Part shown: in pieces, positions 1-40,208 of the stretch
How the letters are laid out: the number at the start of each line of letters is the position of its first letter
Position numbering within the stretch: position 1 is the stretch's first letter
Source of the DNA: a phage
Reading direction: 5' to 3' (one strand)
Sequence record: QB023162.1
DNA length: 40,208 bases
Position numbers and translations under genes: made by a program
Notes under the pieces: generated by a model
Seen by the model: the letters and a program-made list of their open reading frames with translations, nothing else
Database searches by the model: none
What the model was told of the DNA's origin: nothing

Positions 1-669
1 TTCTCCCGCTGGTTCGATGCCGCGTTTCAGAAAGCACCGGATGCGGGAACAGGAGTTATTAACCTGTTGGGGGACTTCGCACACTTCGATAGTCTGGATG
101 CGGTTACACCTGAGTCGCGCCATGTGTTGGACGCGGATACGCGCTACCAAAAACTTGTCCGCTACATGATTCGTATGGTCCGCCGTGTTGTTGATATGGC
201 GCTGGTTAAGCATAAGACAGTTAAACTTTTAATCGTTCAAGGAAATCACGACCCTGTAGGCTCTGTATGGCTCGCCGAAATGTTCTGTACATTGTACGAT
301 AACGAACCTCGCGTATTTGTGGACACCTCCCCCGACGTATACAAGATGGTCCAGCACGGGAAAACTACGCTATTCATGCATCATGGACACCGTGCGAGAT
401 TCGACGCCATAGAGTCAGTAATGATTTCTAAATTCCGTAAGGCTTTTGGAGAAAGCACATACAGCTACGCTCATGTAGGGCATCTACATCATCAGAAATT
501 AGTAGAAAGCCGCAATATGGTAGTCGAACAACACCGAACCCTGGCCGCGAAAGATGCTTACGCATCGCGAGGGGGCTGGATGTCAGGCCGTAGCGCAAAT
601 GTAATTACCTATAGCGCCGAATATGGTGAGGTAGCACGTTTAACTATTTCACCGGAGATGCTGGGATGA
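1..669 (+). CDS. calcineurin-like metallophosphoesterase domain protein, 5'-truncated by window edge (SbcD/Mre11- or phosphatase-like)
   Basis: Frame 1 is open from base 1 to the stop at 667..669. Translation carries GDFAHFD, GNHD, HHGH and GHLH motifs in canonical order. Table ORF 67..669 is only its TTG-initiated tail. Confidence 0.6.
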   Translation, partial: FSRWFDAAFQKAPDAGTGVINLLGDFAHFDSLDAVTPESRHVLDADTRYQKLVRYMIRMVRRVVDMALVKHKTVKLLIVQGNHDPVGSVWLAEMFCTLYDNEPRVFVDTSPDVYKMVQHGKTTLFMHHGHRARFDAIESVMISKFRKAFGESTYSYAHVGHLHHQKLVESRNMVVEQHRTLAAKDAYASRGGWMSGRSANVITYSAEYGEVARLTISPEMLG

Positions 670-896
670 CTTCAAAATACAACCGCGCAATGACAAACAC
701 TCACGGCAGCACTATGACTGTAGACGTTTATGATGTGCTACGTGCCTTCGACATCCGTGACCCGGCATTACAGCACGCATTGAAGAAGCTATTATGTATG
801 GGCTTGCGAGGGCACAAAGACACCGGAACAGACTTAGCGGAAGCAATTGAAAGTCTGGAGAAGTTACGAGAGTACCGAAGCAATATTGACGAGTAA
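666..896 (+). CDS. hypothetical protein (76 aa)
   Basis: ORF table. ATGA start/stop overlap with the upstream phosphoesterase ORF. Stop TAA 894..896 is followed directly by a terminator. Confidence 0.45.
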   Translation: MTSKYNRAMTNTHGSTMTVDVYDVLRAFDIRDPALQHALKKLLCMGLRGHKDTGTDLAEAIESLEKLREYRSNIDE

Positions 897-900
897 GAAA

Positions 901-929
901 AAAAGGCCCCTAACGGGGCCTTAGTTTTA
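901..929. terminator. bidirectional rho-independent terminator between convergent genes
   Basis: Stem GGCCCC (905..910), loop TAAC, stem GGGGCC (915..920), then TTAGTTTTA; an A-run on the 5' side gives a U-tract for the minus strand. Confidence 0.6.
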
Positions 930-2093
930 TGCGTAGGTGATACGCTGGATAACGATAGACGACTGGTACCGGTTGCCTGTGGACTGCCCTTCTATACTCT
1001 GGGTAATTGATTCCGGGCCAGATATTTCTGGTGTAACCGCCGTGAGTTCTGCGCGTTTCAGACTGAAAGACATAGCCCCGTTTACCCCCGCCAGAATAGA
1101 GTTAATCTCTACCTGCTGCTCGTTGATAAACTTCTGAATCATAGCCATGTCGTACAGCTTTCCAGAGATGGAGAAGGTGTTAGCCGCGCGGCTACGCTCC
1201 ACAAACGCCACATTAGTATTGCCGAGTTCGAACTGCGCGGACGCGCTGTTGTCGTTGGTGATGGTAAGGCTATCACAACGCAACGGCGTAGAGCCATCGA
1301 ACACGGAAACGTCAACCGAAGAGAACGGCTCATCACCAAAAGTAACAGATGAGAAGTTGGAACCGGTCGGCGGCGTAGTGAGAATCTCCTGACTGCGACC
1401 GATGAATGGGAAGCTGCCAGTTACCATCGCGTTAACAGCCTGTTCGATGGTAAAACCAGAAACTTCCACGCCTTTGGTTAACGTGTACGCGTCAGTACCG
1501 CCGCACTGGCCTTTGTACCAGGTAAGGATAGAGAACGTCTTACACGTGTTACCGGTTTCCAGCGTGTCGCCGGTTTTAGCCTTACTAGTTTTTGTCTCGG
1601 TGGTCAGGGTGTGTTGGATGCCTGCACCAGTAACAACCGTAGCCGTTACTGCAGTAACAATAAATGGTTTTGCGTTATCGCCTGTTAAATCGGTAAATGC
1701 AATCAGGTCGCCTACCCCAACTCCGTCAGTGATAAAACTGCCGGTAGCGCGTGTGAACGTCTTGCCCGCGGGTGCGACGGTAATCGACAGACTGGACAGG
1801 GAAACACCGGATTGCCACGTAGCGCCTAAAGCTCCGGCCAACCAGTCGTCCTGGCTTTTCGAGCTAAGCTCGATGGCGTATTCTCCGCTAACCTGTTTGT
1901 TACCTGTGCGGATGGATGTAGTTTCACGACTACCGTCCAGTTCATTGGAGGTAAGCGTGTCGCGAGTAATAGCCGGAACGCCACCTGTGTTACGCAACGG
2001 TGACCAGACCGGGTTAGTCGGTGTTACGCCCGGGGTGACTTCCGCCACATAGAATTGCGCGGTAGTCGCGCCCTTAAAAGGAGTTGTAGCCAT
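927..2093 (-). CDS. putative major tail protein (388 aa from ATG 2093; table start is GTG 2099)
   Basis: Last large gene of the connector/tail-completion series. Thr/Ser/Gly/Val-rich. SD AGAGG lies 9 nt upstream of ATG 2093. Confidence 0.45.
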   Translation of the reverse strand: MATTPFKGATTAQFYVAEVTPGVTPTNPVWSPLRNTGGVPAITRDTLTSNELDGSRETTSIRTGNKQVSGEYAIELSSKSQDDWLAGALGATWQSGVSLSSLSITVAPAGKTFTRATGSFITDGVGVGDLIAFTDLTGDNAKPFIVTAVTATVVTGAGIQHTLTTETKTSKAKTGDTLETGNTCKTFSILTWYKGQCGGTDAYTLTKGVEVSGFTIEQAVNAMVTGSFPFIGRSQEILTTPPTGSNFSSVTFGDEPFSSVDVSVFDGSTPLRCDSLTITNDNSASAQFELGNTNVAFVERSRAANTFSISGKLYDMAMIQKFINEQQVEINSILAGVNGAMSFSLKRAELTAVTPEISGPESITQSIEGQSTGNRYQSSIVIQRITYA

Positions 2094-2095
2094 AT

Positions 2096-2512
2096 TCACA
2101 GCCTCTTGGTGAATGCAATAAAGTTAATTGACAATGGTCTTTTGGCCCATCCGTTTTCTACAATCAGCGGCCCCAGGCTAACCGATTGAACCTCGGCGCA
2201 GATGTCGTTACGTGAAAATGACTTGCCTGCTTTAAATGCCGTGTTAAGTAAGTCTGCCATTTTATTGATTGGTGCGCTACCTCTCACCGATGCGTAGTTA
2301 ATGTCGACCTGATAAACACCGGCGCGTTGTTCCGTGAAGAACAAATCAGCCTGTTCCGTATCCGCCAGCAACATGTAACTCGCCAGATACGGCGTATCGG
2401 TCGAAGTCGGAGCGTCAATGTTTTCAAGCGCAACCTTGATGCCGTTGGCGGTTCCGAAGGCTACCAGCGGCACGTCAAACGCTTTTGTTAAGTCCTCAAA
2501 GTAGCCCATCAT
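2096..2512 (-). CDS. putative tail terminator / tail-tube joining protein (138 aa)
   Basis: Synteny only: between the gp10-like gene and the putative major tail gene; start/stop overlaps with neighbours. Confidence 0.3.
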   Translation of the reverse strand: MMGYFEDLTKAFDVPLVAFGTANGIKVALENIDAPTSTDTPYLASYMLLADTEQADLFFTEQRAGVYQVDINYASVRGSAPINKMADLLNTAFKAGKSFSRNDICAEVQSVSLGPLIVENGWAKRPLSINFIAFTKRL

Positions 2513-2904
2513 TTCACCTTGTTGGCTTCTTCGTTAATGAGTTGCTGGAAGCGAGACACATTAGTCCTTACCATACCTTGCGGGGCCTGTTGTGACCAGC
2601 CATACTCCAGCCGCTGTATATACGGCAGATTATTTGTCAGTGTGAACTCGTGCCAGTCTGTAGCTGTGTTTATGGCCGCAGTAACACGCTGGATAGTAGC
2701 CGTTCCTTGCGGTGCGCCGTAGGTGGTAGTTTCCTGTGACGGAGTACTGCCAGACGCAAACCAGTTATTTCTCGCACGACCGGTATCGACTGGCGTTGCC
2801 TTTATAATAGCGGAAAACAGCTTGATAGACACCTGACGCATAACCTTCTCAGGATTCTTCTTCGCCTTTTCCACGAACTTAGAGACGTCCAGCGCGAAAC
2901 TCAT
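2509..2904 (-). CDS. HK97 gp10-like tail completion protein (putative)
   Basis: DTGRARNNW motif resembles the DTGxLRNS signature of gp10-family proteins; size 131 aa; overlapping stops/starts on both sides. Confidence 0.45.
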   Translation of the reverse strand: MSFALDVSKFVEKAKKNPEKVMRQVSIKLFSAIIKATPVDTGRARNNWFASGSTPSQETTTYGAPQGTATIQRVTAAINTATDWHEFTLTNNLPYIQRLEYGWSQQAPQGMVRTNVSRFQQLINEEANKVK

Positions 2905-3260
2905 TTTCTCACCTGGATAAAGTATGCCACGACATCATCGTTAACCATCTTCTTCTCGATAGCTACGACGGGCCATTGCTCGCCGCCGAATTGCACCTTG
3001 TCTTCCATCTTAGGAACGACACTGCAATCGGCTTTAACAATCATGTCGCCCGCCTGAATCGTCGTACCGTTTACCAGTCCAACGTTTACCGGAACCGGAA
3101 CGGCCTTCAACGGCAGCACTTCATCGTCGGACCAGACGTACTCACCGAGAACTTCATCCCACGCTTTAGGGCCAGCACGAACAAGAGATACTGTGCTACC
3201 GAATTTGGTTAACAGGCGTGTACCAACGCCTTGCATACGTTTACTAAAGGCGGTGCTCAT
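2901..3260 (-). CDS. putative head closure / head-tail joining protein (119 aa)
   Basis: Synteny and size. SD AGAGAGGG upstream of ATG 3260. Confidence 0.3.
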   Translation of the reverse strand: MSTAFSKRMQGVGTRLLTKFGSTVSLVRAGPKAWDEVLGEYVWSDDEVLPLKAVPVPVNVGLVNGTTIQAGDMIVKADCSVVPKMEDKVQFGGEQWPVVAIEKKMVNDDVVAYFIQVRK

Positions 3261-3370
3261 TCTAGCCCTCTCTTAGTCGAAAGAATGTTGGCTAATTCCT
3301 TACTTGCATCAGACAACCGCTTCTTATGACCGTAACTACGTTTTATTACGCGGCGTTTTTTAACCTCCAT
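3257..3370 (-). CDS. unlisted 37-aa highly basic ORF (MEVKKRRVIKRSYGHKKRLSDASKELANILSTKRGLE)
   Basis: ATG at 3370 overlaps the TAA of the upstream gene (TAATG) and its TGA overlaps ATG 3260 (ATGA); it fills an otherwise empty 109-bp gap. Confidence 0.25.
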   Translation of the reverse strand: MEVKKRRVIKRSYGHKKRLSDASKELANILSTKRGLE

Positions 3371-3984
3371 TACGCGGCCTCCAGTCTCGATATAACCAGT
3401 AATGCTGACGGTGCAGTGCCCCATGCAGTTACGGTAGCCACTTGCGGGTATACGCCGCCGAAGTTGCTTCCGGCGCTATCCCGCATAATCTGAACGGCAA
3501 ATGTCTGGCCCGCGGTGGGGTTAATAACGACGCGAGATTCAATCGGGACTGTGGTGTCCGCGCTTACCAGTTTCGTGGCCGCGGGTGAGCCGTACTGAGC
3601 GCCGTTAAGAAGAATGCGTGATAAAAGGATTGATGTCCCACTAGCACCCGTACGCCCCGCCTGTAACTTGATGCGAACGGCGTAGTTACCCGCGGCGTTG
3701 AATGTAACCAGCCCTGCAGCATTAATCATTACCGGGTTAGACGCGCTTCCCTGGGCAGCACCGAAAGTTATTTGCAATGCTGTGCCCACTGCGGATGGTG
3801 CTTGTGCTACTGTCGACGCGGCACGGAGAACTTCAACCTCTTTAACCCCCGGAGTGGCATAGATAGGCGAGTCAGCCATCTGTGTCATTACCTCGCGCAA
3901 TGCGGCTGGGGTAATAAGTCCGGTGGTATTATCAGGGAGATTTGCGCCGATAAGAGTAAACATCTCTGATTTAGTCTTAGCCAT
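3370..3984 (-). CDS. virion structural protein, function unresolved (204 aa)
   Basis: ORF table; sits in the connector gene series; Ala/Gly/Thr-rich. Confidence 0.35.
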   Translation of the reverse strand: MAKTKSEMFTLIGANLPDNTTGLITPAALREVMTQMADSPIYATPGVKEVEVLRAASTVAQAPSAVGTALQITFGAAQGSASNPVMINAAGLVTFNAAGNYAVRIKLQAGRTGASGTSILLSRILLNGAQYGSPAATKLVSADTTVPIESRVVINPTAGQTFAVQIMRDSAGSNFGGVYPQVATVTAWGTAPSALLVISRLEAA

Positions 3985-3986
3985 TT

Positions 3987-4499
3987 TTAACCCCGGTACA
4001 CATTAAATGAGAAGCCGTTGTTAAGACCGCCGCACAGTAACGGACGTAAGGCGTCGTCAGCAGCGGTAATAGTGGTCGTGGCACCACTGCTGCCGTTGTT
4101 GAAGTATGTTACGGTTACTGCACCTTCTACGCGCTCGGTCTGCACGGAACGCCCATCAGAGTTGGCCCGCACTTCCGTACCTGCGCCATAGGTAACGGCG
4201 GCGATTACCTGCGCAAGAATCACCTGTTTCGGGATGGCATTGTTCGATACAGGGAACCCGTTTAACGTTACACCAGTGCGAGGGTACGCCAGAGACTGTT
4301 CAGCGGATACACGGTGACCGCACATCTGAGGTTCTGCAAGCCCAACATAAGTAGCACCGTTGCGCAGGGCCACCTCTGCGGTGGTATCGTCCGCAGGCAA
4401 CTCCAGACCATAATTAGCCGCTAACGCGCGGGCGTCAGCCAGACTGACGTAACTGTCGGCATTTGGGACTATTGCCCCCGTTTCCACGATTAGCGGCAT
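3987..4499 (-). CDS. putative head-tail connector/adaptor protein (170 aa)
   Basis: Position just downstream of the capsid gene; N-terminus YVSLADARALA resembles gp6-like connector N-termini; SD GAGGA before ATG 4499. Confidence 0.35.
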   Translation of the reverse strand: MPLIVETGAIVPNADSYVSLADARALAANYGLELPADDTTAEVALRNGATYVGLAEPQMCGHRVSAEQSLAYPRTGVTLNGFPVSNNAIPKQVILAQVIAAVTYGAGTEVRANSDGRSVQTERVEGAVTVTYFNNGSSGATTTITAADDALRPLLCGGLNNGFSFNVYRG

Positions 4500-4502
4500 A
4501 AA

Positions 4503-4670
4503 TTATTCCTCTGATTTCGCCCGGCGCTGGCGGCGCGGCGTCTCTTCTTTAGTCGATTCTACCACGGTGCCTTCTGGTGCGAAACGGGCATCTACCACAC
4601 GGAACCCCTGACGGTTATACTCGCGCTTCTGCTCGATGGTAATCGGCATTGGTACGTATTTAATTTCCAC
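4503..4670 (-). CDS. unlisted small ORF (55 aa from GTG 4670, or 48 aa from ATG 4649)
   Basis: SD AGGAGA 7 nt upstream of GTG 4670; stop TAA 4503..4505 sits 4 nt before ATG 4499 of the next gene. Confidence 0.25.
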   Translation of the reverse strand: MEIKYVPMPITIEQKREYNRQGFRVVDARFAPEGTVVESTKEETPRRQRRAKSEE

Positions 4671-4688
4671 TTTAATTTCTCCTAGTAA

Positions 4689-4715
4689 AAAGGGGCCGTA
4701 GCCCCTTTGTTTTTA
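4689..4715. terminator. stem-loop terminator downstream of the major capsid gene
   Basis: AGGGGC-cgta-GCCCCT stem-loop (4691..4706) with T-tract on plus (TTGTTTTT) and U-tract on minus; typical partial terminator after a capsid gene. Confidence 0.5.
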
Positions 4716-4726
4716 CTCCAACCGTA

Positions 4727-5695
4727 TTACTTGTCCGCGTCGGCGATTGCCAGAGTACCGAGGGTGTGTTTGTTCTCAGCAACAGCTTTGTCCCAGTTTG
4801 TCGCGGTGAACAGTTCTGCGTCCAGTGGAGATTTACCGCCGTTGGCAACATCCCAGCTATAGCCTTTCAGTTTCAGGCCGAAGCTGTAATCCGCCTGCCA
4901 GGTGGTCTGGATGCGGGTGTTACCGTTGCTGGTGTCAATGTTGCTGATAATGTCAGAAGCATTGTCAACGATGATGCCGTTTGCAACTACGGACAGGACC
5001 TTAGTCTTGTTCGGAGTACCGGCCTCGTACAGCGCGGGAATGTCAGAGATTACGTAACGCTTGCCGAGAACATCGACAACCATAACGTTACCAGCAACGA
5101 ACAGCTGGTTTGCGTTAGTCAGCGCTTTATCTACCAGCGTGTGATAAGCAGCACCAGTCATGATGTCGGTAATCAGCAGCTGAGACTGGTCGCCGAATTT
5201 AGCGTGGCTGTTGTTCAGCACGTTCAGGGACAGACCCACGGTTGCGGATACGTCGTTAACCAGCGCGGTCTGACCAGATACCGCCGCAACGGCTGCGCCA
5301 ACAGCGGTGTTGAGCTGGTCCGCTAACAGTGCGTCAGAGAAGCCTTCGGAAATAGCACGAATCGCGCTTGCCGGGTCTTCGTTAAGCCAGGTCATTTGCG
5401 CAGGCTCGAACAGTACCGGTCCGAAGCCGCCGGCGACTTTAACGCCTACATGCTCGCCCTGAGTCAGCGCGGTAGCTGCCTGAGACGCGATAGCGGCGTA
5501 ACGGTCAACGCGGCGTTTAGCGGAGGCAATCTGGTTAAAGAAAGACTCACGGGAGAAGTCACCGCGCCATGAAGCGGTAGACAGTACAATTGCGCCACCG
5601 GAGGCGGCGTTAAACTGGTCAGTTTTCTGGCCAAGCAGTTCGATAGTTGTACCGACGATATCGTCGTTATAAACCTTCATATCTGACAGAGACAT
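4727..5695 (-). CDS. major capsid protein
   Basis: 322 aa, immediately downstream of the scaffold gene; SD GAGGA 9 nt before ATG 5695; followed by a terminator. Confidence 0.7.
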   Translation of the reverse strand: MSLSDMKVYNDDIVGTTIELLGQKTDQFNAASGGAIVLSTASWRGDFSRESFFNQIASAKRRVDRYAAIASQAATALTQGEHVGVKVAGGFGPVLFEPAQMTWLNEDPASAIRAISEGFSDALLADQLNTAVGAAVAAVSGQTALVNDVSATVGLSLNVLNNSHAKFGDQSQLLITDIMTGAAYHTLVDKALTNANQLFVAGNVMVVDVLGKRYVISDIPALYEAGTPNKTKVLSVVANGIIVDNASDIISNIDTSNGNTRIQTTWQADYSFGLKLKGYSWDVANGGKSPLDAELFTATNWDKAVAENKHTLGTLAIADADK

Positions 5696-5701
5696 ATTCT
5701 G

Positions 5702-6328
5702 TTATCCTCGTTTGCCGTATTTGGCGTTAAGTTTTTGCTGGATTACGTCCGTACCACCGGCCCCGCCAGTAGAATTTTTGTTACCGGAAGCCCCGCCGCC
5801 GGTTGCTGCATCTGCTTTAATCAGATGCGAAAATGCTTTGTGCTCACGCAGATACTTTTTAAATTGCTCTGCGTCGGTGGTGATGACATTACCGTCCGCA
5901 CCTGTGAACTTGGTCACAACGTCATCGCCGTCAAATTCGGTCTTTACCATCATAGCGATGATATCTGCTGCGCTCTCATCAATCAACATGCCAGACAACT
6001 GGCTGATAACTGATTTACGTTCTGCGCCGAGGATACGCTCAGCCATTTTGCTAATCTTACCGTCTTTCTCGGCGAGTACTGGCTCATACTGACTGCGCAA
6101 CGTTTTCTCGAATGCCTCAAGTTCGCCGTTCTGTTTTGCGCGTTCCTGTTCGGCTTTCAGCTTCGCATCTGCGGCTTCTTTCGCAGCAGCGGCGGCAGCT
6201 TTCTTTTCAGACAAGAGTTTCTCGTTGTTAGCTTTAAGACCGGATACCAGCTCGTCAACTTCTTCTTTGGTAAACGTGGTCTTAGTCTCTTGTTGTTCGA
6301 TAGTTTCGTCTTTCACTTCTTCGCTCAT
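5702..6328 (-). CDS. scaffolding protein (208 aa from ATG 6328; table start is TTG 6379)
   Basis: Ala/Lys/Glu-rich coiled-coil composition; position between spanins and capsid gene; SD AGGGGA 6 nt before ATG 6328. Confidence 0.55.
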   Translation of the reverse strand: MSEEVKDETIEQQETKTTFTKEEVDELVSGLKANNEKLLSEKKAAAAAAKEAADAKLKAEQERAKQNGELEAFEKTLRSQYEPVLAEKDGKISKMAERILGAERKSVISQLSGMLIDESAADIIAMMVKTEFDGDDVVTKFTGADGNVITTDAEQFKKYLREHKAFSHLIKADAATGGGASGNKNSTGGAGGTDVIQQKLNAKYGKRG

Positions 6329-6407
6329 CAGTATGTCCCCTGGACGTTGGAATCCGGGCCACCCGGATTTACATGTCAAGAATAAATTATTCCAACATGC
6401 AAGGCAA

Positions 6408-6671
6408 CTATTCCAGAATATTCCTCACGTAATCCTGCAACATGAACACTTTCAGACGCAGTTTCCGTACACATTCAGCGTTCTGAACGTCGATAGCTAA
6501 ATCCTCGTCCGCGTCGCTACTTGGCGCGGCCAGTTTGCACGGTGGCTGCATCATCATCGTATCCGGGGATGGAATTGGCGTTTGCGACGGCGCGGGACTT
6601 AAGCTGCACGCGCTCAGGGTCAAAAGTGCACACGCTGCGACCAGGCGTTTTAATGTACTTAACGACTTCAC
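6408..6671 (-). CDS. Rz1: o-spanin (Rz1-like outer-membrane lipoprotein), GTG start
   Basis: Signal peptide with lipobox LTLSAC, then a Pro-rich segment (SPAPSQTPIPSP). Starts inside Rz in another frame and extends past its stop. SD CAGAGG before GTG 6671. Confidence 0.7.
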   Translation of the reverse strand: MKSLSTLKRLVAACALLTLSACSLSPAPSQTPIPSPDTMMMQPPCKLAAPSSDADEDLAIDVQNAECVRKLRLKVFMLQDYVRNILE

Positions 6672-6903
6672 GTGTAATTACCTCTGATTTCGTCTTGCCT
6701 TCGTTATCAGCGGCTGCGGCCTTCGACTCATCCTGCTGCTGCCGTTGTGTTTTCTTCGCTAACTCAGCCTGTGCTTTCTGCTGTTGCTGTGAAACGAGAT
6801 TACCCCGACCTTCGTTCCAGCCGCTGCGATACTGGTAGATGCCGTGTGCGTAGGCCAGGACTATGAAACATGCCCCCGCTACGACAGTTGCTTTAAGATT
6901 CAT
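6517..6903 (-). CDS. Rz: i-spanin (Rz-like)
   Basis: N-terminal transmembrane segment followed by a charged, Gln-rich coiled-coil periplasmic domain; SD GAAAGGGG before ATG 6903; overlaps Rz1. Confidence 0.7.
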   Translation of the reverse strand: MNLKATVVAGACFIVLAYAHGIYQYRSGWNEGRGNLVSQQQQKAQAELAKKTQRQQQDESKAAAADNEGKTKSEVITREVVKYIKTPGRSVCTFDPERVQLKSRAVANANSIPGYDDDAATVQTGRAK

Positions 6904-6927
6904 GTTTCCCCTTTCTCGATAAGTAAA

Positions 6928-6947
6928 GCCCCGCCTTAAAGCGGGGC
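6928..6947 (-). promoter_or_regulatory. GC stem-loop about 25 nt upstream of the Rz start
   Basis: GCCCCGC-cttaaa-GCGGGGC inverted repeat; on the minus strand it is followed by TTTACTT, so it is at most a weak terminator and possibly a 5' mRNA hairpin. Confidence 0.3.
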
Positions 6948-7223
6948 GCTAGTCCTTATCATTTAAACATAGAAACGGCGTAATCTCAGTAAACCCGTTA
7001 CTTTTTACACAAGCAATAGAGTACAGCCCTTCCGAACGCGTCAGCGTAACTACACTCGGACTTAACGTCCGGCTCCGTTACCTGCCCGCGCCGCGGTCGC
7101 TTGTTCATACTTCACAAGCTCAGGTGGAGCTTATCATATTTTTAGTGAAAAGTCAACTATTCGAATAGTGTATTCCAACATTTACAATTGAGTGGAATAA
7201 CTGGAATAATCACAGGCACTAAA

Positions 7224-7241
7224 AAGCCCCTTTCGGGGCTT
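7224..7241 (-). terminator. rho-independent terminator after the 153-aa gene
   Basis: AAGCCCC-tttc-GGGGCTT stem-loop directly after stop 7246..7248; U-tract TTTAGTG on the minus strand. Confidence 0.55.
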
Positions 7242-7245
7242 CAGT

Positions 7246-7707
7246 TTATTCTGGCTTAGTTACCTTCGCCGCTTTACTGACAGCCTCTACACCCTCGGCA
7301 TCGGTGACTTTAACGAAGTATCCACCTACCGCATTAACCGTCAGAGACAAAGCCTCTTCCGGGGCGTTTACCACTTCCTTACCGTCTTTGTACCAGGTCA
7401 GAGCATACGGCGCTTTGCCCGCCTTAACTTCGACAGCGATAGTTGCGCTGCCGTCTACCAGTTCAGCGTCCTGCGGTTGCACCGAGAAATACACATCGCC
7501 AGCATCAGCCAGATACGGAATTTCATAAAGCATGCCCGCCGCGGGTAACGCAATACCGGTTTTATCTGCAAACGGCATATCGTCTACGGGTGTACCGAGT
7601 ACACTTTCATCATCAATAAACACCACGTTCTCACCAGAGCCAGACACGCGGGCGTACTTGACTACGCGACGTGAAGGTACATCAGTTACTTTGAAAAAGC
7701 CCATCAT
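7246..7707 (-). CDS. hypothetical head-module protein (153 aa)
   Basis: ORF table; start overlaps the stop of the head morphogenesis gene; SD AGGGGA before the ATG pair at 7707/7704. Confidence 0.4.
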   Translation of the reverse strand: MMGFFKVTDVPSRRVVKYARVSGSGENVVFIDDESVLGTPVDDMPFADKTGIALPAAGMLYEIPYLADAGDVYFSVQPQDAELVDGSATIAVEVKAGKAPYALTWYKDGKEVVNAPEEALSLTVNAVGGYFVKVTDAEGVEAVSKAAKVTKPE

Positions 7708-8750
7708 TAATCCCCTTTCAGATAATCAGCAACACGTTTATCGAGTTCCGCCATCTGCTTAAGCGTGAGCGGATTCCCGAAACCATCTACAGATATTACG
7801 CGAAACTCTTCCGGCGATATACCGCTGTTACGGAAAATCTTACCTCGCACCGGGCCGAGCGCCTGGTCCTGAAACCACGCCGGTTGTTGTTTAAGGAACT
7901 CGTAGTAAGTGGTGTCTGCGCTTACCTGAGTGCCACCCTCCGCGCCTTTAGCCGCGCGTTTTGCGCCTTTATCGAGGAAGTCGAACTCGGAACTTATTAC
8001 GGGTGCGGTGGTACTTCGACAGTTCGGATGGGCGGGGGGCATCGGCCCTTTACCAATTTCCCACGTCATCCCATCCCTGGCTCTGCAAATTGTACTGGTA
8101 CGGCTGTCCAGCGTTGCCACCCATTCGTACTTCTCGATGATGTCGTCGTTCTGGCGGTACGTCTCATTACGCGCTTCGTTGGACACGTGGGACAGCGCGG
8201 TACGGATTACCGTAGCGGCGTATTTCTCTGATATGTCAGCCAACCCACCTTTACCGGCCACTTCTGTAACAATCTGCCGTGTTGTCTTACCCTGAACAAA
8301 GCCCATCTTAACGCCAGTCACGAGGCGCGCGACTTCGGTTTCGCCCCAACCTGACATCAGCTTAGTGAAGTCAACTGGCTTGTCGCTCAACGATAACGGT
8401 TGAAACTCGGCCGCGGCCCACACCTGTTCGGCGGTAGGAGTAACGAATTCCGCGTCTACGTTGGCTGTCAGGGTCTTCGCATTCCACTCAGCCTCATACG
8501 CCGCCAGTTCCTTAAGGTCTTCGGTCAGCTTTGTCCGCCAGTCACCAGTAAGCCCCGTCAGAGCTTCTTCAAGGTCACGTAACAGTTTATTCAGCCGTGC
8601 GGTGCTGCGGCCGTCGTCGCCGAATAGCAGCACCTGCCGTTTGATTTCGTCCCGCATTTCCTGAATGAATGGTGCGAGGTCTTTTACTTCACCGGATGCG
8701 GCGCGTTGCAGCCAAATCTGGTGGCTGATTAGTGATGTCAGTAAGCTCAT
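7707..8750 (-). CDS. head morphogenesis protein, SPP1 gp7/Mu F-like (start re-assigned to ATG 8750; table start is TTG 8807)
   Basis: About 347 aa, in the usual position next after the portal gene; SD AGGAGG 4 nt upstream of ATG 8750. Confidence 0.55.
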   Translation of the reverse strand: MSLLTSLISHQIWLQRAASGEVKDLAPFIQEMRDEIKRQVLLFGDDGRSTARLNKLLRDLEEALTGLTGDWRTKLTEDLKELAAYEAEWNAKTLTANVDAEFVTPTAEQVWAAAEFQPLSLSDKPVDFTKLMSGWGETEVARLVTGVKMGFVQGKTTRQIVTEVAGKGGLADISEKYAATVIRTALSHVSNEARNETYRQNDDIIEKYEWVATLDSRTSTICRARDGMTWEIGKGPMPPAHPNCRSTTAPVISSEFDFLDKGAKRAAKGAEGGTQVSADTTYYEFLKQQPAWFQDQALGPVRGKIFRNSGISPEEFRVISVDGFGNPLTLKQMAELDKRVADYLKGD

Positions 8751-8793
8751 ATGCCCTCCTGTGGTATCGCCAGTGTAACGCATAAAAATAATA

Positions 8794-8826
8794 TTTGCAG
8801 ACACCAATATAATAGGGTACTATTCA
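8794..8826 (+). promoter_or_regulatory. class A promoter with operator copy O1
   Basis: TTTGCA (8794..8799), then TATAAT (8808..8813) fused to palindrome ATAATAG-GGTA-CTATTCA (8809..8826); 38 nt upstream of ATG 8852. Confidence 0.5.
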
Positions 8827-8851
8827 GTTAACTTAAACAGGAGGCTGAAAA

Positions 8852-9055
8852 ATGTATGCAATTTGCGAAGTAGTTCCAGAGTTCGATGAAGAGTTCGACG
8901 GCGACCTGTACCGGGTTAAAAAGGTTCTTCAGGTTTTCCCTGACGTAAACTCTGCTGATAGAGCACTATACGTGTTTGACCCCGCAAGATACGGGGACTA
9001 CGACACTGTTCTGAGGGTTGTCCATGAGGATTACATAAACACAAGATTCCGTTGA
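8852..9055 (+). CDS. small acidic hypothetical protein (67 aa), antisense moron inside the late operon
   Basis: Own promoter and operator, SD CAGGAGG, and its own terminator; opposite strand to the flanking portal and head genes. Confidence 0.5.
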   Translation: MYAICEVVPEFDEEFDGDLYRVKKVLQVFPDVNSADRALYVFDPARYGDYDTVLRVVHEDYINTRFR

Positions 9056-9060
9056 AAACT

Positions 9061-9087
9061 AAGGCCCCAAACGGGGCCTTTTTCTTT
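9061..9087. terminator. bidirectional terminator
   Basis: AAGGCCCC-aaac-GGGGCCTT stem-loop with TTTTCTTT on plus and a U-rich tract on minus; lies between the moron stop and the portal stop. Confidence 0.6.
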
Positions 9088-10567
9088 ACCCCTGTTGCTG
9101 CGCCGACTGTGGAATTTCTCCCGCCACCTGAGCAACAGCACCCAACGGCAGCGGTGCATCCTCGATAGCGTTCTGAATGTCCTCGTCTGTCCAGTCAGTT
9201 ACCCCCGCTTTACGCAACGCAGCATAATAAGCGGTGGCTGGCAGCAAGCCGGCGTTAATGTCCGCCATCCACTGAGCGCGGTCCTGAGCTGTCATAGGTT
9301 GCAGGAAGAACTCCATATTCAGCTTGAACTCGATTTCAGTACCGTCACTAAGCCCCAGCATCGCTGCTACCCAGCGCAGCGCATCGGTATACGCCATGCT
9401 TACGTTGCGCGCTATTGTAGCCATAACGGACGTGTCAGCGCCGCGTTGCAGGCGGGCCGATTCTGCGGTGATTTGCTGCGTCGGGGTGATAAGCTGCGCG
9501 CCAATCTGGATGGCCTGATTCTCTTTATCCAGCATATTCTGTTTGGCGAGGTTGTTCTCCCCTGCCTGAACCAGAAACGCATTGCCGCCGTACCCGATGT
9601 TATGGCCAGAACGTGACCCCATACGCACTCCGTGCGGGTTGGCTTCTTTCCATTGCTCCATGCTCATGTTCTCACCAGGGGAGATGAACAGAGTCGGTTG
9701 GCCTACAACGAAGCTGGACTCCTCATTGTCCGCGCTGTTACGGAAGTGCCCGATATTAAGTTCAGCCAACGGCAACAAAGGGGCGTCGTCAGGGGTTGAG
9801 TCGTTATTCCCCGCGCCAATAAATGTGAAAGGAATCACCCCTACAGGAATATTACCGAGTTTCGGGAAGATTTCGATATAGCCACCTTCCATCAGTGCAC
9901 CTTTCTGGTTAAAGCGGTACAGACGCTGGCGATACTGGCCTTCGAAAATATCAAGAACGCGGTATTGCTCGCCGTAGTTGGGGCTGAACTCATCCGTGCC
10001 ATCGGTGTACTCGTATTCCTCACGCAATACAACCATAACCACACGATTAACAGACCCGACGCGCTGGATACGCCAGTTGATGATGTTCTCTGCGGTGTAG
10101 AAAGCGATTGTCGGGTTTAGTAAACCCTCGTTTTGCTCCGCCATAGTAGCGACGTCTACCGCGGGTGCATCTACAAGCAAGCCGCCGCGACCAACAGCAT
10201 CAATCTCATACAGAGTATCCTGTGCGTGCTGCCACAGGCCAACGCCCGACCCGTCACAGTTAGTGGTCAGGTATTCCATCTGAGACGGAATAATCATCTC
10301 GGGGTCTTTGCGCATTACGCTGCCGACCATGCCTGAAAGCGTTCGCTTGGTGAAGTTGTAGCAAATTGCCCCCGCTTCGTATTCAGCCTGACGCTGGCGA
10401 CCGTAAACCTGGTCCGGCTCATTCTTACCGACGTCACGTAGATACGATGTCAGGTCACCAGAAAGCGCATGTCGCACCTTCTGCCACTTAGGGAAATACT
10501 CTTCGTACTGGCGGTGGTGGGTTTTAACGTTCTGCCCTTGCCCTGCGTTAATGTTTGCGGAAACCAT
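9086..10567 (-). CDS. portal protein
   Basis: 493 aa immediately downstream of the large terminase; SD AGAGGA before ATG 10567. Confidence 0.8.
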   Translation of the reverse strand: MVSANINAGQGQNVKTHHRQYEEYFPKWQKVRHALSGDLTSYLRDVGKNEPDQVYGRQRQAEYEAGAICYNFTKRTLSGMVGSVMRKDPEMIIPSQMEYLTTNCDGSGVGLWQHAQDTLYEIDAVGRGGLLVDAPAVDVATMAEQNEGLLNPTIAFYTAENIINWRIQRVGSVNRVVMVVLREEYEYTDGTDEFSPNYGEQYRVLDIFEGQYRQRLYRFNQKGALMEGGYIEIFPKLGNIPVGVIPFTFIGAGNNDSTPDDAPLLPLAELNIGHFRNSADNEESSFVVGQPTLFISPGENMSMEQWKEANPHGVRMGSRSGHNIGYGGNAFLVQAGENNLAKQNMLDKENQAIQIGAQLITPTQQITAESARLQRGADTSVMATIARNVSMAYTDALRWVAAMLGLSDGTEIEFKLNMEFFLQPMTAQDRAQWMADINAGLLPATAYYAALRKAGVTDWTDEDIQNAIEDAPLPLGAVAQVAGEIPQSAQQQG

Positions 10568-10578
10568 TTGTTGTCCTC

Positions 10579-11829
10579 TTAAAGTGCGAAAGTCACCGGG
10601 ATGTTGATTACTGGTTTAACCACAGGCATCTCGTAAACTACAGGATAGCCGAGAGCATCCGCCATATGGTCAATGATGCCGTCTTTAGCTGGCTCTCCGT
10701 TATCATCGTATGCCTGCTGCTCCAGCGTCTTCGCTATCTCGGGGCATAAGTGGTCATTAACCCACAGCTTACCTTTTTCCAGCGCAGTATTCACCGCTAA
10801 AACACGGTCTTTAACTGGGGGGTTGGCGGATTTAGCGCGAACATCGAAACCGGCCTGCTGGAGTAACGCAATATCTGAGATTGATGCCGAGTTGGTTTTG
10901 CGGTTCTTGCCGCTGGCATCCGGGTAAACGACGATGCGGTGGCCTTGCGACTTCCACTTCTCAGTAATCACACGCACGGTGTCCGGCGTATCAAACAGAC
11001 CTTTCAGTTCTGATACCGCGTGCCAGCCGTCTTTACGTTGCACATACACGGCGCTGGCGTTCTTAGTAACGTTGAAGTCCTGCCCGATGTATAGCGTGTC
11101 GCCTGGTTGGATTGTCTCTTTGCTGCGGTGCTTGCGACGGTCATACGCATAATACACGCTGCCGGATGTCAGGTTAACGAACTCACCGTTCAGATATGCG
11201 TTAGTCAGTTGCGCAGGGTAAGTCTCTGTCAGTGAGCTAATGTAATCCGGCGGCAGGAACCGCGCATTCTCGTGAGAGGACGCCTGCACCATCGAGTAAC
11301 TTGGCGTCGGATTCTCTTTGAACTTGGCGTAAACGAACTTGAACCCTTCCGGCGTCGTGGTGACAGAGATGTGGTTAGTTACGCCCGGGATAACCAGACG
11401 CATACGGGCCACAATTTTGTTCCACGCCAGCTCGGCTTTCTCACGGCTCAATACGTCCAGTTCATCCACGACCGCGGCGGCGATTTTGAAACCCACAATC
11501 GAACCGGGGTTATCCATCGAACGGCAGATAACGGTCCCGAGCACCGTCTTACCGCGAGTAACCACGACTTCTTTGTCGCCAGATTTAACCAGCACATCGA
11601 GGCCGAGCAGGTTAGCGGCTTCCTCAAATGTCGGGTAGAAGATGTCACGGATAGCCGGGTATGTCGGGCCGAAGTAACCCAGGCGCGTACCTGGATGCTT
11701 GAGCATAAACGTAAGCAGGTCCAGACAGCCGACGAAGGTCTTACCGCTGCCAAAGCCTCCGACATATGCCTTATATTTGTTATCACAATTTAGGAACAGT
11801 GCCTGCGGGGCAGATAACTGAATACTCAT
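10579..11829 (-). CDS. terL: terminase large subunit
   Basis: Walker A GGFGSGKT near the N-terminus, C-terminal nuclease-type acidic residues, 416 aa; ATGA overlap with the upstream gene. Confidence 0.9.
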   Translation of the reverse strand: MSIQLSAPQALFLNCDNKYKAYVGGFGSGKTFVGCLDLLTFMLKHPGTRLGYFGPTYPAIRDIFYPTFEEAANLLGLDVLVKSGDKEVVVTRGKTVLGTVICRSMDNPGSIVGFKIAAAVVDELDVLSREKAELAWNKIVARMRLVIPGVTNHISVTTTPEGFKFVYAKFKENPTPSYSMVQASSHENARFLPPDYISSLTETYPAQLTNAYLNGEFVNLTSGSVYYAYDRRKHRSKETIQPGDTLYIGQDFNVTKNASAVYVQRKDGWHAVSELKGLFDTPDTVRVITEKWKSQGHRIVVYPDASGKNRKTNSASISDIALLQQAGFDVRAKSANPPVKDRVLAVNTALEKGKLWVNDHLCPEIAKTLEQQAYDDNGEPAKDGIIDHMADALGYPVVYEMPVVKPVINIPVTFAL

Positions 11830-12371
11830 TCCCCTACCTCGCCCATGTTCGTTGTTACGATTTTACCTACAGGCTCCGCGACACTGAAAATAATCTCAGT
11901 CGGTGCTGTTTCTTCGGTGGATTCAACTGGTTTCTCTTTGCCGAGGCCCAGCTTAGCGGCAGCGAACGTAGCGGAGATGCCCGCGGCCCCTGTCTCGGTG
12001 AAGTACGCCTCTTCCAGCGCCTGCGCCGTTTCGTATGCTTCTGCAAATGCGGGAATCTCACGCAACCACAGCTTAATAATCGGGATAGTGACGCCGATGT
12101 GTAAGGCAAAGCGTGCCAGTGACGGCGGTTTATCCTGAATCAGCGGGCGTTCGTCACCTTTGGACGTAGGTACGAGCTCCCATGACGTGCGGTCGAAGAA
12201 CTCGATTAACGCGTCGCAATAGTCCGGGTCCCACAACGCGGCGGAATTACGGGATGATTGATAAAGGCTCTGTTTACCGCGCGGTCGTTTACGGCGACGG
12301 TTTGCGCTAACAGCTTCTTCATGTGCAGCTTGCACCACCTCTGGCGATGGCTGCTTGAGTTTCAGCTTCAT
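11826..12371 (-). CDS. terS: putative terminase small subunit (start ATG 12371; table start is GTG 12410)
   Basis: Directly upstream of and coupled to terL; basic N-terminus; SD AGGGGA 4 nt before ATG 12371. Confidence 0.5.
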   Translation of the reverse strand: MKLKLKQPSPEVVQAAHEEAVSANRRRKRPRGKQSLYQSSRNSAALWDPDYCDALIEFFDRTSWELVPTSKGDERPLIQDKPPSLARFALHIGVTIPIIKLWLREIPAFAEAYETAQALEEAYFTETGAAGISATFAAAKLGLGKEKPVESTEETAPTEIIFSVAEPVGKIVTTNMGEVGE

Positions 12372-12411
12372 AGAATCCCCTTGCATATGCGTCTGACCAT
12401 CAGAGCGCACC

Positions 12412-12466
12412 AGACGCGCCCTACGCGTCTAAATGGATTATATAAGGGGATTGGGCGGGATGTACA
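12412..12466 (-). promoter_or_regulatory. candidate late promoter with 5' leader hairpin upstream of terS
   Basis: Minus strand: TGTACA, 18-nt spacer, TATAAT (12437..12466), then a 7-bp GC hairpin AGACGCG/CGCGTCT (12412..12430) at the predicted transcript 5' end. Confidence 0.3.
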
Positions 12467-12469
12467 GAA

Positions 12470-12489
12470 AAGCCCTCCGTAGAGGGCTT
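12470..12489 (-). terminator. terminator closing the leftward early small-gene block
   Basis: AGCCCTC-cgta-GAGGGCT stem-loop; on the minus strand it is followed by TTTTCTG. Confidence 0.45.
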
Positions 12490-12650
12490 GTTGGCGTGTT
12501 ATTCGGTTATATCGCCGTCGTCTACCAGTGCGATTGGTATTCTGACTTCGCCGTTGAATGTTTCTGCACACCAGAACTTCTCGCACTGAGTGACGCTGAA
12601 AACATCGAGTTATGACGTAGCCCCAGTTTTCCAGTAGACAGTTAACTTTT

Positions 12651-12887
12651 TCATTCCCCGCTCTCCTCTTTAGCAATGCGTTGCTCTGTTTTAGTGATAC
12701 CTCGGCGCGTGAATAGCACCGGGCTGGTCTTAACGTGCGTCATCAGACGGTTGTTATAAATTACGTGGCGCTCACAATCAACGTCTTTGCTGTACTTGGC
12801 AATCGTCATTTCGTTGATGCCAGTTCGCCGGCATGCCTCCGCCATCGTGCCAAATTCTTTTATAAGGTTCGGAATGCTGGTAATCAT
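12651..12887 (-). CDS. small HTH-like DNA-binding protein (78 aa from ATG 12887; table start is GTG 12911)
   Basis: Segment MAEACRRTGINEMTIAKYS looks helix-turn-helix; SD GAGGAA upstream of ATG 12887. Confidence 0.4.
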   Translation of the reverse strand: MITSIPNLIKEFGTMAEACRRTGINEMTIAKYSKDVDCERHVIYNNRLMTHVKTSPVLFTRRGITKTEQRIAKEESGE

Positions 12888-13054
12888 CCTAAGAAATTCC
12901 TCGTTGTCCACATCGCATTCTGATATTTGTTATCGCGGTCCTGTACTACGGCAATCATGTTTCCACGCTGCACAAGACAGAAGTGACGTTGTTGCTCGCC
13001 GTTGTATCGACGCCAGATTGCTTCTTCGATTGCTGCGTTAATGTCACTGAACAT
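12884..13054 (-). CDS. unlisted 56-aa ORF
   Basis: ATG 13054; its TGA overlaps ATG 12887 of the next gene (ATGA); weak SD. Confidence 0.25.
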   Translation of the reverse strand: MFSDINAAIEEAIWRRYNGEQQRHFCLVQRGNMIAVVQDRDNKYQNAMWTTRNFLG

Positions 13055-13304
13055 ATCCGATACCCCACATAACTAACACCCCAACCGCTACACCAATAAG
13101 AATTGATACTGTTGTATTCGTCCACGCCCGCGGGCTACGCAAAGCCTCGGCGTTCTCCATAATGTCGCGGACACGCGTTAAGTGCTCAATCTCCAGTCTT
13201 GCGGTGGTCAGTTCCTGAGTCGCTTTTGAATACTTACCGTTAATCTTATCAAGCGCCTTCTTAAGGTCTTTGTTGTTCTTCTTGAGTTGTTCAATCTGTT
13301 CCAT
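13044..13304 (-). CDS. coiled-coil protein with C-terminal transmembrane anchor (86 aa)
   Basis: ORF table; N-terminal heptad-like charged region and C-terminal hydrophobic stretch ILIGVAVGVLVMWGIGY. Confidence 0.4.
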   Translation of the reverse strand: MEQIEQLKKNNKDLKKALDKINGKYSKATQELTTARLEIEHLTRVRDIMENAEALRSPRAWTNTTVSILIGVAVGVLVMWGIGYVQ

Positions 13305-13306
13305 AA

Positions 13307-13489
13307 CTACCCCACTATCTCATCGCCTAACCACGCCGTTTCTCGTATATCGTTGACCACACAAGCGGCGTGCTCACGGCTAATTGCAAAAATGTAGAAA
13401 CTAAACTTCTTCCCGTCGGCGTCGATGTGGTTAACCGAGTAGGGTTTCCACAGGACGCCATCTATAACTACTGGCTCAGGCGCTTTCAC
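13307..13489 (-). CDS. hypothetical protein (60 aa, GTG start)
   Basis: ORF table; no ATG or SD, so the start is uncertain. Confidence 0.3.
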   Translation of the reverse strand: MKAPEPVVIDGVLWKPYSVNHIDADGKKFSFYIFAISREHAACVVNDIRETAWLGDEIVG

Positions 13490-13628
13490 TCTTCATGCGC
13501 TCAAGTAACAACTTAAACGCCTCCAGTTGAAACTCACCGTTAATTGACAATTGCCCGCCTAACGTCTGTTTCTCTGACTCAAGCACCATAATACGGCGCT
13601 CAAGTGATGCGATTGTGATTTTAGGCAT
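13476..13628 (-). CDS. unlisted 50-aa ORF
   Basis: ATG 13628 overlaps the TAA of the upstream gene; SD GAGGG; the translation has no internal stop. Confidence 0.25.
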   Translation of the reverse strand: MPKITIASLERRIMVLESEKQTLGGQLSINGEFQLEAFKLLLERMKSESA

Positions 13629-13864
13629 TATTCGGCACCCTCATAGAAATCACCATTTCGGTAATCGCCATCGAAATCATCAGAAATAGCGCGACCCTTG
13701 TTCAGGTTGAAGCGGTTAATCAGTTCACGGCGTGTCTCGTAAAGCGACTCTACCATTTGTTCAGCTACAGCGATTTTAGTGTTCAGGACGTGCATCACGT
13801 GGCTGATGTCTACGCCGCCGTTAACGGCCTCTACCATCATCTTTTCGTATTCACGGTCAGTCAT
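13628..13864 (-). CDS. hypothetical protein (78 aa from ATG 13864)
   Basis: ORF table; SD GGGGAGAG upstream of ATG 13864. Confidence 0.4.
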   Translation of the reverse strand: MTDREYEKMMVEAVNGGVDISHVMHVLNTKIAVAEQMVESLYETRRELINRFNLNKGRAISDDFDGDYRNGDFYEGAE

Positions 13865-14016
13865 TTCTTCTCTCCCCACATGCGATTGAGATACTTGTTC
13901 TTGTCCGGCCCAGGGAAACTGTTACGTTTCATCAGTTCCTCGCGTGTAGGGAACGGGGTGCGGTTGACTTTCTTGCCGGCTGATGGTGTCGTGATATTCC
14001 CTTCTGACTCGTTCAT
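13861..14016 (-). CDS. unlisted 51-aa ORF
   Basis: ATGA overlaps at both ends (14013..14016 and 13861..13864); SD AGGAGAG. Confidence 0.3.
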   Translation of the reverse strand: MNESEGNITTPSAGKKVNRTPFPTREELMKRNSFPGPDKNKYLNRMWGEKK

Positions 14017-14162
14017 TTCTTCTCTCCTGCGTAAGCTGCTTTCAGTGTTTGCATCGCAGCGAACCAGAACGCGTCAGCGGGGATACTGCTACTAAGGTTA
14101 CTAACGGCGATACGTGCCATCAGTTGTGCGTCTTTGAATGCTTCGATATCTGTGATTTTCAT
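14013..14162 (-). CDS. unlisted 49-aa ORF, first gene of a leftward transcription unit
   Basis: ATG 14162 with SD GGAG 8 nt upstream, about 30 nt downstream of a sigma70-like promoter. Confidence 0.3.
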   Translation of the reverse strand: MKITDIEAFKDAQLMARIAVSNLSSSIPADAFWFAAMQTLKAAYAGEKK

Positions 14163-14195
14163 CTTCTATACTCCGTTCTCGTTGTCGATGAAGTA

Positions 14196-14224
14196 AATAT
14201 AATAGGGTCTAAGGTAATAGTCAA
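14196..14224 (-). promoter_or_regulatory. sigma70-like promoter (TTGACT, 17 nt, TATATT) reading leftward
   Basis: Minus strand: -35 TTGACT is the reverse complement of 14219..14224 and -10 TATATT of 14196..14201, spacer 17 nt; overlaps a half operator TATAATAG (14198..14205). Confidence 0.5.
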
Positions 14225-14253
14225 CTAGTCATTACAGAAAATAGATAAAAAAA

Positions 14254-14278
14254 ATCCCGGCTGGGTCAGGGCCGGGAT
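14254..14278 (-). terminator. strong rho-independent terminator downstream of the lysis cassette
   Basis: ATCCCGGC/GCCGGGAT stem; on the minus strand it is followed by a run of eight to nine T. Confidence 0.65.
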
Positions 14279-14357
14279 AAAACTGGAGAGTAGAGGGATG
14301 AAGCAGGAGGTGATTTAAGTATCGTCGGATTAGTCTCAGGTGTCAATTGGTAAAATA

Positions 14358-14382
14358 AAACCCGGATTAGCGGTCCGGGTTT
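14358..14382 (-). terminator. second tandem terminator downstream of the endolysin
   Basis: AAACCCGGA-ttagcgg-TCCGGGTTT stem-loop; on the minus strand it is followed by TTTTATTTTA. Confidence 0.55.
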
Positions 14383-14509
14383 CAGTCATAAGCCCCTGAA
14401 CCCTACGCAGTCTCCACCGCTTGGGCTGCTGCTTCAGGTTTACCAGGGCTTAGTATGCAAGCACAAGCAGCGTGGAAGTAATTTTACTAAATGCCTTCGT
14501 ATTCGTCCA

Positions 14510-14995
14510 TCATTTAACGGCTCTCCCAATAGCCTCAGCCTCTTGCCACGGTTTACCGTCGAACAGCGCCAGACGCCCGGATGTACGGCGACGCAGGCCG
14601 AGTAACGGCTTGCCGTTCTGGTTGATGAACAGCGCCAGCTTGGCACGCAGTGTTGCAATATCTCCTGAGCGCAGGGCCTTGCCCGTGCCAGTAGTAGACG
14701 CAATCACGCCGGCGCCCGCGTTATAGACCAGGTCGCACACTGCATCAAACTGTGCCTGTGTCAGTGAATGGTGTCCTGCGGCATCGACCGCGGCTACTGC
14801 CTTAGCCATATCGCGATTCAGTAACAGCAAGCCCTGTCCAGGGGTGATGGTCTGTCCTGCCTTAACATGTGGGCCGTGGCTTCCGTACCCAATAGTAAGG
14901 TACTTCTCGTTCGGCGTAGCACGATACGCAGTTCCACGGAATCCCTCGAACGCGGCGGTAAAATGCAGTCCATTATCTGAAATGTTTCGAGACAC
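14510..14995 (-). CDS. endolysin, phage lysozyme (GH24-like, resembles P22 gp19)
   Basis: Recalled similarity to P22 gp19 around FEGFRGTAY...TIGYGSHG, QFDAVCDLVYNAG and the Arg-rich LLGLRRR region; GTG start with SD GGAGGA 7 nt upstream; no N-terminal transmembrane segment. Confidence 0.8.
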   Translation of the reverse strand: MSRNISDNGLHFTAAFEGFRGTAYRATPNEKYLTIGYGSHGPHVKAGQTITPGQGLLLLNRDMAKAVAAVDAAGHHSLTQAQFDAVCDLVYNAGAGVIASTTGTGKALRSGDIATLRAKLALFINQNGKPLLGLRRRTSGRLALFDGKPWQEAEAIGRAVK

Positions 14996-15245
14996 GCTTA
15001 TGTCCTCCGTATGACAGCCACGCCTGACGAATCTGGCGCAGCGCGACTAATGTGATTAATGTCCCAGGCAGCGTTGGCGACATGCCACCCTGTAACAGGT
15101 GGATACATCCGGCGGCGCAGACAATAGCGGTCAGGATATAGAGCACCCGACCGAATAGCCCGTCGTCCACGCTGGGATGATACACATTAAACAGCGATGT
15201 ACCCCCGATTGCCAGCATACCGCCGAACCAGAATAACTCATTCAT
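14973..15245 (-). CDS. holin-like / antiholin membrane protein (90 aa)
   Basis: Two to three predicted transmembrane helices; between holin and endolysin with overlaps on both sides; SD GAGGAGG. Confidence 0.45.
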   Translation of the reverse strand: MNELFWFGGMLAIGGTSLFNVYHPSVDDGLFGRVLYILTAIVCAAGCIHLLQGGMSPTLPGTLITLVALRQIRQAWLSYGGHKRVSKHFR

Positions 15246-15546
15246 CCGGGCCTCCTCGACGTGAGATGTATTCTCCGGCGACGATACCGGAGAGGCGGGA
15301 ATAGATGGGCATCCAGAGAATAGCGATAATGAATCCGAGGCCAGCTATCTCACGCTCCCCAGTAATGCCAAACCATTGCGCGGCAAGAGGTGCACCAAAC
15401 ACGGCACAGGTGAAACCAGTTGCAATAAAGCAGAAGCCATCGATAGGGCCAGAAATAACGGACTTATGTTGTCGTAGTCCGATTACCCCACCGGCTAGTG
15501 CGGCAGCCAGAAGCCAGCCTGTCACTGTTTCAGTAAATTTATCCAA
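15238..15546 (-). CDS. putative holin (102 aa, three hydrophobic segments), TTG start
   Basis: Three hydrophobic helices; first gene of the holin-endolysin cassette; SD GGAGGA 6 nt before TTG 15546, with no in-frame ATG nearby. Confidence 0.55.
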   Translation of the reverse strand: MDKFTETVTGWLLAAALAGGVIGLRQHKSVISGPIDGFCFIATGFTCAVFGAPLAAQWFGITGEREIAGLGFIIAILWMPIYSRLSGIVAGEYISRRGGPDE

Positions 15547-15552
15547 GATGAA

Positions 15553-15590
15553 TCCTCCAGGTGCGTATTAAGTATGCAGTAACTGGAGGA
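15553..15590 (-). promoter_or_regulatory. SD-sequestering stem-loop in the holin leader
   Basis: Perfect 8-bp inverted repeat TCCTCCAG (15553..15560) / CTGGAGGA (15583..15590); on the mRNA the holin SD pairs with an upstream anti-SD across a 22-nt loop. Confidence 0.4.
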
Positions 15591-15621
15591 TACCACGGGT
15601 AGGAATTATCCTAATAACGGT

Positions 15622-15903
15622 TTATTTATGACGCCAGATGTATTGTCGTCTCTGCGGTTTCGTCGGAATATCTTCATACCCCAGCGATTTCCAGTAATTA
15701 AATAACAGGTTAGCGATTGCTGCGCGTTCCTTTGTCTTGAACTCACCCAGATTCACGGCCTTCCCGCCCTGGAATCCACAGGCTCGTACCGCTTTACGCC
15801 GTTCTGCCAGCTCCTTATAAGTTGCGTTACGTGCTCGCGTCTTAACTTTCGGTGACAGCGGCGCAAGGCCGCTTCGTTTCAGGATGTCAGTTGCTAATGA
15901 CAT
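15622..15903 (-). CDS. hypothetical basic protein (93 aa)
   Basis: ORF table; SD AGGAGA upstream of ATG 15903; Lys/Arg-rich. Confidence 0.45.
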   Translation of the reverse strand: MSLATDILKRSGLAPLSPKVKTRARNATYKELAERRKAVRACGFQGGKAVNLGEFKTKERAAIANLLFNYWKSLGYEDIPTKPQRRQYIWRHK

Positions 15904-16121
15904 TATCTCTCCTGTTTACCAAGTCGCTTAGGTGAGCAGATAGCGCGTACCTCTGAATCGTTGGGCTTGTCACCCTGAAACAGGAAGTGCGCGTTCTCTG
16001 CGGCGCGTGCCGCCGACTGGCACGCCTCCATCGAATAAAACGTTTCGGATGCCGCTAGTTGCATCTGGCCCGCGGACAATACCCAGATAAATAAGATGCT
16101 GGTCATTTCTTTAACCCACAT
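15903..16121 (-). CDS. small secreted protein with N-terminal signal peptide (start at ATG 16121 or 16106)
   Basis: Hydrophobic N-terminus TSILFIWVLSAGQMQLAA followed by a polar domain with two Cys; ATGA coupling at 16103..16106. Confidence 0.4.
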   Translation of the reverse strand: MWVKEMTSILFIWVLSAGQMQLAASETFYSMEACQSAARAAENAHFLFQGDKPNDSEVRAICSPKRLGKQER

Positions 16122-16648
16122 TTAATGCACATACATGGAAACCCGACTCCGTAAAATTGCCATTCGTGTTCACACTCGCTGGATTTAGTCACGCCGCAAT
16201 TAATACAAACGGCGGGAGCCTTACCATTAACGAATCGCCAGTTATGGTGGCATTCCTGTGTATCTTCTTTGCGGCAACCAGATTGCTCAGGTCCGTGTTC
16301 ACCTACTACGTATCGCTGACCCACAGAAATGTAGCCGCCTTTGCGGATAAGTTTGTAGGCCTCTGCGTCACCTGTAGCTGTAGCAAGTCGTTTCACCAGG
16401 TCCTCAACTTGCGCTTGAAGGCGCAAAGCGTCATTACGATATGCGGACGATTGCCCGGTCATATGTGATATGTGCTCGGATTTCCTAATGTTGTCTTCCT
16501 GCAACTCCTTAATCTGTTTCGACGCATCGCGTAACCGATTCTTAAGTGCCTGCACCTCATGCGCCAGGTCTTCGCACCGGTTGTTACTTACCTGCTGCCG
16601 TAGCTGGTCAATCAGGTACTCGAATACTTCGTTTTTGTTACTCATCAT
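16103..16648 (-). CDS. coiled-coil protein with C-terminal Cys/His-rich zinc-finger-like domain (start ATG 16648; table start is TTG 16651)
   Basis: N-terminal half is heptad-rich; the C-terminal 50 aa contain nine Cys and several His, including CINCG and CIKCG. Confidence 0.5.
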   Translation of the reverse strand: MMSNKNEVFEYLIDQLRQQVSNNRCEDLAHEVQALKNRLRDASKQIKELQEDNIRKSEHISHMTGQSSAYRNDALRLQAQVEDLVKRLATATGDAEAYKLIRKGGYISVGQRYVVGEHGPEQSGCRKEDTQECHHNWRFVNGKAPAVCINCGVTKSSECEHEWQFYGVGFPCMCIKCGLKK

Positions 16649-16757
16649 CAACCCCCATTGTTATCGCTTTAGTGTCTCCGTTGCACACCGAAGTGCTGCC
16701 CATTATTTCGTAAGCATCTACCAGTTCGCCTAAAGTCCAGCTACCGTACCCGCCCAT
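16638..16757 (-). CDS. unlisted 39-aa ORF, first gene after class A promoter O2
   Basis: ATG 16757 with SD GAGAGGAGAG, 42 nt downstream of the -10 element. Confidence 0.3.
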   Translation of the reverse strand: MGGYGSWTLGELVDAYEIMGSTSVCNGDTKAITMGVDDE

Positions 16758-16785
16758 CTTCCGTCTCTCCTCTCGTTTGTGTAAA

Positions 16786-16817
16786 TGAATAGTAACCTAT
16801 TCTATCTCAGTGTACAA
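16786..16817 (-). promoter_or_regulatory. class A promoter with operator copy O2 (minus orientation)
   Basis: Palindrome TGAATAG-TAAC-CTATTCT (16786..16803); minus-strand -10 TAGAAT preceded by TTGTAC. Confidence 0.45.
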
Positions 16818-16824
16818 GTAAATT

Positions 16825-16995
16825 TTATTGGTGTTTTAAAGATAATCGTTCACCTCTAATCCAGTAGTACCTCGGGCGTCGCGCCCACTGACGCCATCGC
16901 ATAACACGGTACTTGTTGCCGTCTGACGCAACAATAAGCCCGAATCGCTTTTCTCCGTTTCTACCGGTCCAGGTTACGATGTCATTCAGTTTCAT
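16825..16995 (-). CDS. unlisted 56-aa ORF
   Basis: ATG 16995 with SD AGGAG; open frame to TAA at 16825..16827. Confidence 0.35.
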   Translation of the reverse strand: MKLNDIVTWTGRNGEKRFGLIVASDGNKYRVMRWRQWARRPRYYWIRGERLSLKHQ

Positions 16996-17065
16996 TGTTG
17001 CATCTCCTGCAATAGTCGCTTCGATTGTTGCGTTTGGTGAAATAGAACAAAAATGAGAAAAATGA

Positions 17066-17087
17066 TACGCTGCTGTGTAGCAGCGTA
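17066..17087 (-). terminator. rho-independent terminator within the leftward early block
   Basis: 9-bp stem TACGCTGCT/AGCAGCGTA with loop GTGT; on the minus strand it is followed by TCATTTTTCTCATTTTTG. Confidence 0.55.
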
Positions 17088-17098
17088 AGTCACAAAGC

Positions 17099-17116
17099 CA
17101 AATAGTAACCTATTGG
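17099..17116. promoter_or_regulatory. degenerate operator copy O3
   Basis: CAAATAG-TAAC-CTATTGG keeps the AATAG-N4-CTATT core but no usable -10; overlaps the stop of ORF 17110..17259. Confidence 0.3.
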
Positions 17117-17259
17117 CCTGTTACACCAGCACGAAATTGCACACCAGCTTTCCACGCCCGCCACGCGAGACGCGTCTTAACGTTCAGGTATTCTTTCTTT
17201 GAGCCCTTGTTAACCGACAGACCCTCGACAACGGCCCACCGTTCAAATGCTTCTCTCAT
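17110..17259 (-). CDS. unlisted 49-aa ORF
   Basis: ATG 17259 with SD GGAGGA 7 nt upstream; TAG stop at 17110..17112. Confidence 0.3.
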   Translation of the reverse strand: MREAFERWAVVEGLSVNKGSKKEYLNVKTRLAWRAWKAGVQFRAGVTGQ

Positions 17260-17262
17260 AAC

Positions 17263-17454
17263 TTAGTCCTCCAGAACTTCACATTCACGGTTACGCACGT
17301 ACAGCTCCTCGCCGCAGTGTTCGACGAAGTGTCCAAAATCATTACTTGACGTAACCTCGAACTCATCACCTATCGAAACTCCAAATTGGCGCAAAGAATG
17401 GTCGCCATACCCCGGCGGCAGCACATAATCAATATCAGTTATACGAATTCTCAT
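17263..17454 (-). CDS. hypothetical protein (63 aa from ATG 17454)
   Basis: ORF table; SD GGGAGG 8 nt before ATG 17454; TAATG overlap with the upstream gene. Confidence 0.45.
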   Translation of the reverse strand: MRIRITDIDYVLPPGYGDHSLRQFGVSIGDEFEVTSSNDFGHFVEHCGEELYVRNRECEVLED

Positions 17455-17705
17455 TAACGGCAACCTCCCTCAGAGTCGTCCGCACGAGCATCATGATTCG
17501 ATGCCGTTGTGAATGATGCGGAAACAACATTGAAGAAAATAACGGTTAAAGTCTCGCCCACAGTGTCCTCTAAATCCCATTCATCACCGTCTTCATCTAA
17601 AACGTATCGACGGCCGTCGTAATATACTCCTGACGAATATTTGTTACCTTTCACAAACCAATCCTGCACATCCTGGCTGGATTCAATACAAATTAATTCT
17701 TCCAT
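17454..17705 (-). CDS. hypothetical acidic protein (83 aa from ATG 17705)
   Basis: ORF table; ATGA overlap with the upstream gene. Confidence 0.45.
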   Translation of the reverse strand: MEELICIESSQDVQDWFVKGNKYSSGVYYDGRRYVLDEDGDEWDLEDTVGETLTVIFFNVVSASFTTASNHDARADDSEGGCR

Positions 17706-17890
17706 CACTTCGCCCCTTTGAATTTAAAATTGTTGCCGATGAGTTCTAAATTGTCGCGGAAAGCGTAACCATGTTTCTTTCGTACAAGGCCCCATATGTC
17801 TACAGCGATACTGTAGTCATCCTCGTCCTGGGTAACTATTACGTACTGTCCGCCGCGTTTCGTTTTCACCAACTGACCCTTCTTAAACAT
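17705..17890 (-). CDS. hypothetical protein (61 aa from ATG 17890), first gene after class A promoter O4
   Basis: SD AGAGGAG 8 nt upstream of ATG 17890; 44 nt downstream of the -10 element. Confidence 0.45.
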   Translation of the reverse strand: MFKKGQLVKTKRGGQYVIVTQDEDDYSIAVDIWGLVRKKHGYAFRDNLELIGNNFKFKGAK

Positions 17891-17921
17891 AACCCTCACT
17901 CCTCTGTCTCGTTCCGATAAG

Positions 17922-17953
17922 TGAATAGTATCCTATTATGTTGAGGTGTGCAA
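17922..17953 (-). promoter_or_regulatory. class A promoter with operator copy O4 (minus orientation)
   Basis: Palindrome TGAATAG-TATC-CTATTAT (17922..17939); minus-strand -10 CATAAT preceded by TTGCAC. Confidence 0.5.
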
Positions 17954-18323
17954 GAGATTAGTTACGCTGCCGTTGTGATTCTTTCGAAACTGTTGTGCCT
18001 TTATTCTTATTACTTGGTAACTAAAGGGCAGGCCTTAAGCCTGCCCAATAATCGTTACATTTTTACGGTTGCGAATCTACGGCATTTTAAGAAAATCAGA
18101 TACTTAAGAGATATGCTGCCGATGAGAATAGAGCTTGCCCAGGGCAACCGGAGATACTTAGGAAGGAAAGTTACGATAATTCTTATGTTCAGTAAGCCTG
18201 TGTTTAACCCTTTGCTTGTCGCACGGGTTAAACATTCTTACGAGGTGAACAGGAATCAAAGTAACTAAGATATAGAAGCACCTTAAACGAAGATTTTCAT
18301 AATGTCAATAGGTACGATTATGT

Positions 18324-18352
18324 TTGATTTCCCATTATTCGCAATGTATACT
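18324..18352 (+). promoter_or_regulatory. sigma70-like promoter for the rightward early operon
   Basis: TTGATT (18324..18329), 17-nt spacer, TATACT (18347..18352); 32 nt upstream of ATG 18385; no operator palindrome. Confidence 0.45.
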
Positions 18353-18384
18353 CGGTTTCGTTAACTGATAATGAGGGCTTTGGA

Positions 18385-18555
18385 ATGACACAGAATGAAG
18401 TAGCAGAGCGTATCGGGGTTACTCGTCGCACGCTGAATAACTGGTTAAAGAGTGGGAAGTTCCCGGATTGTTGTATTCGCATTATGGGCCGCCGGCAGCC
18501 AGGTACGTTTGACCCGGAGAAAGTGGAAGCGTGGATTAAGGAGAACGTAAAATGA
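18385..18555 (+). CDS. unlisted 56-aa HTH DNA-binding protein (excisionase/AlpA-like HTH)
   Basis: Translation MTQNEVAERIGVTRRTLNNWLKSGKFP... fits an Xis/MerR-type helix-turn-helix; SD GAGGG; ATGA coupling to the next gene. Confidence 0.5.
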   Translation: MTQNEVAERIGVTRRTLNNWLKSGKFPDCCIRIMGRRQPGTFDPEKVEAWIKENVK

Positions 18556-18785
18556 CCGAGTTCCAGTCACGTGTATTTACGGCGGTCGTTTCATTAACAC
18601 GTAAAAAAGGGTCGTGCAGCGTTATCGACTTGCGTCGTAGTTATTTTAAGTACTATAGTTCCGCCATTATTGAAGGGTCGTTGAAGGTGCTGGTTAAATC
18701 CGGTGTCGTGAAAAACACTGGCGGGAAATATAGCGCCGTTGCAGAAGTTCGCGGAATGACCGCTACTTTAGAAGACCTGGAATAA
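18552..18785 (+). CDS. hypothetical protein (77 aa)
   Basis: ORF table; translationally coupled to the upstream HTH gene. Confidence 0.45.
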   Translation: MTEFQSRVFTAVVSLTRKKGSCSVIDLRRSYFKYYSSAIIEGSLKVLVKSGVVKNTGGKYSAVAEVRGMTATLEDLE

Positions 18786-18843
18786 AAGAAAGCCCCGACG
18801 CGGTGAACGCCGAGGCCAAATTACTTGCTGAAGGAAATACAAC

Positions 18844-21084
18844 ATGTCCGATGTAATTTTATCCTACTCGTGGTCACGTCGCAACGCGCGGGCGGAGAAA
18901 AAGGATATAAACGTCAGAACCACACACACGGCAACACTAGACGACCTGAAAGGGTTAATCCAGCCGCTCGATGCCGTTCGTGATGGAATTAACCCGAAGA
19001 CCGCGCCGGGGTATATCACCGCCGCGTGCGACTCTACGCACAGCACTGTAAAAGACCCGGAAACAGGTGACTTTAAGCAAGCGCGTAAAGGCTTTTTCTA
19101 TCGCTGTGACGCGTCTGTAAGCAAATCGTCGCTGGCGTATCTGGACTTCGACAGCGCAACACCGGAGGAGTACCAGGAAGCGGTGCGCCTGGTTAAGCGC
19201 AGCCGCCTGGCGATGTGCCTCTACACTACGGCATCACATACCGACGAGTCCCCTCGCTTTCGCGTCGTTATGCCGCTGGGTTGCCCGGTCGAAGGTGGTG
19301 ACATCATCCGCGTTCGTCATGGATTGCTGGAGCACTTCTTCAAAGGTATGGGCGCTGACCGCAGCGGGTTCACCCTGTCGCAGCCGATGTACCTGCCGCC
19401 GGTTGGCTCTACCGTTATCTGGTCGCGCCGCAACGACCTGATTGACCCGGACGAGTTACTGGAGGGCATCCCCGCCGTTGACGTTAGTTGCGCATCTGAC
19501 TACCAGATACCGGAAGAACTGCGCACCGCGTTTACAGATGCGTTTGAGGCGCTGGCGTTCGAGTACGGCGGTGTCATGACACCGCGCGGCCTTAAGATGC
19601 CGGCTACACCGGAACACGCCGAAAACTACAGCGACCCGACCCCGCGCCCGGACGACTTCCTGTTGTGCTTCCCTCGCGAGGGATATGAAGCGCCTAACGT
19701 AACCATGATCCACGACACCGACATTACGGCAACCGAAGGCATGTCACCGAAGGAGGTGTGGAAGTATGCGTGCGATGCGACTGGGCTGCCGTTCAGTGAA
19801 GTGGCTGAGGCCATAGGTTGGGGTGCGCGTGAATCTGTCTCATGCAGCCTAGACGACCTGGAAGACGATGATGACTCAGAGGAGGGCGAGTTGCCGGAAC
19901 CGGTAAAGGCTGATTTCGTCGTTGAAGGGTACATGCCGTCAGATTGCATATGGGATATTGTCGGGGAATCTGGCACGTACAAATCGTTCTATACGCTTGG
20001 GATGATGTACCTTAGCGCTGCCGGATACCGGTTTGCGGGGGCAGATACCCAACGTTGTCACCATTTCTATATTGATGGCGAAGGTGGTGCCGCTACACGC
20101 ACCCGTATCGACGCACTCGCGGCTAAGTACGGCGAGGAAGGTAAAGATTATGTACATGTCATCGATATGGGCGAAGTCGGAAAACTGAAAAGCCTGATTA
20201 AGTTAATGCGCGAAACTGCGGGCGATGAACCTATTGGCATGGTTGCGTTCGACACCCTTAACCAGACCCTGGCCCTGACGATTGATAAGTTTGACGAGAA
20301 CAGCTCATCAACGACAATCGGTATGGGTAAAGTTATCGCCATCCTGAAAGAAGTGCGTGACGCGACTAAAGCCGCGGTAGGCGTCGTCCACCATACCCCG
20401 AAGGGGGGAAAGAAAGCCCGTGGCAGCGGGGCACTGTATGCAGGTGTCGACGTGGAACTGACGATTGAACGTGCAACCGACCGTCAAATAAACGTATACC
20501 ACTCTAAATTCAAGCACGGGCCGCAGCAGAAGACGGTTGGCATGGTTCTTGAGTCAGTACAGTTCCGTGAAGCGCCGCCGCCGAAAGAGTACCGTGCGGT
20601 TGAGTTCCTGGGTAGCACAGAAGAATACGGCACAATCGTAAACCTGGACCTTCCTGAGCCACACAAGGCGCTTGTGTTGATGCCGTGGGGCTTCGAGCCG
20701 TTCAAGACTGACGAGGAGAAAGAGCGAGAAGAAGGGCTGACAAAGGAAGGTAAAGAAAACGTAAAGAATGCTGTAAAACGCGGGAAGGATGAAGGGCGTA
20801 AGGAATCAATACTTGCAGCACTGGAAGACCTGCAACAGTCCGACGACACAGGCCGCGGTTTTACCCAACGGCAGATAGTAGCGAACTCGGGCGACCACGC
20901 CATCACCAACCACCATCTCGAGAAGATGCTGAAAGACGGGGAGTTGATGCTCGGGTGCGATGTTAACGGTGAAGTTATGCCAGGCACATACCGGATACCG
21001 GAAAAGATGGGTGACAGATTAAGGCCGAAGACAATATACGAACCAAATGAAATGCTGGTGGTTACAGAGGAGGATTTGGAATAG
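18844..21084 (+). CDS. putative replicative primase/helicase (P-loop NTPase in C-terminal half)
   Basis: 746 aa; Walker A-like GESGTYKS and Walker B-like MVAFD in the central/C-terminal region; SD GAAGGA; primase assignment of the N-terminal half is by analogy only. Confidence 0.55.
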   Translation: MSDVILSYSWSRRNARAEKKDINVRTTHTATLDDLKGLIQPLDAVRDGINPKTAPGYITAACDSTHSTVKDPETGDFKQARKGFFYRCDASVSKSSLAYLDFDSATPEEYQEAVRLVKRSRLAMCLYTTASHTDESPRFRVVMPLGCPVEGGDIIRVRHGLLEHFFKGMGADRSGFTLSQPMYLPPVGSTVIWSRRNDLIDPDELLEGIPAVDVSCASDYQIPEELRTAFTDAFEALAFEYGGVMTPRGLKMPATPEHAENYSDPTPRPDDFLLCFPREGYEAPNVTMIHDTDITATEGMSPKEVWKYACDATGLPFSEVAEAIGWGARESVSCSLDDLEDDDDSEEGELPEPVKADFVVEGYMPSDCIWDIVGESGTYKSFYTLGMMYLSAAGYRFAGADTQRCHHFYIDGEGGAATRTRIDALAAKYGEEGKDYVHVIDMGEVGKLKSLIKLMRETAGDEPIGMVAFDTLNQTLALTIDKFDENSSSTTIGMGKVIAILKEVRDATKAAVGVVHHTPKGGKKARGSGALYAGVDVELTIERATDRQINVYHSKFKHGPQQKTVGMVLESVQFREAPPPKEYRAVEFLGSTEEYGTIVNLDLPEPHKALVLMPWGFEPFKTDEEKEREEGLTKEGKENVKNAVKRGKDEGRKESILAALEDLQQSDDTGRGFTQRQIVANSGDHAITNHHLEKMLKDGELMLGCDVNGEVMPGTYRIPEKMGDRLRPKTIYEPNEMLVVTEEDLE

Positions 21085-21093
21085 GTAAAAAGA

Positions 21094-21112
21094 AAGGGGC
21101 GTTAAGCCCCTT
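21094..21112. terminator. bidirectional stem-loop between convergent primase/helicase and the XRE gene
   Basis: AAGGGGC-gttaa-GCCCCTT; the minus strand has TTCTTTTTACC downstream; includes the XRE stop codon. Confidence 0.5.
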
Positions 21113-21317
21113 CACCGAATGCCAGCCACTTGGCGTCTACTTGCAGCACTTCCGCCAGTTTAAACAGCGTCGCCGGGCGGACGTCTTGGGTTACCCCAAG
21201 TGCCAGCTGGTTAATTGCGCCCTGGGAAACCCCGGTCAGCACCGCCAGACGGCGCTGGGAGATGCCGAGTTCTTTACGGCGCTGTTCTACACGGATGCCT
21301 AGTTCAGATGGTTGCAT
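21102..21317 (-). CDS. XRE-family (Cro/CI-type) HTH transcriptional regulator, candidate operator-binding repressor
   Basis: 71 aa; segment ISQRRLAVLTGVSQGAINQL is a classic HTH_3 motif; SD AAGGAG; its own promoter carries operator O5. Confidence 0.75.
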   Translation of the reverse strand: MQPSELGIRVEQRRKELGISQRRLAVLTGVSQGAINQLALGVTQDVRPATLFKLAEVLQVDAKWLAFGEGA

Positions 21318-21345
21318 GTCAATTACTCCTTAGTTAGTTTATATG

Positions 21346-21363
21346 TGAATAGTACCATATTAA
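21346..21363 (-). promoter_or_regulatory. operator copy O5 with -10 TAATAT for the XRE gene (minus orientation)
   Basis: TGAATAG-TACC-ATATTAA; the -10 lies 40 nt upstream of ATG 21317. Confidence 0.45.
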
Positions 21364-21381
21364 TTATTTTAGAAAAGCCCA

Positions 21382-21410
21382 TTGACAAGTGAATAGCTCG
21401 CTATTATAGT
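21382..21410 (+). promoter_or_regulatory. class B promoter PB1 with operator O6 in the spacer
   Basis: TTGACA (21382..21387), 17 nt containing TGAATAG-CTCG-CTATTAT (21390..21407), TATAGT (21405..21410). Confidence 0.65.
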
Positions 21411-21441
21411 TAGCCCATACCAAATGAGAGGAGAGAAACAA

Positions 21442-21963
21442 ATGTTAGAACAATTCTTAAAATTACTGGAGCGTTTCGTAGTTGCCCATGAACTGATTGC
21501 GGCGAATAGTGCGAAACAAGTTGTCGTTGCCGAAGTAGATGGGTTAACCGCAGAGACTAAAGCAGACGTAGTTCGTGCCGTTGTAAAAGCTGAAGTAACG
21601 AAAGAAATCCCGGTAGAAGGTGAAGACACCGTTGACACTAAACCAGCAGAAGAAGAGAAGCCGAAGCGCAAGCCGCGTAAAGCTAAAGCAGAGGAACCGA
21701 CGCCAGAGCCGGAAGAAGAGAAGGAAGAAGAGAAGGAAGAAGAGAAGGAAGAAGTTGATTATCAGTCTCTGCGTGACCAGATTCAGGCCATCGACGATGC
21801 GATTAACGAAGGTCCTAGCGATGCTGCGTGCGATGATTCCGATGAACTGCTGGAAGAGTTCACCGGTAAGAAAATGAAGATTGCCGCGGTTAAAGACGAA
21901 GACCTGGCTGAATACCTGGAACGCCTGACGGCAATCAAGAACAAGTATTTCGAAGAAGAATAA
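21442..21963 (+). CDS. acidic low-complexity early protein (about 174 aa; start ATG 21442 rather than table 21424)
   Basis: SD GAGAGGAGAG before ATG 21442; strongly acidic with an (EEEK)n tract; the only gene between PB1 and the following terminator. Confidence 0.55.
   Translation: MLEQFLKLLERFVVAHELIAANSAKQVVVAEVDGLTAETKADVVRAVVKAEVTKEIPVEGEDTVDTKPAEEEKPKRKPRKAKAEEPTPEPEEEKEEEKEEEKEEVDYQSLRDQIQAIDDAINEGPSDAACDDSDELLEEFTGKKMKIAAVKDEDLAEYLERLTAIKNKYFEEE
21711..21754 (+). repeat. in-frame 12-bp tandem repeat (GGAAGAAGAGAA, about 3.7 copies)
   Basis: Three exact copies at 21711..21746 plus a partial copy; encodes the EEEK repeat. Confidence 0.8.
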
Positions 21964-21970
21964 CTATCCC

Positions 21971-21990
21971 GCGGCCTTCGGGCCGCTTTA
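21971..21990 (+). terminator. stem-loop terminator/attenuator after the acidic gene
   Basis: GCGGCC-ttcg-GGCCGC followed by TTTAACT; the U-tract is weak, so partial termination is likely. Confidence 0.4.
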
Positions 21991-22006
21991 ACTGAGGGTC
22001 GGAATT

Positions 22007-22210
22007 ATGGCTATTTTAGCTAAGAAAAGTGGTCTTATGATTTCAGGACGAGTAATAGAAGCAACAGATAACTTTGTATGCTTCCATGCGGTAGATAACA
22101 AACGTCCTACGTATGTACAAAAGTCTGATAAAACGCAAAAAGTTTTCGACGGTTATTTTTCTATGGATGACGTTTTTGCGTGGATGGATTCTGTGAGGGT
22201 AAAGAAATGA
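22007..22210 (+). CDS. hypothetical protein (67 aa)
   Basis: ORF table; SD GAGGG before ATG 22007. Confidence 0.45.
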   Translation: MAILAKKSGLMISGRVIEATDNFVCFHAVDNKRPTYVQKSDKTQKVFDGYFSMDDVFAWMDSVRVKK

Positions 22211-22479
22211 TTTACCAACTCTACCGCGCCGTAGACAGGCGGGATAACACAGAGGCGCTATGGCTGTTGCGTGCGCCGTCCGGTGCACACCAGATGGAAG
22301 AGATGGCGTACTTAGGCAAAGTACCGCGTCCTAAAGACATAGGCCGTCACGTGTCGCTGATTAAGCGCACGACTTTCGCAAAACCTGACTTTTATGTCTT
22401 CGAGTCGATGTATGGCTGGGCTATGCACTGCGACCATAAGACACGACATTTAATTGACCAGTGGGAGAACAGGGTATGA
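22207..22479 (+). CDS. hypothetical protein (90 aa from ATG 22207)
   Basis: ATGA coupling at both ends (22207..22210 and 22476..22479). Confidence 0.45.
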   Translation: MIYQLYRAVDRRDNTEALWLLRAPSGAHQMEEMAYLGKVPRPKDIGRHVSLIKRTTFAKPDFYVFESMYGWAMHCDHKTRHLIDQWENRV

Positions 22480-23717
22480 TTTTAAAGGAACGCGGCGGCA
22501 ATAACGATGTGCACGCCTTACTGTCGCCGTCAGGTGCTAAAAAGTGGCTAAGTTGCGCCGCATCACTGGCCTGTGAAAAAGATATCCCTAACACGTCCGG
22601 TAAAGCCGCTGTATTAGGCACAGCTATGCACACCATAGCGGAGATGCACCTAAACCAGTACATCAAAGGCACTGCGTTGCCGTTAGAGCGTGAGGTCGGA
22701 GCTTACGTACTGGATGAGGGTAAAGGCCAGATTAAGGCGCTAATCAGTCCGATGAAAGGCGCGGTACTGATTACGGCAGACATGATTGAGCAGGTGCGCA
22801 AGTACACCGACTACTGCAAAGCGATTATTGACGTAGCGACTTACGCCAAGCTGGAAATGCGCGTCAATCTTACTGAGGTATTGCATCCTGGTTACGAAGG
22901 TGTCGAGACGTTCGGAACCGCTGACCTTGTTGCCGTTCAGGAACTGGCTAACACCGACGAGCACATGCTCATTATCGGCGACCTTAAAACAGGACGGCAT
23001 CGTGTCGAAGCGAAAGAAAACAAGCAGCTTATGCTTTACGCTCTCGGTGTTTATCGCCGACTCAAGAGACGTTATAACATCACAGTAGTGCGCCTGGTCA
23101 TCTTCCAGCCGTACGCGGGAGGTGCGTCAGAGTGGGACATCTCGGTCGAAGGTCTGGAACTGTTCGCTAAGTTCGCACAGAAACGTGCCCTGTTAGCGTT
23201 AGATGCATATTTCCGCGGTAAGAAGAACCTGAAAGCGTCGGACTTCAGGCCGTCGGTCGATGGTTGCCAGTGGTGCCGGTTCTCAGAACAGTGCGCCGCG
23301 CGTACAAAAACCGTTAACTCTGTACTGGCGGAAGGACTTGAAGACGACTTTGCGCTTGAAATGACGCCGGAGCAACTCGTAGTTGAGTATGGGAAGTTGC
23401 CGCTGTTGCGCCTGCACATCGACAAGGTTGAGAAAGCGATGGCCGCCGCATTGCATTCTGGTAAGAAAGTTCCTGGGTACAAGCTGGTTGAAGGTAAGAT
23501 GGGCAATCGTGCGTGGAAAGACGCGGAGAAAGTAACAGAACTCTACGGCGACAAGCTGACTAAAGAAGTGCTCATGACGCCAACCGAAGCTGTTAAAGTG
23601 ATACCGGAAGAAGAACTGAAAGACTTCATCACACGTAAGCCAGGTGCCCCATGCATCACAAAGGCAGACGACAAACGGCCTGAGTGGAATCAGGTTAGTG
23701 AAGAAGATTTGGAATAA
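22476..23717 (+). CDS. PD-(D/E)XK nuclease, Cas4/RecB-like with Fe-S cysteine cluster (start ATG 22476; table start is GTG 22461)
   Basis: IGDLKTG (DxK) and QLMLY (QxxxY) RecB-type motifs; one N-terminal Cys plus a C-terminal C-x2-C-x5-C (CQWCRFSEQC); SD GGGAGAA. Confidence 0.65.
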   Translation: MILKERGGNNDVHALLSPSGAKKWLSCAASLACEKDIPNTSGKAAVLGTAMHTIAEMHLNQYIKGTALPLEREVGAYVLDEGKGQIKALISPMKGAVLITADMIEQVRKYTDYCKAIIDVATYAKLEMRVNLTEVLHPGYEGVETFGTADLVAVQELANTDEHMLIIGDLKTGRHRVEAKENKQLMLYALGVYRRLKRRYNITVVRLVIFQPYAGGASEWDISVEGLELFAKFAQKRALLALDAYFRGKKNLKASDFRPSVDGCQWCRFSEQCAARTKTVNSVLAEGLEDDFALEMTPEQLVVEYGKLPLLRLHIDKVEKAMAAALHSGKKVPGYKLVEGKMGNRAWKDAEKVTELYGDKLTKEVLMTPTEAVKVIPEEELKDFITRKPGAPCITKADDKRPEWNQVSEEDLE

Positions 23718-23721
23718 AGTG

Positions 23722-23750
23722 TTGACACCTGAATAGTTAGCTATTATAGT
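23722..23750 (+). promoter_or_regulatory. class B promoter PB2 with operator O7
   Basis: TTGACA (23722..23727), 17 nt containing TGAATAG-TTAG-CTATTAT (23730..23747), TATAGT (23745..23750). Confidence 0.65.
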
Positions 23751-23804
23751 TCTAATCACTGGCCGGGCAGCTTCCCGGAGTAAACTTAAAAGCGAGAAAT
23801 TAAG

Positions 23805-24431
23805 ATGGGACTGAAATTAAATCTGCGTAAAGTAAACACTGCCTGGGTTAACGTATTCGAACGCGAAAAAGACCGTGAAAACGATGATGGCTCAATCACT
23901 AAAGGCCAGTACAGCGCGACTATTATCCTGCCGTCTGACCATGCTCAAATCGACGCGCTATACGACACAGTCTACTCTGTAGTTGAGGAAGCGTTAGGTG
24001 CCGCCGCTGCCGAGAAATGGATGAAGTCCAACTACGGCGAAGGCAAGCACATGGATAAATGCGCGATTAAAGACATTGCCGAACGCGACAATCCGTTTGA
24101 AGACTTCCCGGAAGGCTTCTACTTCAAAGCTAAGGCCCAGAAACAGCCGCTGATTGTTACCTCTAAAAAAGGTGAGACTCAGGTAGAGCAGGACTTCAGC
24201 GTAGATGGTGAACAGATTGAAGGCGAACAGGTTTACAGCGGATGCGTCGCTAACGTAAGCGTTGAAATCTGGTTCAGCCAGAAATACAAAGTCCTCGGCG
24301 TTAACCTGTTGGCTATTAAATACGTTGGTGAAGGTAAAGCGTTCGGTGGTTCTAAAGTTGCTGCAAGTGTCGATGACCTGGAAGACGACGAAGAAGACGA
24401 AGCACCGCGCCGCGAACGTCGTCGCCGCTAA
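23805..24431 (+). CDS. putative ssDNA-binding / recombination-associated protein (208 aa)
   Basis: Position between the Cas4-like nuclease and the DNA polymerase; acidic Asp/Glu tract near the C-terminus; the assignment is by synteny and is tentative. Confidence 0.4.
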   Translation: MGLKLNLRKVNTAWVNVFEREKDRENDDGSITKGQYSATIILPSDHAQIDALYDTVYSVVEEALGAAAAEKWMKSNYGEGKHMDKCAIKDIAERDNPFEDFPEGFYFKAKAQKQPLIVTSKKGETQVEQDFSVDGEQIEGEQVYSGCVANVSVEIWFSQKYKVLGVNLLAIKYVGEGKAFGGSKVAASVDDLEDDEEDEAPRRERRRR

Positions 24432-24450
24432 TATCTGAATCAATTTAACT

Positions 24451-24476
24451 AAGGCCCTTCATTGGGCCTTTTTACT
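24451..24476 (+). terminator. rho-independent terminator/attenuator between the SSB-like gene and DNA polymerase
   Basis: AAGGCCC-ttcatt-GGGCCTT followed by TTTTT; the polymerase SD and ATG follow within 20 nt with no intervening promoter. Confidence 0.55.
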
Positions 24477-24490
24477 AAGGGTCAAAAATA

Positions 24491-26662
24491 ATGAGTTACC
24501 TGTTCTTGGACTTTGAAACATTCTCCGAGGCCGATTTAAAGAAAGTCGGCTCCTATGCTTACGCTGAACACCCGACTACCGAAGTGCTTATCTGTACCTA
24601 TGCTTTTGACGACGAGCCTGTACAGGTATGGGATTGCACCGACGGCAGCGACATGCCAGGGGATTTGCACCGCGCCTTGCGCCGCCTGGTTAAGCTGAAC
24701 AGCCGCATTAAGATGGTGTGGCACAACGGTGGACTTTTCGATCGTCTCATCATGAAACACTGCTGGGGCTTTGATATTCCGGTAAGCAACACCATTGATA
24801 CGATGATTTGGGCGTTTCGTCACGCGCTGCCGGGTTCACTCGATGCATTGTGCGAAGTGCTGGGAGTATCCGCCGACAATGCGAAAGATAAACGCGGGAA
24901 GGCGCTGATTCAGCGTTTCTCTAAGCCGACGCCAAAGAACTATAAAATTCGCCGCTACACTGCCGAAACGCACCAGGACGAGTGGGCGATGTTCATCAAG
25001 TACGCCGTGAGCGACATCACCGCGATGCGTGAAGTCTTCCATAAGCTGCCGCGTTGGGGTAACTCAGACTTCGAGGACCGTGTACTGGAGCTGGACCAGT
25101 TAATCAATGACCGCGGGTTTAAGGTTGACGTCGCACTGGCGGAAGCCGCGATTGAAGCCGTGGAGAAACACAAAGCGCAGTTACAGGAAGAAGCCCAACG
25201 TAAATACGGCGGCTCGCTTACCGGAAAGGACTTTCTGCCAATTCTGCGTGAACTCGCACCAGCGCACCGCATCCACAACGCGCAGAAGTCAACGCTTAAC
25301 GACCTGCTGGCTGACGATGATTTACCAGACGACGCGCGCACTATTATCGAAATGCGCCTCGGGGCCGCGTCCACCGCGTCAACGAAATATAACCCGCTGC
25401 TGTTGGGTCGCTCGTCTGACGACCGCCGTCGCGGTTGCATCCAGTATGGCGGGGCAAAGCGTACGCTACGGTTTGCTGGCAAAGGCTTCCAGCCGCAGAA
25501 CCTGGCACGCGGGTACTATCACGATGATGAACTGGATAAAGGGATTTCTGCGTTACTTAAGGGCCGCGCGCATCGCCGTTTCGATGTAGCCAAACTAACG
25601 GCATCGACGGTTCGTAGTTGCATCATACCGGAAGCTGGGCATAAGTTTGTTGTTGCCGATTACTCTAACGTTGAAGGCCGGGGGCTTGCGTGGCTGGCCG
25701 GGGAAGACGATTTAATCGAAGTATTTGTAAACGGGGTTGATGTGTACAAGAAACTCGCATCAACGGTGTTTAACGTGGCGTATGAAGCCGTAACAAAGGA
25801 CCAAAGACAAATAGCCAAAGCAATGGTTCTGGGACTCGGCTACGCGGGGGGTGTCGGTGCTTTCATCACTTTTGCTAAAAACTTAGGTCTTGATTTGAAC
25901 GATATGACCTGCACTTTAGACGGGACTTTCCCGGACCATATCTGGGCTGCTACTGCACGTGGATATGAGTGGGCCCGCATTCAGGAGGCCAAGAGACCGC
26001 CGCGTCCTGGTGAAAAGGATGACCGACCATCATATATTCTGGACAAGAAAGTGTGGCGAACCTGCGACGCTTTAAAACGCATGTATCGAGAAGCTAATCC
26101 CGCAATAGTCCAATTCTGGCGAGATATTGAAGACTCAGCTATGGCGGCTATCCGCAATCCAGGTAAAGAGTTCACTGCAGGGCCGCGCGGCGTTAAGTTT
26201 TCGCGTAACGTGGAGACCGACAACAACGGCAACAAAGTCGCCGGTTGGTGGTTGCGGATGACGTTGCCGTCGGGCCGCGTTATGTCTTATCCGGGTGTTG
26301 GGTTAAGCGTGTCGAAAGAGACAGACGAAGACGGGAAGGTGTCTACCAACGTGCGCATCAAGTACCAGGGCGAAAACCAGTTAACCCGCCAGTGGGGTTT
26401 CCAGTACACATATTCCGGTAAACTAGTGGAAAACTGCACACAGGCGCTGTGCCGTGATTTGCTGGCTAATGCGCTGCTGAACGTAGAGGCAAACGGCTAC
26501 CCGATTGTACTTCACGTACACGATGAGATTATCTGCGAGACACCAGATTTACCGGAATACAATGTCGCAGAACTGGAACGATTGATGTGCGAATTACCTG
26601 AATGGGCGGAGGGGTTCCCTCTTGTAGCAGAAGGTGCGGAGATGAAGCGTTATGCCAAGTAA
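24491..26662 (+). CDS. DNA polymerase, family A (Pol I-like) with N-terminal 3'-5' exonuclease domain
   Basis: Exo motif LFLDFETFS; PolA motif A DYSNVEGRGLAW, motif B RQIAKAMVLGLGYAGG, motif C VHDEI; 723 aa. Confidence 0.85.
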   Translation: MSYLFLDFETFSEADLKKVGSYAYAEHPTTEVLICTYAFDDEPVQVWDCTDGSDMPGDLHRALRRLVKLNSRIKMVWHNGGLFDRLIMKHCWGFDIPVSNTIDTMIWAFRHALPGSLDALCEVLGVSADNAKDKRGKALIQRFSKPTPKNYKIRRYTAETHQDEWAMFIKYAVSDITAMREVFHKLPRWGNSDFEDRVLELDQLINDRGFKVDVALAEAAIEAVEKHKAQLQEEAQRKYGGSLTGKDFLPILRELAPAHRIHNAQKSTLNDLLADDDLPDDARTIIEMRLGAASTASTKYNPLLLGRSSDDRRRGCIQYGGAKRTLRFAGKGFQPQNLARGYYHDDELDKGISALLKGRAHRRFDVAKLTASTVRSCIIPEAGHKFVVADYSNVEGRGLAWLAGEDDLIEVFVNGVDVYKKLASTVFNVAYEAVTKDQRQIAKAMVLGLGYAGGVGAFITFAKNLGLDLNDMTCTLDGTFPDHIWAATARGYEWARIQEAKRPPRPGEKDDRPSYILDKKVWRTCDALKRMYREANPAIVQFWRDIEDSAMAAIRNPGKEFTAGPRGVKFSRNVETDNNGNKVAGWWLRMTLPSGRVMSYPGVGLSVSKETDEDGKVSTNVRIKYQGENQLTRQWGFQYTYSGKLVENCTQALCRDLLANALLNVEANGYPIVLHVHDEIICETPDLPEYNVAELERLMCELPEWAEGFPLVAEGAEMKRYAK

Positions 26663-26783
26663 ACTGATTATCGCGGTACTGGCGGGATTCGCCGCCGGTG
26701 TCTACTGTCACGAGGGCCAATACGGCATGATGGTTGCTATATTGGGTATGTTCATCGCAATTTATCTGTGGGTGCTGGAATGA
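26652..26783 (+). CDS. unlisted 43-aa single-pass membrane mini-protein
   Basis: ATG 26652 overlaps the polymerase 3' end; hydrophobic helices LIIAVLAGFAAGV and MMVAILGMFIAIYLWVL; ATGA coupled to the next ORF. Confidence 0.35.
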   Translation: MPSKLIIAVLAGFAAGVYCHEGQYGMMVAILGMFIAIYLWVLE

Positions 26784-26869
26784 AAATTTACCGGTTCTAC
26801 GAAGAAGACTGTCGAATCTGTCCGCGCTGCGGGATTGAGCATACGAAACGTGAGGGGTGCGTGTTATGA
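26780..26869 (+). CDS. unlisted 29-aa zinc-ribbon-like mini-protein
   Basis: Translation MKIYRFYEEDCRICPRCGIEHTKREGCVL has C-x2-C-x2-C plus a fourth Cys; ATGA overlaps at both ends. Confidence 0.3.
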   Translation: MKIYRFYEEDCRICPRCGIEHTKREGCVL

Positions 26870-27018
26870 CAATGTTTGTATTTTGGACGATAGTAACCAT
26901 GCTCGCACTGCTACTCGGTGCGGGGATAGCTGCGATGTTCTGTTATGGTCTGTTCTTTAAGTTTGTTGGCGCTGCTGTTCTAGGCGGGGCTTTCCTTACC
27001 TGGATTCTGCGGCCATGA
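26866..27018 (+). CDS. unlisted 50-aa two-helix membrane mini-protein
   Basis: Two hydrophobic segments (FVFWTIVTMLALLLGAGIAAMF and FVGAAVLGGAFLTWIL); ATGA coupled to the VRR-NUC gene. Confidence 0.35.
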   Translation: MTMFVFWTIVTMLALLLGAGIAAMFCYGLFFKFVGAAVLGGAFLTWILRP

Positions 27019-27299
27019 CCCCGGAAGGCAAGATTCAGAAATACGCAAAAGAGAGATTCGAGGCCCTGGGCGGCCTCGTTCGAAAGCTGTCTTATGAGGG
27101 GCGTTCCGGCGCTCCTGACCTGCTGGTGATTCTCCCCGGCGGCATCGTATGGTTCGTCGAGGTGAAGAAAGACGAAAACACGAAGCCAGACCCGCACCAG
27201 TTACGGGAGCACGAGCGGATGAGCAAACGTGGTGCTAATGTTTTTGTCGTTGGTTCGTTCAAACAGGTTGACACCCTAATAGCGAGCTATTATAGTTAA
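27015..27299 (+). CDS. VRR-NUC domain nuclease
   Basis: 94 aa with GAPDLLVILPGGIVWFVEVKK, i.e. a PD...(E)VK PD-(D/E)XK core typical of VRR-NUC. Confidence 0.7.
   Translation: MTPEGKIQKYAKERFEALGGLVRKLSYEGRSGAPDLLVILPGGIVWFVEVKKDENTKPDPHQLREHERMSKRGANVFVVGSFKQVDTLIASYYS
27268..27296 (+). promoter_or_regulatory. class B promoter PB3 with operator O8, embedded in the 3' end of the VRR-NUC gene
   Basis: TTGACA (27268..27273), 17 nt containing CTAATAG-CGAG-CTATTAT (27276..27293), TATAGT (27291..27296). Confidence 0.65.
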
Positions 27300-27329
27300 T
27301 CACACACCAACAATATAAGGAATTGAGAA

Positions 27330-27521
27330 ATGAAACACGAATACGACCGCAAACCAGCACGTGACATCGTACCTGGCGACATGATTTTCAACGTTAAGAC
27401 TCGCCAGCCTGTTGCCGTTGATACGGTGTTCGTGGAGTCGAACGGTAAACTGGTTATCGAAGACGTAACAGGTAACGTTACGGCGTTCGGGCGTAAAGAG
27501 CTGGTGCTGGTGGCAAAATGA
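27330..27521 (+). CDS. hypothetical protein (63 aa)
   Basis: ORF table; SD AAGGAA; ATGA coupled to the helicase gene. Confidence 0.45.
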   Translation: MKHEYDRKPARDIVPGDMIFNVKTRQPVAVDTVFVESNGKLVIEDVTGNVTAFGRKELVLVAK

Positions 27522-28942
27522 GTAAGTTTCAAAGGCGCGAGTACCAGAAGCTCATGACTTCGTTCATGCTACAGCATCATCGCTGTAATATTTGGGCGAG
27601 CATGGGTGCCGGGAAGACTGGCAGCGTACTGTGGGCGTTAAACAGACTGTTCCGCAACGGCCAACTTAATGATGATGACCGCGTGTTAATCCTCGCGCCG
27701 TTGCGTGTTGCGTCCGGCACATGGCCGGCAGAACAAGAGAAATGGCAATTCCCATGTCTGCGTGTCGTTGATGCAACCGGTTCAGAGAAGCGCCGCATCG
27801 CGGCGCTGGAGTCTGATGCTAACGTGGTTTGCACGAACTACGAAGTTATCGAGTGGCTGATTGACTACTACGGCAAAGACGACTGGCCTTTTACCGTTAT
27901 CGTTGCCGATGAAAGCACGAAGCTGAAATCATTCCGCAGCCGTTCTGGTGGAAGCAAGCGGGCGAAGGCGCTTAGTAAAGTGGCGTTCGGTAAGGTTAAG
28001 CGTTTCATTAACCTTACCGGTACACCGTCACCGAACGGCCTTAAGGACTTGTGGGGTCAGAACTGGTTTATCGACGCTGGAGAGCGCCTCGGTTCTTCAT
28101 ACACAGCATTCACAGACCGCTGGTTTAACTCGGTACAGAAGGGCAAATCGGCGATGGCACGTGAATACCACGCCCGCCCTGGCGCAGATAATGAGATTCA
28201 TCAGAAGATGAAAGACATTAGTCTCACGATTGACGCGGCCGAGTGGTTTGGTTGTGAAGCGCCGATTATTGTACCGGTTGAAATCGACCTACCGAAGAAG
28301 GCGCGTCAGGCGTACATCGATATGGAGGAGAAGCTATTCGCAGAACTGGAGAGCGGGGAAGTGGAAGCGGCTAACGCTGCGGCGAAGACGTCGAAGTGCC
28401 TACAGATTGCATCCGGTGCCGTGTATGTATCGGGGCCAGACGGAGAAGCAACCAAAGACTGGGAGAAAGTTCACGACACGAAACTGGATGCGCTTGAGTC
28501 GATTGTTGAGGAGTTACAGGGCGCTCCGTTATTGGTGGCCTATCAGTTTAAGCACGAACTGGAGCGCATCCTTAAGCGATTCCCGCAGGCGCAGGCGTTT
28601 GCCAAAGGTGCGAAGGGTAATAAGCAGATGGAAGCGTGGAACCGCGGGGAAATCGAAATCTTATGCGTACATCCTGCGTCAGCCGGTCATGGTTTGAATT
28701 TACAGGACGGCGGGCATCATCTGGCATTCATCTCGCAAGGCTGGAACCTTGAGCACTATTTGCAGGTTGTCGAGCGTATAGGCCCGGTCCGCCAGAAACA
28801 GGCAGGGCACGAGCGACCAGTGTTCCTCTATCACATCGTTGCTAAAGACACGCTGGACGAGGTTGTTGCCGCGCGTACAGACGAGAAGAAATCGGTGCAG
28901 GAAGAATTGCTTAATTACATGAAGAGACGAGGTAAGAAATGA
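27518..28942 (+). CDS. SNF2/DEAD-like superfamily 2 helicase
   Basis: Walker A GAGKTGS, DExx-like VIVADEST, C-terminal helicase domain; typical partner of VRR-NUC in phage genomes. Confidence 0.7.
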   Translation: MSKFQRREYQKLMTSFMLQHHRCNIWASMGAGKTGSVLWALNRLFRNGQLNDDDRVLILAPLRVASGTWPAEQEKWQFPCLRVVDATGSEKRRIAALESDANVVCTNYEVIEWLIDYYGKDDWPFTVIVADESTKLKSFRSRSGGSKRAKALSKVAFGKVKRFINLTGTPSPNGLKDLWGQNWFIDAGERLGSSYTAFTDRWFNSVQKGKSAMAREYHARPGADNEIHQKMKDISLTIDAAEWFGCEAPIIVPVEIDLPKKARQAYIDMEEKLFAELESGEVEAANAAAKTSKCLQIASGAVYVSGPDGEATKDWEKVHDTKLDALESIVEELQGAPLLVAYQFKHELERILKRFPQAQAFAKGAKGNKQMEAWNRGEIEILCVHPASAGHGLNLQDGGHHLAFISQGWNLEHYLQVVERIGPVRQKQAGHERPVFLYHIVAKDTLDEVVAARTDEKKSVQEELLNYMKRRGKK

Positions 28943-29076
28943 ACATCATAGCCCCGATTCCGGCATTGCAAAAACGTATCAAGGAACTCGAAGAGGAGGT
29001 TCTGCGACTACGGCAACAGAGAGATGCCGCTAATGCGCAACTGGCGTTTGTACTGGAGAAGCTATCAGAAGAGTAG
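28939..29076 (+). CDS. unlisted 45-aa coiled-coil mini-protein
   Basis: ATGA coupled to the helicase stop; translation MNIIAPIPALQKRIKELEEEVLRLRQQRDAANAQLAFVLEKLSEE. Confidence 0.3.
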   Translation: MNIIAPIPALQKRIKELEEEVLRLRQQRDAANAQLAFVLEKLSEE

Positions 29077-29080
29077 AGAA

Positions 29081-29106
29081 AAGGCCCCGTTTGGGGCCTT
29101 ATTTTT
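29081..29106. terminator. bidirectional terminator between the replication module and the tailspike gene
   Basis: AAGGCCCC-gttt-GGGGCCTT followed by ATTTTT; a U-rich tract is also present for the minus strand. Confidence 0.6.
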
Positions 29107-29112
29107 AATTAA

Positions 29113-31257
29113 CTAAAAACCCGCACCTAAAGTACCAGCTACTGACCACCTACCCGGTGTTCCAGGGGTGACACAGTACCACAAATATGGGGTAGACTCG
29201 ACAGCATCCAGATTAAGCACCATATCACCACGTTTCCAAGCTCCACTACCATCAGGTCTTCCTGCGGCTGGCTTACCTGTTCCAAGCCAATTACCATTAT
29301 ACTGTTGATCCCCGTTTTGCGTGAATGACAGAACCTTTGGTTTAGCTCCTGAGTATCGCATCACTGATTTACATGACACCTCGCCAGTGATATAGCAGTC
29401 TGAAACAAACAGCCAAGCACGGTCTCCGCAGTTAACATCCCCCAGTATCGAGGAGCTAGTCAGATGAATTTCAGTGAATGTCGGTGCAAATAGCGCAGTA
29501 ATCCCGATGTTCCTCAACGAAGAGTTGGATATTCTCAGCTCTTTCGGTGCACCATCATCACTACCAAAATCAATAACGGAACCTGGCGCATCCGACGATA
29601 AGGTACACTGATTAAAGGTCAATGAGGCATTCCACGCACCCCACGCGCCTCCTGCATGAGATATAAGGCAACCATCAAATTCTACCAGCCCTGTACTCTC
29701 CGTTCCTGTTACGAAAATCGGCTCTGAACTGGATGTTTTATACACATTGCATTTTATAAATTTAGCTTTAGCACCAGAGTTCTTCATAAACCTCTTATCT
29801 GTTTTGAAAGTACAGTTTATAAAAGTTGAGGTTTCAAGGACATTCCAAACGGCAACAGCACATTGCAGCAGGTTGTGGGTATTAGAACCGGAGTTATACT
29901 CAAACACGCTATTCATTACAGTAACTACGCCACACAACTCTGTGTGTATCGGTCGGTCATATCCGTAAACATACGCATTATTAATGCTAATATTCCTGGG
30001 GTCTGGCTTGCCTGTCGGGCTATACCCATCAACAACTATGCCACATCTACCACCACGTGAATTATTCCCGGACTCAACACGAATGTTATCAATGGATACG
30101 TTAGTGCTCCCATACCATACAATCAACCCATCACCCCAATTCTCTAGCTGTGAGCTAGTAAATCCTTTATCAGACAAAGGAGAGCAATCTTTCAGGGTTA
30201 TTTGATTAATACACCCATTCTGGCAATTAGATACATTAATTCCTTGCCGTTGCGCTTTCTCAACATAGACATTCTCCAGAGAGAAATTAGTAGTGTTGCG
30301 CAGGTTTATACCGATTGCGTAATCGTTCGCTTTGATGCTTATGTTCTTTAAATGGACATTAGCGAGAGAACCAGATGTTCCACCGGCAAAATTCGGGGTG
30401 TTTATAGCCGCCATTTCGCTGCCGTTTGTTACATCTGAAAGGGTGAAAACCGGCCCCATCCAGTTGAGTGTAGAATCTCTAAAATCTATATTTGTGTTGG
30501 AAGATAAAACCCAATCGCTAGATATGTTAATTATAGATTTTTCTGGAAAATACAAATCTACAAACGGTGCCGATGCCATAGCATCAAGAACAGGCTTAGC
30601 ATCAGCCATGTTGTTTTCGAAGCCAAAGTTGTTTGCGCTTCTAACATCATTACCGTTTAAAAGACCAATATTGCGCCAGAGAACGTCAGATGTAGGGGCT
30701 GGGTCAATATTCTTAGGGAAATTTCCGGTCCAGACATACCAATACCCGTCGCTGGCCTGAACAGCTTCTCTGAATTCATTTACAACACCCCCCGTTGTAA
30801 ATGAGTATTTCTTAAGAAAATTCACGAAATACCCATCTGAAATTAAATTAACACCAAGCGGTGCTTCCAGTTCCTGCCTGAGATTTGGGTCCGTCTGCGG
30901 TTCCCAATCCGCGCCCCCTACTGGGTTAAAGGACGCTGGAACAACAACCGGCAACGTACCCGCGTACGAGTACCATGTTTTACTTACAGGGTCGTAGACA
31001 ACTTTATTGCGGTCGTTAACCGCTAACGTGCCCCCAGTGGAAAAGTCCCATGACACCGGAGAAAATCCAGCATCGCGCAACACGGCAGGGAGTGTCTTCT
31101 GCGTCTGCCCTGTAACCTGATTTGTTGCGTAATCGATATCAGCGCCCCCCGCAACCCCACCGGATTTACCAGTGATAACCTCGGCCTCGAAAATCTGGTG
31201 TTTCTTGGCGGTTTGTAAGTCCGCCAGGCTTAAAACGTCACCGCATCCGCTTGACAT
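29113..31257 (-). CDS. tailspike / receptor-binding depolymerase with predicted right-handed beta-helix
   Basis: 714 aa; last gene of the tail module; Asn/Gly/Ser/Thr-rich periodic segments typical of pectate-lyase-like beta-helices; SD AGAGGA. Confidence 0.6.
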   Translation of the reverse strand: MSSGCGDVLSLADLQTAKKHQIFEAEVITGKSGGVAGGADIDYATNQVTGQTQKTLPAVLRDAGFSPVSWDFSTGGTLAVNDRNKVVYDPVSKTWYSYAGTLPVVVPASFNPVGGADWEPQTDPNLRQELEAPLGVNLISDGYFVNFLKKYSFTTGGVVNEFREAVQASDGYWYVWTGNFPKNIDPAPTSDVLWRNIGLLNGNDVRSANNFGFENNMADAKPVLDAMASAPFVDLYFPEKSIINISSDWVLSSNTNIDFRDSTLNWMGPVFTLSDVTNGSEMAAINTPNFAGGTSGSLANVHLKNISIKANDYAIGINLRNTTNFSLENVYVEKAQRQGINVSNCQNGCINQITLKDCSPLSDKGFTSSQLENWGDGLIVWYGSTNVSIDNIRVESGNNSRGGRCGIVVDGYSPTGKPDPRNISINNAYVYGYDRPIHTELCGVVTVMNSVFEYNSGSNTHNLLQCAVAVWNVLETSTFINCTFKTDKRFMKNSGAKAKFIKCNVYKTSSSEPIFVTGTESTGLVEFDGCLISHAGGAWGAWNASLTFNQCTLSSDAPGSVIDFGSDDGAPKELRISNSSLRNIGITALFAPTFTEIHLTSSSILGDVNCGDRAWLFVSDCYITGEVSCKSVMRYSGAKPKVLSFTQNGDQQYNGNWLGTGKPAAGRPDGSGAWKRGDMVLNLDAVESTPYLWYCVTPGTPGRWSVAGTLGAGF

Positions 31258-31269
31258 ATAGAGTCCTCT

Positions 31270-33852
31270 TTAACTAAAACCGTTGCTGAATCCGCCGGAG
31301 AAACCGCTACCGAAAGGTGCGACGCCGTCGTATTTGTAGAAATCTGCTTCGTAGTTAATCCCAGTAATCTTAACCGTTCTGTCGTCTCCTGGGTCAACTG
31401 TGGAAACAAGAATCATCTGAGCATTATGCCTTGCTTCGTTGCCGAATGAAAACTCAGTTTTTAGCGCGCTATTACCAGTATAAATTGCTTCCTGCGGTGC
31501 CGATAACATAACCACTTCACGGTCGTGACTTCCAGGCACAACGGCAACACTTTGAACTCCGCCGTCTCGCCTCTTAAGGATGAGTGAATGGTCATCTCCG
31601 GGGGTAAATGTAACTGGTTGCGATAGCGTAAGCGTCAGGCCGTTAACGGCGATTATATAGCCATCTTGAGGGGCCATGCGGGAACCTTTCACCACACTTA
31701 CAGCACGTCCTGGCATCGCAAAAATCCCTTCTTCTGTTGCTGTGAAAGACACAGTTACCTTCTTCAACAGGTTTTTCTGGTAGCGGCGGTATGCGGCCCA
31801 GTACGCCTGTCTATAATTTCTAATCCCTTTAGAGTCATACGTTTCAGTATTAACTCCTCCTTCTGCTGGTATGCTGATAGTCTCTTTTACGTTGGTATCT
31901 GGGTCAATGTAGGAGAACTTGAGACTATCGTATACCTGAGCGTCGTTGAATGTACGTGTCCACTTCTCCGAAGCTGTGGTTTTACTACGATGCGTGAATA
32001 CCATCTCAGGGCCGATGCGAGGGCGCTCGAAGTCCAGAAGAATATCAGCGCCTCTGCGGTATGGGGTGCAGAAAATTGCTTCCGCTATCGTAGTTACTAT
32101 GTCCTGCATAGTGGTTTTATAGTCATCAAACGTATAGCAAAACTCTCCTGCGGATGTGCTGCCGAAATAACTTTCAATTTCGTTCTGCACGGCCAGCAGT
32201 TTATCCATATTTGTCGTTGTCAGGTTCAGTGCGCCAACTTCCGGGTCTCTGGCGAGGCGAATGAGGGACTGGGTGGCCTTCGTGTTCGGCGTGCGAACTG
32301 TGTCGAAAACTCCGTTACCGAGGTACTTAAATACCATCTCTGTTACCACCATGCGCAACTGAGGTTGTTTAACCTCCGCCGCTCGTGGTGTCTGTTTACG
32401 CGCGGAATGCACTGTCGTTCGGTTACCGTAGTGTGGGGTTCGGTCGACTAATTGCCCGTAAAGATTTATATAGGCCACTTCATCGACTACTGTACCCTCA
32501 AAATCAAGGTCCAGATTGGTGACACGACGCGCTCTCACTCTTACACGTGATACGGACGGCAGGTCCGCATATATAGTAGCCCCAGTATAATCGGCGGACC
32601 TTCCGGAAACTGTCCCTTGTTTAGTGTAAACAGGGCCGTAAGCGCTTCCCGTTTCATCTAAAAGCTGATATTGCAGTTCTACGGTAACCGCGGCCCTTGA
32701 TTTATTGTCCCCATTGTCTTTGTACATGCCGTTCGTAGCGCCAATGTTGGCCACGATTCTTTCTACTGCAATTCTGTTTATAGCAACCCAATCGGTGAGG
32801 CTGGCCGAGGTGGTATCTAGCGGGCCTATAGTTGACTCTGGCTCATTAGATTGTATTTTATAGCCGCCCACAGGCAACTTCTGCCATTGAGATAGTGCCG
32901 GTGTGGCATCTACCCTAATCTCCGTCTCGCTTACAGAAATGCATGTGTAATTCCCATCAAGAATGGCGTCCGTTGCTGGGTTTGGGCTGCCGGATACCCA
33001 GCAATGTATACCGATGAATTTAACGGCCATACCCACTTTGATAAAGTCACTAAACCCGGCGTCCCCAGTTGGGTCAGTTACTATGCCAGTTGTTCCCTCC
33101 AGTTTCGCAATAGATAGTTCTCTCGTTACAGGCGACGCAAGGTCGTTAGGCGCTTTCAGCACCACACCGTCCACTTCATTGGACGCAACAGTGATGTAAA
33201 GCCCTTGTGTAATGGGGCCTCCGACCATTAATTGTGGGGCGTTTGTGTTGTTCGGAGAGGTGTACGGAGCGTACACCGCCACAGACGTGCCGGTTATATC
33301 CCGGACCTTAGTATCGCCGTCGGTGATGTCTTCTGCTTTAACGTCAAGATACCCGCGCCCCGCATCATAATAACCGTACTCGATGATGCGACCAGCGTCA
33401 TTGAAGACTTTATATGTAGTCATAAGGTTATTAGGTATTGTCTGCACCCTGCCGCAGATGTCATAAGTTCGCTCGTAAGGGCGAGCCTTGTTATTTCGGT
33501 CTGTCAGACTGTTGTTCGGTGAGTCCGCTTGCTGGTTAGCAAGATTGTTAGACGCGCCCTTCGTTGACGGTGTGAGTAATTTAGCTAGCGGTTTAAGGAT
33601 GATGCTGAACACTTTCATCACACCCTTGATAGCACCGCCACCAGCACCTTCCAGGACGTGAAAAACGGCATCCTGTTTTAATGCGTCAAAATCTTCTGTT
33701 ACGTCGTTATCCTCTCCTATCTCTTCGAGGAAAACGCGAAACGGCACACCGTCAGGGATATGGTTTACGACGAAATTAAGCGGCGAGTCGTTATGCCGTT
33801 TTTGTGAGAACGTCCCGTCTTCATTGCGGGTGTAGTGGATGACTATCGCCAA
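31270..33852 (-). CDS. central tail fiber / host specificity protein (J-like), TTG start as listed
   Basis: 860 aa immediately downstream of the K-like NlpC/P60 gene; start codon uncertain (TTG 33852, overlapping the upstream stop). Confidence 0.45.
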   Translation of the reverse strand: MAIVIHYTRNEDGTFSQKRHNDSPLNFVVNHIPDGVPFRVFLEEIGEDNDVTEDFDALKQDAVFHVLEGAGGGAIKGVMKVFSIILKPLAKLLTPSTKGASNNLANQQADSPNNSLTDRNNKARPYERTYDICGRVQTIPNNLMTTYKVFNDAGRIIEYGYYDAGRGYLDVKAEDITDGDTKVRDITGTSVAVYAPYTSPNNTNAPQLMVGGPITQGLYITVASNEVDGVVLKAPNDLASPVTRELSIAKLEGTTGIVTDPTGDAGFSDFIKVGMAVKFIGIHCWVSGSPNPATDAILDGNYTCISVSETEIRVDATPALSQWQKLPVGGYKIQSNEPESTIGPLDTTSASLTDWVAINRIAVERIVANIGATNGMYKDNGDNKSRAAVTVELQYQLLDETGSAYGPVYTKQGTVSGRSADYTGATIYADLPSVSRVRVRARRVTNLDLDFEGTVVDEVAYINLYGQLVDRTPHYGNRTTVHSARKQTPRAAEVKQPQLRMVVTEMVFKYLGNGVFDTVRTPNTKATQSLIRLARDPEVGALNLTTTNMDKLLAVQNEIESYFGSTSAGEFCYTFDDYKTTMQDIVTTIAEAIFCTPYRRGADILLDFERPRIGPEMVFTHRSKTTASEKWTRTFNDAQVYDSLKFSYIDPDTNVKETISIPAEGGVNTETYDSKGIRNYRQAYWAAYRRYQKNLLKKVTVSFTATEEGIFAMPGRAVSVVKGSRMAPQDGYIIAVNGLTLTLSQPVTFTPGDDHSLILKRRDGGVQSVAVVPGSHDREVVMLSAPQEAIYTGNSALKTEFSFGNEARHNAQMILVSTVDPGDDRTVKITGINYEADFYKYDGVAPFGSGFSGGFSNGFS

Positions 33853-34208
33853 AATTCAATCTCCTGATATGTGTCGCGTAAATCGTCCAGGCGGTCGAGG
33901 CGCACTTGTCTGGACGCTAACTCGCAGTGGCTTACCATACCGTCATAATACACGCCAGCGTGCCACACTACACGCCCCCTGTGATAAGTACCAAGCAACA
34001 CGGCATCGTAATTCTGCGGACTGGCGGCTCGTTCCAGACCTTTAGGGTTGGAGTGGCCCGCGTCAAACGCCGCGTCTATAGCCGTCGGGGATGTTACGTC
34101 GAAAGCTGGCGTATATAGGCCAACATCGCCGCGCACCCTGCGCACGTGATGCCAGCAGTTATAACGACGGAAGTCATAAGGGGTGCCCGTATAATCGGTG
34201 ATACTCAT
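33843..34208 (-). CDS. tail assembly protein, NlpC/P60-family (lambda K-like), start ATG 34208
   Basis: Cys-His motif RYNCWHHV typical of NlpC/P60 peptidases; ATGA coupling to the upstream L-like gene; the table ORF 33843..34361 is an over-extension. Confidence 0.55.
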   Translation of the reverse strand: MSITDYTGTPYDFRRYNCWHHVRRVRGDVGLYTPAFDVTSPTAIDAAFDAGHSNPKGLERAASPQNYDAVLLGTYHRGRVVWHAGVYYDGMVSHCELASRQVRLDRLDDLRDTYQEIEFWR

Positions 34209-34720
34209 GACAAGAGTACCCCACGCAACAGCGGTATTTCTTCCGGTGTCATCAGGATTCCGGTCTGCCGTTGGTTGAGCATAGGCGTTCCGGTCTCTGC
34301 GGTGAACACGCCTTTCTCTTGTGTCAACGTCTGCAACTCGTATACCACTGGGCCGTCGCACGGGTACGACAGGTCTGTGCTTACGTAGCGCCGGAATATA
34401 AATTTAGGTAACTCCGTATTGCTATACGGGATGCGATCCATCTCTTCATCAAGAATGTTAAGGACATCCGGCAGCGAGAATGATGCTGTCTGGTCCATAT
34501 CATTATTGTTCGCGGCGTTCTTGGCGTCCATAGGCGTGGCCTCGAACGTAACAGTTTCGCCAGTTTCAAGTGTAGCGGTAAGGTCAGACGTACCGCGCAC
34601 AAGTAACCACCGCTTTGAGAGAAGCGGATGCGTTATTTCGAGCGTAATGTAGTCCAGTTCGCCGTCTGGGTTAGAGGCCAACTTACGGCGATAGGCTGCT
34701 TCTACTGATTCCTGGCTCAT
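34205..34720 (-). CDS. minor tail protein (L-like by position)
   Basis: 171 aa between M-like and K-like genes in lambda tail-tip order. Confidence 0.4.
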   Translation of the reverse strand: MSQESVEAAYRRKLASNPDGELDYITLEITHPLLSKRWLLVRGTSDLTATLETGETVTFEATPMDAKNAANNNDMDQTASFSLPDVLNILDEEMDRIPYSNTELPKFIFRRYVSTDLSYPCDGPVVYELQTLTQEKGVFTAETGTPMLNQRQTGILMTPEEIPLLRGVLLS

Positions 34721-34723
34721 AAA

Positions 34724-36106
34724 TTAACCGTCCACATTAAAGTCGATACGAGTGATATATTTACTACCCCACGCAGAATCGGCCTGCGAGATAGTCGCGT
34801 AACCGTCAACCGCTGGAACGTTTACTACAGAGCCGTCTGAATAGGTAATGCCGATACTGGTTGCCTCACCCATTGCTACTTTTGCCCTGGCGGCGGTACG
34901 GTTGGCGGGAGTGGTAGGGGTGGCAATATACGAGGTGTTAAGGCTTCCGACCTCTAATTGCATCATTTGAGCCTTAAATACCGTCCCTACCGGAATCATG
35001 TCGTCGCCGCCTGTCGCAAATCTACATCGTACTTGCAGTAAGTACACATCGTCAGACGGGGCTGTAAATGTTGCATTAAATCTTATGTAACCATCACTAT
35101 CTCTTACAGCGTTTGCTGTAAAGTTGCTTGTGTGGACCTCGGTTCCGTTATCAAGTTTTATGTCGCAAGAATCACTATACGCCTCTGATTTTGCAACACG
35201 TAGACGTATTCGGCCGTAGTCACCGCCGACTCTCCCCGAGAATGTGACTTTATCCCCAGCGACCATTTGCTTCTCGTACGCTAAAAACTCTACGTCCTGC
35301 CGATTAGCCGCCACGACGGTGACAAAACCAGTTACAGCATTAGTAATACCGTCAGTTACTGCAGTAACTGACGCCTGTGCTGTGCGGTAAGGCCAAGCGG
35401 TGGGTGTGTTACTCTCGTTATAAAGGTTAACGCTGGCGTTTTCCGGCGGCACACGGCCTGCGGCAACTCCGTCAATAAATGTAAGAGGCCATTCATTAGC
35501 GGCGGACTGCACAAGATTGCCGTTTCGGTTGATGTAATAGACCTGTGGCCCGTCATACACAATGCGGCTATCAAGAGTCGACGCCAGAAGGTTAATCGGC
35601 GGGTATCCGGCAGGGCCTTCATTGCTCCAGATGCGCGGGAACGTCGTCTCGTAGTTCGCGTATATTTTCAGGAAACTACCCAGGCGATCCCCGTAACAAC
35701 CGTACAAATCGGGAAGATTCTTCGTAAGGCATGTATCTTCCTGGATAGCTGTTCTCTCTGCCGTAGCAGTGAACGTGATTACCCAGTTCTTACCGTCGTC
35801 GGTGCTATCACTAATCGTCGATGTGATGAGTATCTGGTGGTCCTCAATACCCATACCTGTATCATGCGGCATGATAAACGAGGACGCCCCGCCGTCGATG
35901 TTGTTCAGGAAGCTATAAAACGCCTGACGCCCGAGAGACGACACGACGAGCGTCACACTAATCGGCACCGGTTCGAAGTACGTGTCTCGCCCCTGGCGCG
36001 GCAAGCCGCCCTGAACCTCGGTGCGCCAGATATTACTCCCCCTGGTCTGGGAGTACCCCTTCGACACTATCGGGCGAAGGGACATAGGGAATCTCAAATC
36101 ACTCAT
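34724..36106 (-). CDS. minor tail protein M-like N-terminal domain with about 340-aa C-terminal extension
   Basis: N-terminus (GYSQT...SVTL...FLNNIDGG) resembles recalled lambda gpM (GYSQR...SVTLS...FLEEHGG); directly downstream of the tape measure gene. Confidence 0.45.
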   Translation of the reverse strand: MSDLRFPMSLRPIVSKGYSQTRGSNIWRTEVQGGLPRQGRDTYFEPVPISVTLVVSSLGRQAFYSFLNNIDGGASSFIMPHDTGMGIEDHQILITSTISDSTDDGKNWVITFTATAERTAIQEDTCLTKNLPDLYGCYGDRLGSFLKIYANYETTFPRIWSNEGPAGYPPINLLASTLDSRIVYDGPQVYYINRNGNLVQSAANEWPLTFIDGVAAGRVPPENASVNLYNESNTPTAWPYRTAQASVTAVTDGITNAVTGFVTVVAANRQDVEFLAYEKQMVAGDKVTFSGRVGGDYGRIRLRVAKSEAYSDSCDIKLDNGTEVHTSNFTANAVRDSDGYIRFNATFTAPSDDVYLLQVRCRFATGGDDMIPVGTVFKAQMMQLEVGSLNTSYIATPTTPANRTAARAKVAMGEATSIGITYSDGSVVNVPAVDGYATISQADSAWGSKYITRIDFNVDG

Positions 36107-36109
36107 TAA

Positions 36110-38419
36110 TTAATACCCCGGCTGACCGCGGGTAGCGCGGCGAGCTTTAGAAATCGGCGAGTTGTTATCCTGTAACTGCGACGCTACTGTTTCACTGATT
36201 ATAATACGTAATCGCCCTTCGTCATCACGTTCTGTTACAGCAGAATCTACGCGCCCGGTGGTGTTGTTGACTATGGTTACATTGTCTCCGCCGGACGTGC
36301 TGCCGTTTTGGCCCATAATCTCTTTCATCTGCTGCGCGGTGCGCACACGCGATGCTCCCGCTGGCATGATAACTTCTGGTTTACCGCGCTCAGCGATGGT
36401 GGAAGCCTGTCCCGCGGATAACTGACCGCCCTGCTCACGCGCTGACCGGATTTTGGCGATATTAGCCAGCCCCGCAGCAACGGCAGTAGCTGCGGCAACC
36501 GGCGCCAGGAATGGGCCAACAACAGGGATCGCAGCCGTTGCCTTATATGCCTCAATAGCCGATGTGTACGTGGCGATAGTGGCCTGCGCAATAGCAAACG
36601 CTTTATACGCGGTGGACGCCTCGCCAAATGCTGTTTTAGCATTAGCCGCCATGTCTCCGAAAGAACTACCTAAAGCATCGGCGCGCTTCGTGGCATACTG
36701 CTCATTGATAGCGTTAAGCGCCGCCTGATACTGTTCCTCATTAATCAGCCCCTGCTCACGGTACTTATCCGCTACCGCCAGTTTCTGCTGCTCCTGGATG
36801 TCGAGAAGCTCAAGCTCGGCGGCATTCTGACCCATAATCTGAGCCATGAAGTCGTCGCCTTTCTGCTGCTTTTCCTGGGCTTCTTTTCTTTTCTTATCTA
36901 GTTCTTCCTGTCTGGCCTGCTCGGCAGATAGCATAATCTGAGTTTTTGCGTTTTCGTATTGCTGCTGACTTATCGTTCCTGCGCGGTTGAACTCTTCAAG
37001 TTTCGCCAGTTTCTGTTCTTCCGCCGCTGTAATACGTGAAATTTCGTCTCCAGTAGTGCGGTCGACAGTAGCGAGGAAATCTTCCGCTGCTTTTTTCTGA
37101 CGTTCAGCCGCCGTTTCTTCACGTTTGGCCTGCGCCGCCAGACGTTTCTCGTTCGATTTAGCCTCGCGGTCTGCCTTCTCTTTCTCGGTCTTGTCAATGC
37201 GAGCTATGTCTTGCTGCGCTTCCGCGTCACGGGCGGCGTTATACGCGGCTATCTGTTCTTTGGTGACAGCTTCACGTTTAGCGAACGCCTGCTTATCCAG
37301 TTCAGCCTGCGCCCGGATGCGCTCACGGTCGCTTAAGATGGCGATTTGCTGATTCTTGACGATAGCTTCGTTCTGTTCCTGGAATCTCTGCGTGGTTGAG
37401 TTAACGTTACGACCAAGATTCTTTTGGGCCTCTGCCGCCGCGTTTGCTGACTTCTCCGCGTTCTCCAGTGCTGTGGCGTTCTTGTTGGCGTTGTCCGTCA
37501 GGCGGATAAGTTCCGGGTTCAACTGTTTTGTGTTGCCCAGCCAGTCGGTAAACACATCGGCGATGCGACGGGCATTCTCAGCGGTCGGCTCTTTATTAAA
37601 CGCGCTCTGCGCCGCTATCATCTCCAGCGCCTGGTCACGGTTAACCCCGAACTTACTGCTAAGCTCTGCGATATTCTGCGCCAGCATGTTGACGCCTACG
37701 ATGTTACCCTCGTAAGTGCCACCGAGTTTTTCTAACGTGTCGCCTACATCCGCACCTTTAGAGACCAATGCATCGTACTGGCTGATAGCTGATGCTGTGG
37801 ATGCCTTCCATGTCTCCCATGATTCTGCGTCCTCACGAACAGCTTTAGCTGTTTGCTGTGCGATAAGGTCCGCGTTAGCCTTAGCCAGCGCAAGCTGAGT
37901 CTCCGCCGCTTCTCTGCTGATTTGGGTAAGCTGGATAAGGCCGTCTGTCAGTTCGAGAGAGCCGGACGCCGTTTGCTGGAAAGTATCTTTTAACTGTTTC
38001 TGTGCGGCTTCCAGGTCTTTTGAGCTACCCTCAGCCTCAGTTAATGATTTGTAAAGAACGCCACCAACCGCTGACGCTAGCGCGATTACAGCCCCAAGCA
38101 CCGCACCACCGGGGCCGAAAGCACCCGCAAGCTGCGAACCTTGCTGACCGATTGCCACAAATGCCGACGTACCGGATTGCAGCTGGACAACCATGTCCTG
38201 CACCTGGAAGCCAACCTGCCCGGCGGCGTTACGGAACTTAGCGAAACCGTCAGAGGCTGCTTTAGAGGTAGCTGTGTTAACTTTATTGACATCCGGAGTC
38301 AGCTTGTTTACTGCGGTATCCGCCCGGTCTGCGGATGCCGCCATAGCGTCAAGCTGTTTGGCGGCTACGTCAGCGCCTTCTGTTTTTACTCTGGCAATTA
38401 GGGAAGCCGTATCAGCCAT
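36110..38419 (-). CDS. tail tape measure protein (start ATG 38419; table start is TTG 38434)
   Basis: About 769 aa, Ala/Gln/Glu/Lys-rich coiled coil; downstream of the chaperone pair; SD GAGGG before ATG 38419. Confidence 0.8.
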   Translation of the reverse strand: MADTASLIARVKTEGADVAAKQLDAMAASADRADTAVNKLTPDVNKVNTATSKAASDGFAKFRNAAGQVGFQVQDMVVQLQSGTSAFVAIGQQGSQLAGAFGPGGAVLGAVIALASAVGGVLYKSLTEAEGSSKDLEAAQKQLKDTFQQTASGSLELTDGLIQLTQISREAAETQLALAKANADLIAQQTAKAVREDAESWETWKASTASAISQYDALVSKGADVGDTLEKLGGTYEGNIVGVNMLAQNIAELSSKFGVNRDQALEMIAAQSAFNKEPTAENARRIADVFTDWLGNTKQLNPELIRLTDNANKNATALENAEKSANAAAEAQKNLGRNVNSTTQRFQEQNEAIVKNQQIAILSDRERIRAQAELDKQAFAKREAVTKEQIAAYNAARDAEAQQDIARIDKTEKEKADREAKSNEKRLAAQAKREETAAERQKKAAEDFLATVDRTTGDEISRITAAEEQKLAKLEEFNRAGTISQQQYENAKTQIMLSAEQARQEELDKKRKEAQEKQQKGDDFMAQIMGQNAAELELLDIQEQQKLAVADKYREQGLINEEQYQAALNAINEQYATKRADALGSSFGDMAANAKTAFGEASTAYKAFAIAQATIATYTSAIEAYKATAAIPVVGPFLAPVAAATAVAAGLANIAKIRSAREQGGQLSAGQASTIAERGKPEVIMPAGASRVRTAQQMKEIMGQNGSTSGGDNVTIVNNTTGRVDSAVTERDDEGRLRIIISETVASQLQDNNSPISKARRATRGQPGY

Positions 38420-39190
38420 CTTCTCTGCCCTCAAATATTCCGTCTAAGCCCATGATAACCTCGGCTTCGAACAAACTTATGCCGTAACCGGCGACATCAC
38501 GAAACGCTACCAAATCTTGCCATTTGAGCGCATCGCGCGGGATTATGACGATAGTATCATCTGTTTCGCGCTGTAGGAATTTAATGGCGCGGTATTTCTC
38601 GAACACGTCGATAAGAGAAACGGGGCATTCAGGCCCCGTCGCTTCTTTCATCTGCGGTTCTTTAATCACGCCCATTGCAATCAAAGCCGCCTGGTGGCCT
38701 GCCGCTATGTCGTCGAATTGCTTACGTTTGTGGCGGTCGACAAAGCACCATTGCGCAAATTCATACAGCGCTTTTACTTTTCCGAGAGTTTCTCGCGACT
38801 GTCGGTGTGATGCTTAACTACGGCCTCCGCCAGCCCACTGTACTGGTCGAACAGGTTAGCCAGTGCCTCTTTGCTGAAAGGTTCGTCGAACGACCAACCG
38901 GTGACGATTTCAACGGCAAGCTGCTTGTTCAAGTCCACCACCCGCCAGCCCTTCTCATCGTTATAGCGCGCCCAGTTATTCAGCGCCTCGCACTCTTTAT
39001 CTAACGGCGCAAGTTCTTCCGTAAGGCGTCGAATTGCCGTTGTATAGGCCCGGCCAGCACGAACGCCAGCGTCACAATCAGGGCCGATGACTTGCAACCA
39101 TTCACCGGAATCTTTACCGCTAGGCAGAAGGATGGGCATTTTAGTGCCAGCAGCATGGCGGTCCGCAAAATAAAAATCAGAGAGTTTCAT
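38412..39190 (-). CDS. tail assembly chaperone G-T fusion product (predicted -1 programmed frameshift near 38777..38783)
   Basis: The -1 frame is open from 38813 through ORF 38412..38684; heptamer GGAAAAG sits at the last two codons of G just before its TAA; the arrangement matches the conserved G/GT pair upstream of tape measure genes. Confidence 0.4.
38774..39190 (-). CDS. tail assembly chaperone (G-like)
   Basis: 138 aa directly upstream of the tape measure gene, with an overlapping -1 frame extension. Confidence 0.55.
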   Translation of the reverse strand: MKLSDFYFADRHAAGTKMPILLPSGKDSGEWLQVIGPDCDAGVRAGRAYTTAIRRLTEELAPLDKECEALNNWARYNDEKGWRVVDLNKQLAVEIVTGWSFDEPFSKEALANLFDQYSGLAEAVVKHHTDSREKLSEK

Positions 39191-39297
39191 TATTTAATCC
39201 TTTGGTTAAGAGGTTACAAGTTAAGGTTGACGCGCCAGACGGGAACCACCCGCTTTTCGTGTGCGACACTAGGCGCAAACTTATTCTAACACACTAC

Positions 39298-39329
39298 TTG
39301 CGCACCCCAATATAATAGAGTACTATTCA
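39298..39329 (+). promoter_or_regulatory. class A promoter with operator copy O9
   Basis: TTGCGC (39298..39303), then TATAAT (39311..39316) fused to palindrome ATAATAG-AGTA-CTATTCA (39312..39329); 38 nt upstream of ATG 39355. Confidence 0.5.
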
Positions 39330-39354
39330 CCTGTAACTTACTGAGGAAATAATT

Positions 39355-39681
39355 ATGCGTAAATTAGTATTAGCTCTGGGGTTTATGTCTTTTGCCGCTT
39401 TTGGGTCCCCGTGCGAACAGGTATTTAGTGAATCTGTTCTTATGACTTCTGGTGTGCTCGATAAAGCCGACCCTACTATTGTAAAGGCATTTAAGGACTC
39501 TACCGTTCGCGAGTGTGAGGCTGCCGTAGGGGTTGGTAAATCGGGCCTGCCTCCGCAAGCCGTAACATACTCTGTAATACGTTCGGTAGAGAAAAACGGA
39601 GACGCGTTTTACAGCCTACTGACAGCCACCCGCCTGCAAATGGTTATGACCGGGTGGGCGATAGGTGCGGAAAGTAAATAG
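39355..39681 (+). CDS. small secreted/periplasmic protein (108 aa) with signal peptide
   Basis: N-terminus MRKLVLALGFMSFAAFG is a typical Sec signal; SD GAGGAA; first gene of the plus-strand island. Confidence 0.5.
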   Translation: MRKLVLALGFMSFAAFGSPCEQVFSESVLMTSGVLDKADPTIVKAFKDSTVRECEAAVGVGKSGLPPQAVTYSVIRSVEKNGDAFYSLLTATRLQMVMTGWAIGAESK

Positions 39682-39746
39682 TCGCCTTTATTTAAATGAA
39701 TGCACTGTGGTTAAATAGGACAAATCCTAAACACGAGGAAGTAAGC

Positions 39747-40208
39747 ATGGCCAGGAAGAAAATAACCGACGAACAGTTACAGGAAGAATTGAACGCCGGG
39801 GTGAAGAATATCGATATAGCCCGTAAATACGGCATCTCGGACCGCGTAATTCGCATCCGTAAAGCGAAGTTGGCTAAGAAAGGTGTGGGCCACGGGCGTG
39901 ATGTTAGCCATCTTGTGCCCGACGGCTACAAGATTAAAGGGACGTCATCCCTGGTGGACGAGTTCGGCAACACTAAGTTGCAATGGGTTAAGACCGACAC
40001 TGATGCCGAACGTCAGGTAGAGTTGATGAAAGCCGTAATCGAAGGCATGAAGTCAGAGATTACACCAGTCGCCCCTGTTAAAGCCGTTCGCGCCAAACGA
40101 GACGACAAGCTACTCAATCTTTACACTGTGTCTGATTTCCATCTCGGTATGCTGGCCTGGGCTGACGAGAGCGGCGACGACTGGGATATGAAGATTGCAG
40201 AAGACCTG
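39747..40208 (+). CDS. N-terminal part of an HTH-domain plus metallophosphoesterase protein, 3'-truncated by window edge
   Basis: SD GAGGAAG before ATG 39747; HTH-like NIDIARKYGISDRVIRIRKAK; phosphoesterase motif I SDFHLG near the window end; frame open to base 40208. Confidence 0.55.
   Translation, partial: MARKKITDEQLQEELNAGVKNIDIARKYGISDRVIRIRKAKLAKKGVGHGRDVSHLVPDGYKIKGTSSLVDEFGNTKLQWVKTDTDAERQVELMKAVIEGMKSEITPVAPVKAVRAKRDDKLLNLYTVSDFHLGMLAWADESGDDWDMKIAEDL

What the first reader, a model, noticed from the sequence alone, without database searches (positions are those of the whole stretch)
1..929. Window start and end fall in the same reading frame: probable split gene and circularly permuted complete genome
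ORF 39747..40208 ends exactly on a codon boundary at the last base, and frame 1 is open from base 1 to 669. Joined end to start they give one 377-aa protein with the phosphoesterase motifs in canonical order (DxH, then GDxxD-like, GNHD, HHGH, GHLH). The minus-strand late module would then run without a break from the putative major tail gene (ending 927) across the island to the G chaperone (start 39190). Together this suggests the 40,208 bp are a whole genome linearised inside a gene.
Basis: inference. Interest (0 to 1): 0.45.

Follow-up and report, generated by a model that had tools for sequence, protein, structure and literature searches.

The report
Circular phage genome cut inside a gene
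The window is a complete genome of a common E. coli tailed phage (genus Kagunavirus) written out from an arbitrary starting point inside a phosphoesterase gene, so the "split gene" comes from how the sequence was linearised and is ordinary.

Summary

- **Uninterrupted elsewhere:** the joined protein is a single ORF in 1957 phage records, best identity 97.9%. Its exact sequence is called as one gene on three independent public contigs. One of these is 99.57% identical to the window, without gaps, over 11.1 kb spanning the junction.
- **Ends adjoin:** in two complete circular relatives, BUCT789 and Bas71, window bases 40208 and 1 align to adjacent bases. The rest of the window is collinear around the whole circle.
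- **Complete:** all core phage genes are present and there is no terminal repeat.
- **One domain:** the break lies in a confidently modelled helix between metallophosphoesterase motifs I and II of a single domain. The nearest folds are PolD-DP1, Mre11 and SbcD.
- **Gene order:** tail tube, then a three-gene opposite-strand island, then the tail chaperone, as in the family.

GenBank record ULINTec2 is cut inside the same gene. Nothing here is biologically new. Permutation of the packaged virion DNA (headful packaging) is inferred from relatives, not shown.

The parts
39747..40208 (+). 5' part of the split gene: codons 1-154 of the HTH-metallophosphoesterase. Contains the N-terminal three-helix HTH, a beta-hairpin middle domain, motif I (D130-x-H132 at 40134..40142) and the first half of helix 148-165.
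   Evidence: frame; continuous in 1957 phage records; model; D130 and H132 invariant.
1..669 (+). 3' part of the split gene: codons 155-376 plus TGA. Contains motif II GDxxH (70..90), motif III GNHD (241..252), motif IV HHGH (379..390) and motif V GHLH (478..489).
39355..39681 (+). First gene of the plus-strand island: a 108-aa protein with a hydrophobic, signal-peptide-like N-terminus. Function unknown.
   Evidence: sequence; 96% identical to Bas71_0023; same neighbour on 3 independent contigs; no Pfam match.
666..896 (+). Last gene of the island: a 76-aa ORF whose start overlaps the stop of the phosphoesterase gene (ATGA). Function unknown.
   Evidence: (98.7% identical to Bas71_0021).
903..922 (.). 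G+C-rich hairpin (8 bp stem, 6 G-C pairs) with T runs on both strands. A terminator-like site usable in both directions between the convergent island and the tail tube gene.
   Evidence: This is a consensus scan only; the count in the region does not exceed shuffles.
927..2099 (-). Tail tube (major tail) protein gene, 390 aa.
   Evidence: PF18906, E 3.8e-36; 88% identical to Bas71_0020.
38774..39190 (-). Tail assembly chaperone G, 138 aa.
   Evidence: PF08748, E 6e-9; 99% identical to Bas71_0025.
38415..38768 (-). Tail assembly chaperone T reading frame, -1 relative to G. Probably the frameshift extension of G.
   Evidence: 100% identical to Bas71_0026; sequence at the end of G; PF23812 Phage_TAC_18 on the equivalent ORF. 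The frameshift itself is inferred.
10579..12410 (-). Terminase small (11826..12410) and large (10579..11829) subunit genes. This is the conventional start point for writing genomes of this group and the likely neighbourhood of the real packaging start.
   Evidence: TerS 90% identical to Bas71_0001; Terminase_6N/6C. The pac location is inferred.

Best explanation
The 40,208 bases are a complete, circularly closed assembly of a Kagunavirus phage (Guernseyvirinae, Sarkviridae; host E. coli). The assembler or depositor opened the circle at an arbitrary base, and it is written in the reverse orientation to most GenBank relatives. The opening point falls between codons 154 and 155 of a conserved 376-aa gene.

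That gene encodes an N-terminal helix-turn-helix, a small beta-hairpin domain, and a calcineurin-like metallophosphoesterase domain. The phosphoesterase domain most resembles the nucleic-acid-processing members of that superfamily (PolD-DP1, Mre11, SbcD). The gene is intact in the real replicating molecule, so the split comes from how the record was written.

The gene sits in a three-gene island (108-aa ORF, phosphoesterase, 76-aa ORF). The island is transcribed on the opposite strand to the surrounding tail genes and lies between the tail tube gene and the tail assembly chaperone gene. This arrangement is standard for the genus.

**Shown:** ORF continuity, exact adjacency of the two ends, whole-circle collinearity, a complete gene set, and a single folded domain across the break.

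**Inferred:** the virion DNA is linear, terminally redundant and circularly permuted through headful packaging, which is why assemblies close into a circle with no natural end. Also inferred: the protein is a metal-dependent nuclease or phosphodiesterase acting on DNA early in infection.
For: - **Continuity.** The joined ORF is 1131 nt, 376 aa. tblastn gives 2017 phage records, 1957 of them covering at least 80% in one piece, with 12 at 95-99% identity. PHROG 704 is matched end to end (residues 4-375, E 1.5e-162). The 3-kb junction is a single megablast piece at about 89% identity in, for example, MN927226 and OR525704.
- **Adjacency.** Window 1 and 40208 align to BUCT789 21981 and 21982, and to Bas71 12878 and 12879. 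The exact 45-nt junction lies inside two IMG/VR contigs. The exact protein is on 3 Logan contigs with the same neighbours. Contig ERR15093692_2339 is 99.57% identical with 0 gaps over 11,147 bp across the junction.
- **Completeness.** Present are TerS, TerL, portal, scaffold, major capsid protein, adaptors, tail tube, chaperones, tape measure, tail tip, tailspike, helicases, DNA polymerase, SSB, exonuclease, primase-helicase, holins, endolysin and spanins. One-way similarity to BUCT789 is about 78%. Relatives are 40.6-45 kb. The window has no terminal repeat.
- **Packaging.** Relatives are deposited as circular and start at many different points. A Jerseyvirus was predicted to package by headful (PMC9409062). 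No termini were found for Kagunavirus fBC-Eco01 (PMC9825357).
Against: - No reads are available. Circular closure of this particular assembly, and the absence of a fixed physical end at 40208|1, are inferred from relatives rather than observed.
- At 40,208 bp the genome is at the very bottom of the genus range. Several small accessory genes of Bas71, including a DNA methyltransferase, are absent. These gaps lie far from the junction.
- The biochemical role is untested. Pfam Metallophos scores fall below the gathering cut-offs, sequence searches against PDB are insignificant, and no SbcC/Rad50 partner is annotated in the relatives examined or seen among the window genes scanned.
Confidence: 0.95

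Rival explanations
1. The window ends are true physical termini of the virion DNA (a cos site or defined blunt ends inside the phosphoesterase gene). The gene would be reconstituted only after the injected DNA circularises.
For: Both this window and GenBank ULINTec2 are opened inside the same gene, and both on a codon boundary. This could hint at a non-random break region.
Against: - The two break points are 408 nt apart.
- The window has no terminal repeat or overlap.
- A contig 99.57% identical to the window runs straight through the point and ends elsewhere.
- Relatives start at a dozen or more different positions and are deposited as circular.
- PhageTerm found no termini in a Kagunavirus (PMC9825357) and headful packaging in a Jerseyvirus (PMC9409062).
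- The gene is 2.8% of the genome, so one or two hits among more than 100 arbitrarily opened records is expected by chance.
Confidence: 0.02
2. The window is an incomplete genome or a fragment of something larger, with sequence missing between the two ends. On this reading the in-frame join is fortuitous.
For: The genome is shorter (40.2 kb) than most relatives (41-45 kb, PMC11990801).
Against: - The ends map to adjacent bases in two complete genomes.
- The joined protein has the same length as homologues (376 aa) and aligns without indels.
- The exact joined sequence exists as one gene in independent assemblies.
- The size difference is explained by internal accessory-gene differences.
Confidence: 0.01
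3. The two partial ORFs are two separate genes (an HTH regulator and a phosphoesterase) that merely happen to be in phase.
For: GenBank ULINTec2 annotates the C-terminal fragment as a separate 'transcriptional regulator' CDS. Some sources name the protein 'winged helix-turn-helix domain-containing protein'.
Against: - Motif I lies before the break and motifs II-V after it, and all are invariant.
- The break is inside a helix of one compact domain modelled at pLDDT about 98.
- 4616 cluster representatives have the same full-length architecture.
- The ULINTec2 annotation follows from that record being cut in the same gene.
Confidence: 0.01

Closest known systems
Kagunavirus phages (Guernseyvirinae, Sarkviridae), e.g. 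Escherichia phage BUCT789 (PQ999132.1), K1G (NC_027993), LotteLoewe_Bas71 (PQ850615.1)
   Same: Same gene order around the whole circle, and the same island of 108-aa ORF, phosphoesterase and 76-aa ORF between the tail tube and tail chaperone genes. About 89% of the window aligns to BUCT789, with about 78% one-way similarity.
   Different: Below 95% similarity to any INPHARED record searched, so it is a different species-level lineage there, although a contig 99.6% identical over the 11.1 kb compared exists in Logan. The tailspike C-terminus and capsid module differ from Bas71, and the methyltransferase and several small ORFs are missing. It is written in the opposite orientation and opened inside a gene.
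GenBank MZ997838.1, Escherichia phage ULINTec2 (a record cut in the same gene)
   Same: A 'complete genome' record linearised inside the same phosphoesterase gene. Residues 1-290 are at the record end and 291-376 at the record start, and the ORF is continuous without gaps once circularised.
   Different: The break is 408 nt further downstream. That record annotates the 3' fragment as a 'transcriptional regulator' and leaves the 5' fragment unannotated. It carries a polynucleotide kinase and a dNMP kinase instead of the 76-aa ORF.
Mre11/SbcD nucleases and the PolD DP1 proof-reading exonuclease (calcineurin-like metallophosphoesterase superfamily)
   Different: Only 11-17% identity. Sequence searches against PDB are not significant (E 0.1). 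No Rad50/SbcC-like partner gene is annotated in the relatives examined or seen among the window genes scanned. There is an extra N-terminal HTH and a beta-hairpin domain. Activity has never been tested for this phage family as far as the searched literature shows.
Circular assemblies of headful-packaging phages with genes spanning contig ends
   Same: [quoted passage not shown] That is the situation here.
   Different: None of substance. Here the trimmed overlap is exact, with no duplicated or lost base.

Membership tests
Complete circular(ised) phage genome record | The last and first bases are adjacent in independent related sequences, with no gain or loss. | tested here: met
   adjacent bases in BUCT789 and Bas71; contig 99.57% identical, gapless across the junction.
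Complete circular(ised) phage genome record | Collinear with complete relatives around the whole circle, with a full set of core genes. | tested here: met
   collinearity; gene inventory.
Complete circular(ised) phage genome record | Read pairs or long reads bridging end to start in this assembly. | not testable with these tools
   No reads are available.
Headful-packaged, terminally redundant, circularly permuted virion DNA | No fixed termini, a pac-type coverage pattern and terminal redundancy in virion DNA. | not testable with these tools
   Indirect evidence only. Jerseyvirus SeF1 was predicted headful (PMC9409062). No termini were found for Kagunavirus fBC-Eco01 (PMC9825357). Relatives are deposited circular with varied start points. 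TerL matches Terminase_6N/6C, which does not decide the question.
Genus Kagunavirus (Guernseyvirinae) | At least about 70% nucleotide similarity over the genome to members of the genus, with shared synteny. | tested here: met
   (about 78% one-way to BUCT789, which is classified as Kagunavirus). The one-way BLAST estimate is approximate, not a VIRIDIC value.
Calcineurin-like metallophosphoesterase superfamily | Five conserved metal-binding motifs in order: DxH, GDxx[DH], GNH[DE], H, GHxH. | tested here: met
   D130, H132, G178, D179, N236, H237, H282, G314 and H317 are invariant; H182 and H315 are at least 90% conserved.
Calcineurin-like metallophosphoesterase superfamily | Beta-sandwich phosphoesterase fold. 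| tested here: met
Calcineurin-like metallophosphoesterase superfamily | Score above the Pfam gathering threshold for PF00149 or PF12850. | tested here: not met
   18.5 against 21.5 bits and 22.8 against 27 bits. This is a divergent member; a 94%-identical homologue carries a precomputed PF12850 hit (P0078).
Mre11/SbcD nuclease family | Significant sequence or profile similarity to Mre11/SbcD. | tested here: inconclusive
Mre11/SbcD nuclease family | A partner Rad50/SbcC ATPase encoded alongside. | tested here: not met
   No such gene appears in the annotated relatives, in the tblastn comparison of Bas71 genes against the window, or among the 8 window proteins scanned against Pfam. Not every window ORF was scanned.
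Mre11/SbcD nuclease family | Mn-dependent exo- or endonuclease activity on DNA. | not testable with these tools
   This requires biochemistry.

The most novel reading that the evidence does not exclude
The split itself holds nothing new. The most novel reading still open concerns the gene that is split. This HTH-metallophosphoesterase is conserved in an opposite-strand island inside the tail gene block of Guernseyvirinae. It belongs to a family of more than 4,600 clusters at 50% identity, found across Escherichia, Klebsiella, Salmonella, Vibrio and Campylobacter phages. It could be an uncharacterised stand-alone phage nuclease with a role of its own, for example host-DNA or defence-related nucleic-acid processing, or a DP1-like proof-reading partner of the phage polymerase, rather than a generic 'DNA repair exonuclease'. 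A much less likely reading is that the two records cut in this gene reflect a real packaging-related break region.
Probability: 0.12. Interest if true: 0.4.

Novelty: already known. Interest (0 to 1): 0.07.

Why it matters
The value is practical.

- **Annotation.** The window should be treated as circular. Otherwise the phosphoesterase gene is lost or mis-annotated, as happened in GenBank ULINTec2: there the 3' fragment is called a 'transcriptional regulator' and the 5' fragment is left unannotated.
- **Re-orientation.** The record should be rewritten to start at the small terminase gene (reverse complement, starting near window 12410) for comparison with relatives.
- **Other findings in this window.** The window can be read as one small virulent Kagunavirus genome, which sets the context for any other finding in it.

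No open biological question is touched by the split.

Tried and rejected
P0001 (95% identical, and identical around the break) was used instead for that search and for the structure model.
- phmmer of the single sequence against PDB gave only a meaningless E 0.44 hit.
- NCBIfam gave nothing useful.
- Pfam phosphoesterase models score below their gathering cut-offs.
- The N-terminal HTH is only hinted at by sequence (GerE E 0.05-0.14). It is supported mainly by the three-helix model.
- Promoter and terminator scans around the island found no more sites than shuffled controls. Only the 903..922 hairpin is convincing by eye.
- Literature searches for 'Jerseyvirinae' with 'terminally redundant' and for 'phosphoesterase' with 'Kagunavirus' found nothing. 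No paper in the searchable library gives experimentally mapped Kagunavirus termini.
- I considered whether the coincidence with ULINTec2 marks a physical end. I rejected this because the breaks are 408 nt apart, a near-identical contig reads through the point, and chance expectation is adequate.

Full report
**1. The observation**

The last 462 bases of the window (39747..40208) start with ATG and form 154 codons with no stop, ending exactly on a codon boundary. Frame 1 is open from base 1 to a TGA at 667..669. Joined end to start the two pieces give 1131 nt, which is 376 aa plus the stop codon. In random sequence of this composition a 376-codon open frame has a probability of about 3e-8. The window has no exact terminal repeat of 5-399 nt.

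**2. Is it one gene?**

Yes.

- tblastn of the joined protein against 50,697 phage records finds 2017 records. In 1957 of them a single piece covers at least 80% of the query. The best matches are Kagunavirus records at 95-98% identity over residues 1-376.
- PHROG 704 ('DNA repair exonuclease') is matched from residue 4 to 375 with E 1.5e-162.
- The collection of 5.8 billion protein clusters holds 2509 relatives at E<=1e-5. The best 120 are almost all 376 aa long; the exceptions (406 and 411 aa) are calls from upstream start codons. All 120 are 93-95% identical to the query.
- The library of representatives at 50% identity holds 4616 clusters at E<=0.001. Nearly all of those listed are 360-420 aa long and align across the position of the break.
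- The exact joined 376-aa sequence is itself on record (P0271) on three Logan contigs, called as one gene.

**3. Is anything missing between the two ends?**

No.

- blastn of the window against the complete circular genome of Escherichia phage BUCT789 (40,771 bp) aligns window 1..898 to 21981..21084 and window 35442..40208 to 26748..21982. Window bases 1 and 40208 therefore correspond to adjacent bases.
- The same holds for LotteLoewe_Bas71, at 12878/12879.
- A 3-kb junction query aligns as one piece over its full length to several phages at about 89% identity.
- The exact 45-nt junction lies inside two IMG/VR contigs.
- Most directly, Logan contig ERR15093692_2339 (39,891 bp) is 99.57% identical to the window over 11,147 bp with no gaps, and that stretch spans the junction.

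**4. Is it a whole genome?**

Yes, as far as comparison can show. The window is collinear, in reverse orientation, with BUCT789 and Bas71 all the way round the circle. It is collinear in the same orientation with ULINTec2.

tblastn of all 82 Bas71 proteins against the circularised window finds the following:

- *Packaging and head:* small and large terminase, portal, head morphogenesis protein, scaffold, adaptors.
- *Tail:* tail terminator, tail tube, both chaperone frames, tape measure, distal tail proteins, central tail protein, tailspike N-terminus.
- *Replication:* helicase, resolvase, DNA polymerase, SSB, exonuclease, helicase-primase.
- *Lysis:* holins, endolysin, spanins.

The major capsid protein is of a different type from that of Bas71. 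It is present at 4727..5695(-) (PF20036, E 1.4e-104), as in BUCT789.

One-way similarity is about 78% to BUCT789 and 67-68% to Bas71 and ULINTec2. That is genus-level relatedness to Kagunavirus (taxonomy). The BASEL paper gives 41-44 kb for these phages (PMC11990801), and several records are 40.6-40.8 kb, so 40,208 bp is small but not anomalous. The absent genes are small accessory ORFs and a DNA methyltransferase, all far from the junction.

**5.

- 927..2099(-) is a tail tube protein (PF18906, E 3.8e-36).
- 38774..39190(-) is a tail assembly chaperone (PF08748, E 6e-9).

On the circle these two are separated only by a plus-strand island: a 108-aa ORF (39355..39681), the phosphoesterase (39747..669) and a 76-aa ORF (666..896). 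A G+C-rich hairpin at 903..922 follows. The same order appears in the annotated relatives and on three independent contigs. The content downstream of the phosphoesterase varies between phages: the 76-aa ORF here, a polynucleotide kinase and a dNMP kinase in ULINTec2 and K1G, and an HNH endonuclease in NTEC3.

**6. One domain across the break**

In alignments of 53 and 98 diverse homologues, D130, H132, G178, D179, N236, H237, H282, G314 and H317 are invariant, and H182 and H315 are at least 90% conserved. Motif I therefore lies in the end-of-window piece and motifs II-V in the start-of-window piece, with 49 residues between D130 and D179.

An AlphaFold2 model was built on P0001, which is 95% identical overall and identical in sequence around the break. 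Its mean pLDDT is 93.4 and its pTM 0.81. Residues 120-376 score at least 94, and the break (154|155) falls inside helix 148-165. The model also shows an N-terminal three-helix bundle (8-44) and a beta-hairpin plus helix (61-104).

- Foldseek against PDB returns phosphoesterases throughout its listed matches, led by T. maritima Mre11, Rv0805 and PolD DP1.
- Sequence evidence is weaker. Pfam Metallophos and Metallophos_2 score below their gathering cut-offs. A profile search of PDB puts T. maritima Mre11 first, but at E 0.11; that alignment does run through motifs I and II across the break.

I therefore file the protein in the calcineurin-like metallophosphoesterase superfamily, since the motif and fold tests are met. 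Its likeliest activity is that of the nucleic-acid-processing members. I do not file it as an Mre11/SbcD family member. Similarity is not significant by sequence, and no Rad50/SbcC partner is annotated in the relatives examined or seen among the window genes scanned. No paper in the searchable library addresses its function.

**7. What the split means**

The simplest account is that a phage genome assembled into a circle and was then written out from an arbitrary base.

- Relatives are deposited as circular.
- Relatives begin at many different points. The gene sits at record positions ranging from about 3.8 kb to about 42 kb in different records.
- For the subfamily, PhageTerm predicted headful packaging in Jerseyvirus SeF1. 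The same paper notes that circularly permuted assemblies leave genes spanning the contig ends (PMC9409062).
- For the Kagunavirus fBC-Eco01, PhageTerm found no termini (PMC9825357).

These points support a terminally redundant, permuted virion DNA, but that remains an inference for this window.

**8. A parallel case**

GenBank MZ997838.1 (ULINTec2, 'complete genome', linear) is cut inside the same gene, 408 nt further downstream. Residues 1-290 map to 39946..40815 and residues 291-376 to 1..258, and the ORF is continuous without gaps once circularised. That record annotates 1..261 as a 'transcriptional regulator' and leaves the other fragment unannotated.

The gene is 2.8% of the genome and more than 100 Kagunavirus-type records exist, so one or two such cuts are expected by chance. 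The contig 99.6% identical to the window ends at yet another place. I therefore do not read this coincidence as a physical terminus.

**9. Verdict**

The feature comes from how the sequence was linearised, in a member of a well-known phage genus. Novelty: already known. Interest: low. The residual interest lies in the uncharacterised but very widespread HTH-phosphoesterase family, not in the split.

Noticed in passing
L005 (GenBank MZ997838.1, ULINTec2) 1..261 and 39908..40815: This deposited 'complete genome' is cut inside the same phosphoesterase gene. The 3' fragment is annotated as a 'transcriptional regulator' and the 5' 870 nt are left unannotated. Circularised, the ORF is intact (376 aa, no gaps).
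   Followed up: yes
window 38415..39190 (-): The tail chaperone G ends ...TCG GAA AAG TAA, and the T frame (100% identical to Bas71_0026) is -1 relative to it. Bas71 annotates T as a separate CDS from a CTG. A G-T programmed frameshift at GAAAAG is likely but not canonical, and I did not analyse it.
   Followed up: partly
window 4727..5695 (-): The major capsid protein (PF20036 Gp13-like, E 1.4e-104) has no tblastn match to the Bas71 capsid protein but matches BUCT789 and ULINTec2. This is a capsid-module swap within the genus. BUCT789 labels this gene 'tail protein' and the scaffold gene 'major capsid protein', which are probably mis-annotations.
   Followed up: partly
window 29113..31257 (-): The 714-aa tailspike shares only its N-terminal 147 or so residues with the Bas71 tailspike, and window 29108..30886 has no match in BUCT789. 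The receptor-binding domain has been exchanged, which implies a different host glycan specificity.
   Followed up: no
window 39355..39681 (+): The 108-aa first gene of the island begins MRKLVLALGFMSFAAFGSPCEQ, which looks like a signal peptide. It is conserved at 96% with Bas71, has no Pfam family, and is called a 'putative immunity protein' or 'glycoprotein precursor' in some records. It may be an exported or superinfection-related protein.
   Followed up: no
window 666..896 (+) and equivalent positions in relatives: The slot downstream of the phosphoesterase is variable: a 76-aa ORF here and in Bas71, a polynucleotide kinase/phosphatase plus a dNMP kinase in ULINTec2 and K1G, and an HNH homing endonuclease in NTEC3 and SCS92.
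   Followed up: partly
window 27299..27520 region, compared with Bas71 25525..26322: The DNA methyltransferase found between the helicase and the resolvase in Bas71 and ULINTec2 is absent from the window, as it is from BUCT789. This is one reason for the small genome size.
   Followed up: partly
L006 (Logan ERR15093692_2339, 39,891 bp): A contig 99.57% identical to the window over the 11.1 kb compared exists in a public sequencing run. It is linearised 16 nt after the stop of the phosphoesterase gene. It may be the same phage lineage as the window and could supply reads for terminus analysis.
   Followed up: partly

What the first reader, a model, noticed from the sequence alone, without database searches (positions are those of the whole stretch)
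6380..7245. Rz/Rz1 spanin pair displaced into the head-assembly module as a self-contained cassette
The overlapped i-spanin/o-spanin pair (6408..6903) sits between the scaffold gene and the 153-aa head-module gene, about 8 kb from the holin-endolysin cassette (14510..15546). It is bracketed by a terminator at 7224..7241, a hairpin at 6928..6947 and a hairpin at 6351..6369. Both flanks carry the sequence TATTCCAACAT (6388..6398 and 7171..7181) and a 12-bp palindrome CTATTCGAATAG lies at 7157..7168. This looks like an independently acquired and independently regulated lysis cassette.
Basis: partly seen in the sequence, partly recalled or inferred. Interest (0 to 1): 0.5.

Follow-up and report, generated by a model that had tools for sequence, protein, structure and literature searches.

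The report
Spanin genes in their usual Kagunavirus place
The two outer-membrane-lysis (spanin) genes are real, but their position inside the head-gene block is the normal, long-annotated layout of this whole phage group rather than a recent mobile insertion; the one new item is a conserved folded RNA leader just upstream of them.

Summary
The window is a Kagunavirus (Guernseyvirinae), about 95% identical to phages K1H, P AB-2017 and UTI89UKE1. Rz (6517..6903, minus) and Rz1 (6408..6671, minus) are a genuine overlapped spanin pair about 7.6 kb from the holin-holin-endolysin genes.

The same order, morphogenesis-Hoc-Rz/Rz1-scaffold-capsid, occurs in all 48 related IMG/VR loci. It also occurs in Jersey, GRNsp27 and Cornellvirus, and (without Hoc) in Dhillonvirus. 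It is annotated in GenBank, for example K1H ORF5/6. It is therefore old and known, not a recent acquisition. Distant relatives with morphogenesis-scaffold directly adjacent, and a Klebsiella phage with homologous spanins after its endolysin, show an ancient relocation did happen.

The cassette is not self-contained here. No terminator separates Rz1 from the scaffold gene. The flanking repeats are parts of conserved regulatory blocks, not insertion scars.

Upstream lie a terminator, a conserved sigma-70 promoter with an extended -10, and a 217-nt non-coding leader. The leader holds a ~100-nt covarying two-hairpin RNA with no Rfam match. Sibling phages carry a second copy of the promoter-plus-RNA module in their early region. 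Its function is unknown.

The parts
6517..6903 (-). Rz, i-spanin, 128 aa: N-terminal transmembrane segment (residues 5-23), Gln/Ala-rich helical periplasmic domain, one periplasmic Cys
   Evidence: phrog_2536 'Rz-like spanin' E=2.7e-56. Maximum Kyte-Doolittle 19-residue score is 1.71 at residue 5. Annotated as a spanin in K1H, Jersey and Sciku.
6408..6671 (-). Rz1, o-spanin, 87 aa, GTG start: signal peptide, lipobox L-S-A-C (Cys22), Pro-rich mature N-terminus, two further Cys. It overlaps Rz by 155 nt in the +1 frame.
   Evidence: phrog_5672 E=5.5e-30 and phrog_1267 E=4e-19. Lipobox found here and in 36 of 47 relatives by a crude scan.
7219..7241 (-). Intrinsic terminator ending the terminase-portal-morphogenesis-Hoc transcription unit; the hairpin is also read as terminator-like on the plus strand
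   Evidence: Conserved, with different stem sequences in the Jersey type. Annotated as a terminator in Sciku and fBC-Eco01.
7157..7210 (.). Upstream regulatory block. Holds GGAATAACTGGAATAA (7193..7208, plus strand), TGTAAA/TTTACA, GGAATA (inside TATTCCAACAT 7171..7181) and the palindrome CTATTCGAATAG (7157..7168). On the plus strand it reads as a TTTACA-18-TGgAATAAT promoter-like site (7181..7210). In relatives the opposite-strand morons inserted here lie downstream of it on that strand.
   Evidence: Blocks are conserved from the Kagunavirus type to the Jersey type with variable spacers of constant length. Plus-strand promoter scan hit, 10 of 12 with TG. Insertions of 165-780 bp with plus-strand ORFs occur in relatives.
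7128..7156 (-). Sigma-70 promoter P: -35 TTGACT (7156..7151), 17-nt spacer, extended -10 TGaTAAGCT (7136..7128). Predicted start near 7121-7125.
   Evidence: -35, spacing, TG and T-A-n-n-n-T of the -10 are conserved in the Kagunavirus and Jersey types; the GRNsp27 type keeps the TG, the -10 pattern and the spacing but has a weak -35 (GTGGAT/TGGACT). Coincides with 'Host promoter1' predicted in fBC-Eco01. The same promoter precedes the second RNA copy in sibling phages. Not detected by the simple scan, because the -10 matches only 3 of 6.
7022..7122 (-). Conserved structured RNA element at the 5' end of the leader. H0 hairpin is 7119..7099. H1, a long irregular hairpin of three helices with conserved internal loops, is 7096..7032. 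The single-stranded motif CGGAAGGGC follows.
   Evidence: Fold z=-3.4 for the whole leader. Covariance model R1 hits the orthologous place in all Kagunavirus-type loci (97-127 bits) and Jersey-type loci (29-37 bits). 95% of cells are paired; 14-16 of 29 pairs change on both sides; 0 of 500 shuffles reach the score. No Rfam match.
6998..7108 (-). 'orf36', annotated as a hypothetical protein in some relatives; most likely not coding and part of the RNA leader
   Evidence: Variable sites by codon position are 14/15/11. The ORF is broken in 7 of 37 distinct Kagunavirus-type sequences. Its ATG is deleted in the Jersey type. No Pfam or PHROG hit.
6918..6960 (-). H3: extended hairpin just before the Rz Shine-Dalgarno sequence. 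Upper stem GCCCCGC/GCGGGGC is 6947..6928; lower stem GAUAAG/CUUAUC. A weak or partial terminator, or a structural element.
   Evidence: Both stems covary between Kagunavirus and Jersey types (CCCCGC to CCCGGC to CCCTGC; GAUAAG/CUUAUC to UAUACG/CGUAUA). The U-tract is degenerate in the Jersey type.
6329..6424 (-). Rz1 3' end plus the Rz1-scaffold spacer: GGAATATTCTGGAATAG, ATGTTGGAATA, palindrome GAATAAtTTATTC, TTGACA, hairpin 6369..6351, then the scaffold Shine-Dalgarno sequence GGGGA and ATG at 6328
   Evidence: 78-100% conserved even where the scaffold gene is about 60% identical. Two compensatory pairs in the hairpin (AAUCCGGG/CCCGGAUU versus ACACCGGG/CCCGGUGU). No U-tract.

Best explanation
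**What it is.** This is the ordinary two-component spanin pair (Rz/Rz1) of a Kagunavirus, sitting where every member of Guernseyvirinae keeps it. That place is between the Hoc-like decoration gene and the scaffold gene, and far from holin/endolysin.

**History.** The location is inherited, not recently acquired. An ancestor shared with Dhillonvirus-like phages already had Rz/Rz1 at the head-morphogenesis/scaffold junction. That junction is a recurrent insertion slot. Hoc, a terminator, a promoter/leader and assorted opposite-strand morons were added there later.

**How it most likely works in this phage.**
- Transcription from the packaging genes stops at the terminator after Hoc (7241..7219).
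- A conserved sigma-70 promoter with an extended -10 (7156..7128) restarts it.
- The transcript begins with a 217-nt non-coding, structured leader: hairpins H0 and H1, the CGGAAGG motif, then hairpin H3.
- It then runs through Rz/Rz1 and, with no terminator in between, into the scaffold and major capsid genes.
- The spanins are therefore the first genes of the main structural operon, much as lambda S-R-Rz-Rz1 lead the late operon. They are not an autonomous lysis cassette.

**Shown versus inferred.**
- Shown: gene identity, synteny, conservation of the promoter elements, and covariation of the RNA helices.
- Inferred: promoter activity, co-transcription with the scaffold gene, and any role of the leader. 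The most likely roles are 5' stabilisation or processing and control of read-through or translation.
For: - **Identity.**
- **Same gene order.** Found in 48 of 48 IMG/VR loci, in K1H, Sciku, fBC-Eco01 and Jersey annotations, and in GRNsp27 and Cornellvirus W5.
- **Dhillonvirus.** SO-1 and JLBYU37 have terS-terL-portal-morphogenesis-Rz/Rz1-moron-scaffold. Their holin-holin-endolysin lies upstream of terS.
- **Ancient relocation.** The canonical holin-endolysin-Rz/Rz1 arrangement occurs with homologous proteins in Klebsiella phage Kp4856-1. Empty morphogenesis-scaffold junctions occur in distant relatives.
- **In the literature.** The fBC-Eco01 paper states that the spanins are apart from the other three lysis genes (PMC9825357). 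Unlinked spanins are known from T4 (PMC6139136).
- **Signals.** The terminator, the promoter, and the absence of a U-tract after Rz1. Lineages with a moron after Rz1 have a strong terminator there instead.
- **Leader RNA.**
- **orf36 is non-coding.**
Against: - No transcript data were available. The only Kagunavirus RNA-seq paper found gives no resolution at this locus.
- The -10 hexamer TAAGCT matches the consensus at only 3 of 6 positions.
- H3 could stop much of the transcription before Rz.
- A conserved TTGACA in the Rz1-scaffold spacer could mark a separate scaffold promoter. In that case the spanins would be a smaller unit than proposed.
- The covariation counts come from an alignment fitted to the model.
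- In the Jersey type the model pairs part of the -10 region as the 5' arm of H0, so the H0 statistics are partly artefactual.
Confidence: 0.72

Rival explanations
1. One reading: a self-contained, independently acquired and independently regulated lysis cassette, bounded by repeats (TATTCCAACAT on both sides) and by hairpins.
For: - The repeats and hairpins exist.
- An imperfect inverted repeat also brackets promoter-leader-Rz-Rz1: 6408..6424 CTATTCCAGAATATTCC against 7193..7208 GGAATAACTGGAATAA.
- In one relative (L150) the same 16-mer flanks an opposite-strand moron in both orientations.
- The morphogenesis/scaffold junction is empty in distant relatives.
- In Cornellvirus W5, the L158 type and Dhillonvirus, Rz1 is followed by a strong terminator, so the pair is a closed unit there.
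Against: - The position is invariant across all relatives examined, with no presence/absence polymorphism.
- The 11-mer pair is missing in the Jersey type.
- One arm of the inverted repeat is the Rz1 C-terminal coding sequence.
- There is no terminator after Rz1 in this phage.
- No integrase or transposase is nearby.
Confidence: 0.07
2. The promoter-coupled RNA element (H0-H1) is a cis-acting processive antiterminator, working like HK022 put. The nascent RNA would bind RNA polymerase so that only transcripts started at this promoter read through H3, the hairpin after Rz1 and the terminator after the capsid gene.
For: - The element starts within a few nucleotides of the predicted start site and consists of two stem-loops with bulges and conserved internal loops.
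- Stems covary while loops stay constant.
- Sibling phages carry two diverged copies, each directly behind the same sigma-70 promoter. One is before the spanin/capsid operon and one is in the early region.
- Terminator-like hairpins follow at 6947..6928 and 4709..4689.
- No N-like or Q-like protein is annotated in K1H.
- These properties parallel putL/putR as described in PMC9378689.
Against: - There is no sequence or structure similarity to the HK022 early region (best E=0.1, and not at a put site).
- This window manages with one copy. Its early region carries an unrelated leader instead.
- Partial termination after capsid genes is common without antitermination.
- There is no functional data.
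Confidence: 0.13
3. The intergenic conservation reflects only recombination 'linker' sequences that promote module exchange, plus ordinary promoter DNA. The RNA structure would have no function of its own.
For: - The flanks are more conserved than the neighbouring genes.
- A mosaic breakpoint lies exactly at the scaffold start: K1H-type versus K1G-type scaffold, 98-100% versus about 65%.
- Variable insertions abut the conserved block.
- The early-region copy is swapped for unrelated sequence in this window.
Against: Compensatory changes keep 95% of pairs across lineages whose helices share little sequence. Slid controls give only 28-41% paired. Pure DNA homology tracts would not do this.
Confidence: 0.08

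Closest known systems
Rz/Rz1-type two-component spanins as annotated in Kagunavirus and Jerseyvirus (K1H ORF5/ORF6, K1G, Jersey gp09/gp10, Sciku i-/o-spanin)
   Same: Same proteins (about 95% identity), same overlapped architecture, and same position between the Hoc-like and scaffold genes.
   Different: Nothing substantive. This window has the short 342-bp form of the upstream spacer, without the opposite-strand ORFs present in many relatives.
Lambda S-R-Rz-Rz1 lysis cassette at the head of the late operon (pR', 6S RNA, tR')
   Same: Spanins lie at the 5' end of a long structural-gene transcript, behind a promoter and a roughly 200-nt leader that ends in a terminator-like hairpin. A homologous Rz/Rz1 in the lambda-like arrangement exists in Klebsiella phage Kp4856-1.
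   Different: Holin and endolysin are 7.6 kb upstream, ahead of the terminase genes. Rz1 overlaps Rz rather than being embedded in it. No Q protein was found.
T4 pseT.3/pseT.2 spanins
   Same: Spanin genes are unlinked from holin and endolysin (PMC6139136).
   Different: The T4 genes are separated rather than overlapped, are unrelated in sequence, and are not in a head module.
HK022 putL/putR antiterminator RNAs
   Same: Two-hairpin RNA directly behind a sigma-70 promoter. Up to two diverged copies per genome. Stems covary while loops are conserved.
   Different: No detectable homology. The element is longer (about 100 nt against about 70). Activity is untested.

Membership tests
Two-component spanin (i-spanin Rz + o-spanin Rz1) | i-spanin with a single N-terminal transmembrane segment and a helical periplasmic domain | tested here: met
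   Residues 5-23 are hydrophobic (Kyte-Doolittle 19-residue score 1.71). A Gln/Ala/Lys-rich segment follows. The N-terminus is conserved in relatives.
Two-component spanin (i-spanin Rz + o-spanin Rz1) | o-spanin with a lipoprotein signal peptide and lipobox Cys, and a small Pro-rich mature protein | tested here: met
   MKSLSTLKRLVAACALLTLSA|C with lipobox LSAC. The +2 residue is Ser. The mature protein is 66 aa and starts CSLSPAPSQTPIPSP.
Two-component spanin (i-spanin Rz + o-spanin Rz1) | o-spanin gene embedded in, overlapping, or adjacent to the i-spanin gene in another frame | tested here: met
   155-nt overlap, +1 frame, 'overlapped' class.
Two-component spanin (i-spanin Rz + o-spanin Rz1) | Periplasmic cysteines available for intermolecular disulfides | tested here: met
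   Rz has Cys92. Mature Rz1 has two further Cys. The requirement is described in PMC6139136.
Two-component spanin (i-spanin Rz + o-spanin Rz1) | Sequence membership in a recognised spanin family | tested here: met
   phrog_2536 E=2.7e-56; phrog_5672 E=5.5e-30. There is no Pfam hit.
Two-component spanin (i-spanin Rz + o-spanin Rz1) | Required for outer-membrane disruption (spherical-cell arrest with divalent cations when deleted) | not testable with these tools
   Needs genetics.
Mobile or recently acquired gene cassette | Presence/absence polymorphism among close relatives, terminal repeats or target duplication, and an associated recombinase | tested here: not met
   Present at the same place in 48 of 48 loci. 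The 11-mer pair is not conserved in the Jersey type. No recombinase gene is nearby. Empty sites occur only in distant relatives.
Self-contained transcription unit | Own promoter upstream and own terminator downstream | tested here: inconclusive
   An upstream terminator plus a conserved promoter are present. The downstream hairpin lacks a U-tract. Transcript ends were not measurable.
HK022 put-type antiterminator RNA | Homology to putL/putR | tested here: not met
   Model R1, run with filters off on HK022 positions 24000-40751, gave a best E of 0.1, downstream of Q.
HK022 put-type antiterminator RNA | Two bulged stem-loops directly downstream of a sigma-70 promoter, in two copies per genome | tested here: inconclusive
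   The architecture is similar. This window has one copy only.
HK022 put-type antiterminator RNA | Suppresses downstream terminators in cis by binding the RNA polymerase beta' zinc-binding domain | not testable with these tools
   Needs transcription assays.
Any Rfam family | Covariance-model match | tested here: not met
   No hit at gathering thresholds in the whole window. Only chance-level hits at E up to 10 in 6300..7300.

The most novel reading that the evidence does not exclude
The promoter-coupled two-hairpin RNA (window 7122..7022) is a new, protein-independent, cis-acting regulator of RNA polymerase. It would be a functional analogue of HK022 put that lets transcripts from this promoter run through internal terminators. 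That would set the timing and amount of spanin, scaffold and capsid expression in phages that have no RNA polymerase, N or Q of their own. A second copy sits in the early region of sibling phages.
Probability: 0.13. Interest if true: 0.65.

Novelty: already known. Interest (0 to 1): 0.28.

Why it matters
For the finding as given, it matters little. The split lysis layout (holin/endolysin before the terminase genes, spanins between the head-morphogenesis and scaffold genes) is the standard, annotated layout of Guernseyvirinae and Dhillonvirus.

It is a useful annotation rule: look for spanins at the morphogenesis/scaffold junction in these siphoviruses. It also illustrates that this junction is a long-lived insertion slot.

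The by-product may matter more. A covarying RNA leader with no Rfam match is coupled to a conserved host-type promoter and duplicated in some genomes. It is a testable handle on how these therapeutically used phages, which have no RNA polymerase of their own, organise their gene expression.

Tried and rejected
- **Known RNA or protein families.** Rfam at gathering thresholds on the whole window and at E up to 10 on 6300..7300 gave nothing meaningful. ARAGORN found no tRNA or tmRNA. Pfam gave nothing for Rz, Rz1, the scaffold protein or orf36.
- **orf36 as a small protein.** Rejected. It shows frameshifts, no third-position bias, and its ATG is absent in the Jersey type.
- **A second RNA copy in this window.** None was found, even with filters off.
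- **The RNA motif in bacterial genomes.** Of 33 pattern hits, 31 are chance by model score. The other two are phage contigs inside assemblies.
- **A sigma-70 promoter in the Rz1-scaffold spacer.** The -35 TTGACA is conserved in part, but no lineage has a usable -10 at 16-18 nt. This is left open rather than claimed.
- **A sigma-54 reading of TGGAATAGTTGCCTTGCAT.** Rejected by eye because the spacing is wrong.
- **Transcriptome literature.** The one Kagunavirus RNA-seq paper has no locus-level detail.
- **Homology to put.** Rejected.
- **Not attempted.** Structure prediction and the large protein-database searches were not used, because identity was already unambiguous.
Full report
**Observation.**
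- Two minus-strand ORFs, 6517..6903 (128 aa) and 6408..6671 (87 aa, GTG start), overlap by 155 nt in different frames.
- They lie between the scaffold gene and a 153-aa gene. The scaffold gene matches phrog_206; its ATG is at 6328 and is preceded by GGGGA. The 153-aa gene is a Hoc-like Ig-domain decoration protein (phrog_3945, E=1e-83).
- Two holins and a lysozyme-family endolysin occupy 15546..14510, 7.6 kb away on the same strand.
- The hairpins at 7224..7241, 6928..6947 and 6351..6369 all fold. The first two have U-rich tails on the minus strand. The third has none.
- TATTCCAACAT occurs exactly twice in the window, once in each flank. Two spacers of these sizes share an 11-mer in 0.9% of shuffles.
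- The 12-bp palindrome is real but weak: 8% of shuffles contain one.
- A stronger signal is that the only two clusters of at least 4 GAATA/TATTC pentamers within 80 bp anywhere in the 40 kb are these two flanks.

**What the genes are.** The window is a Kagunavirus (Guernseyvirinae), about 95-96% identical to UTI89UKE1, P AB-2017, BUCT789 and K1H across this region.
- Rz has an N-terminal transmembrane segment (residues 5-23) and a Gln/Ala-rich periplasmic domain with one Cys.
- Rz1 has a lipoprotein signal peptide with lipobox LSAC (Cys22), a Pro-rich mature N-terminus and two more Cys.
- PHROG spanin families match at E=2.7e-56 and 5.5e-30.

**Is the position unusual or recently acquired?** No.
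- All 48 IMG/VR loci that encode a relative of this Rz (63-97% identity) have the order morphogenesis-Hoc-spacer-Rz/Rz1-scaffold.
- The same order is annotated in K1H (ORF5/ORF6, 'overlapping gene'), Sciku, fBC-Eco01 and Jersey. It holds in GRNsp27 and Cornellvirus W5.
- Outside the subfamily, Dhillonvirus SO-1 and JLBYU37 have terS-terL-portal-morphogenesis-Rz/Rz1-(opposite-strand moron)-scaffold-capsid. Their holin-holin-endolysin lies just upstream of terS. This is the same split layout without Hoc.
- The fBC-Eco01 paper states the separation in words (PMC9825357). Unlinked spanins are a known situation (T4; PMC6139136).

- Klebsiella phage Kp4856-1 has clearly homologous Rz (38% identity) and Rz1 in the classical holin-endolysin-Rz/Rz1 arrangement ahead of its terminase.
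- Relatives found through the capsid protein (55-75% identity) have the morphogenesis gene followed after about 90 nt by the scaffold gene, with neither Hoc nor spanins. One example is L188.
- An intermediate group (L157-L160, L202) has morphogenesis-Rz/Rz1-moron-scaffold.
- The morphogenesis/scaffold junction is thus an old insertion slot that the spanins entered long before Kagunavirus and Jerseyvirus diverged.

**Upstream flank (6904..7245), read on the minus strand.**
- The Hoc stop is followed by an intrinsic terminator (7241..7219).
- Next comes a block of short conserved elements. These are TTATTCCAGTTATTCC, TGTAAAT, GGAATA and TATTCGAATAG. Spacers between them vary in sequence but keep a constant length from Kagunavirus to Jersey types.
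- Then comes a promoter: TTGACT (7156..7151), a 17-nt spacer, and TGaTAAGCT (7136..7128). Its -35, spacing, TG extension and T-A-n-n-n-T pattern are kept in the Kagunavirus and Jersey lineages; the GRNsp27-type sequences keep the extended -10 and spacing but have only a weak -35. It coincides with a promoter predicted in fBC-Eco01.
- On the opposite strand the same block reads as TTTACA-18-TGgAATAAT.
- In many relatives 165-780 bp carrying opposite-strand ORFs are inserted between this block and the terminator. Here nothing is inserted.

**Downstream flank (6329..6424).**
- It is 78-100% conserved even where the scaffold gene is only about 60% identical.
- It holds three GGAATA copies, the palindrome GAATAAtTTATTC, TTGACA, and a hairpin. 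The hairpin's stem shows two compensatory pair changes between lineages. It has no U-tract.
- The scaffold Shine-Dalgarno sequence follows 12 nt later.
- Lineages with a moron after Rz1 have a strong bidirectional terminator at that point instead.
- So in this phage the spanins are most simply the first genes of the scaffold/capsid operon, not a closed unit.
Both are present in 26 of 47 loci and in none of the Jersey type.

**The unexpected part: the leader RNA.** The 217 nt between the promoter and the Rz ATG are at least as conserved as the flanking genes. They are not coding.
- The 36-codon ORF annotated in some relatives has variable sites spread 14/15/11 over codon positions. It is broken in 7 of 37 distinct sequences and lacks its ATG in the Jersey type.
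- The leader folds with z=-3.4.
- Its first ~100 nt (7122..7022) form a small hairpin H0 and a long irregular hairpin H1. H1 has three helices separated by conserved internal loops (AACGGAG; GAGUGUAG). Single-stranded CGGAAGGGC follows.
- A covariance model built from Kagunavirus-type sequences finds the orthologous site in Jersey-type phages (29-37 bits, E 3e-6 to 2e-4).
- On the resulting alignments 95% of cells pair. 14-16 of 29 pairs change on both sides. No shuffle of 500 reaches the covariation score. Slid controls pair at 28-41%.
- Caveats: the alignment was fitted to the model, and in the Jersey type the H0 pairing chosen by the model uses part of the -10 region. A hairpin (ACGCU-UUC-AGCGU) is nevertheless present there.
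- The hairpin before the Rz Shine-Dalgarno sequence (H3, 6960..6918) also covaries in both its upper and lower stems.
- Rfam has no match.
- More divergent versions with the same flanking motifs occur in GRNsp27 and L150 but score below threshold.

**A second copy.** A pattern scan of IMG/VR found that several Kagunaviruses carry a second, diverged copy of the same promoter plus RNA element. These include the contig of P AB-2017, one of the window's closest relatives.
- The second copy lies about 11.7 kb away, in the early region beside the helix-turn-helix gene and the primase, ahead of a run of small ORFs.
- Its helices differ by compensatory changes while the loops are kept.
- This window has only one copy. 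At the equivalent early site (17987..18380) it carries an unrelated leader behind TTGACA-17-TAAGGT, ending in a terminator-like hairpin.
- In 596 Gb of bacterial genomes only two hits are real, and both are stray phage contigs.

**Mechanism.**
- Best supported: the spanins are ordinary Rz/Rz1. They are expressed from a host-type promoter as the leading genes of the main structural operon, behind a structured leader.
- What the leader does is inferred only. A 5'-terminal hairpin suggests protection from decay. The long bulged H1 could be a processing or protein-binding site. H3 could attenuate transcription or mask the Rz ribosome-binding site.
- The most novel reading is a put-like antiterminator RNA. 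It fits the position, the two-hairpin form, the two copies and the terminator-like hairpins downstream. It has no homology support and no functional data.

**Verdict.** The feature as reported is already known and ordinary for this phage group. The leader RNA is a modest new lead.

Noticed in passing
L072:11816-11918 (P AB-2017 contig); also L098, L109, L102, L086, L108, L069, L103, L074: Sibling Kagunaviruses carry a second, diverged copy of the same promoter plus H0-H1 RNA module in the early region. It sits next to the helix-turn-helix gene and the primase, upstream of small early ORFs.
   Followed up: partly
window 17987..18380 (minus strand): At the site where siblings have the second RNA copy, this window has non-homologous sequence: promoter-like TTGACA-17-TAAGGT (about 18305..18277), a different leader, and a terminator-like hairpin at 18046..18026. 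This looks like a module swap.
   Followed up: partly
window 8811, 16788, 17101, 17924, 21392, 23732, 27278, 39314 (exact); 7148, 14216, 21348 (one mismatch): The palindromic motif AATAG-N4-CTATT occurs 11 times against 0.9 expected. Several copies sit in intergenic or promoter-like contexts (8811, 17924, 23732). It matches the repeated 'phage promoter' motif reported for fBC-Eco01 and is probably an operator or promoter element of a phage regulator.
   Followed up: partly
window ORF ends at about 18786, 21084 and 23717 (plus strand): Three plus-strand early-region ORFs, including the helicase-primase and a 418-aa protein whose K1H counterpart is annotated as an exonuclease, all end in the same C-terminal peptide E-D-L-E. 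This may be a shared interaction tail.
   Followed up: no
L002:1889-2331, L056:1266-2120, L058:1532-2047 and 3216-3479, L054:5082-5600, L055:4310-5074: Both flanks of the spanin pair are hot spots for opposite-strand morons in relatives. Examples are a PAPS-reductase-like gene (phrog_424) in GRNsp27 and a phrog_3007 protein. The phrog_3007 protein sits upstream of Rz in Cornellvirus W5 but downstream of Rz1 in Dhillonvirus SO-1.
   Followed up: partly
window 6408..6424 and 7193..7208; L150:1632-1648 and 1950-1966: An imperfect inverted repeat (CTATTCCAGAATATTCC against GGAATAACTGGAATAA) brackets promoter-leader-Rz-Rz1. In L150 the same 16-mer flanks an opposite-strand moron in both orientations. 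It may be a recombination or boundary sequence, or an extended -10 element.
   Followed up: partly
window 6328/6329 (scaffold start): A mosaic breakpoint lies here. The scaffold gene is of K1H type (98-100% in 6 loci) but only about 65% identical in K1G-type phages, while the spacer and spanins upstream stay 92-100% identical.
   Followed up: partly
window 4709..4689 (minus strand): A strong intrinsic terminator (AAAGGGGC-UACG-GCCCCUUUUU) sits immediately after the major capsid gene. The Shine-Dalgarno sequence of the next gene follows directly, which is the usual device for high capsid-to-downstream ratios.
   Followed up: no
window 8852..9055 (plus strand), 9061..9080: A 67-aa opposite-strand ORF with its own AATAG-N4-CTATT motif (8811) and a bidirectional terminator sits between the portal and morphogenesis genes. 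It is another moron slot in the head module.
   Followed up: no
L124 (MAG 'Bacillota bacterium' 6.2-kb contig), L142 (Taishania pollutisoli 738-bp scaffold): Two bacterial assemblies contain the phage RNA element (66 and 31 bits). They are most likely Guernseyvirinae phage contigs mis-binned or contaminating those assemblies.
   Followed up: no

What the first reader, a model, noticed from the sequence alone, without database searches (positions are those of the whole stretch)
8751..9087. Antisense moron inserted between portal and head-morphogenesis genes
A 67-aa acidic protein gene (8852..9055) with its own class A promoter and operator, a strong SD and a bidirectional terminator lies on the opposite strand inside the late operon. 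The terminator at 9061..9087 would also stop leftward late transcription after the portal gene, so the head-morphogenesis gene needs re-initiation within the 100-bp divergent gap. A fully equipped antisense cassette at this position is typical of acquired accessory functions.
Basis: partly seen in the sequence, partly recalled or inferred. Interest (0 to 1): 0.45.

Follow-up and report, generated by a model that had tools for sequence, protein, structure and literature searches.

The report
Swappable early-gene cassette in head operon
A small gene of unknown function, with its own promoter and terminator, sits backwards between two head-assembly genes of an E. coli phage; related phages carry the same cassette in a different slot or other genes in this slot, so it is an ordinary exchangeable accessory gene ("moron").

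Summary
Window 8852..9055 (+) encodes a real 67-aa acidic protein (pI 4.5, dN/dS 0.04-0.31, AlphaFold pLDDT 91.6). It has a strong SD, a promoter/operator motif found 8 times in the window, and a GC-rich terminator hairpin. It lies antisense between the portal and Mu-F-type head-morphogenesis genes of a Kagunavirus-like phage.

Relatives show that this junction is a polymorphic slot. It is empty in K1H-type phages and holds unrelated cargo in others: a beta-clamp-like protein, a KilA-N protein, and 64-94-aa unknowns. All sit behind the same promoter-leader and in front of the same terminator.

The same cassette, 97-99% identical in DNA, sits in a second slot after the Hoc-like gene in other phages. 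That second slot is empty in this window. Distant homologues lie in early and replication operons.

So the "moron" reading is supported. More precisely, this is a cassette bracketed by a promoter-leader and a terminator and exchanged by recombination, much like the PeSL cassettes of T4-type phages.

The protein's function is unknown: it has no Pfam family, no named homologue and no fold match. My best guess is an early-expressed binder of a host or defence protein. The claim that head-morphogenesis transcription must re-initiate in the gap is untested, and empty sites also carry a late-direction hairpin. This is a new member of a known kind, of modest interest.

The parts
7707..8750 (-). Head-morphogenesis gene (Mu F / SPP1 gp7 family, 347 aa); left neighbour of the slot
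   Evidence: ORF list. Pfam PF04233, E=1.1e-13. The start at ATG 8750 is homologous to the start in relatives.
8752..8785 (.). Site-A-specific flank, holding the SD of the head-morphogenesis gene on the - strand (CCCTCC 8754-8759)
   Evidence: 97% identical to site-A cassettes with other cargo (EF2-1, K-02) and unrelated to site-B copies.
8794..8823 (+). Class-A early-type promoter: -35-like TTTGCA/TTGCAG, -10-like TACTAT 8818-8823 (alternative TATAAT 8808-8813)
   Evidence: Motif family occurs 8 times against 0.15 expected. Alignment of the copies. Constant 27-33 nt distance to an SD plus start codon at 5 of 8 copies. 100% conserved before unrelated cargo genes. Activity is not shown.
8811..8824 (.). 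Operator-like palindrome AATAG-GGTA-CTATT overlapping the -10 region
   Evidence: 8 exact AATAG-N4-CTATT copies against 0.08 expected. Two tandem copies lie upstream of the 71-aa HTH gene 21105..21317(-). Binding is inferred.
8825..8851 (+). Conserved leader with SD AGGAGG (8839-8844)
   Evidence: 93-100% identical across cassettes whatever the cargo or slot.
8852..9055 (+). ORF67: 67-aa acidic protein, an uncharacterised phage family
   Evidence: conservation. dN/dS 0.04-0.31. AF2 pLDDT 91.6. No Pfam, NCBIfam or PADLOC hit. phrog_27256, unknown function, E=9e-4.
9061..9088 (.). Intrinsic terminator hairpin AAGGCCCC-AAAC-GGGGCCTT plus T tract; probably acts in both directions
   Evidence: Hairpin family occurs 4 times in the window against 0 expected; the copies at 903 and 29081 lie at convergent operon ends. 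Conserved behind all cargo types.
9086..10567 (-). Portal gene (DUF4055, 493 aa); right neighbour of the slot
7224..7241 (.). Empty second slot (site B, between the Hoc-like gene and the Rz region): only a hairpin AAGCCCCTTTCGGGGCTT where other phages carry the ORF67 cassette
   Evidence: Window compared with Bas71. Site-B ORF67 copies.
21105..21317 (-). 71-aa XRE/Cro-type HTH gene behind two class-A motifs; candidate regulator that binds the palindrome
   Evidence: phrog_4/phrog_8 repressor-like, E about 1e-10. DicA-like NCBIfam hit, below the family cut-off. The link to the operator is an inference.

Best explanation
Window 8790..9083 is a self-contained, exchangeable early-gene cassette (a 'moron' in the structural sense). 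It occupies one of two polymorphic slots that flank the head-morphogenesis/Hoc-like gene pair in the late head operon of Guernseyvirinae phages.

Shown:
- The unit is promoter-leader, one ORF, then terminator.
- The ORF codes for a real, folded, selected 67-aa acidic protein.
- The promoter-leader and the terminator are shared at 93-100% identity by cassettes with unrelated cargo.
- The same ORF67 cassette, at 97-99% nucleotide identity, lies in the other slot in other phages.
- Homology ends inside the -35 region on the left and just after the terminator stem on the right.

Inferred:
- Cargo is swapped by homologous recombination between co-infecting phages, using the roughly 70-nt promoter-leader and the roughly 30-nt terminator as homology arms.
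- The promoter is a host sigma-70 early promoter. Its palindrome AATAG-N4-CTATT is an operator for the phage's 71-aa HTH protein. ORF67 would then be made early, together with the other class-A-driven genes, and shut off before late transcription crosses the locus.
- The terminator keeps antisense transcription out of the portal gene.

Least certain (about 0.35): ORF67 is a non-enzymatic binder that neutralises a host or defence protein early in infection. It is dispensable and patchily distributed, it is co-transcribed with DNA polymerase and helicase in some relatives, and it shares its slot type with a Dam methyltransferase.
For: Anatomy.

Slot polymorphism:
- Empty junction in K1H.
- Spans of about 845 bp against 1061-1661 bp across relatives.
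- Cargo in the slot: 94-aa phrog_1273, 173-aa clamp-like protein, 217-aa KilA-N protein, 64-aa phrog_16707, 93-aa unknown.

Mosaic, segment by segment:
- Flank, promoter and leader are 93-100% identical to EF2-1 and K-02, whereas the ORF region shows only 6-7% identity there.
- The ORF is 87-90% identical to the site-B copies of SHAK7858 and Bas71.
- The exact protein is on 9 public contigs: site A in 4 of the 6 places shown and site B in 2. Those site-B copies have 97-99% ORF and 100% leader nucleotide identity with unrelated flanks.
- The window's own site B is empty.

Promoter family. It drives the HTH gene and other small genes. In the Kagunavirus K1B4 RNA-seq study, an HTH gene is one of only 4 early genes (PMC12645636).

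Same promoter-leader before other genes: a Dam methyltransferase in Salmonella phage S100.

Terminator family at convergent operon ends.

Coding reality: dN/dS and AF2.

Early or replication context of distant homologues:
- Between DNA polymerase A and a nuclease plus SNF2 helicase.
- Early gene arrays.

GC content: ORF 46% and cassette 43%, against 54% in both flanking genes.
Against: - There are no transcription data for this locus.
- The promoter scores only 8 of 12 against the sigma-70 consensus and was missed by the scan.
- Which of the two -10-like hexamers is used is unknown.
- Whether empty sites are ancestral or are deletions is unresolved.
- No recombination intermediate was seen.
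- For the function there is no positive evidence at all:
  - No named homologue in 53 clusters.
- BASEL phages Bas70-76 all carry ORF67 yet are described as highly sensitive to restriction-modification systems (PMC11990801). A broad anti-restriction role is therefore unlikely.
Confidence: 0.7

Rival explanations
1. ORF67 is functionally tied to head assembly, for example as a regulator or partner of the Mu-F-type protein or the portal. That would explain why it keeps turning up next to those genes.
For: It lies beside Mu-F and/or portal genes in several lineages:
- The window.
- Salmonella Jerseyvirus VSt10.
- Klebsiella Jedunavirus Geezett and contig L032, between Mu F and a portal with no sequence similarity to the window's.
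- Contig L030, directly after Mu F.
- Site B, which is one gene away from Mu F.
Against: - It is absent from many closely related, viable phages.
- It is on the opposite strand, behind an early-type promoter.
- Other family members lie in replication operons or early arrays far from head genes.
- The same slots hold unrelated cargo.
- In Jedunavirus-like genomes almost every head-gene junction carries antisense genes, so adjacency to Mu F is expected by chance.
Confidence: 0.07
2. ORF67 is a DNA-mimic or anti-restriction type inhibitor, of the Ocr, ArdA or gp5.9 kind. It would block host nucleases or restriction enzymes.
For: - Small and acidic: pI 4.47, 14 Asp/Glu in 67 aa.
- Early-type promoter.
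- The slot type is shared with a Dam methyltransferase, which is an anti-restriction function.
- Some homologues lie directly after DNA polymerase A and before a nuclease gene. From memory, T7 gene 5.9 has a similar position.
Against: - Bas70-76 carry ORF67 but remain highly sensitive to restriction-modification systems.
- No structural similarity to any solved DNA mimic or other inhibitor.
- The net charge of -6 is modest for a DNA mimic.
Confidence: 0.08
3. It is a classical lysogenic-conversion or superinfection-exclusion moron that benefits the host cell, like HK97 gp15.
For: It has the same architecture as lambdoid morons: a gene with its own promoter and terminator inside a late structural operon, with lower GC than its flanks (definition in PMC3594210).
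Against: - Kagunaviruses are reported as lytic phages (PMC11990801, and the titles listed), so there is no prophage state to express it from.
- By inspection of the sequence, the protein has no long hydrophobic stretch or signal-peptide-like N-terminus, and it is predicted to be a compact soluble alpha/beta domain. Known exclusion proteins of this kind are membrane proteins (from memory).
Confidence: 0.05
4. The ORF is a chance reading frame. On this view the real function of the gap is purely regulatory: a divergent promoter region plus a terminator between late genes.
For: The regulatory elements are more conserved than the cargo. Empty sites still keep a hairpin.
Against: - Full-length conservation down to 33% identity in 53 clusters.
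- dN/dS of 0.04-0.31.
- A confident AF2 fold.
- A strong SD at the right distance.
Confidence: 0.02

Closest known systems
Morons of lambdoid phages (for example HK97 gene 15; Cumby, Davidson and Maxwell 2012, PMC3594210)
   Same: - One extra gene between two genes of a late structural operon.
- Present in some close relatives and absent from others.
- Its own promoter and terminator.
- GC content below that of its neighbours (46% against 54%).
   Different: - The host phage is virulent, so there is no expression from a repressed prophage and no benefit to a lysogen.
- The promoter is one of the phage's own early-class promoters with a shared operator, not a foreign one.
- The slot is an old, shared feature with many alternative occupants.
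PeSL (promoter-early stem-loop) cassettes of T4-type phages (Arbiol et al. 2010, PMC2839356; Comeau et al. 2014, PMC4122927)
   Same: - Conserved sigma-70-like early promoters and stem-loop terminators are repeated in the genome and bracket small non-essential genes.
- Mosaic breakpoints between relatives fall at these motifs.
- Gene gain, loss and replacement go by recombination between the motifs.
   Different: - Different sequences and a different phage group (small siphoviruses).
- Promoter and terminator sit at opposite ends of the gene rather than forming one composite motif.
- Only two slots, inside the head operon and antisense to it, rather than large hyperplastic regions.
- The promoter carries an operator-like palindrome.
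- Mini-circles were not examined.
Annotated antisense gene gp05 ('amidase') with its own promoter between the portal and head-morphogenesis genes of Salmonella phage Jersey (NC_021777)
   Same: The same junction, orientation, terminator position and leader end (ACATTTAAACAGGAG) in the type species of the sister genus.
   Different: - Different cargo: a 217-aa KilA-N-like protein.
- A different promoter, TTGACA-N16-TATATA, with a different palindrome.
Small acidic early inhibitors of T7-type phages (Ocr, Gp2, gp5.9), a functional analogy recalled from memory only
   Same: About 50-120 aa, acidic, early, non-enzymatic and dispensable in permissive hosts.
   Different: No sequence or fold similarity, and no target is known.

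Membership tests
Moron (independent transcription unit added to a phage genome) | Present at a junction where closely related genomes have nothing | tested here: met
   K1H and about 28 other records have a gap of roughly 75 nt at this junction; the window has 335 nt.
Moron (independent transcription unit added to a phage genome) | Its own promoter | tested here: inconclusive
   A promoter-like element of a repeated family is present: 8 copies against 0.15 expected, with constant geometry relative to start codons. It scores only 8 of 12 against the sigma-70 consensus, and its activity cannot be tested here.
Moron (independent transcription unit added to a phage genome) | Its own terminator | tested here: met
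   Canonical hairpin plus T tract at 9061-9088, belonging to a hairpin family found at operon ends.
Moron (independent transcription unit added to a phage genome) | Base composition different from the surrounding genes | tested here: met
   ORF 46.1% GC and cassette 43.1%, against 54.5% and 54.3% in the flanking genes. This is only about 1 SD below the window mean (15th percentile of 204-nt windows).
Moron (independent transcription unit added to a phage genome) | Expressed from the repressed prophage, to the benefit of the lysogen | not tested
   The genus is described as lytic. I did not scan the whole window for integrase or repressor genes.
PeSL-type regulatory cassettes | Conserved early promoter and stem-loop motifs repeated in the genome and flanking small non-essential genes | tested here: met
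   Class-A motif 8 times and hairpin family 4 times. Both bracket all cargo types in two slots. The sequences are unrelated to the T4-type PeSLs.
PeSL-type regulatory cassettes | Mosaic breakpoints between relatives coincide with the motifs | tested here: met
   Identity drops from 93-100% to 6-7% at the start codon against cassettes with other cargo. Against the site-B copies it drops from 97-100% to 10-29% just outside the promoter and terminator.
PeSL-type regulatory cassettes | Excised mini-circles formed by recombination between the motifs | not testable with these tools
   This needs PCR or sequencing reads from infected cells.
ORF67 protein family (phrog_27256 and relatives) | Full-length similarity: about 65 aa, CEV...FDG.L..V.K.LQ.F...RVV...FR-COOH | tested here: met
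   phrog_27256, E=9e-4 over residues 2-67. 53 clusters with E of 2e-16 or better. D16, V22, A35, F66 and R67 are invariant.
Known anti-defence proteins and DNA mimics (Ocr, ArdA, Acr, Gad, Tad and others) | Sequence or fold similarity to a characterised member | tested here: not met
   - No Pfam or NCBIfam family.
- PDB sequence profile search: best E=0.06, to a designed protein.
- Foldseek PDB: nothing.
Known anti-defence proteins and DNA mimics (Ocr, ArdA, Acr, Gad, Tad and others) | Protects the phage from a defence system | not testable with these tools
   The only indirect evidence is negative: Bas70-76 carry ORF67 yet are sensitive to restriction-modification systems.

The most novel reading that the evidence does not exclude
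Two linked readings remain open.

First, ORF67 may found a new family of early phage inhibitors, either anti-defence or host take-over, with a fold that has no solved relative.

Second, Guernseyvirinae may have their own PeSL-like exchange system. It would consist of a roughly 70-nt promoter-operator-leader and a roughly 30-nt terminator that let single genes hop among at least three places:
- the two antisense slots flanking the Mu F/Hoc-like gene pair;
- the position between DNA polymerase and helicase.

All of these would be wired to one phage HTH regulator through the AATAG-N4-CTATT palindrome. The slots would then be a ready-made catalogue of accessory and counter-defence genes for this phage group.
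Probability: 0.3. Interest if true: 0.55.

Novelty: new member of a known kind. Interest (0 to 1): 0.3.

Why it matters
Kagunaviruses are small, engineerable phages that target E. coli capsules or O-antigens. They are used in therapy-oriented work and are now in the BASEL collection.

Knowing that the two junctions flanking the head-morphogenesis/Hoc-like genes are natural cargo slots, each with a portable promoter-leader and terminator, has two uses:
1. It marks safe insertion sites and native expression signals for payload genes.
2. It gives a short list of accessory genes to screen for counter-defence or host take-over activity: ORF67, the clamp-like protein, the KilA-N protein and phrog_1273.

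ORF67 is directly testable, because Bas70-76 carry it. In itself the finding is a typical moron or accessory cassette and does not change current views.

Tried and rejected
- Generic sigma-70 scan of 7000-11000: no promoter in the gap on either strand. The promoter claim rests on the repeated motif instead.
- Search for a leftward (late) promoter motif shared between the gap and other parts of the window: 11-mers with up to 1 mismatch gave only scattered chance hits.
- Rfam on 8600-9250: only RAGATH-21 at 23 bits against a gathering score of 70. Rejected.
- Function by homology gave nothing:
  - Pfam, NCBIfam and PADLOC: no hit.
  - PHROGs: only an unknown-function family.
  - PDB sequence profile: nothing meaningful.
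  - 1.8-billion-protein representative search: 22 hits, all about 65-aa unknowns apart from 3 spurious repeat proteins.
  - Profile search of 5.8 billion clusters: 53 hits, none named.
- Function by fold:
  - Foldseek PDB: nothing.
  - BFVD: only family members.
  - The afdb50 library was unavailable.
- Is the gene following ORF67 in Geezett and Kpn2-P2 a conserved partner, or related to the clamp-like cargo? No similarity.
- Is the K-02 94-aa cargo the same as the window's 94-aa replication-operon gene? No.
- A paralogue of ORF67 elsewhere in the window: none.
- Literature:
  - No paper on this gene or on cassettes in Guernseyvirinae was found.
  - The one Kagunavirus RNA-seq paper does not report the class of the site-A gene in its text or in the supplements held.

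Full report
**What the window is.** The region matches Kagunavirus and Jerseyvirus (Guernseyvirinae) siphophages of E. coli and Salmonella at 80-95% identity. On the - strand lie the large terminase (10579..11829), the portal (DUF4055, 9086..10567), the Mu-F/SPP1-gp7 head-morphogenesis gene (7707..8750, true ATG at 8750), a Hoc-like Ig protein (7246..7707), Rz, the scaffold and the major capsid gene. A metagenome contig of 44,134 bp (L034) is 100% identical over everything compared.

**Checking the observation.**
- The ORF at 8852..9055 (+) exists and encodes a 67-aa protein of pI 4.47 and charge -6.4.
- AGGAGG lies at 8839-8844, 7 nt before the ATG.
- The hairpin AAGGCCCC-AAAC-GGGGCCTT (9061-9080) followed by TTTTTCTTT is called as a terminator and folds at about -17 kcal/mol on either strand.
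- The generic sigma-70 scan finds no promoter in the 101-nt gap.
  - ATAATAGGGTACTATT occurs 8 times against 0.15 expected.
  - The exact palindrome AATAG-N4-CTATT occurs 8 times against 0.08 expected.
  - The aligned copies share cTTGCAc-N17-TACTAT.
  - Five of the eight have an SD and start codon 27-33 nt downstream.
- The hairpin belongs to a family of four in the window (0 expected). Two of these sit between convergent operons, and their two tails (TTTTTCTT and AGTTTTATG) resemble the two sides of the cassette's hairpin. 'Bidirectional' is therefore plausible, with the leftward side the weaker.

**The ORF is a gene.**
- tblastn finds it in 33 phage records.
- A profile search finds 53 clusters at 90% identity, all about 65 aa, ending in Phe-Arg, and with D16, V22, A35, F66 and R67 invariant.
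- dN/dS against three relatives is 0.04-0.31.
- AlphaFold2 gives a confident small alpha/beta domain: beta-hairpin, helix, strand, short C-terminal strand; pLDDT 91.6.

**The junction is a polymorphic slot.**
- In K1H, homology to the window stops exactly at the head-morphogenesis ATG and near the portal stop codon. Only about 75 nt with a hairpin lie between them.
- Among records where both flanks were joined, about 28 are empty like this and about 18 carry inserts, with spans of 1061-1661 bp.
- The inserts are always on the + strand and carry unrelated genes:
  - a 94-aa phrog_1273 protein (K-02, EF2-1);
  - a 173-aa beta-clamp-like protein, annotated either 'RusA-like' or 'sliding clamp' (Shashou, SHAK7693);
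  - a 217-aa KilA-N-like protein annotated 'amidase' (EcoPhCCP1, Jersey);
  - a 64-aa phrog_16707 protein plus further ORFs (phiWAO78-1);
  - a 93-aa unknown (M01).
- Phage Jersey, type species of the sister genus, already has an annotated promoter in front of its antisense gene at this junction.

**The brackets are conserved and the cargo is not.** Segment by segment:

| Segment (window coordinates) | vs EF2-1 / K-02 (site A, other cargo) | vs SHAK7858 / Bas71 (site B, ORF67) |
|---|---|---|
| Site-A flank 8752-8785 | 97% | 15% |
| Promoter 8786-8824 | 100% | 79-95% |
| Leader 8825-8851 | 93-96% | 85-96% |
| ORF 8852-9055 | 6-7% | 87-90% |
| Terminator 9056-9085 | 77% | 87-90% |

The same promoter-leader precedes a Dam-type methyltransferase in Salmonella phage S100 and clamp-like genes in many others.

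**The same cassette sits in two slots.**
- In nearly all Kagunaviruses that have ORF67, it lies in a second antisense slot (site B), between the Hoc-like gene and the Rz region.
- That slot is empty in the window, which keeps only a hairpin at 7224-7241.
- The exact window protein is found on 9 public contigs. Of the 6 places shown, 4 are site A and 2 are site B.
- The site-B copies are 97-99% identical in DNA over the ORF and 100% over the leader. Sequence outside about 8790..9083 is unrelated.
- This is direct evidence that the cassette recently moved or was exchanged as a unit, with boundaries in the -35 region and just after the terminator stem.
- Salmonella Jerseyvirus VSt10 has a 58%-identical copy in site A.

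**Other contexts of the family.**
- Copies 58-62% identical lie inside the replication operon of Guernseyvirinae-like contigs. They sit between DNA polymerase A and a nuclease plus SNF2 helicase, are co-directional with them, and have no promoter of their own. The window has small hydrophobic ORFs at that position and no paralogue of ORF67.
- More distant members lie in early small-gene arrays (Shemara, Kpn2-P2, L025 with KilR, L027 after a primase-polymerase).
- Others lie in antisense islands inside structural modules of unrelated phages:
  - Jedunavirus Geezett and L032, between Mu F and a portal with no sequence similarity to the window's;
  - L030, directly after Mu F;
  - L028, with a dUTPase.

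**How it most likely works.**
- Shown: the anatomy, the conservation pattern, and the mobility between slots.
- Inferred: the class-A element is a host-RNA-polymerase early promoter.
  - It also drives a 71-aa XRE/Cro-type HTH gene, which has two tandem copies of the motif.
  - In the one Kagunavirus RNA-seq study, an HTH gene is among only four early genes, while Mu F is 'middle' (PMC12645636).
  - The palindrome over the -10 region is a natural operator for that HTH protein. It would switch the cassette off before late transcription runs through the locus in the opposite direction.
- The terminator ends the transcript 5 nt before the portal stop codon, so no antisense RNA covers the portal gene.
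- Exchange between phages probably goes by homologous recombination in the shared promoter-leader and terminator. This was shown experimentally for the PeSL cassettes of T4-type phages (PMC2839356).

**The protein's function is open.**
- It is dispensable, patchy, early, small and acidic, and it lacks any catalytic motif. It also shares slot types with a methyltransferase and sits in replication operons elsewhere.
- On those grounds I commit, at about 0.35, to a stoichiometric binder of a host or defence protein.
- A broad anti-restriction role is unlikely, because Bas70-76 all carry it and are described as highly sensitive to restriction-modification systems (PMC11990801).

**The re-initiation claim.**
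- The hairpin may well terminate leftward transcripts.
- Empty site A in K1H and empty site B in this window both hold a hairpin followed by a T-rich tail in the late direction. Internal terminator-like hairpins are therefore a standing feature of this late operon, not a consequence of the cassette.
- The gap has no sigma-70 match at 9 of 12 or better and no motif shared with other regions.
- By eye there is a weak leftward match, TTTAAG(8837-8832)-17-TATTAT(8814-8809), at 8 of 12. That is no worse than the rightward promoter, so re-initiation is possible but unproven.

**Verdict.**
- The moron interpretation is supported and sharpened: this is a cassette bracketed by a promoter-leader and a terminator, in one of two exchange slots.
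- The re-initiation inference is untested.
- The finding is a new member of a known kind (moron or PeSL-like accessory cassette) carrying an uncharacterised small protein family.
- Interest is modest, at 0.3.

Noticed in passing
window 8811, 16788, 17101, 17924, 21392, 23732, 27278, 39314 (14-nt palindromes); HTH gene 21105..21317(-): The exact palindrome AATAG-N4-CTATT occurs 8 times against 0.08 expected, mostly over the -10 region of class-A promoters. Two tandem motif copies precede a 71-aa XRE/Cro-type HTH gene, which is the obvious candidate regulator. The copies at 23732 and 27278 lie at gene ends with no start codon downstream.
   Followed up: partly
window 17040..17116 (- strand): A class-A-like motif at 17101-17116 is followed about 15 nt later by the hairpin CGCTGCT-ACAC-AGCAGCG and a T run. 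This lies about 100 nt upstream of the next gene (16825..16995). It could be a short RNA or an attenuator.
   Followed up: no
window 6903..7246 (site B): The second cassette slot is empty here. A sigma-70-like TTTACA-18-AATAAT (7181-7210, 10 of 12) lies just before the hairpin at 7224-7241 with no gene between them. The hairpin reads as a good terminator in the late (-) direction (GGGGCUUUUUAGUG).
   Followed up: partly
window 903-922, 9061-9080, 24451-24470, 29081-29100: A family of near-identical hairpins, AAGGCCCC-N4-GGGGCCTT (4 against 0 expected). The copies at 903 and 29081 sit between convergent operons, so they are probably the phage's standard two-way terminators.
   Followed up: partly
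L038 1592-3451; L017 about 5698-7632; PQ141284 annotation: In some relatives the Mu-F head-morphogenesis gene is interrupted by an intein (619 aa, PF14890 Intein_splicing). The window's copy is uninterrupted (347 aa).
   Followed up: no
L008 752-1273, L007 752-1273, L035 845-1366: A 173-aa cargo gene found in both slots is annotated either 'RusA-like Holliday junction resolvase' or 'DNA polymerase III sliding clamp'. PHROGs matches both kinds of family and Pfam matches none, so its nature is unclear. It is a mobile accessory gene like ORF67.
   Followed up: partly
L009 794-1447; L021 1853-2506: The 'amidase' cargo of site A (EcoPhCCP1, Jersey) matches the KilA-N domain weakly (E=3e-4, below the Pfam cut-off). 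It has its own promoter type, with different long palindromes: AATGGTATAT..ATATACCATT in Jersey and AAATTCTACATTTGAATGTAGAATTT in EcoPhCCP1.
   Followed up: no
L006 2167-5149; L030 and L032: In Klebsiella Jedunavirus-like genomes, ORF67 homologues again lie in antisense gene blocks on either side of the Mu-F gene: between Mu F and the portal in one, after Mu F in another. The portal there has no sequence similarity to the window's. This parallels the two Guernseyvirinae slots and may be coincidence.
   Followed up: partly
L005 826-1365 (VSt10 site B): Site B of Salmonella phage VSt10 holds a 179-aa protein matching the PHROG family 'endonuclease VII' (phrog_1035, E=1.5e-31). It may be a homing-type nuclease, which hints at another route of slot turnover.
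   Followed up: no
records OR594180 and OR594183: Phages SHAK7693 and SHAK7858 are filed in GenBank under Autographiviridae; Kayfunavirus. Their head modules are Kagunavirus-like (82-96% protein identity to the window), so this is probably a taxonomy error in the records.
   Followed up: no

What the first reader, a model, noticed from the sequence alone, without database searches (positions are those of the whole stretch)
8809..39329. Nine copies of an 18-bp palindrome overlapping promoter -10 elements: a one-repressor regulon
The motif (T/A)(G/T)AATAG-N4-CTATT(A/C)(A/T) occurs at 8809..8826, 16786..16803, 17099..17116 (degenerate), 17922..17939, 21346..21363, 21390..21407, 23730..23747, 27276..27293 and 39312..39329, with a half site at 14198..14205. 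Every full copy lies 35 to 45 nt upstream of a gene start with a strong SD and overlaps the -10 hexamer. Three copies sit in the 17-nt spacer of perfect TTGACA-N17-TATAGT promoters feeding the replication module. The rest fuse to TATAAT-like hexamers ahead of small-gene operons and two antisense cassettes. The copy before the XRE gene 21102..21317 makes that protein the obvious autoregulated binder. This is a compact control circuit in a phage with no integrase.
Basis: partly seen in the sequence, partly recalled or inferred. Interest (0 to 1): 0.65.

Follow-up and report, generated by a model that had tools for sequence, protein, structure and literature searches.

The report
Promoter-embedded operator set of a lytic phage
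A virulent E. coli phage (Kagunavirus) has the same 18-bp mirror-image DNA site inside nearly all of its promoters, most likely so that one small Cro-like phage protein can throttle the whole genome; the mechanism is a textbook one, but this circuit seems not to have been described for this therapy-relevant phage group.

Summary
AATAG-N4-CTATT occurs 8 times exactly (about 0 expected) and is the top palindrome in an unbiased census. Ten of 11 sites with at most one mismatch lie in the 6.8% non-coding DNA (P=2e-11).

The window is a Kagunavirus (Guernseyvirinae), about 90% identical to ZCEC5 and BUCT825. The dyad is built into sigma-70-type promoters in three registers:
- inside the spacer of three TTGACA-17-TATAGT promoters;
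- over a TACTAT -10 hexamer at five sites;

Half-sites are kept at the same promoters in Kagunavirus and Jerseyvirus genomes while the central 4 bp and even the register change. Related lineages carry symmetrically altered dyads (AATAC, ATTAG). This points to a phage-encoded dimer, not RNA polymerase or a host factor.

The best candidate binder is the 71-aa protein at 21102..21317. It has an HTH_3 domain, and 434 Cro is its closest solved relative. It is the only recognisable sequence-specific HTH present in every genome compared that carries a dyad, and two sites flank its promoter. Binding, repression and transcription starts remain untested.

Verdict: a new member of a known kind, of moderate interest.

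The parts
21390..21407 (+). Operator O2 (TGAATAGCTCGCTATTAT). It lies in the spacer of promoter 21382..21410 (TTGACA-17-TATAGT), which drives the operon starting at 21424/21442. Its left half also overlaps a possible -35 hexamer (TTCACT) of the leftward XRE promoter.
21346..21363 (-). Operator O1 (minus strand TTAATATGGTACTATTCA). It has one core mismatch, which is also present in ZCEC5, K1H and two IMG/VR contigs. It covers the TACTAT hexamer and the predicted start region of the XRE gene promoter, 44 bp centre-to-centre from O2.
21102..21317 (-). Gene for the 71-aa Cro/CI-type HTH protein, the candidate operator-binding dimer.
   Evidence: Pfam HTH_3 E=1e-12. 434 Cro E=2e-6 over residues 6-68. 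AF2 five-helix model; Foldseek hits to 434 repressor, 434 Cro and P22 c2. HTH region invariant across homologues that are 77-97% identical.
23730..23747 (+). Operator in the spacer of promoter 23722..23750 (TTGACA-17-TATAGT), ahead of the ssDNA-binding protein / DNA polymerase operon.
27276..27293 (+). Operator (CTAATAGCGAGCTATTAT) in the spacer of promoter 27268..27296 (TTGACA-17-TATAGT), ahead of the helicase operon. It lies within the 3' end of the VRR-NUC gene.
17922..17939 (-). Operator over the -10 hexamer of TTGCAC-17-TACTAT, which drives the small-gene operon 17899->17110.
16786..16803 (-). Operator over the -10 hexamer of TTGTAC-17-TACTAT, which drives the operon 16757->14510 (small genes, holins, endolysin).
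8809..8826 (.). Operator shared by a divergent pair. On the plus strand, TTGCAG-17-TACTAT drives the 67-aa ORF 8852..9055. On the minus strand a weak spacer-register promoter (AAGTTA-17-TATATT) faces the head-morphogenesis genes.
   Evidence: divergent promoters are annotated at the same place in PVP-SE2
39312..39329 (.). Operator shared by a divergent pair. On the plus strand, TTGCGC-17-TACTAT drives 39355..39681 and downstream genes. On the minus strand, GTTACA-17-TATATT (39337..39309) faces the tail operon 39190->29113.
14214..14231 (-). Degenerate operator (TGACTAGTTGACTATTAC) whose centre is the -35 hexamer of promoter 14224..14196 (TTGACT-17-TATATT), ahead of the small-gene/terminase/portal operon.
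   Evidence: found at the same promoter in ZCEC5, K1H, Jersey and PVP-SE2
17099..17116 (-). Orphan copy (CAAATAGTAACCTATTGG). It has an exact core but no -35 hexamer, and lies 11 nt upstream of the intrinsic terminator 17087..17066.
7146..7163 (-). Marginal operator-like site (CGAATAGTTGACTTTTCA) over the -35 hexamer of TTGACT-17-TAAGCT, ahead of the spanin/scaffold/capsid genes. It abuts a different conserved dyad (GAATA-N3-TATTC), so membership is doubtful.

Best explanation
The 18-bp dyad (core AATAG-N4-CTATT) is most likely the operator of a phage-encoded dimeric helix-turn-helix regulator. The best candidate is the 71-aa 434-Cro-like protein encoded at 21102..21317.

The operators are built into host sigma-70-type promoters in three registers, assuming a start site 7 nt after the -10 hexamer:
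- between the -35 and -10 hexamers (about -27 to -10);
- across the -10 hexamer (about -21 to -4);
- across the -35 hexamer (about -42 to -25).

In each register a bound dimer would compete with RNA polymerase. After infection the strong consensus promoters would fire on host polymerase. The protein would then accumulate and turn down almost every transcription unit. Its own gene would be turned down last, through a conserved weaker operator. This would be a genome-wide negative-feedback or shut-off circuit in a phage without a lysogeny module.

Shown here: the sites, their placement in promoter-like sequences, their conservation, and the protein's family and fold. Inferred: that this protein binds the sites, that binding represses, and the timing.
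For: 1. The statistics, and the confinement of the sites to non-coding DNA, argue against chance.

2. The half-site that lies in the promoter spacer has no known role for sigma-70, yet it is conserved.

3. At the same promoters in ZCEC5, K1H, Jersey and PVP-SE2 the half-sites persist while the central 4 bp changes. At one promoter the register itself differs: the Jerseyvirus genomes use TATTAT inside the site, whereas the Kagunavirus genomes use TACTAT. The dyad therefore behaves as a module independent of the hexamers.

4. Related lineages with diverged XRE proteins carry dyads of the same 5-N4-5 geometry, changed symmetrically in both halves:
- TATTA-N6-TAATA in the Cornellvirus phage FSL SP-031 and its close relative St162 (9 and 8 sites against about 1.1 expected);
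- AATAC-N4-GTATT in IMG/VR contig L064 (4 against 0.16);
- ATTAGC-N2-GCTAA in L074 and L082 (5 against 0.3).

5. The motif type follows phage lineage, not host. Jerseyvirus and Cornellvirus both infect Salmonella but carry different dyads.

6. The XRE protein is present in every genome compared that has a dyad, and in L012, L048, L050, L062 and L064 a copy of the dyad lies upstream of its gene. The 56-aa HTH_17 protein is absent from phiEap-2, from both Cornellvirus-type genomes and from the 12.7-kb L064 locus.

7. Of 40 small ORFs scanned, only XRE, the HTH_17 protein and a NinH-like protein show DNA-binding domains.

8. The XRE protein resembles 434 Cro in sequence and fold. From established knowledge, 434 Cro binds 14-bp dyads as a dimer.

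9. The helix-turn-helix region is invariant among Kagunavirus-type XRE proteins that are 77-97% identical. A contig whose XRE is 78% identical keeps five exact AATAG operators.
Against: - There is no binding, footprint or transcription-start data. The hexamer assignments are consensus matches only.
- Kagunavirus and Jerseyvirus XRE proteins are about 50% identical and differ at four recognition-helix positions (SQGAINQ against SQSLITH), yet share the AATAG core. Only the flanking base differs.
- The lineage-by-lineage covariation is confounded by phylogeny, and many small proteins of unknown function are equally conserved.
- No dyad could be found for several other XRE lineages.
- A repressor that also sits on the late-operon promoters is awkward for a lytic programme.
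- The helicase-primase operon promoter candidate (18324..18352) has no site.
Confidence: 0.6

Rival explanations
1. The dyad is a real operator but is bound by another phage protein, not the XRE protein. Candidates are the 56-aa HTH_17 protein (18385..18555), the NinH-like protein (12651..12911), or one of the conserved small proteins of unknown function.
For: The HTH_17 protein is 86-100% identical between Kagunavirus and Jerseyvirus genomes, which mirrors the shared AATAG core better than the 50%-identical XRE does. The NinH-like protein and several unknown small ORFs are conserved in all eight genomes.
Against: The HTH_17 protein is missing from phiEap-2, FSL SP-031 and St162 and was not found in the 12.7-kb L064 locus, yet all of these carry promoter dyads. 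NinH relatives are Fis-like, low-specificity DNA binders (established knowledge). The unknown ORFs have no detectable DNA-binding domain. None of these proteins has sites at its own promoter in the way the XRE does.
Confidence: 0.15
2. The XRE protein binds the sites but is not a simple repressor. It could act as a switch at the shared divergent promoters (8809, 39312), or as an activator of the weak late-direction promoters.
For: Two sites are shared by back-to-back promoters whose late-direction -35 hexamers are poor (AAGTTA, GTTACA). Late operons carrying a repressor site need some explanation.
Against: Sites lie inside or across the core hexamers of promoters with optimal 17-bp spacers. 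That is the geometry of occlusion. It is not the geometry of class I/II activators (upstream of -35) or of MerR-type activators (19-20 bp spacers), from established knowledge.
Confidence: 0.1
3. No dedicated binder exists. The symmetry is a by-product of promoter architecture, meaning -10-like hexamers on both strands of bidirectional promoters or a lineage-specific spacer preference.
For: The right half supplies part of a -10 hexamer in every register. Two or three sites do have plausible promoters in both directions.
Against: The three spacer-register promoters inside co-directional gene arrays have no reverse -10 hexamer (the central bases are CTCG, TTAG and CGAG), yet both half-sites are perfect. 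The two -10 hexamers would be 6 bp apart, so starts would be about 30 bp apart, not the 18 bp of symmetric bidirectional promoters. Both half-sites change together in other lineages. The 17099 copy has no promoter.
Confidence: 0.07
4. A host transcription factor of Enterobacteriaceae binds the dyad.
For: The promoters are host sigma-70 type. The same core is used by phages of E. coli and of Salmonella.
Against: Cornellvirus phages of Salmonella use a different dyad from Jerseyvirus phages of Salmonella. I know of no E. coli regulator with this site. Resemblances to the ARG box (TGAAT-N4-ATTCA, wrong spacing) and to the trp operator (needs ACTAG) fail on defining positions; both comparisons are from memory.
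Confidence: 0.04

Closest known systems
Phage 434 Cro / CI with the OR and OL operators (and P22 C2/Cro)
   Same: The protein is the same size (71 aa) and has the same fold, and 434 Cro is the best solved-structure hit. The operator is a 14-bp dyad (5-N4-5, 18 bp with flanks) that overlaps core promoter hexamers. Two sites lie in a divergent control region next to the regulator gene, and the weaker one lies on the regulator's own promoter.
   Different: No CI partner, integrase or lysogeny module is annotated in four relatives. The operators are not confined to one switch region: they sit on about ten promoters across the genome, including those of late structural operons. The half-site sequence is different. 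Binding has not been shown.
Phage P1 C1 repressor regulon (many operators dispersed over the genome)
   Same: One operator type is scattered over many transcription units of a phage genome and overlaps promoters.
   Different: From established knowledge, P1 operators are asymmetric 17-bp sites bound by a 283-aa monomer, and P1 is temperate, maintained as a plasmid prophage. Here the sites are symmetric, the candidate protein is a small Cro-like dimer, and the phage is virulent. Homology to C1 was not tested.
Controller (C) proteins of restriction-modification systems (C.AhdI, C.BclI)
   Same: These are small XRE-type HTH dimers, and the predicted fold matches them (ranks 4 and 10). They bind dyads that overlap their own promoter, giving concentration-dependent autoregulation.
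   Different: C proteins act on one or two promoters of a restriction-modification operon and both activate and repress. No restriction-modification context exists here, and there are about ten target promoters.

Membership tests
Cro/CI-type (XRE, HTH_3) repressor-operator system | The regulator has a Cro/C1-type helix-turn-helix domain | tested here: met
   Pfam HTH_3 E=1.1e-12, 48.2 bits against a cut-off of 23. phmmer hit to 434 Cro at E=1.9e-6.
Cro/CI-type (XRE, HTH_3) repressor-operator system | Five-helix lambda-repressor-like fold | tested here: met
   The AF2 model has pLDDT 76.8 and five helices. Foldseek finds the 434 repressor N-terminal domain, 434 Cro and P22 c2 at TM 0.73-0.77. 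The model has moderate confidence and rests on a shallow alignment.
Cro/CI-type (XRE, HTH_3) repressor-operator system | The operator is a short inverted repeat with half-sites about one helical turn apart | tested here: met
   AATAG-N4-CTATT occurs 8 times exactly and is the top dyad in the census. Both halves change symmetrically in other lineages.
Cro/CI-type (XRE, HTH_3) repressor-operator system | Operators overlap core promoter elements | tested here: inconclusive
   The sites overlap the best sigma-70 consensus matches in the window, and promoters are annotated at the same places in the Jersey and PVP-SE2 records. No transcription-start data exist.
Cro/CI-type (XRE, HTH_3) repressor-operator system | The protein binds the operator specifically and represses | not testable with these tools
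   Needs EMSA, footprinting or reporter assays.
Cro/CI-type (XRE, HTH_3) repressor-operator system | Operator(s) at the regulator's own promoter (autoregulation) | tested here: met
   O1 and O2 lie 29-46 and 73-90 nt upstream of the start codon. The same arrangement is seen in IMG/VR contigs L012, L048 and L064.
Lambdoid lysogeny switch (CI + Cro + integrase) | A second, CI-type maintenance repressor, an integrase, and prophage forms | tested here: not met
   No integrase or second XRE protein is annotated in BUCT825, Jersey, K1H or ZCEC5. There is no match in 5,426 complete E. coli genomes.
MerR-type spacer-binding activators | The dyad lies in an over-long (19-20 bp) spacer, and the regulator is of the MerR family | tested here: not met
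   The spacers are 17 bp. The only MerR-like hit is a weak one for the 56-aa HTH_17 protein, which is absent from other dyad-bearing genomes.
Symmetric bidirectional promoters (overlapping -10 elements on both strands) | -10 hexamers on opposite strands overlap, with divergent starts about 18 bp apart | tested here: not met
   Where both directions have hexamers (8809, 39312), the hexamers are 6 bp apart, so the starts would be about 30 bp apart. The three co-directional promoters have no reverse hexamer at all.

The most novel reading that the evidence does not exclude
Because one operator type sits on essentially every promoter, early and late, the Cro-like protein could silence the whole genome. 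A nominally strictly virulent, integrase-less phage could then persist as a quiescent episome (a carrier or hibernation state), for example in non-growing hosts. This would be a lysogeny-free dormancy switch shared by Kagunavirus and Jerseyvirus phages used in therapy and biocontrol. The only hint is a complete Kagunavirus genome deposited as a circular 44-kb 'plasmid' of a clinical E. coli blood isolate (CP088689.1). That record may equally be carry-over of phage in the culture.
Probability: 0.08. Interest if true: 0.8.

Novelty: new member of a known kind. Interest (0 to 1): 0.42.

Why it matters
- **Therapy and biocontrol.** Kagunavirus and Jerseyvirus phages are among the small siphoviruses most often isolated for use against E. 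coli and Salmonella. Their 'transcriptional repressor' gene is repeatedly annotated without any known target.
- **A testable wiring diagram.** A defined operator and a map of which promoters carry it give the whole subfamily a model that can be tested directly. It would explain why a lytic phage keeps a Cro-like gene.
- **Practical tools.** Expressing the protein in trans should block phages with matching operators but not phages of other operator types. The compact, strong, repressible promoters could serve as parts for engineering these phages as chassis.
- **Evolution of specificity.** The lineage-specific dyads (AATAG, AATAC, ATTAG) offer a natural series for studying how repressor and operator specificity change together.

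Tried and rejected
- **The 56-aa HTH_17 protein as binder.** Its high conservation made it attractive, but it is absent from phiEap-2, FSL SP-031 and St162 and was not found in the L064 locus, all of which have promoter dyads.
- **Host-factor idea.** The ARG box and trp operator resemblances fail on spacing or on key bases (comparison from memory). The motif follows phage lineage, not host.
- **Bidirectional-promoter artefact.** Rejected from the co-directional spacer-register sites.
- **MerR-type activation.** Rejected because the spacers are 17 bp.
- **ATTAG-N4-CTAAT in Cornellvirus-type genomes.** It is only weakly enriched there. The better description is TATTA-N6-TAATA.
- **De novo dyad census in more distant XRE-bearing contigs.** The census in L049, L066-L068, L075-L091 was too noisy to assign operators.
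- **RNA-seq paper on Kagunavirus K1B4 (PMC12645636).** It reports an HTH-domain gene among four early genes, but sampling is coarse and the genome accession is not given, so the gene could not be mapped.
- **Literature searches for a prior description.** Nothing was found. The 2015 'Jerseyvirinae' paper is not held in the library.
- **Non-coding RNA checks.** Rfam and tRNA scans of the window were empty.
- **File handling.** Some calls went on working out that a locus file can hold several records.

Full report
**What the window is.** Megablast of 16000..24000 finds 454 phage records. The best are Escherichia phages ZCEC5, BUCT825 and SZH-1 at about 90% identity, all Kagunavirus, subfamily Guernseyvirinae. 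Gene order matches these virulent siphoviruses:
- structural and lysis genes on the minus strand;
- a replication module on the plus strand (18385..29076);
- tail genes on the minus strand (29113..39190).

No integrase is annotated in four relatives. A 6.6-kb segment has no match in 5,426 complete E. coli genomes.

- The core AATAG-N4-CTATT occurs 8 times exactly and 11 times with at most one mismatch, against 0.93 expected.
- An unbiased census of every 5-mer dyad with 2-6 bp spacers puts this one first.
- A weight matrix separates the nine reported sites (16-24 bits) from two weaker ones (7146 at 13.7 bits, 14214 at 10.9 bits) and from noise at 9.4 bits or below.
- Ten of the 11 sites lie in the 6.8% non-coding DNA (P=2e-11), and 9 of the 12 internal gaps of at least 60 nt hold one.

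**Anatomy.** The site has a direction: TGAATAG-N4-CTATTAT. It sits in sigma-70-type promoters in three registers.
- *Spacer register (21390, 23730, 27276).* The layout is TTGACA, 2 nt, the 18-mer, then AGT, which gives TTGACA-17-TATAGT. These are the three best promoter matches in the window (11 of 12). The left half-site lies wholly in the spacer.
- *-10 register (8809+, 39312+, 16786-, 17922-, 21346-).* The layout is a -35 hexamer (TTGCAG, TTGCGC, TTGTAC or TTGCAC), 8 nt, then the 18-mer in the opposite orientation. The -10 hexamer is TACTAT, made of the last two central bases plus CTAT. The 21346 copy has no clear -35 hexamer at this spacing.
- *-35 register (14214-, and marginally 7146-).* The centre of a degenerate site is the -35 hexamer TTGACT.

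The sites at 8809 and 39312 lie between divergent genes. Read on the minus strand they are in the spacer register (39337..39309 is GTTACA-17-TATATT), facing the head and tail operons. One site could therefore control two back-to-back promoters.

The 17099 copy has no -35 hexamer and lies 11 nt before a terminator, so it is an orphan.

The candidate promoter of the helicase-primase operon (18324..18352) has no site.

**Conservation.** The dyad is similarly enriched in K1H (12 sites with at most one mismatch against 0.86 expected), ZCEC5, Jersey and PVP-SE2. It is enriched in looser form in phiEap-2 and absent from the Cornellvirus phage FSL SP-031. Almost all hits are intergenic and sit in the same three registers.

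At the same promoters in different genomes the half-sites are kept while the central 4 bp varies. At the promoter corresponding to 39312, the Jerseyvirus genomes (Jersey, PVP-SE2) place the site so that TATTAT serves as the -10 hexamer, whereas the Kagunavirus genomes use TACTAT. The dyad is thus conserved independently of the hexamers. This argues against a purely promoter-intrinsic origin.

**Lineage-specific variants.** FSL SP-031 and its close relative St162 instead carry TATTA-N6-TAATA at promoters (9 and 8 sites against about 1.1 expected; 0-3 sites in the other genomes).

I fetched 80 IMG/VR contigs through XRE homologues. Among them:
- L064 has AATAC-N4-GTATT (4 sites against 0.16 expected, two of them flanking its XRE promoter);
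- L074 and L082 have ATTAGC-N2-GCTAA (5 sites against 0.3).

In each lineage both half-sites changed together. That is the signature of recognition by a symmetric dimer whose specificity has drifted. Jerseyvirus and Cornellvirus both infect Salmonella yet differ in dyad, so a host factor is unlikely.

**Who binds?** Pfam scans of 40 small ORFs find only three DNA-binding candidates:
- the 71-aa HTH_3 protein (21102..21317);
- a 56-aa HTH_17 protein (18385..18555);
- a NinH-like protein.

The HTH_17 protein is absent from phiEap-2, from both Cornellvirus-type genomes and from the 12.7-kb L064 locus. The XRE protein is present in all of them (38-97% identity).

The closest solved relative of the XRE protein is 434 Cro (E=1.9e-6 over the full length). 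An AF2 model (pLDDT 76.8) is a five-helix bundle that matches the 434 repressor domain, 434 Cro, SinR, C.AhdI and P22 c2. From established knowledge, these proteins bind 14-18 bp dyads of the same geometry as dimers.

Within the Kagunavirus lineage the helix-turn-helix region is invariant while the termini vary.

Two sites 44 bp apart flank the XRE promoter. The proximal one carries a core mismatch that is also present in ZCEC5, K1H and two IMG/VR contigs. This is consistent with weaker, late autoregulation.

*Caveat.* Kagunavirus and Jerseyvirus XRE proteins differ at four recognition-helix positions yet share the AATAG core. Only the base flanking the core differs: T or G in the Kagunavirus type, T in 90% of Jerseyvirus-type sites.

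**Mechanism proposed.** Host RNA polymerase would fire the consensus promoters on entry. The Cro-like dimer would accumulate and occlude the -35 hexamer, the spacer or the -10 hexamer at nearly every transcription unit, and finally its own promoter. Binding, the sign of regulation and the timing are all inferred.

**Comparison and novelty.** It works like 434 or P22 Cro with their operators, spread over a genome as in the P1 C1 regulon, but in a virulent phage with no lysogeny module. Searches of the held literature found promoter annotations for this phage group but no description of this operator. I rate it a new member of a known kind, of moderate interest.

Noticed in passing
window 6380..6392, about 6415..6430, 7163..7175, about 7197..7212: A second, different conserved dyad, GGAATA-N3-TATTCC, with nearby direct repeats GGAATAA-N2-GGAATAA. 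It sits upstream of the spanin genes and of the scaffold/capsid genes. At 6380 (minus strand) it directly abuts a TTGACA hexamer, so it is centred at about -42, and a hairpin follows. It is present at the same places in all eight whole genomes compared (window included), among them FSL SP-031, St162 and phiEap-2, so it is more widely conserved than the AATAG operator. It could be the site of a late-gene activator.
   Followed up: partly
window 14346..14243, minus strand: An operator-free promoter-like site (TTGACA-17-GATACT) is followed about 60 nt later by a strong intrinsic terminator. It lies between the endolysin gene and the terminase-operon promoter. The roughly 70-nt transcript it would give contains CACCTCCT, which resembles an anti-Shine-Dalgarno sequence. 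There is no Rfam hit. It is a candidate small RNA.
   Followed up: no
window 17940..18384: About 440 nt with no convincing gene, between the 17922 operator and the HTH_17 gene. The ORF 17948..18268 has a GTG start and is conserved only in ZCEC5. The region contains a G+C-rich hairpin (18026..18046). At 18303..18320 there is a near-copy of the operator with a 3-bp instead of a 4-bp centre (AATAGGTACGATT). This could be an origin or leader region.
   Followed up: no
PLSDB record CP088689.1 (locus L092): A complete Kagunavirus genome (44,086 bp, circular) is deposited as 'plasmid pC16EC0033-2' of an E. coli blood isolate. It is the only such record among 72,556 plasmids. It reflects either phage carry-over in the culture or episomal carriage.
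   Followed up: partly
window 17099..17116 and 17066..17087: An orphan operator copy lies immediately upstream of an intrinsic terminator on the minus strand. Jersey and PVP-SE2 have a weak site beside the same hairpin, whereas ZCEC5 and K1H have none within one mismatch. It might act as a roadblock or be a relic.
   Followed up: partly
window 8852..9055 with terminator 9061..9080: A self-contained unit (operator-promoter, 67-aa ORF with no family match, terminator) is inserted antisense between the portal and head-morphogenesis genes. Jersey and PVP-SE2 carry an amidase gene in the same slot, and the plasmid-like record carries nothing there. It appears to be a variable 'moron' slot under operator control.
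   Followed up: partly
window 18385..18555: The 56-aa HTH_17 (excisionase/AlpA-like) protein that heads the helicase-primase operon is far more conserved (86-100% identity, 71% in K1H) than its neighbours between Kagunavirus and Jerseyvirus genomes. It is missing from FSL SP-031, St162 and phiEap-2, where the XRE gene occupies the position upstream of the helicase-primase gene.
   Followed up: partly

What the first reader, a model, noticed from the sequence alone, without database searches (positions are those of the whole stretch)
14229..14509. Double terminator and 280-bp untranslated tail after the endolysin
Two tandem minus-strand terminators (14254..14278 and 14358..14382) follow a 125-nt untranslated stretch after the endolysin stop. 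The next leftward promoter begins immediately beyond them. Tandem terminators suggest strong insulation between the lysis transcript and the next early operon. The untranslated region contains repeated CGGATTAG elements and could encode a small RNA.
Basis: seen in the sequence. Interest (0 to 1): 0.25.

Follow-up and report, generated by a model that had tools for sequence, protein, structure and literature searches.

The report
Hidden small-RNA gene between two terminators
The two terminators after this phage's endolysin gene are real but are not a paired insulator: a strong conserved promoter sits between them, so the second one closes a 65-base unit that looks like an unannotated small regulatory RNA shared by Kagunavirus and Jerseyvirus phages.

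Summary
The window is a Kagunavirus-like phage (Guernseyvirinae). Under strict rules the window has 16 such sites against 0.1 in shuffles.

The "double terminator" reading does not hold.
- Bases 14347..14509, which carry terminator T1, are an insertion found in only 42 of about 445 related phage records. In most relatives the endolysin stop codon lies inside the next promoter's -35 box.
- That promoter, P2 (TTGACA, 17 bp, GATACT; 14346..14318), lies between T1 and T2. Its hexamers and spacing are conserved across two genera while the spacer varies at 15 of 17 positions.
- P2 would start an RNA near 14311 that ends at T2 (about 14247). This 65-nt RNA has no start codon. It has an unstructured pyrimidine-rich 5' half with conserved CUCCU(G), CAUCCCUCU and CUCC blocks that resemble anti-Shine-Dalgarno sequence, then a U-rich stretch, a hairpin and eight U.

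This is the anatomy of an Hfq-type small RNA gene. No Rfam family, public annotation or paper I could search describes it. Expression and targets are untested, and I found no target within the phage. The CGGATTAG repeat is at chance level and is not conserved.

The parts
14510..14995 (-). Endolysin gene. It is the last gene of the holin-holin-endolysin cassette. Its stop codon is TGA at 14512..14510.
   Evidence: ORF list. Pfam PF00959 at E 1e-25 and PHROG endolysin families.
14487..14513 (-). 8-codon mini-ORF (MMDEYEGI*). Its ATG overlaps the endolysin stop (ATGA). It matches the first codon plus the last seven codons of a 38-codon ORF that is intact only in phages M01 and AMO_3701M. It is either a deletion remnant or an ancestral short form.
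   Evidence: Sequence. M01 locus L058 287..403. tblastn finds the long form in only 2 records.
14481..14509 (-). P1, a weak candidate promoter: TGGACG, 17 bp, TAAAAT (9 of 12). Every allele I read by eye from the, 41 and 51 sequences keeps a TAnnnT box here (TAAAAT, TAAACT, TAATCT, TATTCT, TATTAT, TATAAT).
   Evidence: This stretch is coding sequence in M01, so the conservation is ambiguous.
14389..14452 (-). 64-nt imperfect hairpin in the tail upstream of T1. It is an indel: Golestan-type relatives lack it.
   Evidence: Fold. RNAalifold on 9 variants shows one compensatory C-G to U-A change and several G-U to G-C changes, with little variation overall. Indel seen in L010 and L013.
14351..14382 (-). 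T1, an intrinsic terminator (9-bp stem, 7-nt loop, then UAUUUUA). It is the terminator of the inserted accessory module. In this phage it is the first stop for the lysis transcript.
   Evidence: Present in only 42 records.
14318..14346 (-). P2, a sigma-70 type promoter: TTGACA (14346..14341), 17 bp, GATACT (14323..14318).
   Evidence: 5 matches to TTGAC-N19-ATANT in the window against 0.17 expected. In 23 distinct variants the hexamers are invariant in 22/23 and 23/23 sequences, spacing is always 17, and the spacer varies at 15 of 17 positions.
14247..14311 (-). Predicted 65-nt noncoding RNA running from P2 to T2: ACCUCCUGCUUCAUCCCUCUACUCUCCAGUUUUAUCCCGGCCCUGACCCAGCCGGGAUUUUUUUU.
   Evidence: The start is inferred from a purine 7 nt after the -10 box in all four lineages. 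Fold gives a 33-nt open 5' part plus a hairpin. Alignment of 22 variants. A covariance model finds one copy per genome, at 94 and 69 bits.
14279..14311 (-). Unstructured pyrimidine-rich 5' region with the conserved blocks CUCCU(G), CAUCCCUCU and CUC(U)CC, followed by the U-rich stretch UUUUAU. This is the proposed pairing (seed) region.
   Evidence: Only 2 G in 33 nt and no ATG, GTG or TTG on this strand (read).
14247..14278 (-). T2, an intrinsic terminator (8-bp stem, 9-nt loop, eight U). In most relatives it is the only terminator after the endolysin.
   Evidence: The inner stem pair changes C-G to U-A (and the stem lengthens) between Kagunavirus and Jerseyvirus. Annotated as a terminator in Shelanagig and Schulenburg.
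14196..14224 (-). P3, a promoter: TTGACT, 17 bp, TATATT. It drives the next operon of small genes.
   Evidence: Nearly invariant across both genera.
14160..14195 (-). Conserved 5' leader with GGAG (14174..14171) and the ATG (14162..14160) of the first downstream gene (49 aa, phrog_2180).

Best explanation
The 350 bp between the endolysin and the next gene is not one untranslated tail with a double stop. It holds three successive units on the minus strand.

(1) 14509..14351 is an accessory, mosaic insert. It contains an 8-codon mini-ORF, a 64-nt hairpin and its own terminator T1. It is present in a minority of relatives. In this phage T1 ends the lysis transcript.

(2) 14346..14247 is a self-contained mini-gene conserved through the Kagunavirus and Jerseyvirus records and contigs examined. 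The host-type promoter P2 (TTGACA/17/GATACT) starts transcription near 14311, and terminator T2 releases a noncoding RNA of about 65 nt.

(3) P3 (14224..14196) plus a conserved leader then expresses the next operon.

Inferred mechanism for unit 2. Host RNA polymerase makes the RNA from the start of infection. Where T1 is absent, the RNA could also arise from the 3' end of the lysis mRNA. Its 33-nt open, pyrimidine-rich 5' half carries three anti-Shine-Dalgarno-like blocks. These would pair with purine-rich ribosome-binding regions of target mRNAs, most likely host mRNAs, and block translation. The U-rich stretch, hairpin and eight-U tail form the kind of module that binds Hfq.

Shown here: the sequence elements, their conservation pattern, and the absence of coding potential. 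Inferred: transcription, RNA stability, Hfq binding and the targets.
For: Terminators. Both are real and far above chance.

P2 as a promoter.
- It is one of only five matches to TTGAC-N19-ATANT in 40 kb, against 0.17 expected. The other four each sit in front of a gene.
- Across 23 distinct variants from two genera the hexamers and the 17-bp spacing are fixed while the spacer varies at 15 of 17 positions. One lineage (L021) has a wholly different spacer.
- The 6 nt after the -10 box are variable: 35% identity between genera and 49% within Jerseyvirus, though 96% within Kagunavirus. Position 7 is a purine in all four lineages, and conservation resumes there with (C)CUCCUG.

The RNA.
- The blocks CUCCU(G), CAUCCCUCU and CUCC are kept between genera across indels.
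- The stem of T2 changes by compensatory substitution.
- It folds as an open 5' half plus a hairpin.
- There is no start codon on the sense strand.
- There is one copy per genome.

Conservation and context.
- Within Kagunavirus the unit is 96% identical on average, against 80% for the adjacent 260 nt of endolysin.
- In most relatives the endolysin stop lies inside the P2 -35 box, the layout of a small RNA at a gene's 3' end with its own promoter.
- The insert carrying T1 is in 42 of about 445 records, and the slot shows at least seven configurations.
Against: - No transcript data were available. The promoter call is by consensus and conservation only.
- The whole P2-to-ATG block is conserved within each genus, including the 22-nt T2-P3 spacer at 92%. 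High identity is therefore not specific to the RNA.
- Diversity is low, with effectively four lineages.
- I found no convincing target. Helices of at least 9 bp between the 5' region and the phage genomes are no more frequent than for shuffled RNAs (57 against 54, and 48 against 67).
- Host targets could not be screened. A BLAST of the region against 5,426 E. coli genomes gave nothing at E up to 10, which only excludes long matches.
- P2 always occurs together with P3, so a role as an upstream second promoter with a leaky terminator cannot be excluded.
Confidence: 0.55

Rival explanations
1. Plain transcription punctuation. T1 and T2 only stop the lysis transcript. P2 is merely a second upstream promoter for the downstream operon, or is inactive. 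The pyrimidine-rich stretch is conserved only because it lies in a conserved promoter-terminator linker that also serves as a recombination joint between gene modules.
For: The whole block from P2 to the ATG, spacers included, is 92-96% identical within each genus. The flanking genes are mosaic. P2 never occurs without P3. No target was found.
Against: Between genera the conservation is patterned rather than uniform. The hexamers and RNA blocks are kept, while the spacer and the 6 nt after the -10 box are not. A strong terminator with an 8-bp G+C-rich stem and eight U lies 65 nt after a promoter of PL quality, so most P2 transcripts should end there. P3 alone is near consensus, so a second promoter behind a terminator adds little.
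Confidence: 0.2
2. The same RNA exists but is produced only by termination or processing of the lysis mRNA 3' end (a purely 3'-UTR-derived small RNA). P2 is not a working promoter.
For: In most relatives the pyrimidine-rich region and T2 directly follow the endolysin stop.
Against: In this window and 41 other records T1 stands between the endolysin and the region. Without P2, the lysis transcript would rarely reach it. The conserved hexamers and spacing also argue for a working promoter.
Confidence: 0.1
3. An antitermination leader like lambda PR'-tR'. P2 is always on, T2 stops it, and a phage factor later lets polymerase read through into the downstream small genes and the head and tail genes. 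The short RNA would be a by-product.
For: The layout is a constitutive-looking promoter with a terminator 65 nt downstream, followed on the same strand by small genes, terminase and virion genes.
Against: A near-consensus promoter (P3) follows T2 directly. No Q- or N-type antiterminator is annotated in the well-annotated relative Shelanagig. No conserved -10-like pause element follows P2, since that stretch is the least conserved.
Confidence: 0.07
4. The C-rich, G-poor untranslated stretch is a loading site for the Rho termination factor that backs up termination of the lysis operon.
For: 33 nt with 2 G and many C, unstructured.
Against: It is short for a Rho loading site. It is followed at once by an efficient intrinsic terminator and preceded by a conserved promoter.
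Confidence: 0.03
5. The conserved blocks serve a small protein gene on the opposite (plus) strand. GGAG, 9 nt, then ATG at 14297 gives MKQEVI*, and some public records annotate antisense ORFs here.
For: A Shine-Dalgarno-like GGAG and an ATG are present on the plus strand. Bas76_0074 and Shelanagig_059 are annotated over this region.
Against: The plus-strand ORF is 6 codons in Kagunavirus but runs on into the endolysin antisense strand in Jerseyvirus. Frame and length are therefore not conserved (read). The T-run length varies from 7 to 14, shifting the frame of the annotated ORFs. No conserved plus-strand promoter is present.
Confidence: 0.02

Closest known systems
StxS and the lambda 6S RNA: short RNAs made from the late promoter PR' and ended at tR' in lambdoid phages (StxS: PMC7547250)
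   Same: A phage promoter is followed within about 70-200 nt by an intrinsic terminator, giving a short noncoding RNA. StxS is a 74-nt RNA that binds Hfq and acts in trans on host and phage mRNAs (PMC7547250 abstract).
   Different: StxS is a by-product of Q antitermination in temperate phages and lies upstream of the lysis genes. Here the unit lies downstream of the lysis genes in phages of a subfamily with no annotated Q, and a separate promoter follows it. There is no sequence similarity, and Rfam gives no hit.
Hfq-dependent small RNAs with their own promoter at the 3' end of a gene (MicL and DapZ type), and those with the pairing region at the very 5' end (RybB, OmrA/B). This comparison rests on my own knowledge.
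   Same: The promoter overlaps the end of the upstream coding region; in most relatives the stop codon lies inside the -35 box. The terminator is shared with the mRNA. The conserved single-stranded region starts at the predicted 5' end. A U-rich stretch, a hairpin and at least 7 U form the Hfq-binding module.
   Different: These are host chromosomal genes with known targets and demonstrated Hfq binding. Here nothing has been tested experimentally.
Small RNAs that use anti-Shine-Dalgarno-like pyrimidine motifs: Betaproteobacteria toxic sRNA (Rfam RF02278), CyaR, staphylococcal RsaE. The descriptions are from my own knowledge.
   Same: Pyrimidine motifs such as CCUCC or UCCC lie in an open region upstream of a terminator. 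RF02278 is the best, sub-threshold, Rfam match: 24.7 bits, aligned on UCUCC plus the terminator.
   Different: The score is half the family's gathering score of 50, and the match is carried mostly by the generic terminator. This is not a member.
Lambda PreS (LPR1), a phage small RNA found by RIL-seq that acts on host dnaN (bioRxiv 10.1101/2024.10.31.621285)
   Same: A phage-encoded small RNA proposed to act on host mRNAs during lytic growth.
   Different: The phage, sequence and location differ. PreS has experimental support. I made no sequence comparison beyond the negative Rfam and BLAST searches.
Tandem intrinsic terminators used as strong insulators, for example at the ends of rRNA operons (my own knowledge)
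   Same: Two good hairpin-plus-U terminators lie on one strand within 130 nt.
   Different: A conserved promoter lies between them, and the pairing is present in only about a tenth of relatives.

Membership tests
Intrinsic (Rho-independent) terminator | G+C-rich hairpin directly followed by a run of U on the transcribed strand | tested here: met
   T1 at 14382..14358 followed by UAUUUUA. T2 at 14278..14254 with eight U. Both are found by a strict scan that gives 16 sites against 0.1 in shuffles.
Intrinsic (Rho-independent) terminator | The stem is maintained by compensatory change in relatives | tested here: met
   T2: the inner pair changes C-G to U-A and the stem grows from 8 to 10 bp in Jerseyvirus; single G-U variants also occur. 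T1: the stem is invariant and the loop varies, which is uninformative for T1.
Tandem double terminator (insulator) | Two terminators in series acting on one transcript, with no promoter between them | tested here: not met
   P2 (TTGACA/17/GATACT) lies at 14346..14318, between T1 and T2.
Tandem double terminator (insulator) | The arrangement is conserved in relatives | tested here: not met
   The T1-bearing insert is in 42 records. The T2 region is found in about 445.
Hfq-type trans-acting small RNA | Own promoter, or a defined processing site, giving a discrete 5' end | tested here: inconclusive
   The promoter is predicted from consensus, rarity and its conservation pattern. No transcript data were available.
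Hfq-type trans-acting small RNA | Terminator hairpin preceded by a U-rich stretch and followed by at least 6-7 U (the Hfq-binding module) | tested here: met
   AGUUUUAU, then the hairpin, then eight U (7 to 14 in relatives). This is met at the sequence level only.
Hfq-type trans-acting small RNA | Conserved single-stranded pairing region | tested here: met
   A 33-nt open 5' region. CUCCU(G), CAUCCCUCU and CUCC are conserved between genera.
Hfq-type trans-acting small RNA | Noncoding | tested here: met
   No ATG, GTG or TTG on the sense strand between 14311 and 14247. The antisense mini-ORF is not conserved.
Hfq-type trans-acting small RNA | Complementarity to target mRNAs that is conserved or enriched | tested here: inconclusive
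   Phage genomes show no enrichment over shuffles and no shared top target. Host transcriptomes could not be screened. Only long matches to E. coli genomes are excluded.
Hfq-type trans-acting small RNA | Physical binding to Hfq and a regulatory effect | not testable with these tools
   Needs co-immunoprecipitation, RIL-seq or reporter assays.
Any Rfam 15 family (for example RF02278 Betaproteobacteria toxic sRNA) | Score at or above the family's gathering threshold | tested here: not met
   No hit at gathering thresholds anywhere in the window. The best sub-threshold hit is 24.7 bits against 50.
Lambda PR'-tR' type antitermination leader | Promoter-proximal terminator upstream of late genes | tested here: met
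   T2 lies 65 nt after P2. Small genes, terminase and virion genes follow on the same strand.
Lambda PR'-tR' type antitermination leader | Downstream genes depend on read-through (no promoter of their own), and a Q-like factor is encoded | tested here: not met
   P3 follows T2 directly. No antiterminator is annotated in Shelanagig. I did not do a full protein-domain screen of the window for Q-like proteins.
cis-antisense RNA (oop or sar type) | Overlaps a gene on the opposite strand | tested here: not met
   No credible plus-strand gene lies between 14160 and 14520.

The most novel reading that the evidence does not exclude
A whole subfamily of virulent enterobacterial phages (Kagunavirus and Jerseyvirus, several hundred sequenced isolates, many studied for therapy or biocontrol) carries a dedicated, strongly expressed small RNA. 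Its triple anti-Shine-Dalgarno-like 5' region would act as a broad translation blocker or RNA sponge for host takeover. In phages like this one, a second small-RNA gene (P1, hairpin, T1) would sit in tandem next to it.
Probability: 0.12. Interest if true: 0.7.

Novelty: new member of a known kind. Interest (0 to 1): 0.4.

Why it matters
Small RNAs with a worked-out function are known mostly from temperate phages and prophages, such as StxS, PreS and the anti-sRNAs of EHEC prophages. A 2025 review of phage-derived small RNAs that I searched does not mention Jersey-like or Kagunavirus phages.

If the 65-nt RNA is real, it is a conserved noncoding gene present in several hundred sequenced genomes. 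It is currently unannotated, or covered by spurious ORF calls such as Shelanagig_059 and Bas76_0074.

It would be a compact, easily mutated handle on how a virulent siphophage manipulates host translation or RNA networks. It is also relevant to engineering these phages, many of which are candidates for Salmonella and E. coli K1 control.

The double terminator itself is ordinary. It is the by-product of a small accessory module inserted into a mosaic slot.

Tried and rejected
- **Rfam and tRNA.** Rfam at gathering thresholds gave nothing over the whole window. Relaxed searches gave only terminator-driven sub-threshold hits. There are no tRNA or tmRNA genes.
- **E. coli genomes.** BLAST of 14240..14509 against 5,426 complete E. 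coli genomes gave no match at E up to 10. The unit is therefore not copied from, or long-antisense to, a host or prophage sequence.
- **Bacterial genome scan.** A motif scan of 185,579 bacterial and archaeal genomes gave 6 hits. Three are short scaffolds of a Taishania assembly carrying Jerseyvirus sequence, which I read as contamination. The other three are unrelated repeats.
- **Target search inside the phage.** Duplex energies and counts of helices of at least 9 bp against shuffled RNAs show no enrichment. No target is shared between the window and Shelanagig. Pairing with the conserved P3 leader (GAGUAGAG) is only 8-9 bp, is not top-ranked, and is weakened in this very window (GAGUAUAG).
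- **Hairpin as a partner of the small RNA.** An 11-nt complementarity between the RNA's 5' region and the 64-nt hairpin (inverted repeat I2) is not kept in relatives that carry the hairpin; they read CUGUUCCA or CUGCUCCA. I treat it as coincidence.
- **CGGATTAG repeat.** Chance level and not conserved.
- **Plus-strand mini-ORF and annotated antisense ORFs.** Not conserved in frame or length.
- **Paralogous copies.** The covariance model finds one copy per genome. A weak second hit (17 bits) is a different element.
- **Literature.** I found no paper on small RNAs or transcription start sites in Kagunavirus or Jerseyvirus. The one Kagunavirus RNA-seq study I located did not use the terms intergenic, non-coding or promoter.
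- **"Module X" in relatives.** No Rfam hit and no unusual folding energy.
Full report
**Context.** The window is almost a whole genome of a Kagunavirus-like siphophage of the subfamily Guernseyvirinae. A 3-kb piece around the finding matches 310 phage records, led by Escherichia phages of the K1G/K1ind group and by Salmonella Jersey-like phages. All genes near the finding are on the minus strand: holin, holin, endolysin (14995..14510, Pfam Phage_lysozyme), then small genes of unknown function and the terminase. The annotated relative Shelanagig has the same order.

**Observation check.** Read on the minus strand, the endolysin stops at TGA 14512..14510.
- After 127 nt comes AAACCCGGA-CCGCUAA-UCCGGGUUU plus UAUUUUA (T1, 14382..14358).
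- Further on comes AUCCCGGC-CCUGACCCA-GCCGGGAU with eight U (T2, 14278..14254).
- Both fold as predicted and are listed as perfect inverted repeats.
- The built-in terminator scan reported neither. I attribute this to its rules, a loop limit of 8 and greedy stem extension.
- My stricter scan finds 16 sites in the window against 0.1 in shuffles.
- The next promoter (TTGACT/17/TATATT, 14224..14196) starts 22 nt after T2.
- CGGATTAG does occur twice, but at chance level. One copy is in the T1 loop, where relatives read G, T or A at the variable base. The other is in a variable promoter spacer.

Between the two terminators lies TTGACA, 17 bp, GATACT (14346..14318). From my own knowledge these are the hexamers of lambda PL. 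The pattern TTGAC-N19-ATANT occurs five times in the window against 0.17 expected. The other four copies (P3, and three plus-strand sites at 21382, 23722 and 27268) each stand just upstream of a gene. P2 is the only one followed by a terminator instead of an ORF.

**The tail and T1 are an insertion.**
- BLAST with the whole intergenic region finds about 445 records. Most align only from the -35 box of P2 onward.
- The 163 bp from 14509 to 14347 is found in just 42 records, all Escherichia phages or Kagunavirus.
- In most relatives the endolysin ends ...GGT TGA CAC, so its stop codon lies inside the TTGACA of P2. In Jerseyvirus the TAG sits 2 nt before it.
- The slot between the endolysin stop and P2 is mosaic, with at least seven configurations:
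  - empty;
  - the window type, with an 8-codon mini-ORF, a 64-nt hairpin and T1;
  - the same without the hairpin (Golestan type);
  - a 38-codon ORF plus hairpin plus T1 (M01 and one twin record only);
  - a 30-codon ORF for a hydrophobic peptide (L014, L036);
  - a 24-codon ORF plus T1 plus a further module of about 120 nt (L015, Ivi);
  - that further module alone (L034).
- The window's mini-ORF (14513..14487) equals the first codon plus the last seven codons of the M01 ORF. With only two records holding the long form, I cannot say which state is ancestral.
- The 64-nt hairpin (14452..14389) has modest comparative support: one compensatory pair, several G-U to G-C switches, and little variation.
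- A weak promoter-like site P1 (TGGACG/17/TAAAAT, 14509..14481) precedes the module. Every allele I read by eye from the, 41 and 51 sequences keeps a TAnnnT box there. A second RNA of about 124 nt running from P1 to T1 is therefore possible, at perhaps 0.25-0.3. The evidence is thin, and part of that stretch is coding in M01.

**The conserved unit P2 to T2.** I collected this region from about 45 viral contigs, 22 further distinct metagenome variants and several GenBank phages. Four lineages exist: the main Kagunavirus type, an L021 type, and two Jerseyvirus types.
- In 23 distinct promoter variants the -35 box is TTGACA in 22 and the -10 box is xATACT in all. Spacing is always 17, and 15 of 17 spacer positions vary. 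L021 has an unrelated spacer. Two metagenome variants weaken the -35 box to TTAACA or TTGGCA.
- The six bases after the -10 box differ between lineages (TAAATC, GGTGTC, AAACCT, GGTTTC). Identity there is 35% between genera and 49% within Jerseyvirus, but 96% within Kagunavirus. The seventh base is always a purine, A or G.
- From that base onward conservation resumes. (C)CUCCUG, then 3-6 variable bases, then CAUCCCUCU, then CUC(U)CC, then UUU(U)AU, then the hairpin and 7-14 U.
- This is the pattern expected if transcription starts at that purine (14311 here) and the RNA, not the DNA upstream of it, is under constraint.
- The T2 stem differs between genera by a compensatory C-G to U-A change and two added pairs.
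- The predicted 65-nt RNA folds as a 33-nt open region with only 2 G, plus the terminator hairpin.
- It has no ATG, GTG or TTG.
- A covariance model built from 22 variants finds exactly one strong copy in the window (94 bits) and one in Shelanagig (69 bits).
- Within Kagunavirus the RNA is 96% identical on average, against 80% for the adjacent 260 nt of endolysin.
- Caveat: the whole P2-to-ATG block, including a 22-nt spacer, is also 92-94% identical.

**Likely mechanism.** The anatomy is that of an enterobacterial Hfq-dependent small RNA. It has a promoter at the very end of the upstream gene and a conserved single-stranded region beginning at the 5' end. It also has a U-rich stretch, a terminator hairpin and a long U tail; that this combination is the Hfq-binding module is my own knowledge of the work of Otaka, Ishikawa and Aiba.
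- The three pyrimidine blocks are each complementary to Shine-Dalgarno-like GGAG, AGGAG or GAGGG. In Kagunavirus the first block, ACCUCCU, equals the anti-Shine-Dalgarno core of 16S rRNA (my own knowledge).
- The most economical reading is a base-pairing repressor of translation initiation. Host polymerase would make it from the first minutes of infection. Where T1 is absent, it could also come from the 3' end of the lysis mRNA.
- I could not identify targets. Neither duplex energies nor helix counts in the window or in Shelanagig exceed shuffled controls, and no top hit is shared.
- A host transcriptome could not be screened with these tools. Only long matches to E. coli genomes are excluded.

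**Rivals.**
- Pure punctuation, with P2 as a redundant upstream promoter (0.2). It is hard to square with the patterned conservation between genera and with a strong terminator 65 nt after a strong promoter. It is not excluded, because P2 never occurs without P3.
- A purely 3'-UTR-derived RNA (0.1). It fails to explain the conserved hexamers and the 42 genomes where T1 blocks access from the lysis operon.
- A PR'-tR'-like antitermination leader (0.07). P3 and the lack of an annotated antiterminator contradict it.
- A Rho loading site (0.03).
- A plus-strand mini-ORF (0.02). It lacks conservation.

**Comparison with known systems.**
- The nearest functional analogue is StxS. It is a 74-nt Hfq-binding RNA produced when the constitutive late promoter of Shiga-toxin phages is stopped at tR' (PMC7547250).
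- Lambda PreS is another phage small RNA acting on host genes (bioRxiv 10.1101/2024.10.31.621285).
- The design with anti-Shine-Dalgarno-like motifs recalls the Betaproteobacteria toxic sRNA, which is the best but clearly sub-threshold Rfam match (24.7 against 50 bits).
- None of these is a family to which this element belongs.
- I found no paper describing small RNAs or transcript ends in Kagunavirus or Jerseyvirus.
- Public annotations either leave the region blank, mark only the terminator, or place doubtful ORFs over it.

**Verdict.**
- The double terminator is an ordinary consequence of a small accessory module inserted into a mosaic slot.
- The noteworthy feature is the conserved promoter-to-terminator mini-gene between the terminators. 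It is a well-supported but experimentally untested candidate for a phage small RNA. I class it as a new member of a known kind.
- Confidence that a discrete RNA is made from P2 to T2 is about 0.55-0.6. Confidence that it works as a pairing regulator through its pyrimidine-rich 5' end is about 0.35.

Noticed in passing
window 18785..18884 (minus strand): A promoter-like site (TTGCGA/17/TAAAAT, 18884..18856) is followed about 40 nt later by a minus-strand terminator (18817..18791, then UUUCUUUUAUU). The resulting RNA of about 60 nt would be antisense to the ribosome-binding site and ATG (18844) of the 746-aa primase/helicase-like gene, like lambda oop or P22 sar. Shelanagig has the same layout (TTGATA/17/TAAATT and a hairpin with changed stem bases, L056 35545..35640).
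   Followed up: partly
window 21382..21410, 23722..23750, 27268..27296 (plus strand): Three near-consensus promoters (11 of 12) upstream of replication-module genes share TTGACA...AATAGC-NN-GCTATTATAGT. The palindrome AATAGC/GCTATT overlaps the -10 box and looks like an operator for a phage repressor. P3 shares only the CTATTATA part.
   Followed up: no
L014 about 3612..3704, and L036 (relatives): In some Kagunavirus contigs the slot after the endolysin holds a 30-codon ORF for a hydrophobic peptide (MTEFDFIFLAIGAGAVVGAFWGAIDAFRKG). Its ATG overlaps the endolysin stop and its TGA lies inside the P2 -35 box. It may be a small membrane protein of the lysis cassette.
   Followed up: no
L059 about 394..468 and 541..660; L015, L023, L034: Other relatives carry a 24-codon ORF with a strong GGAGG site before T1. 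After T1 comes a module of about 120 nt that begins TTGATA/17/GATTAA and runs up to P2. It has no Rfam hit and unremarkable folding energy.
   Followed up: partly
L061, L062, L065 (Taishania pollutisoli CZZ-1 scaffolds): Scaffolds of a Bacteroidota genome assembly, two of them under 1 kb and one of 19 kb, carry Jerseyvirus endolysin-P2-T2 sequence. This is most likely phage contamination of the assembly, not a host copy.
   Followed up: partly
L001 1387..1590 (Shelanagig_059); L060 557..679 and 683..793 (Bas76_0074 and 0075): Public records annotate hypothetical proteins across the P2-T2 region, one running through the terminator and two on the antisense strand. Frame and length are not conserved among relatives, so these are probably false gene calls.
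   Followed up: partly
window 12437..12489 (minus strand): A second terminator-then-promoter junction lies just upstream of the small terminase gene. A hairpin with a U run at 12489..12470 is followed by TGTACA/18/TATAAT (12466..12437). This is the same punctuation style as T2 followed by P3.
   Followed up: no
window 14299..14309 and 14426..14436: An 11-nt stretch of the 64-nt hairpin (UGAAGCAGCAG) is 10/11 complementary to the 5' region of the P2 RNA in this window. Relatives that carry the hairpin have other alleles of the RNA that break the match, so I treat it as coincidence.
   Followed up: yes
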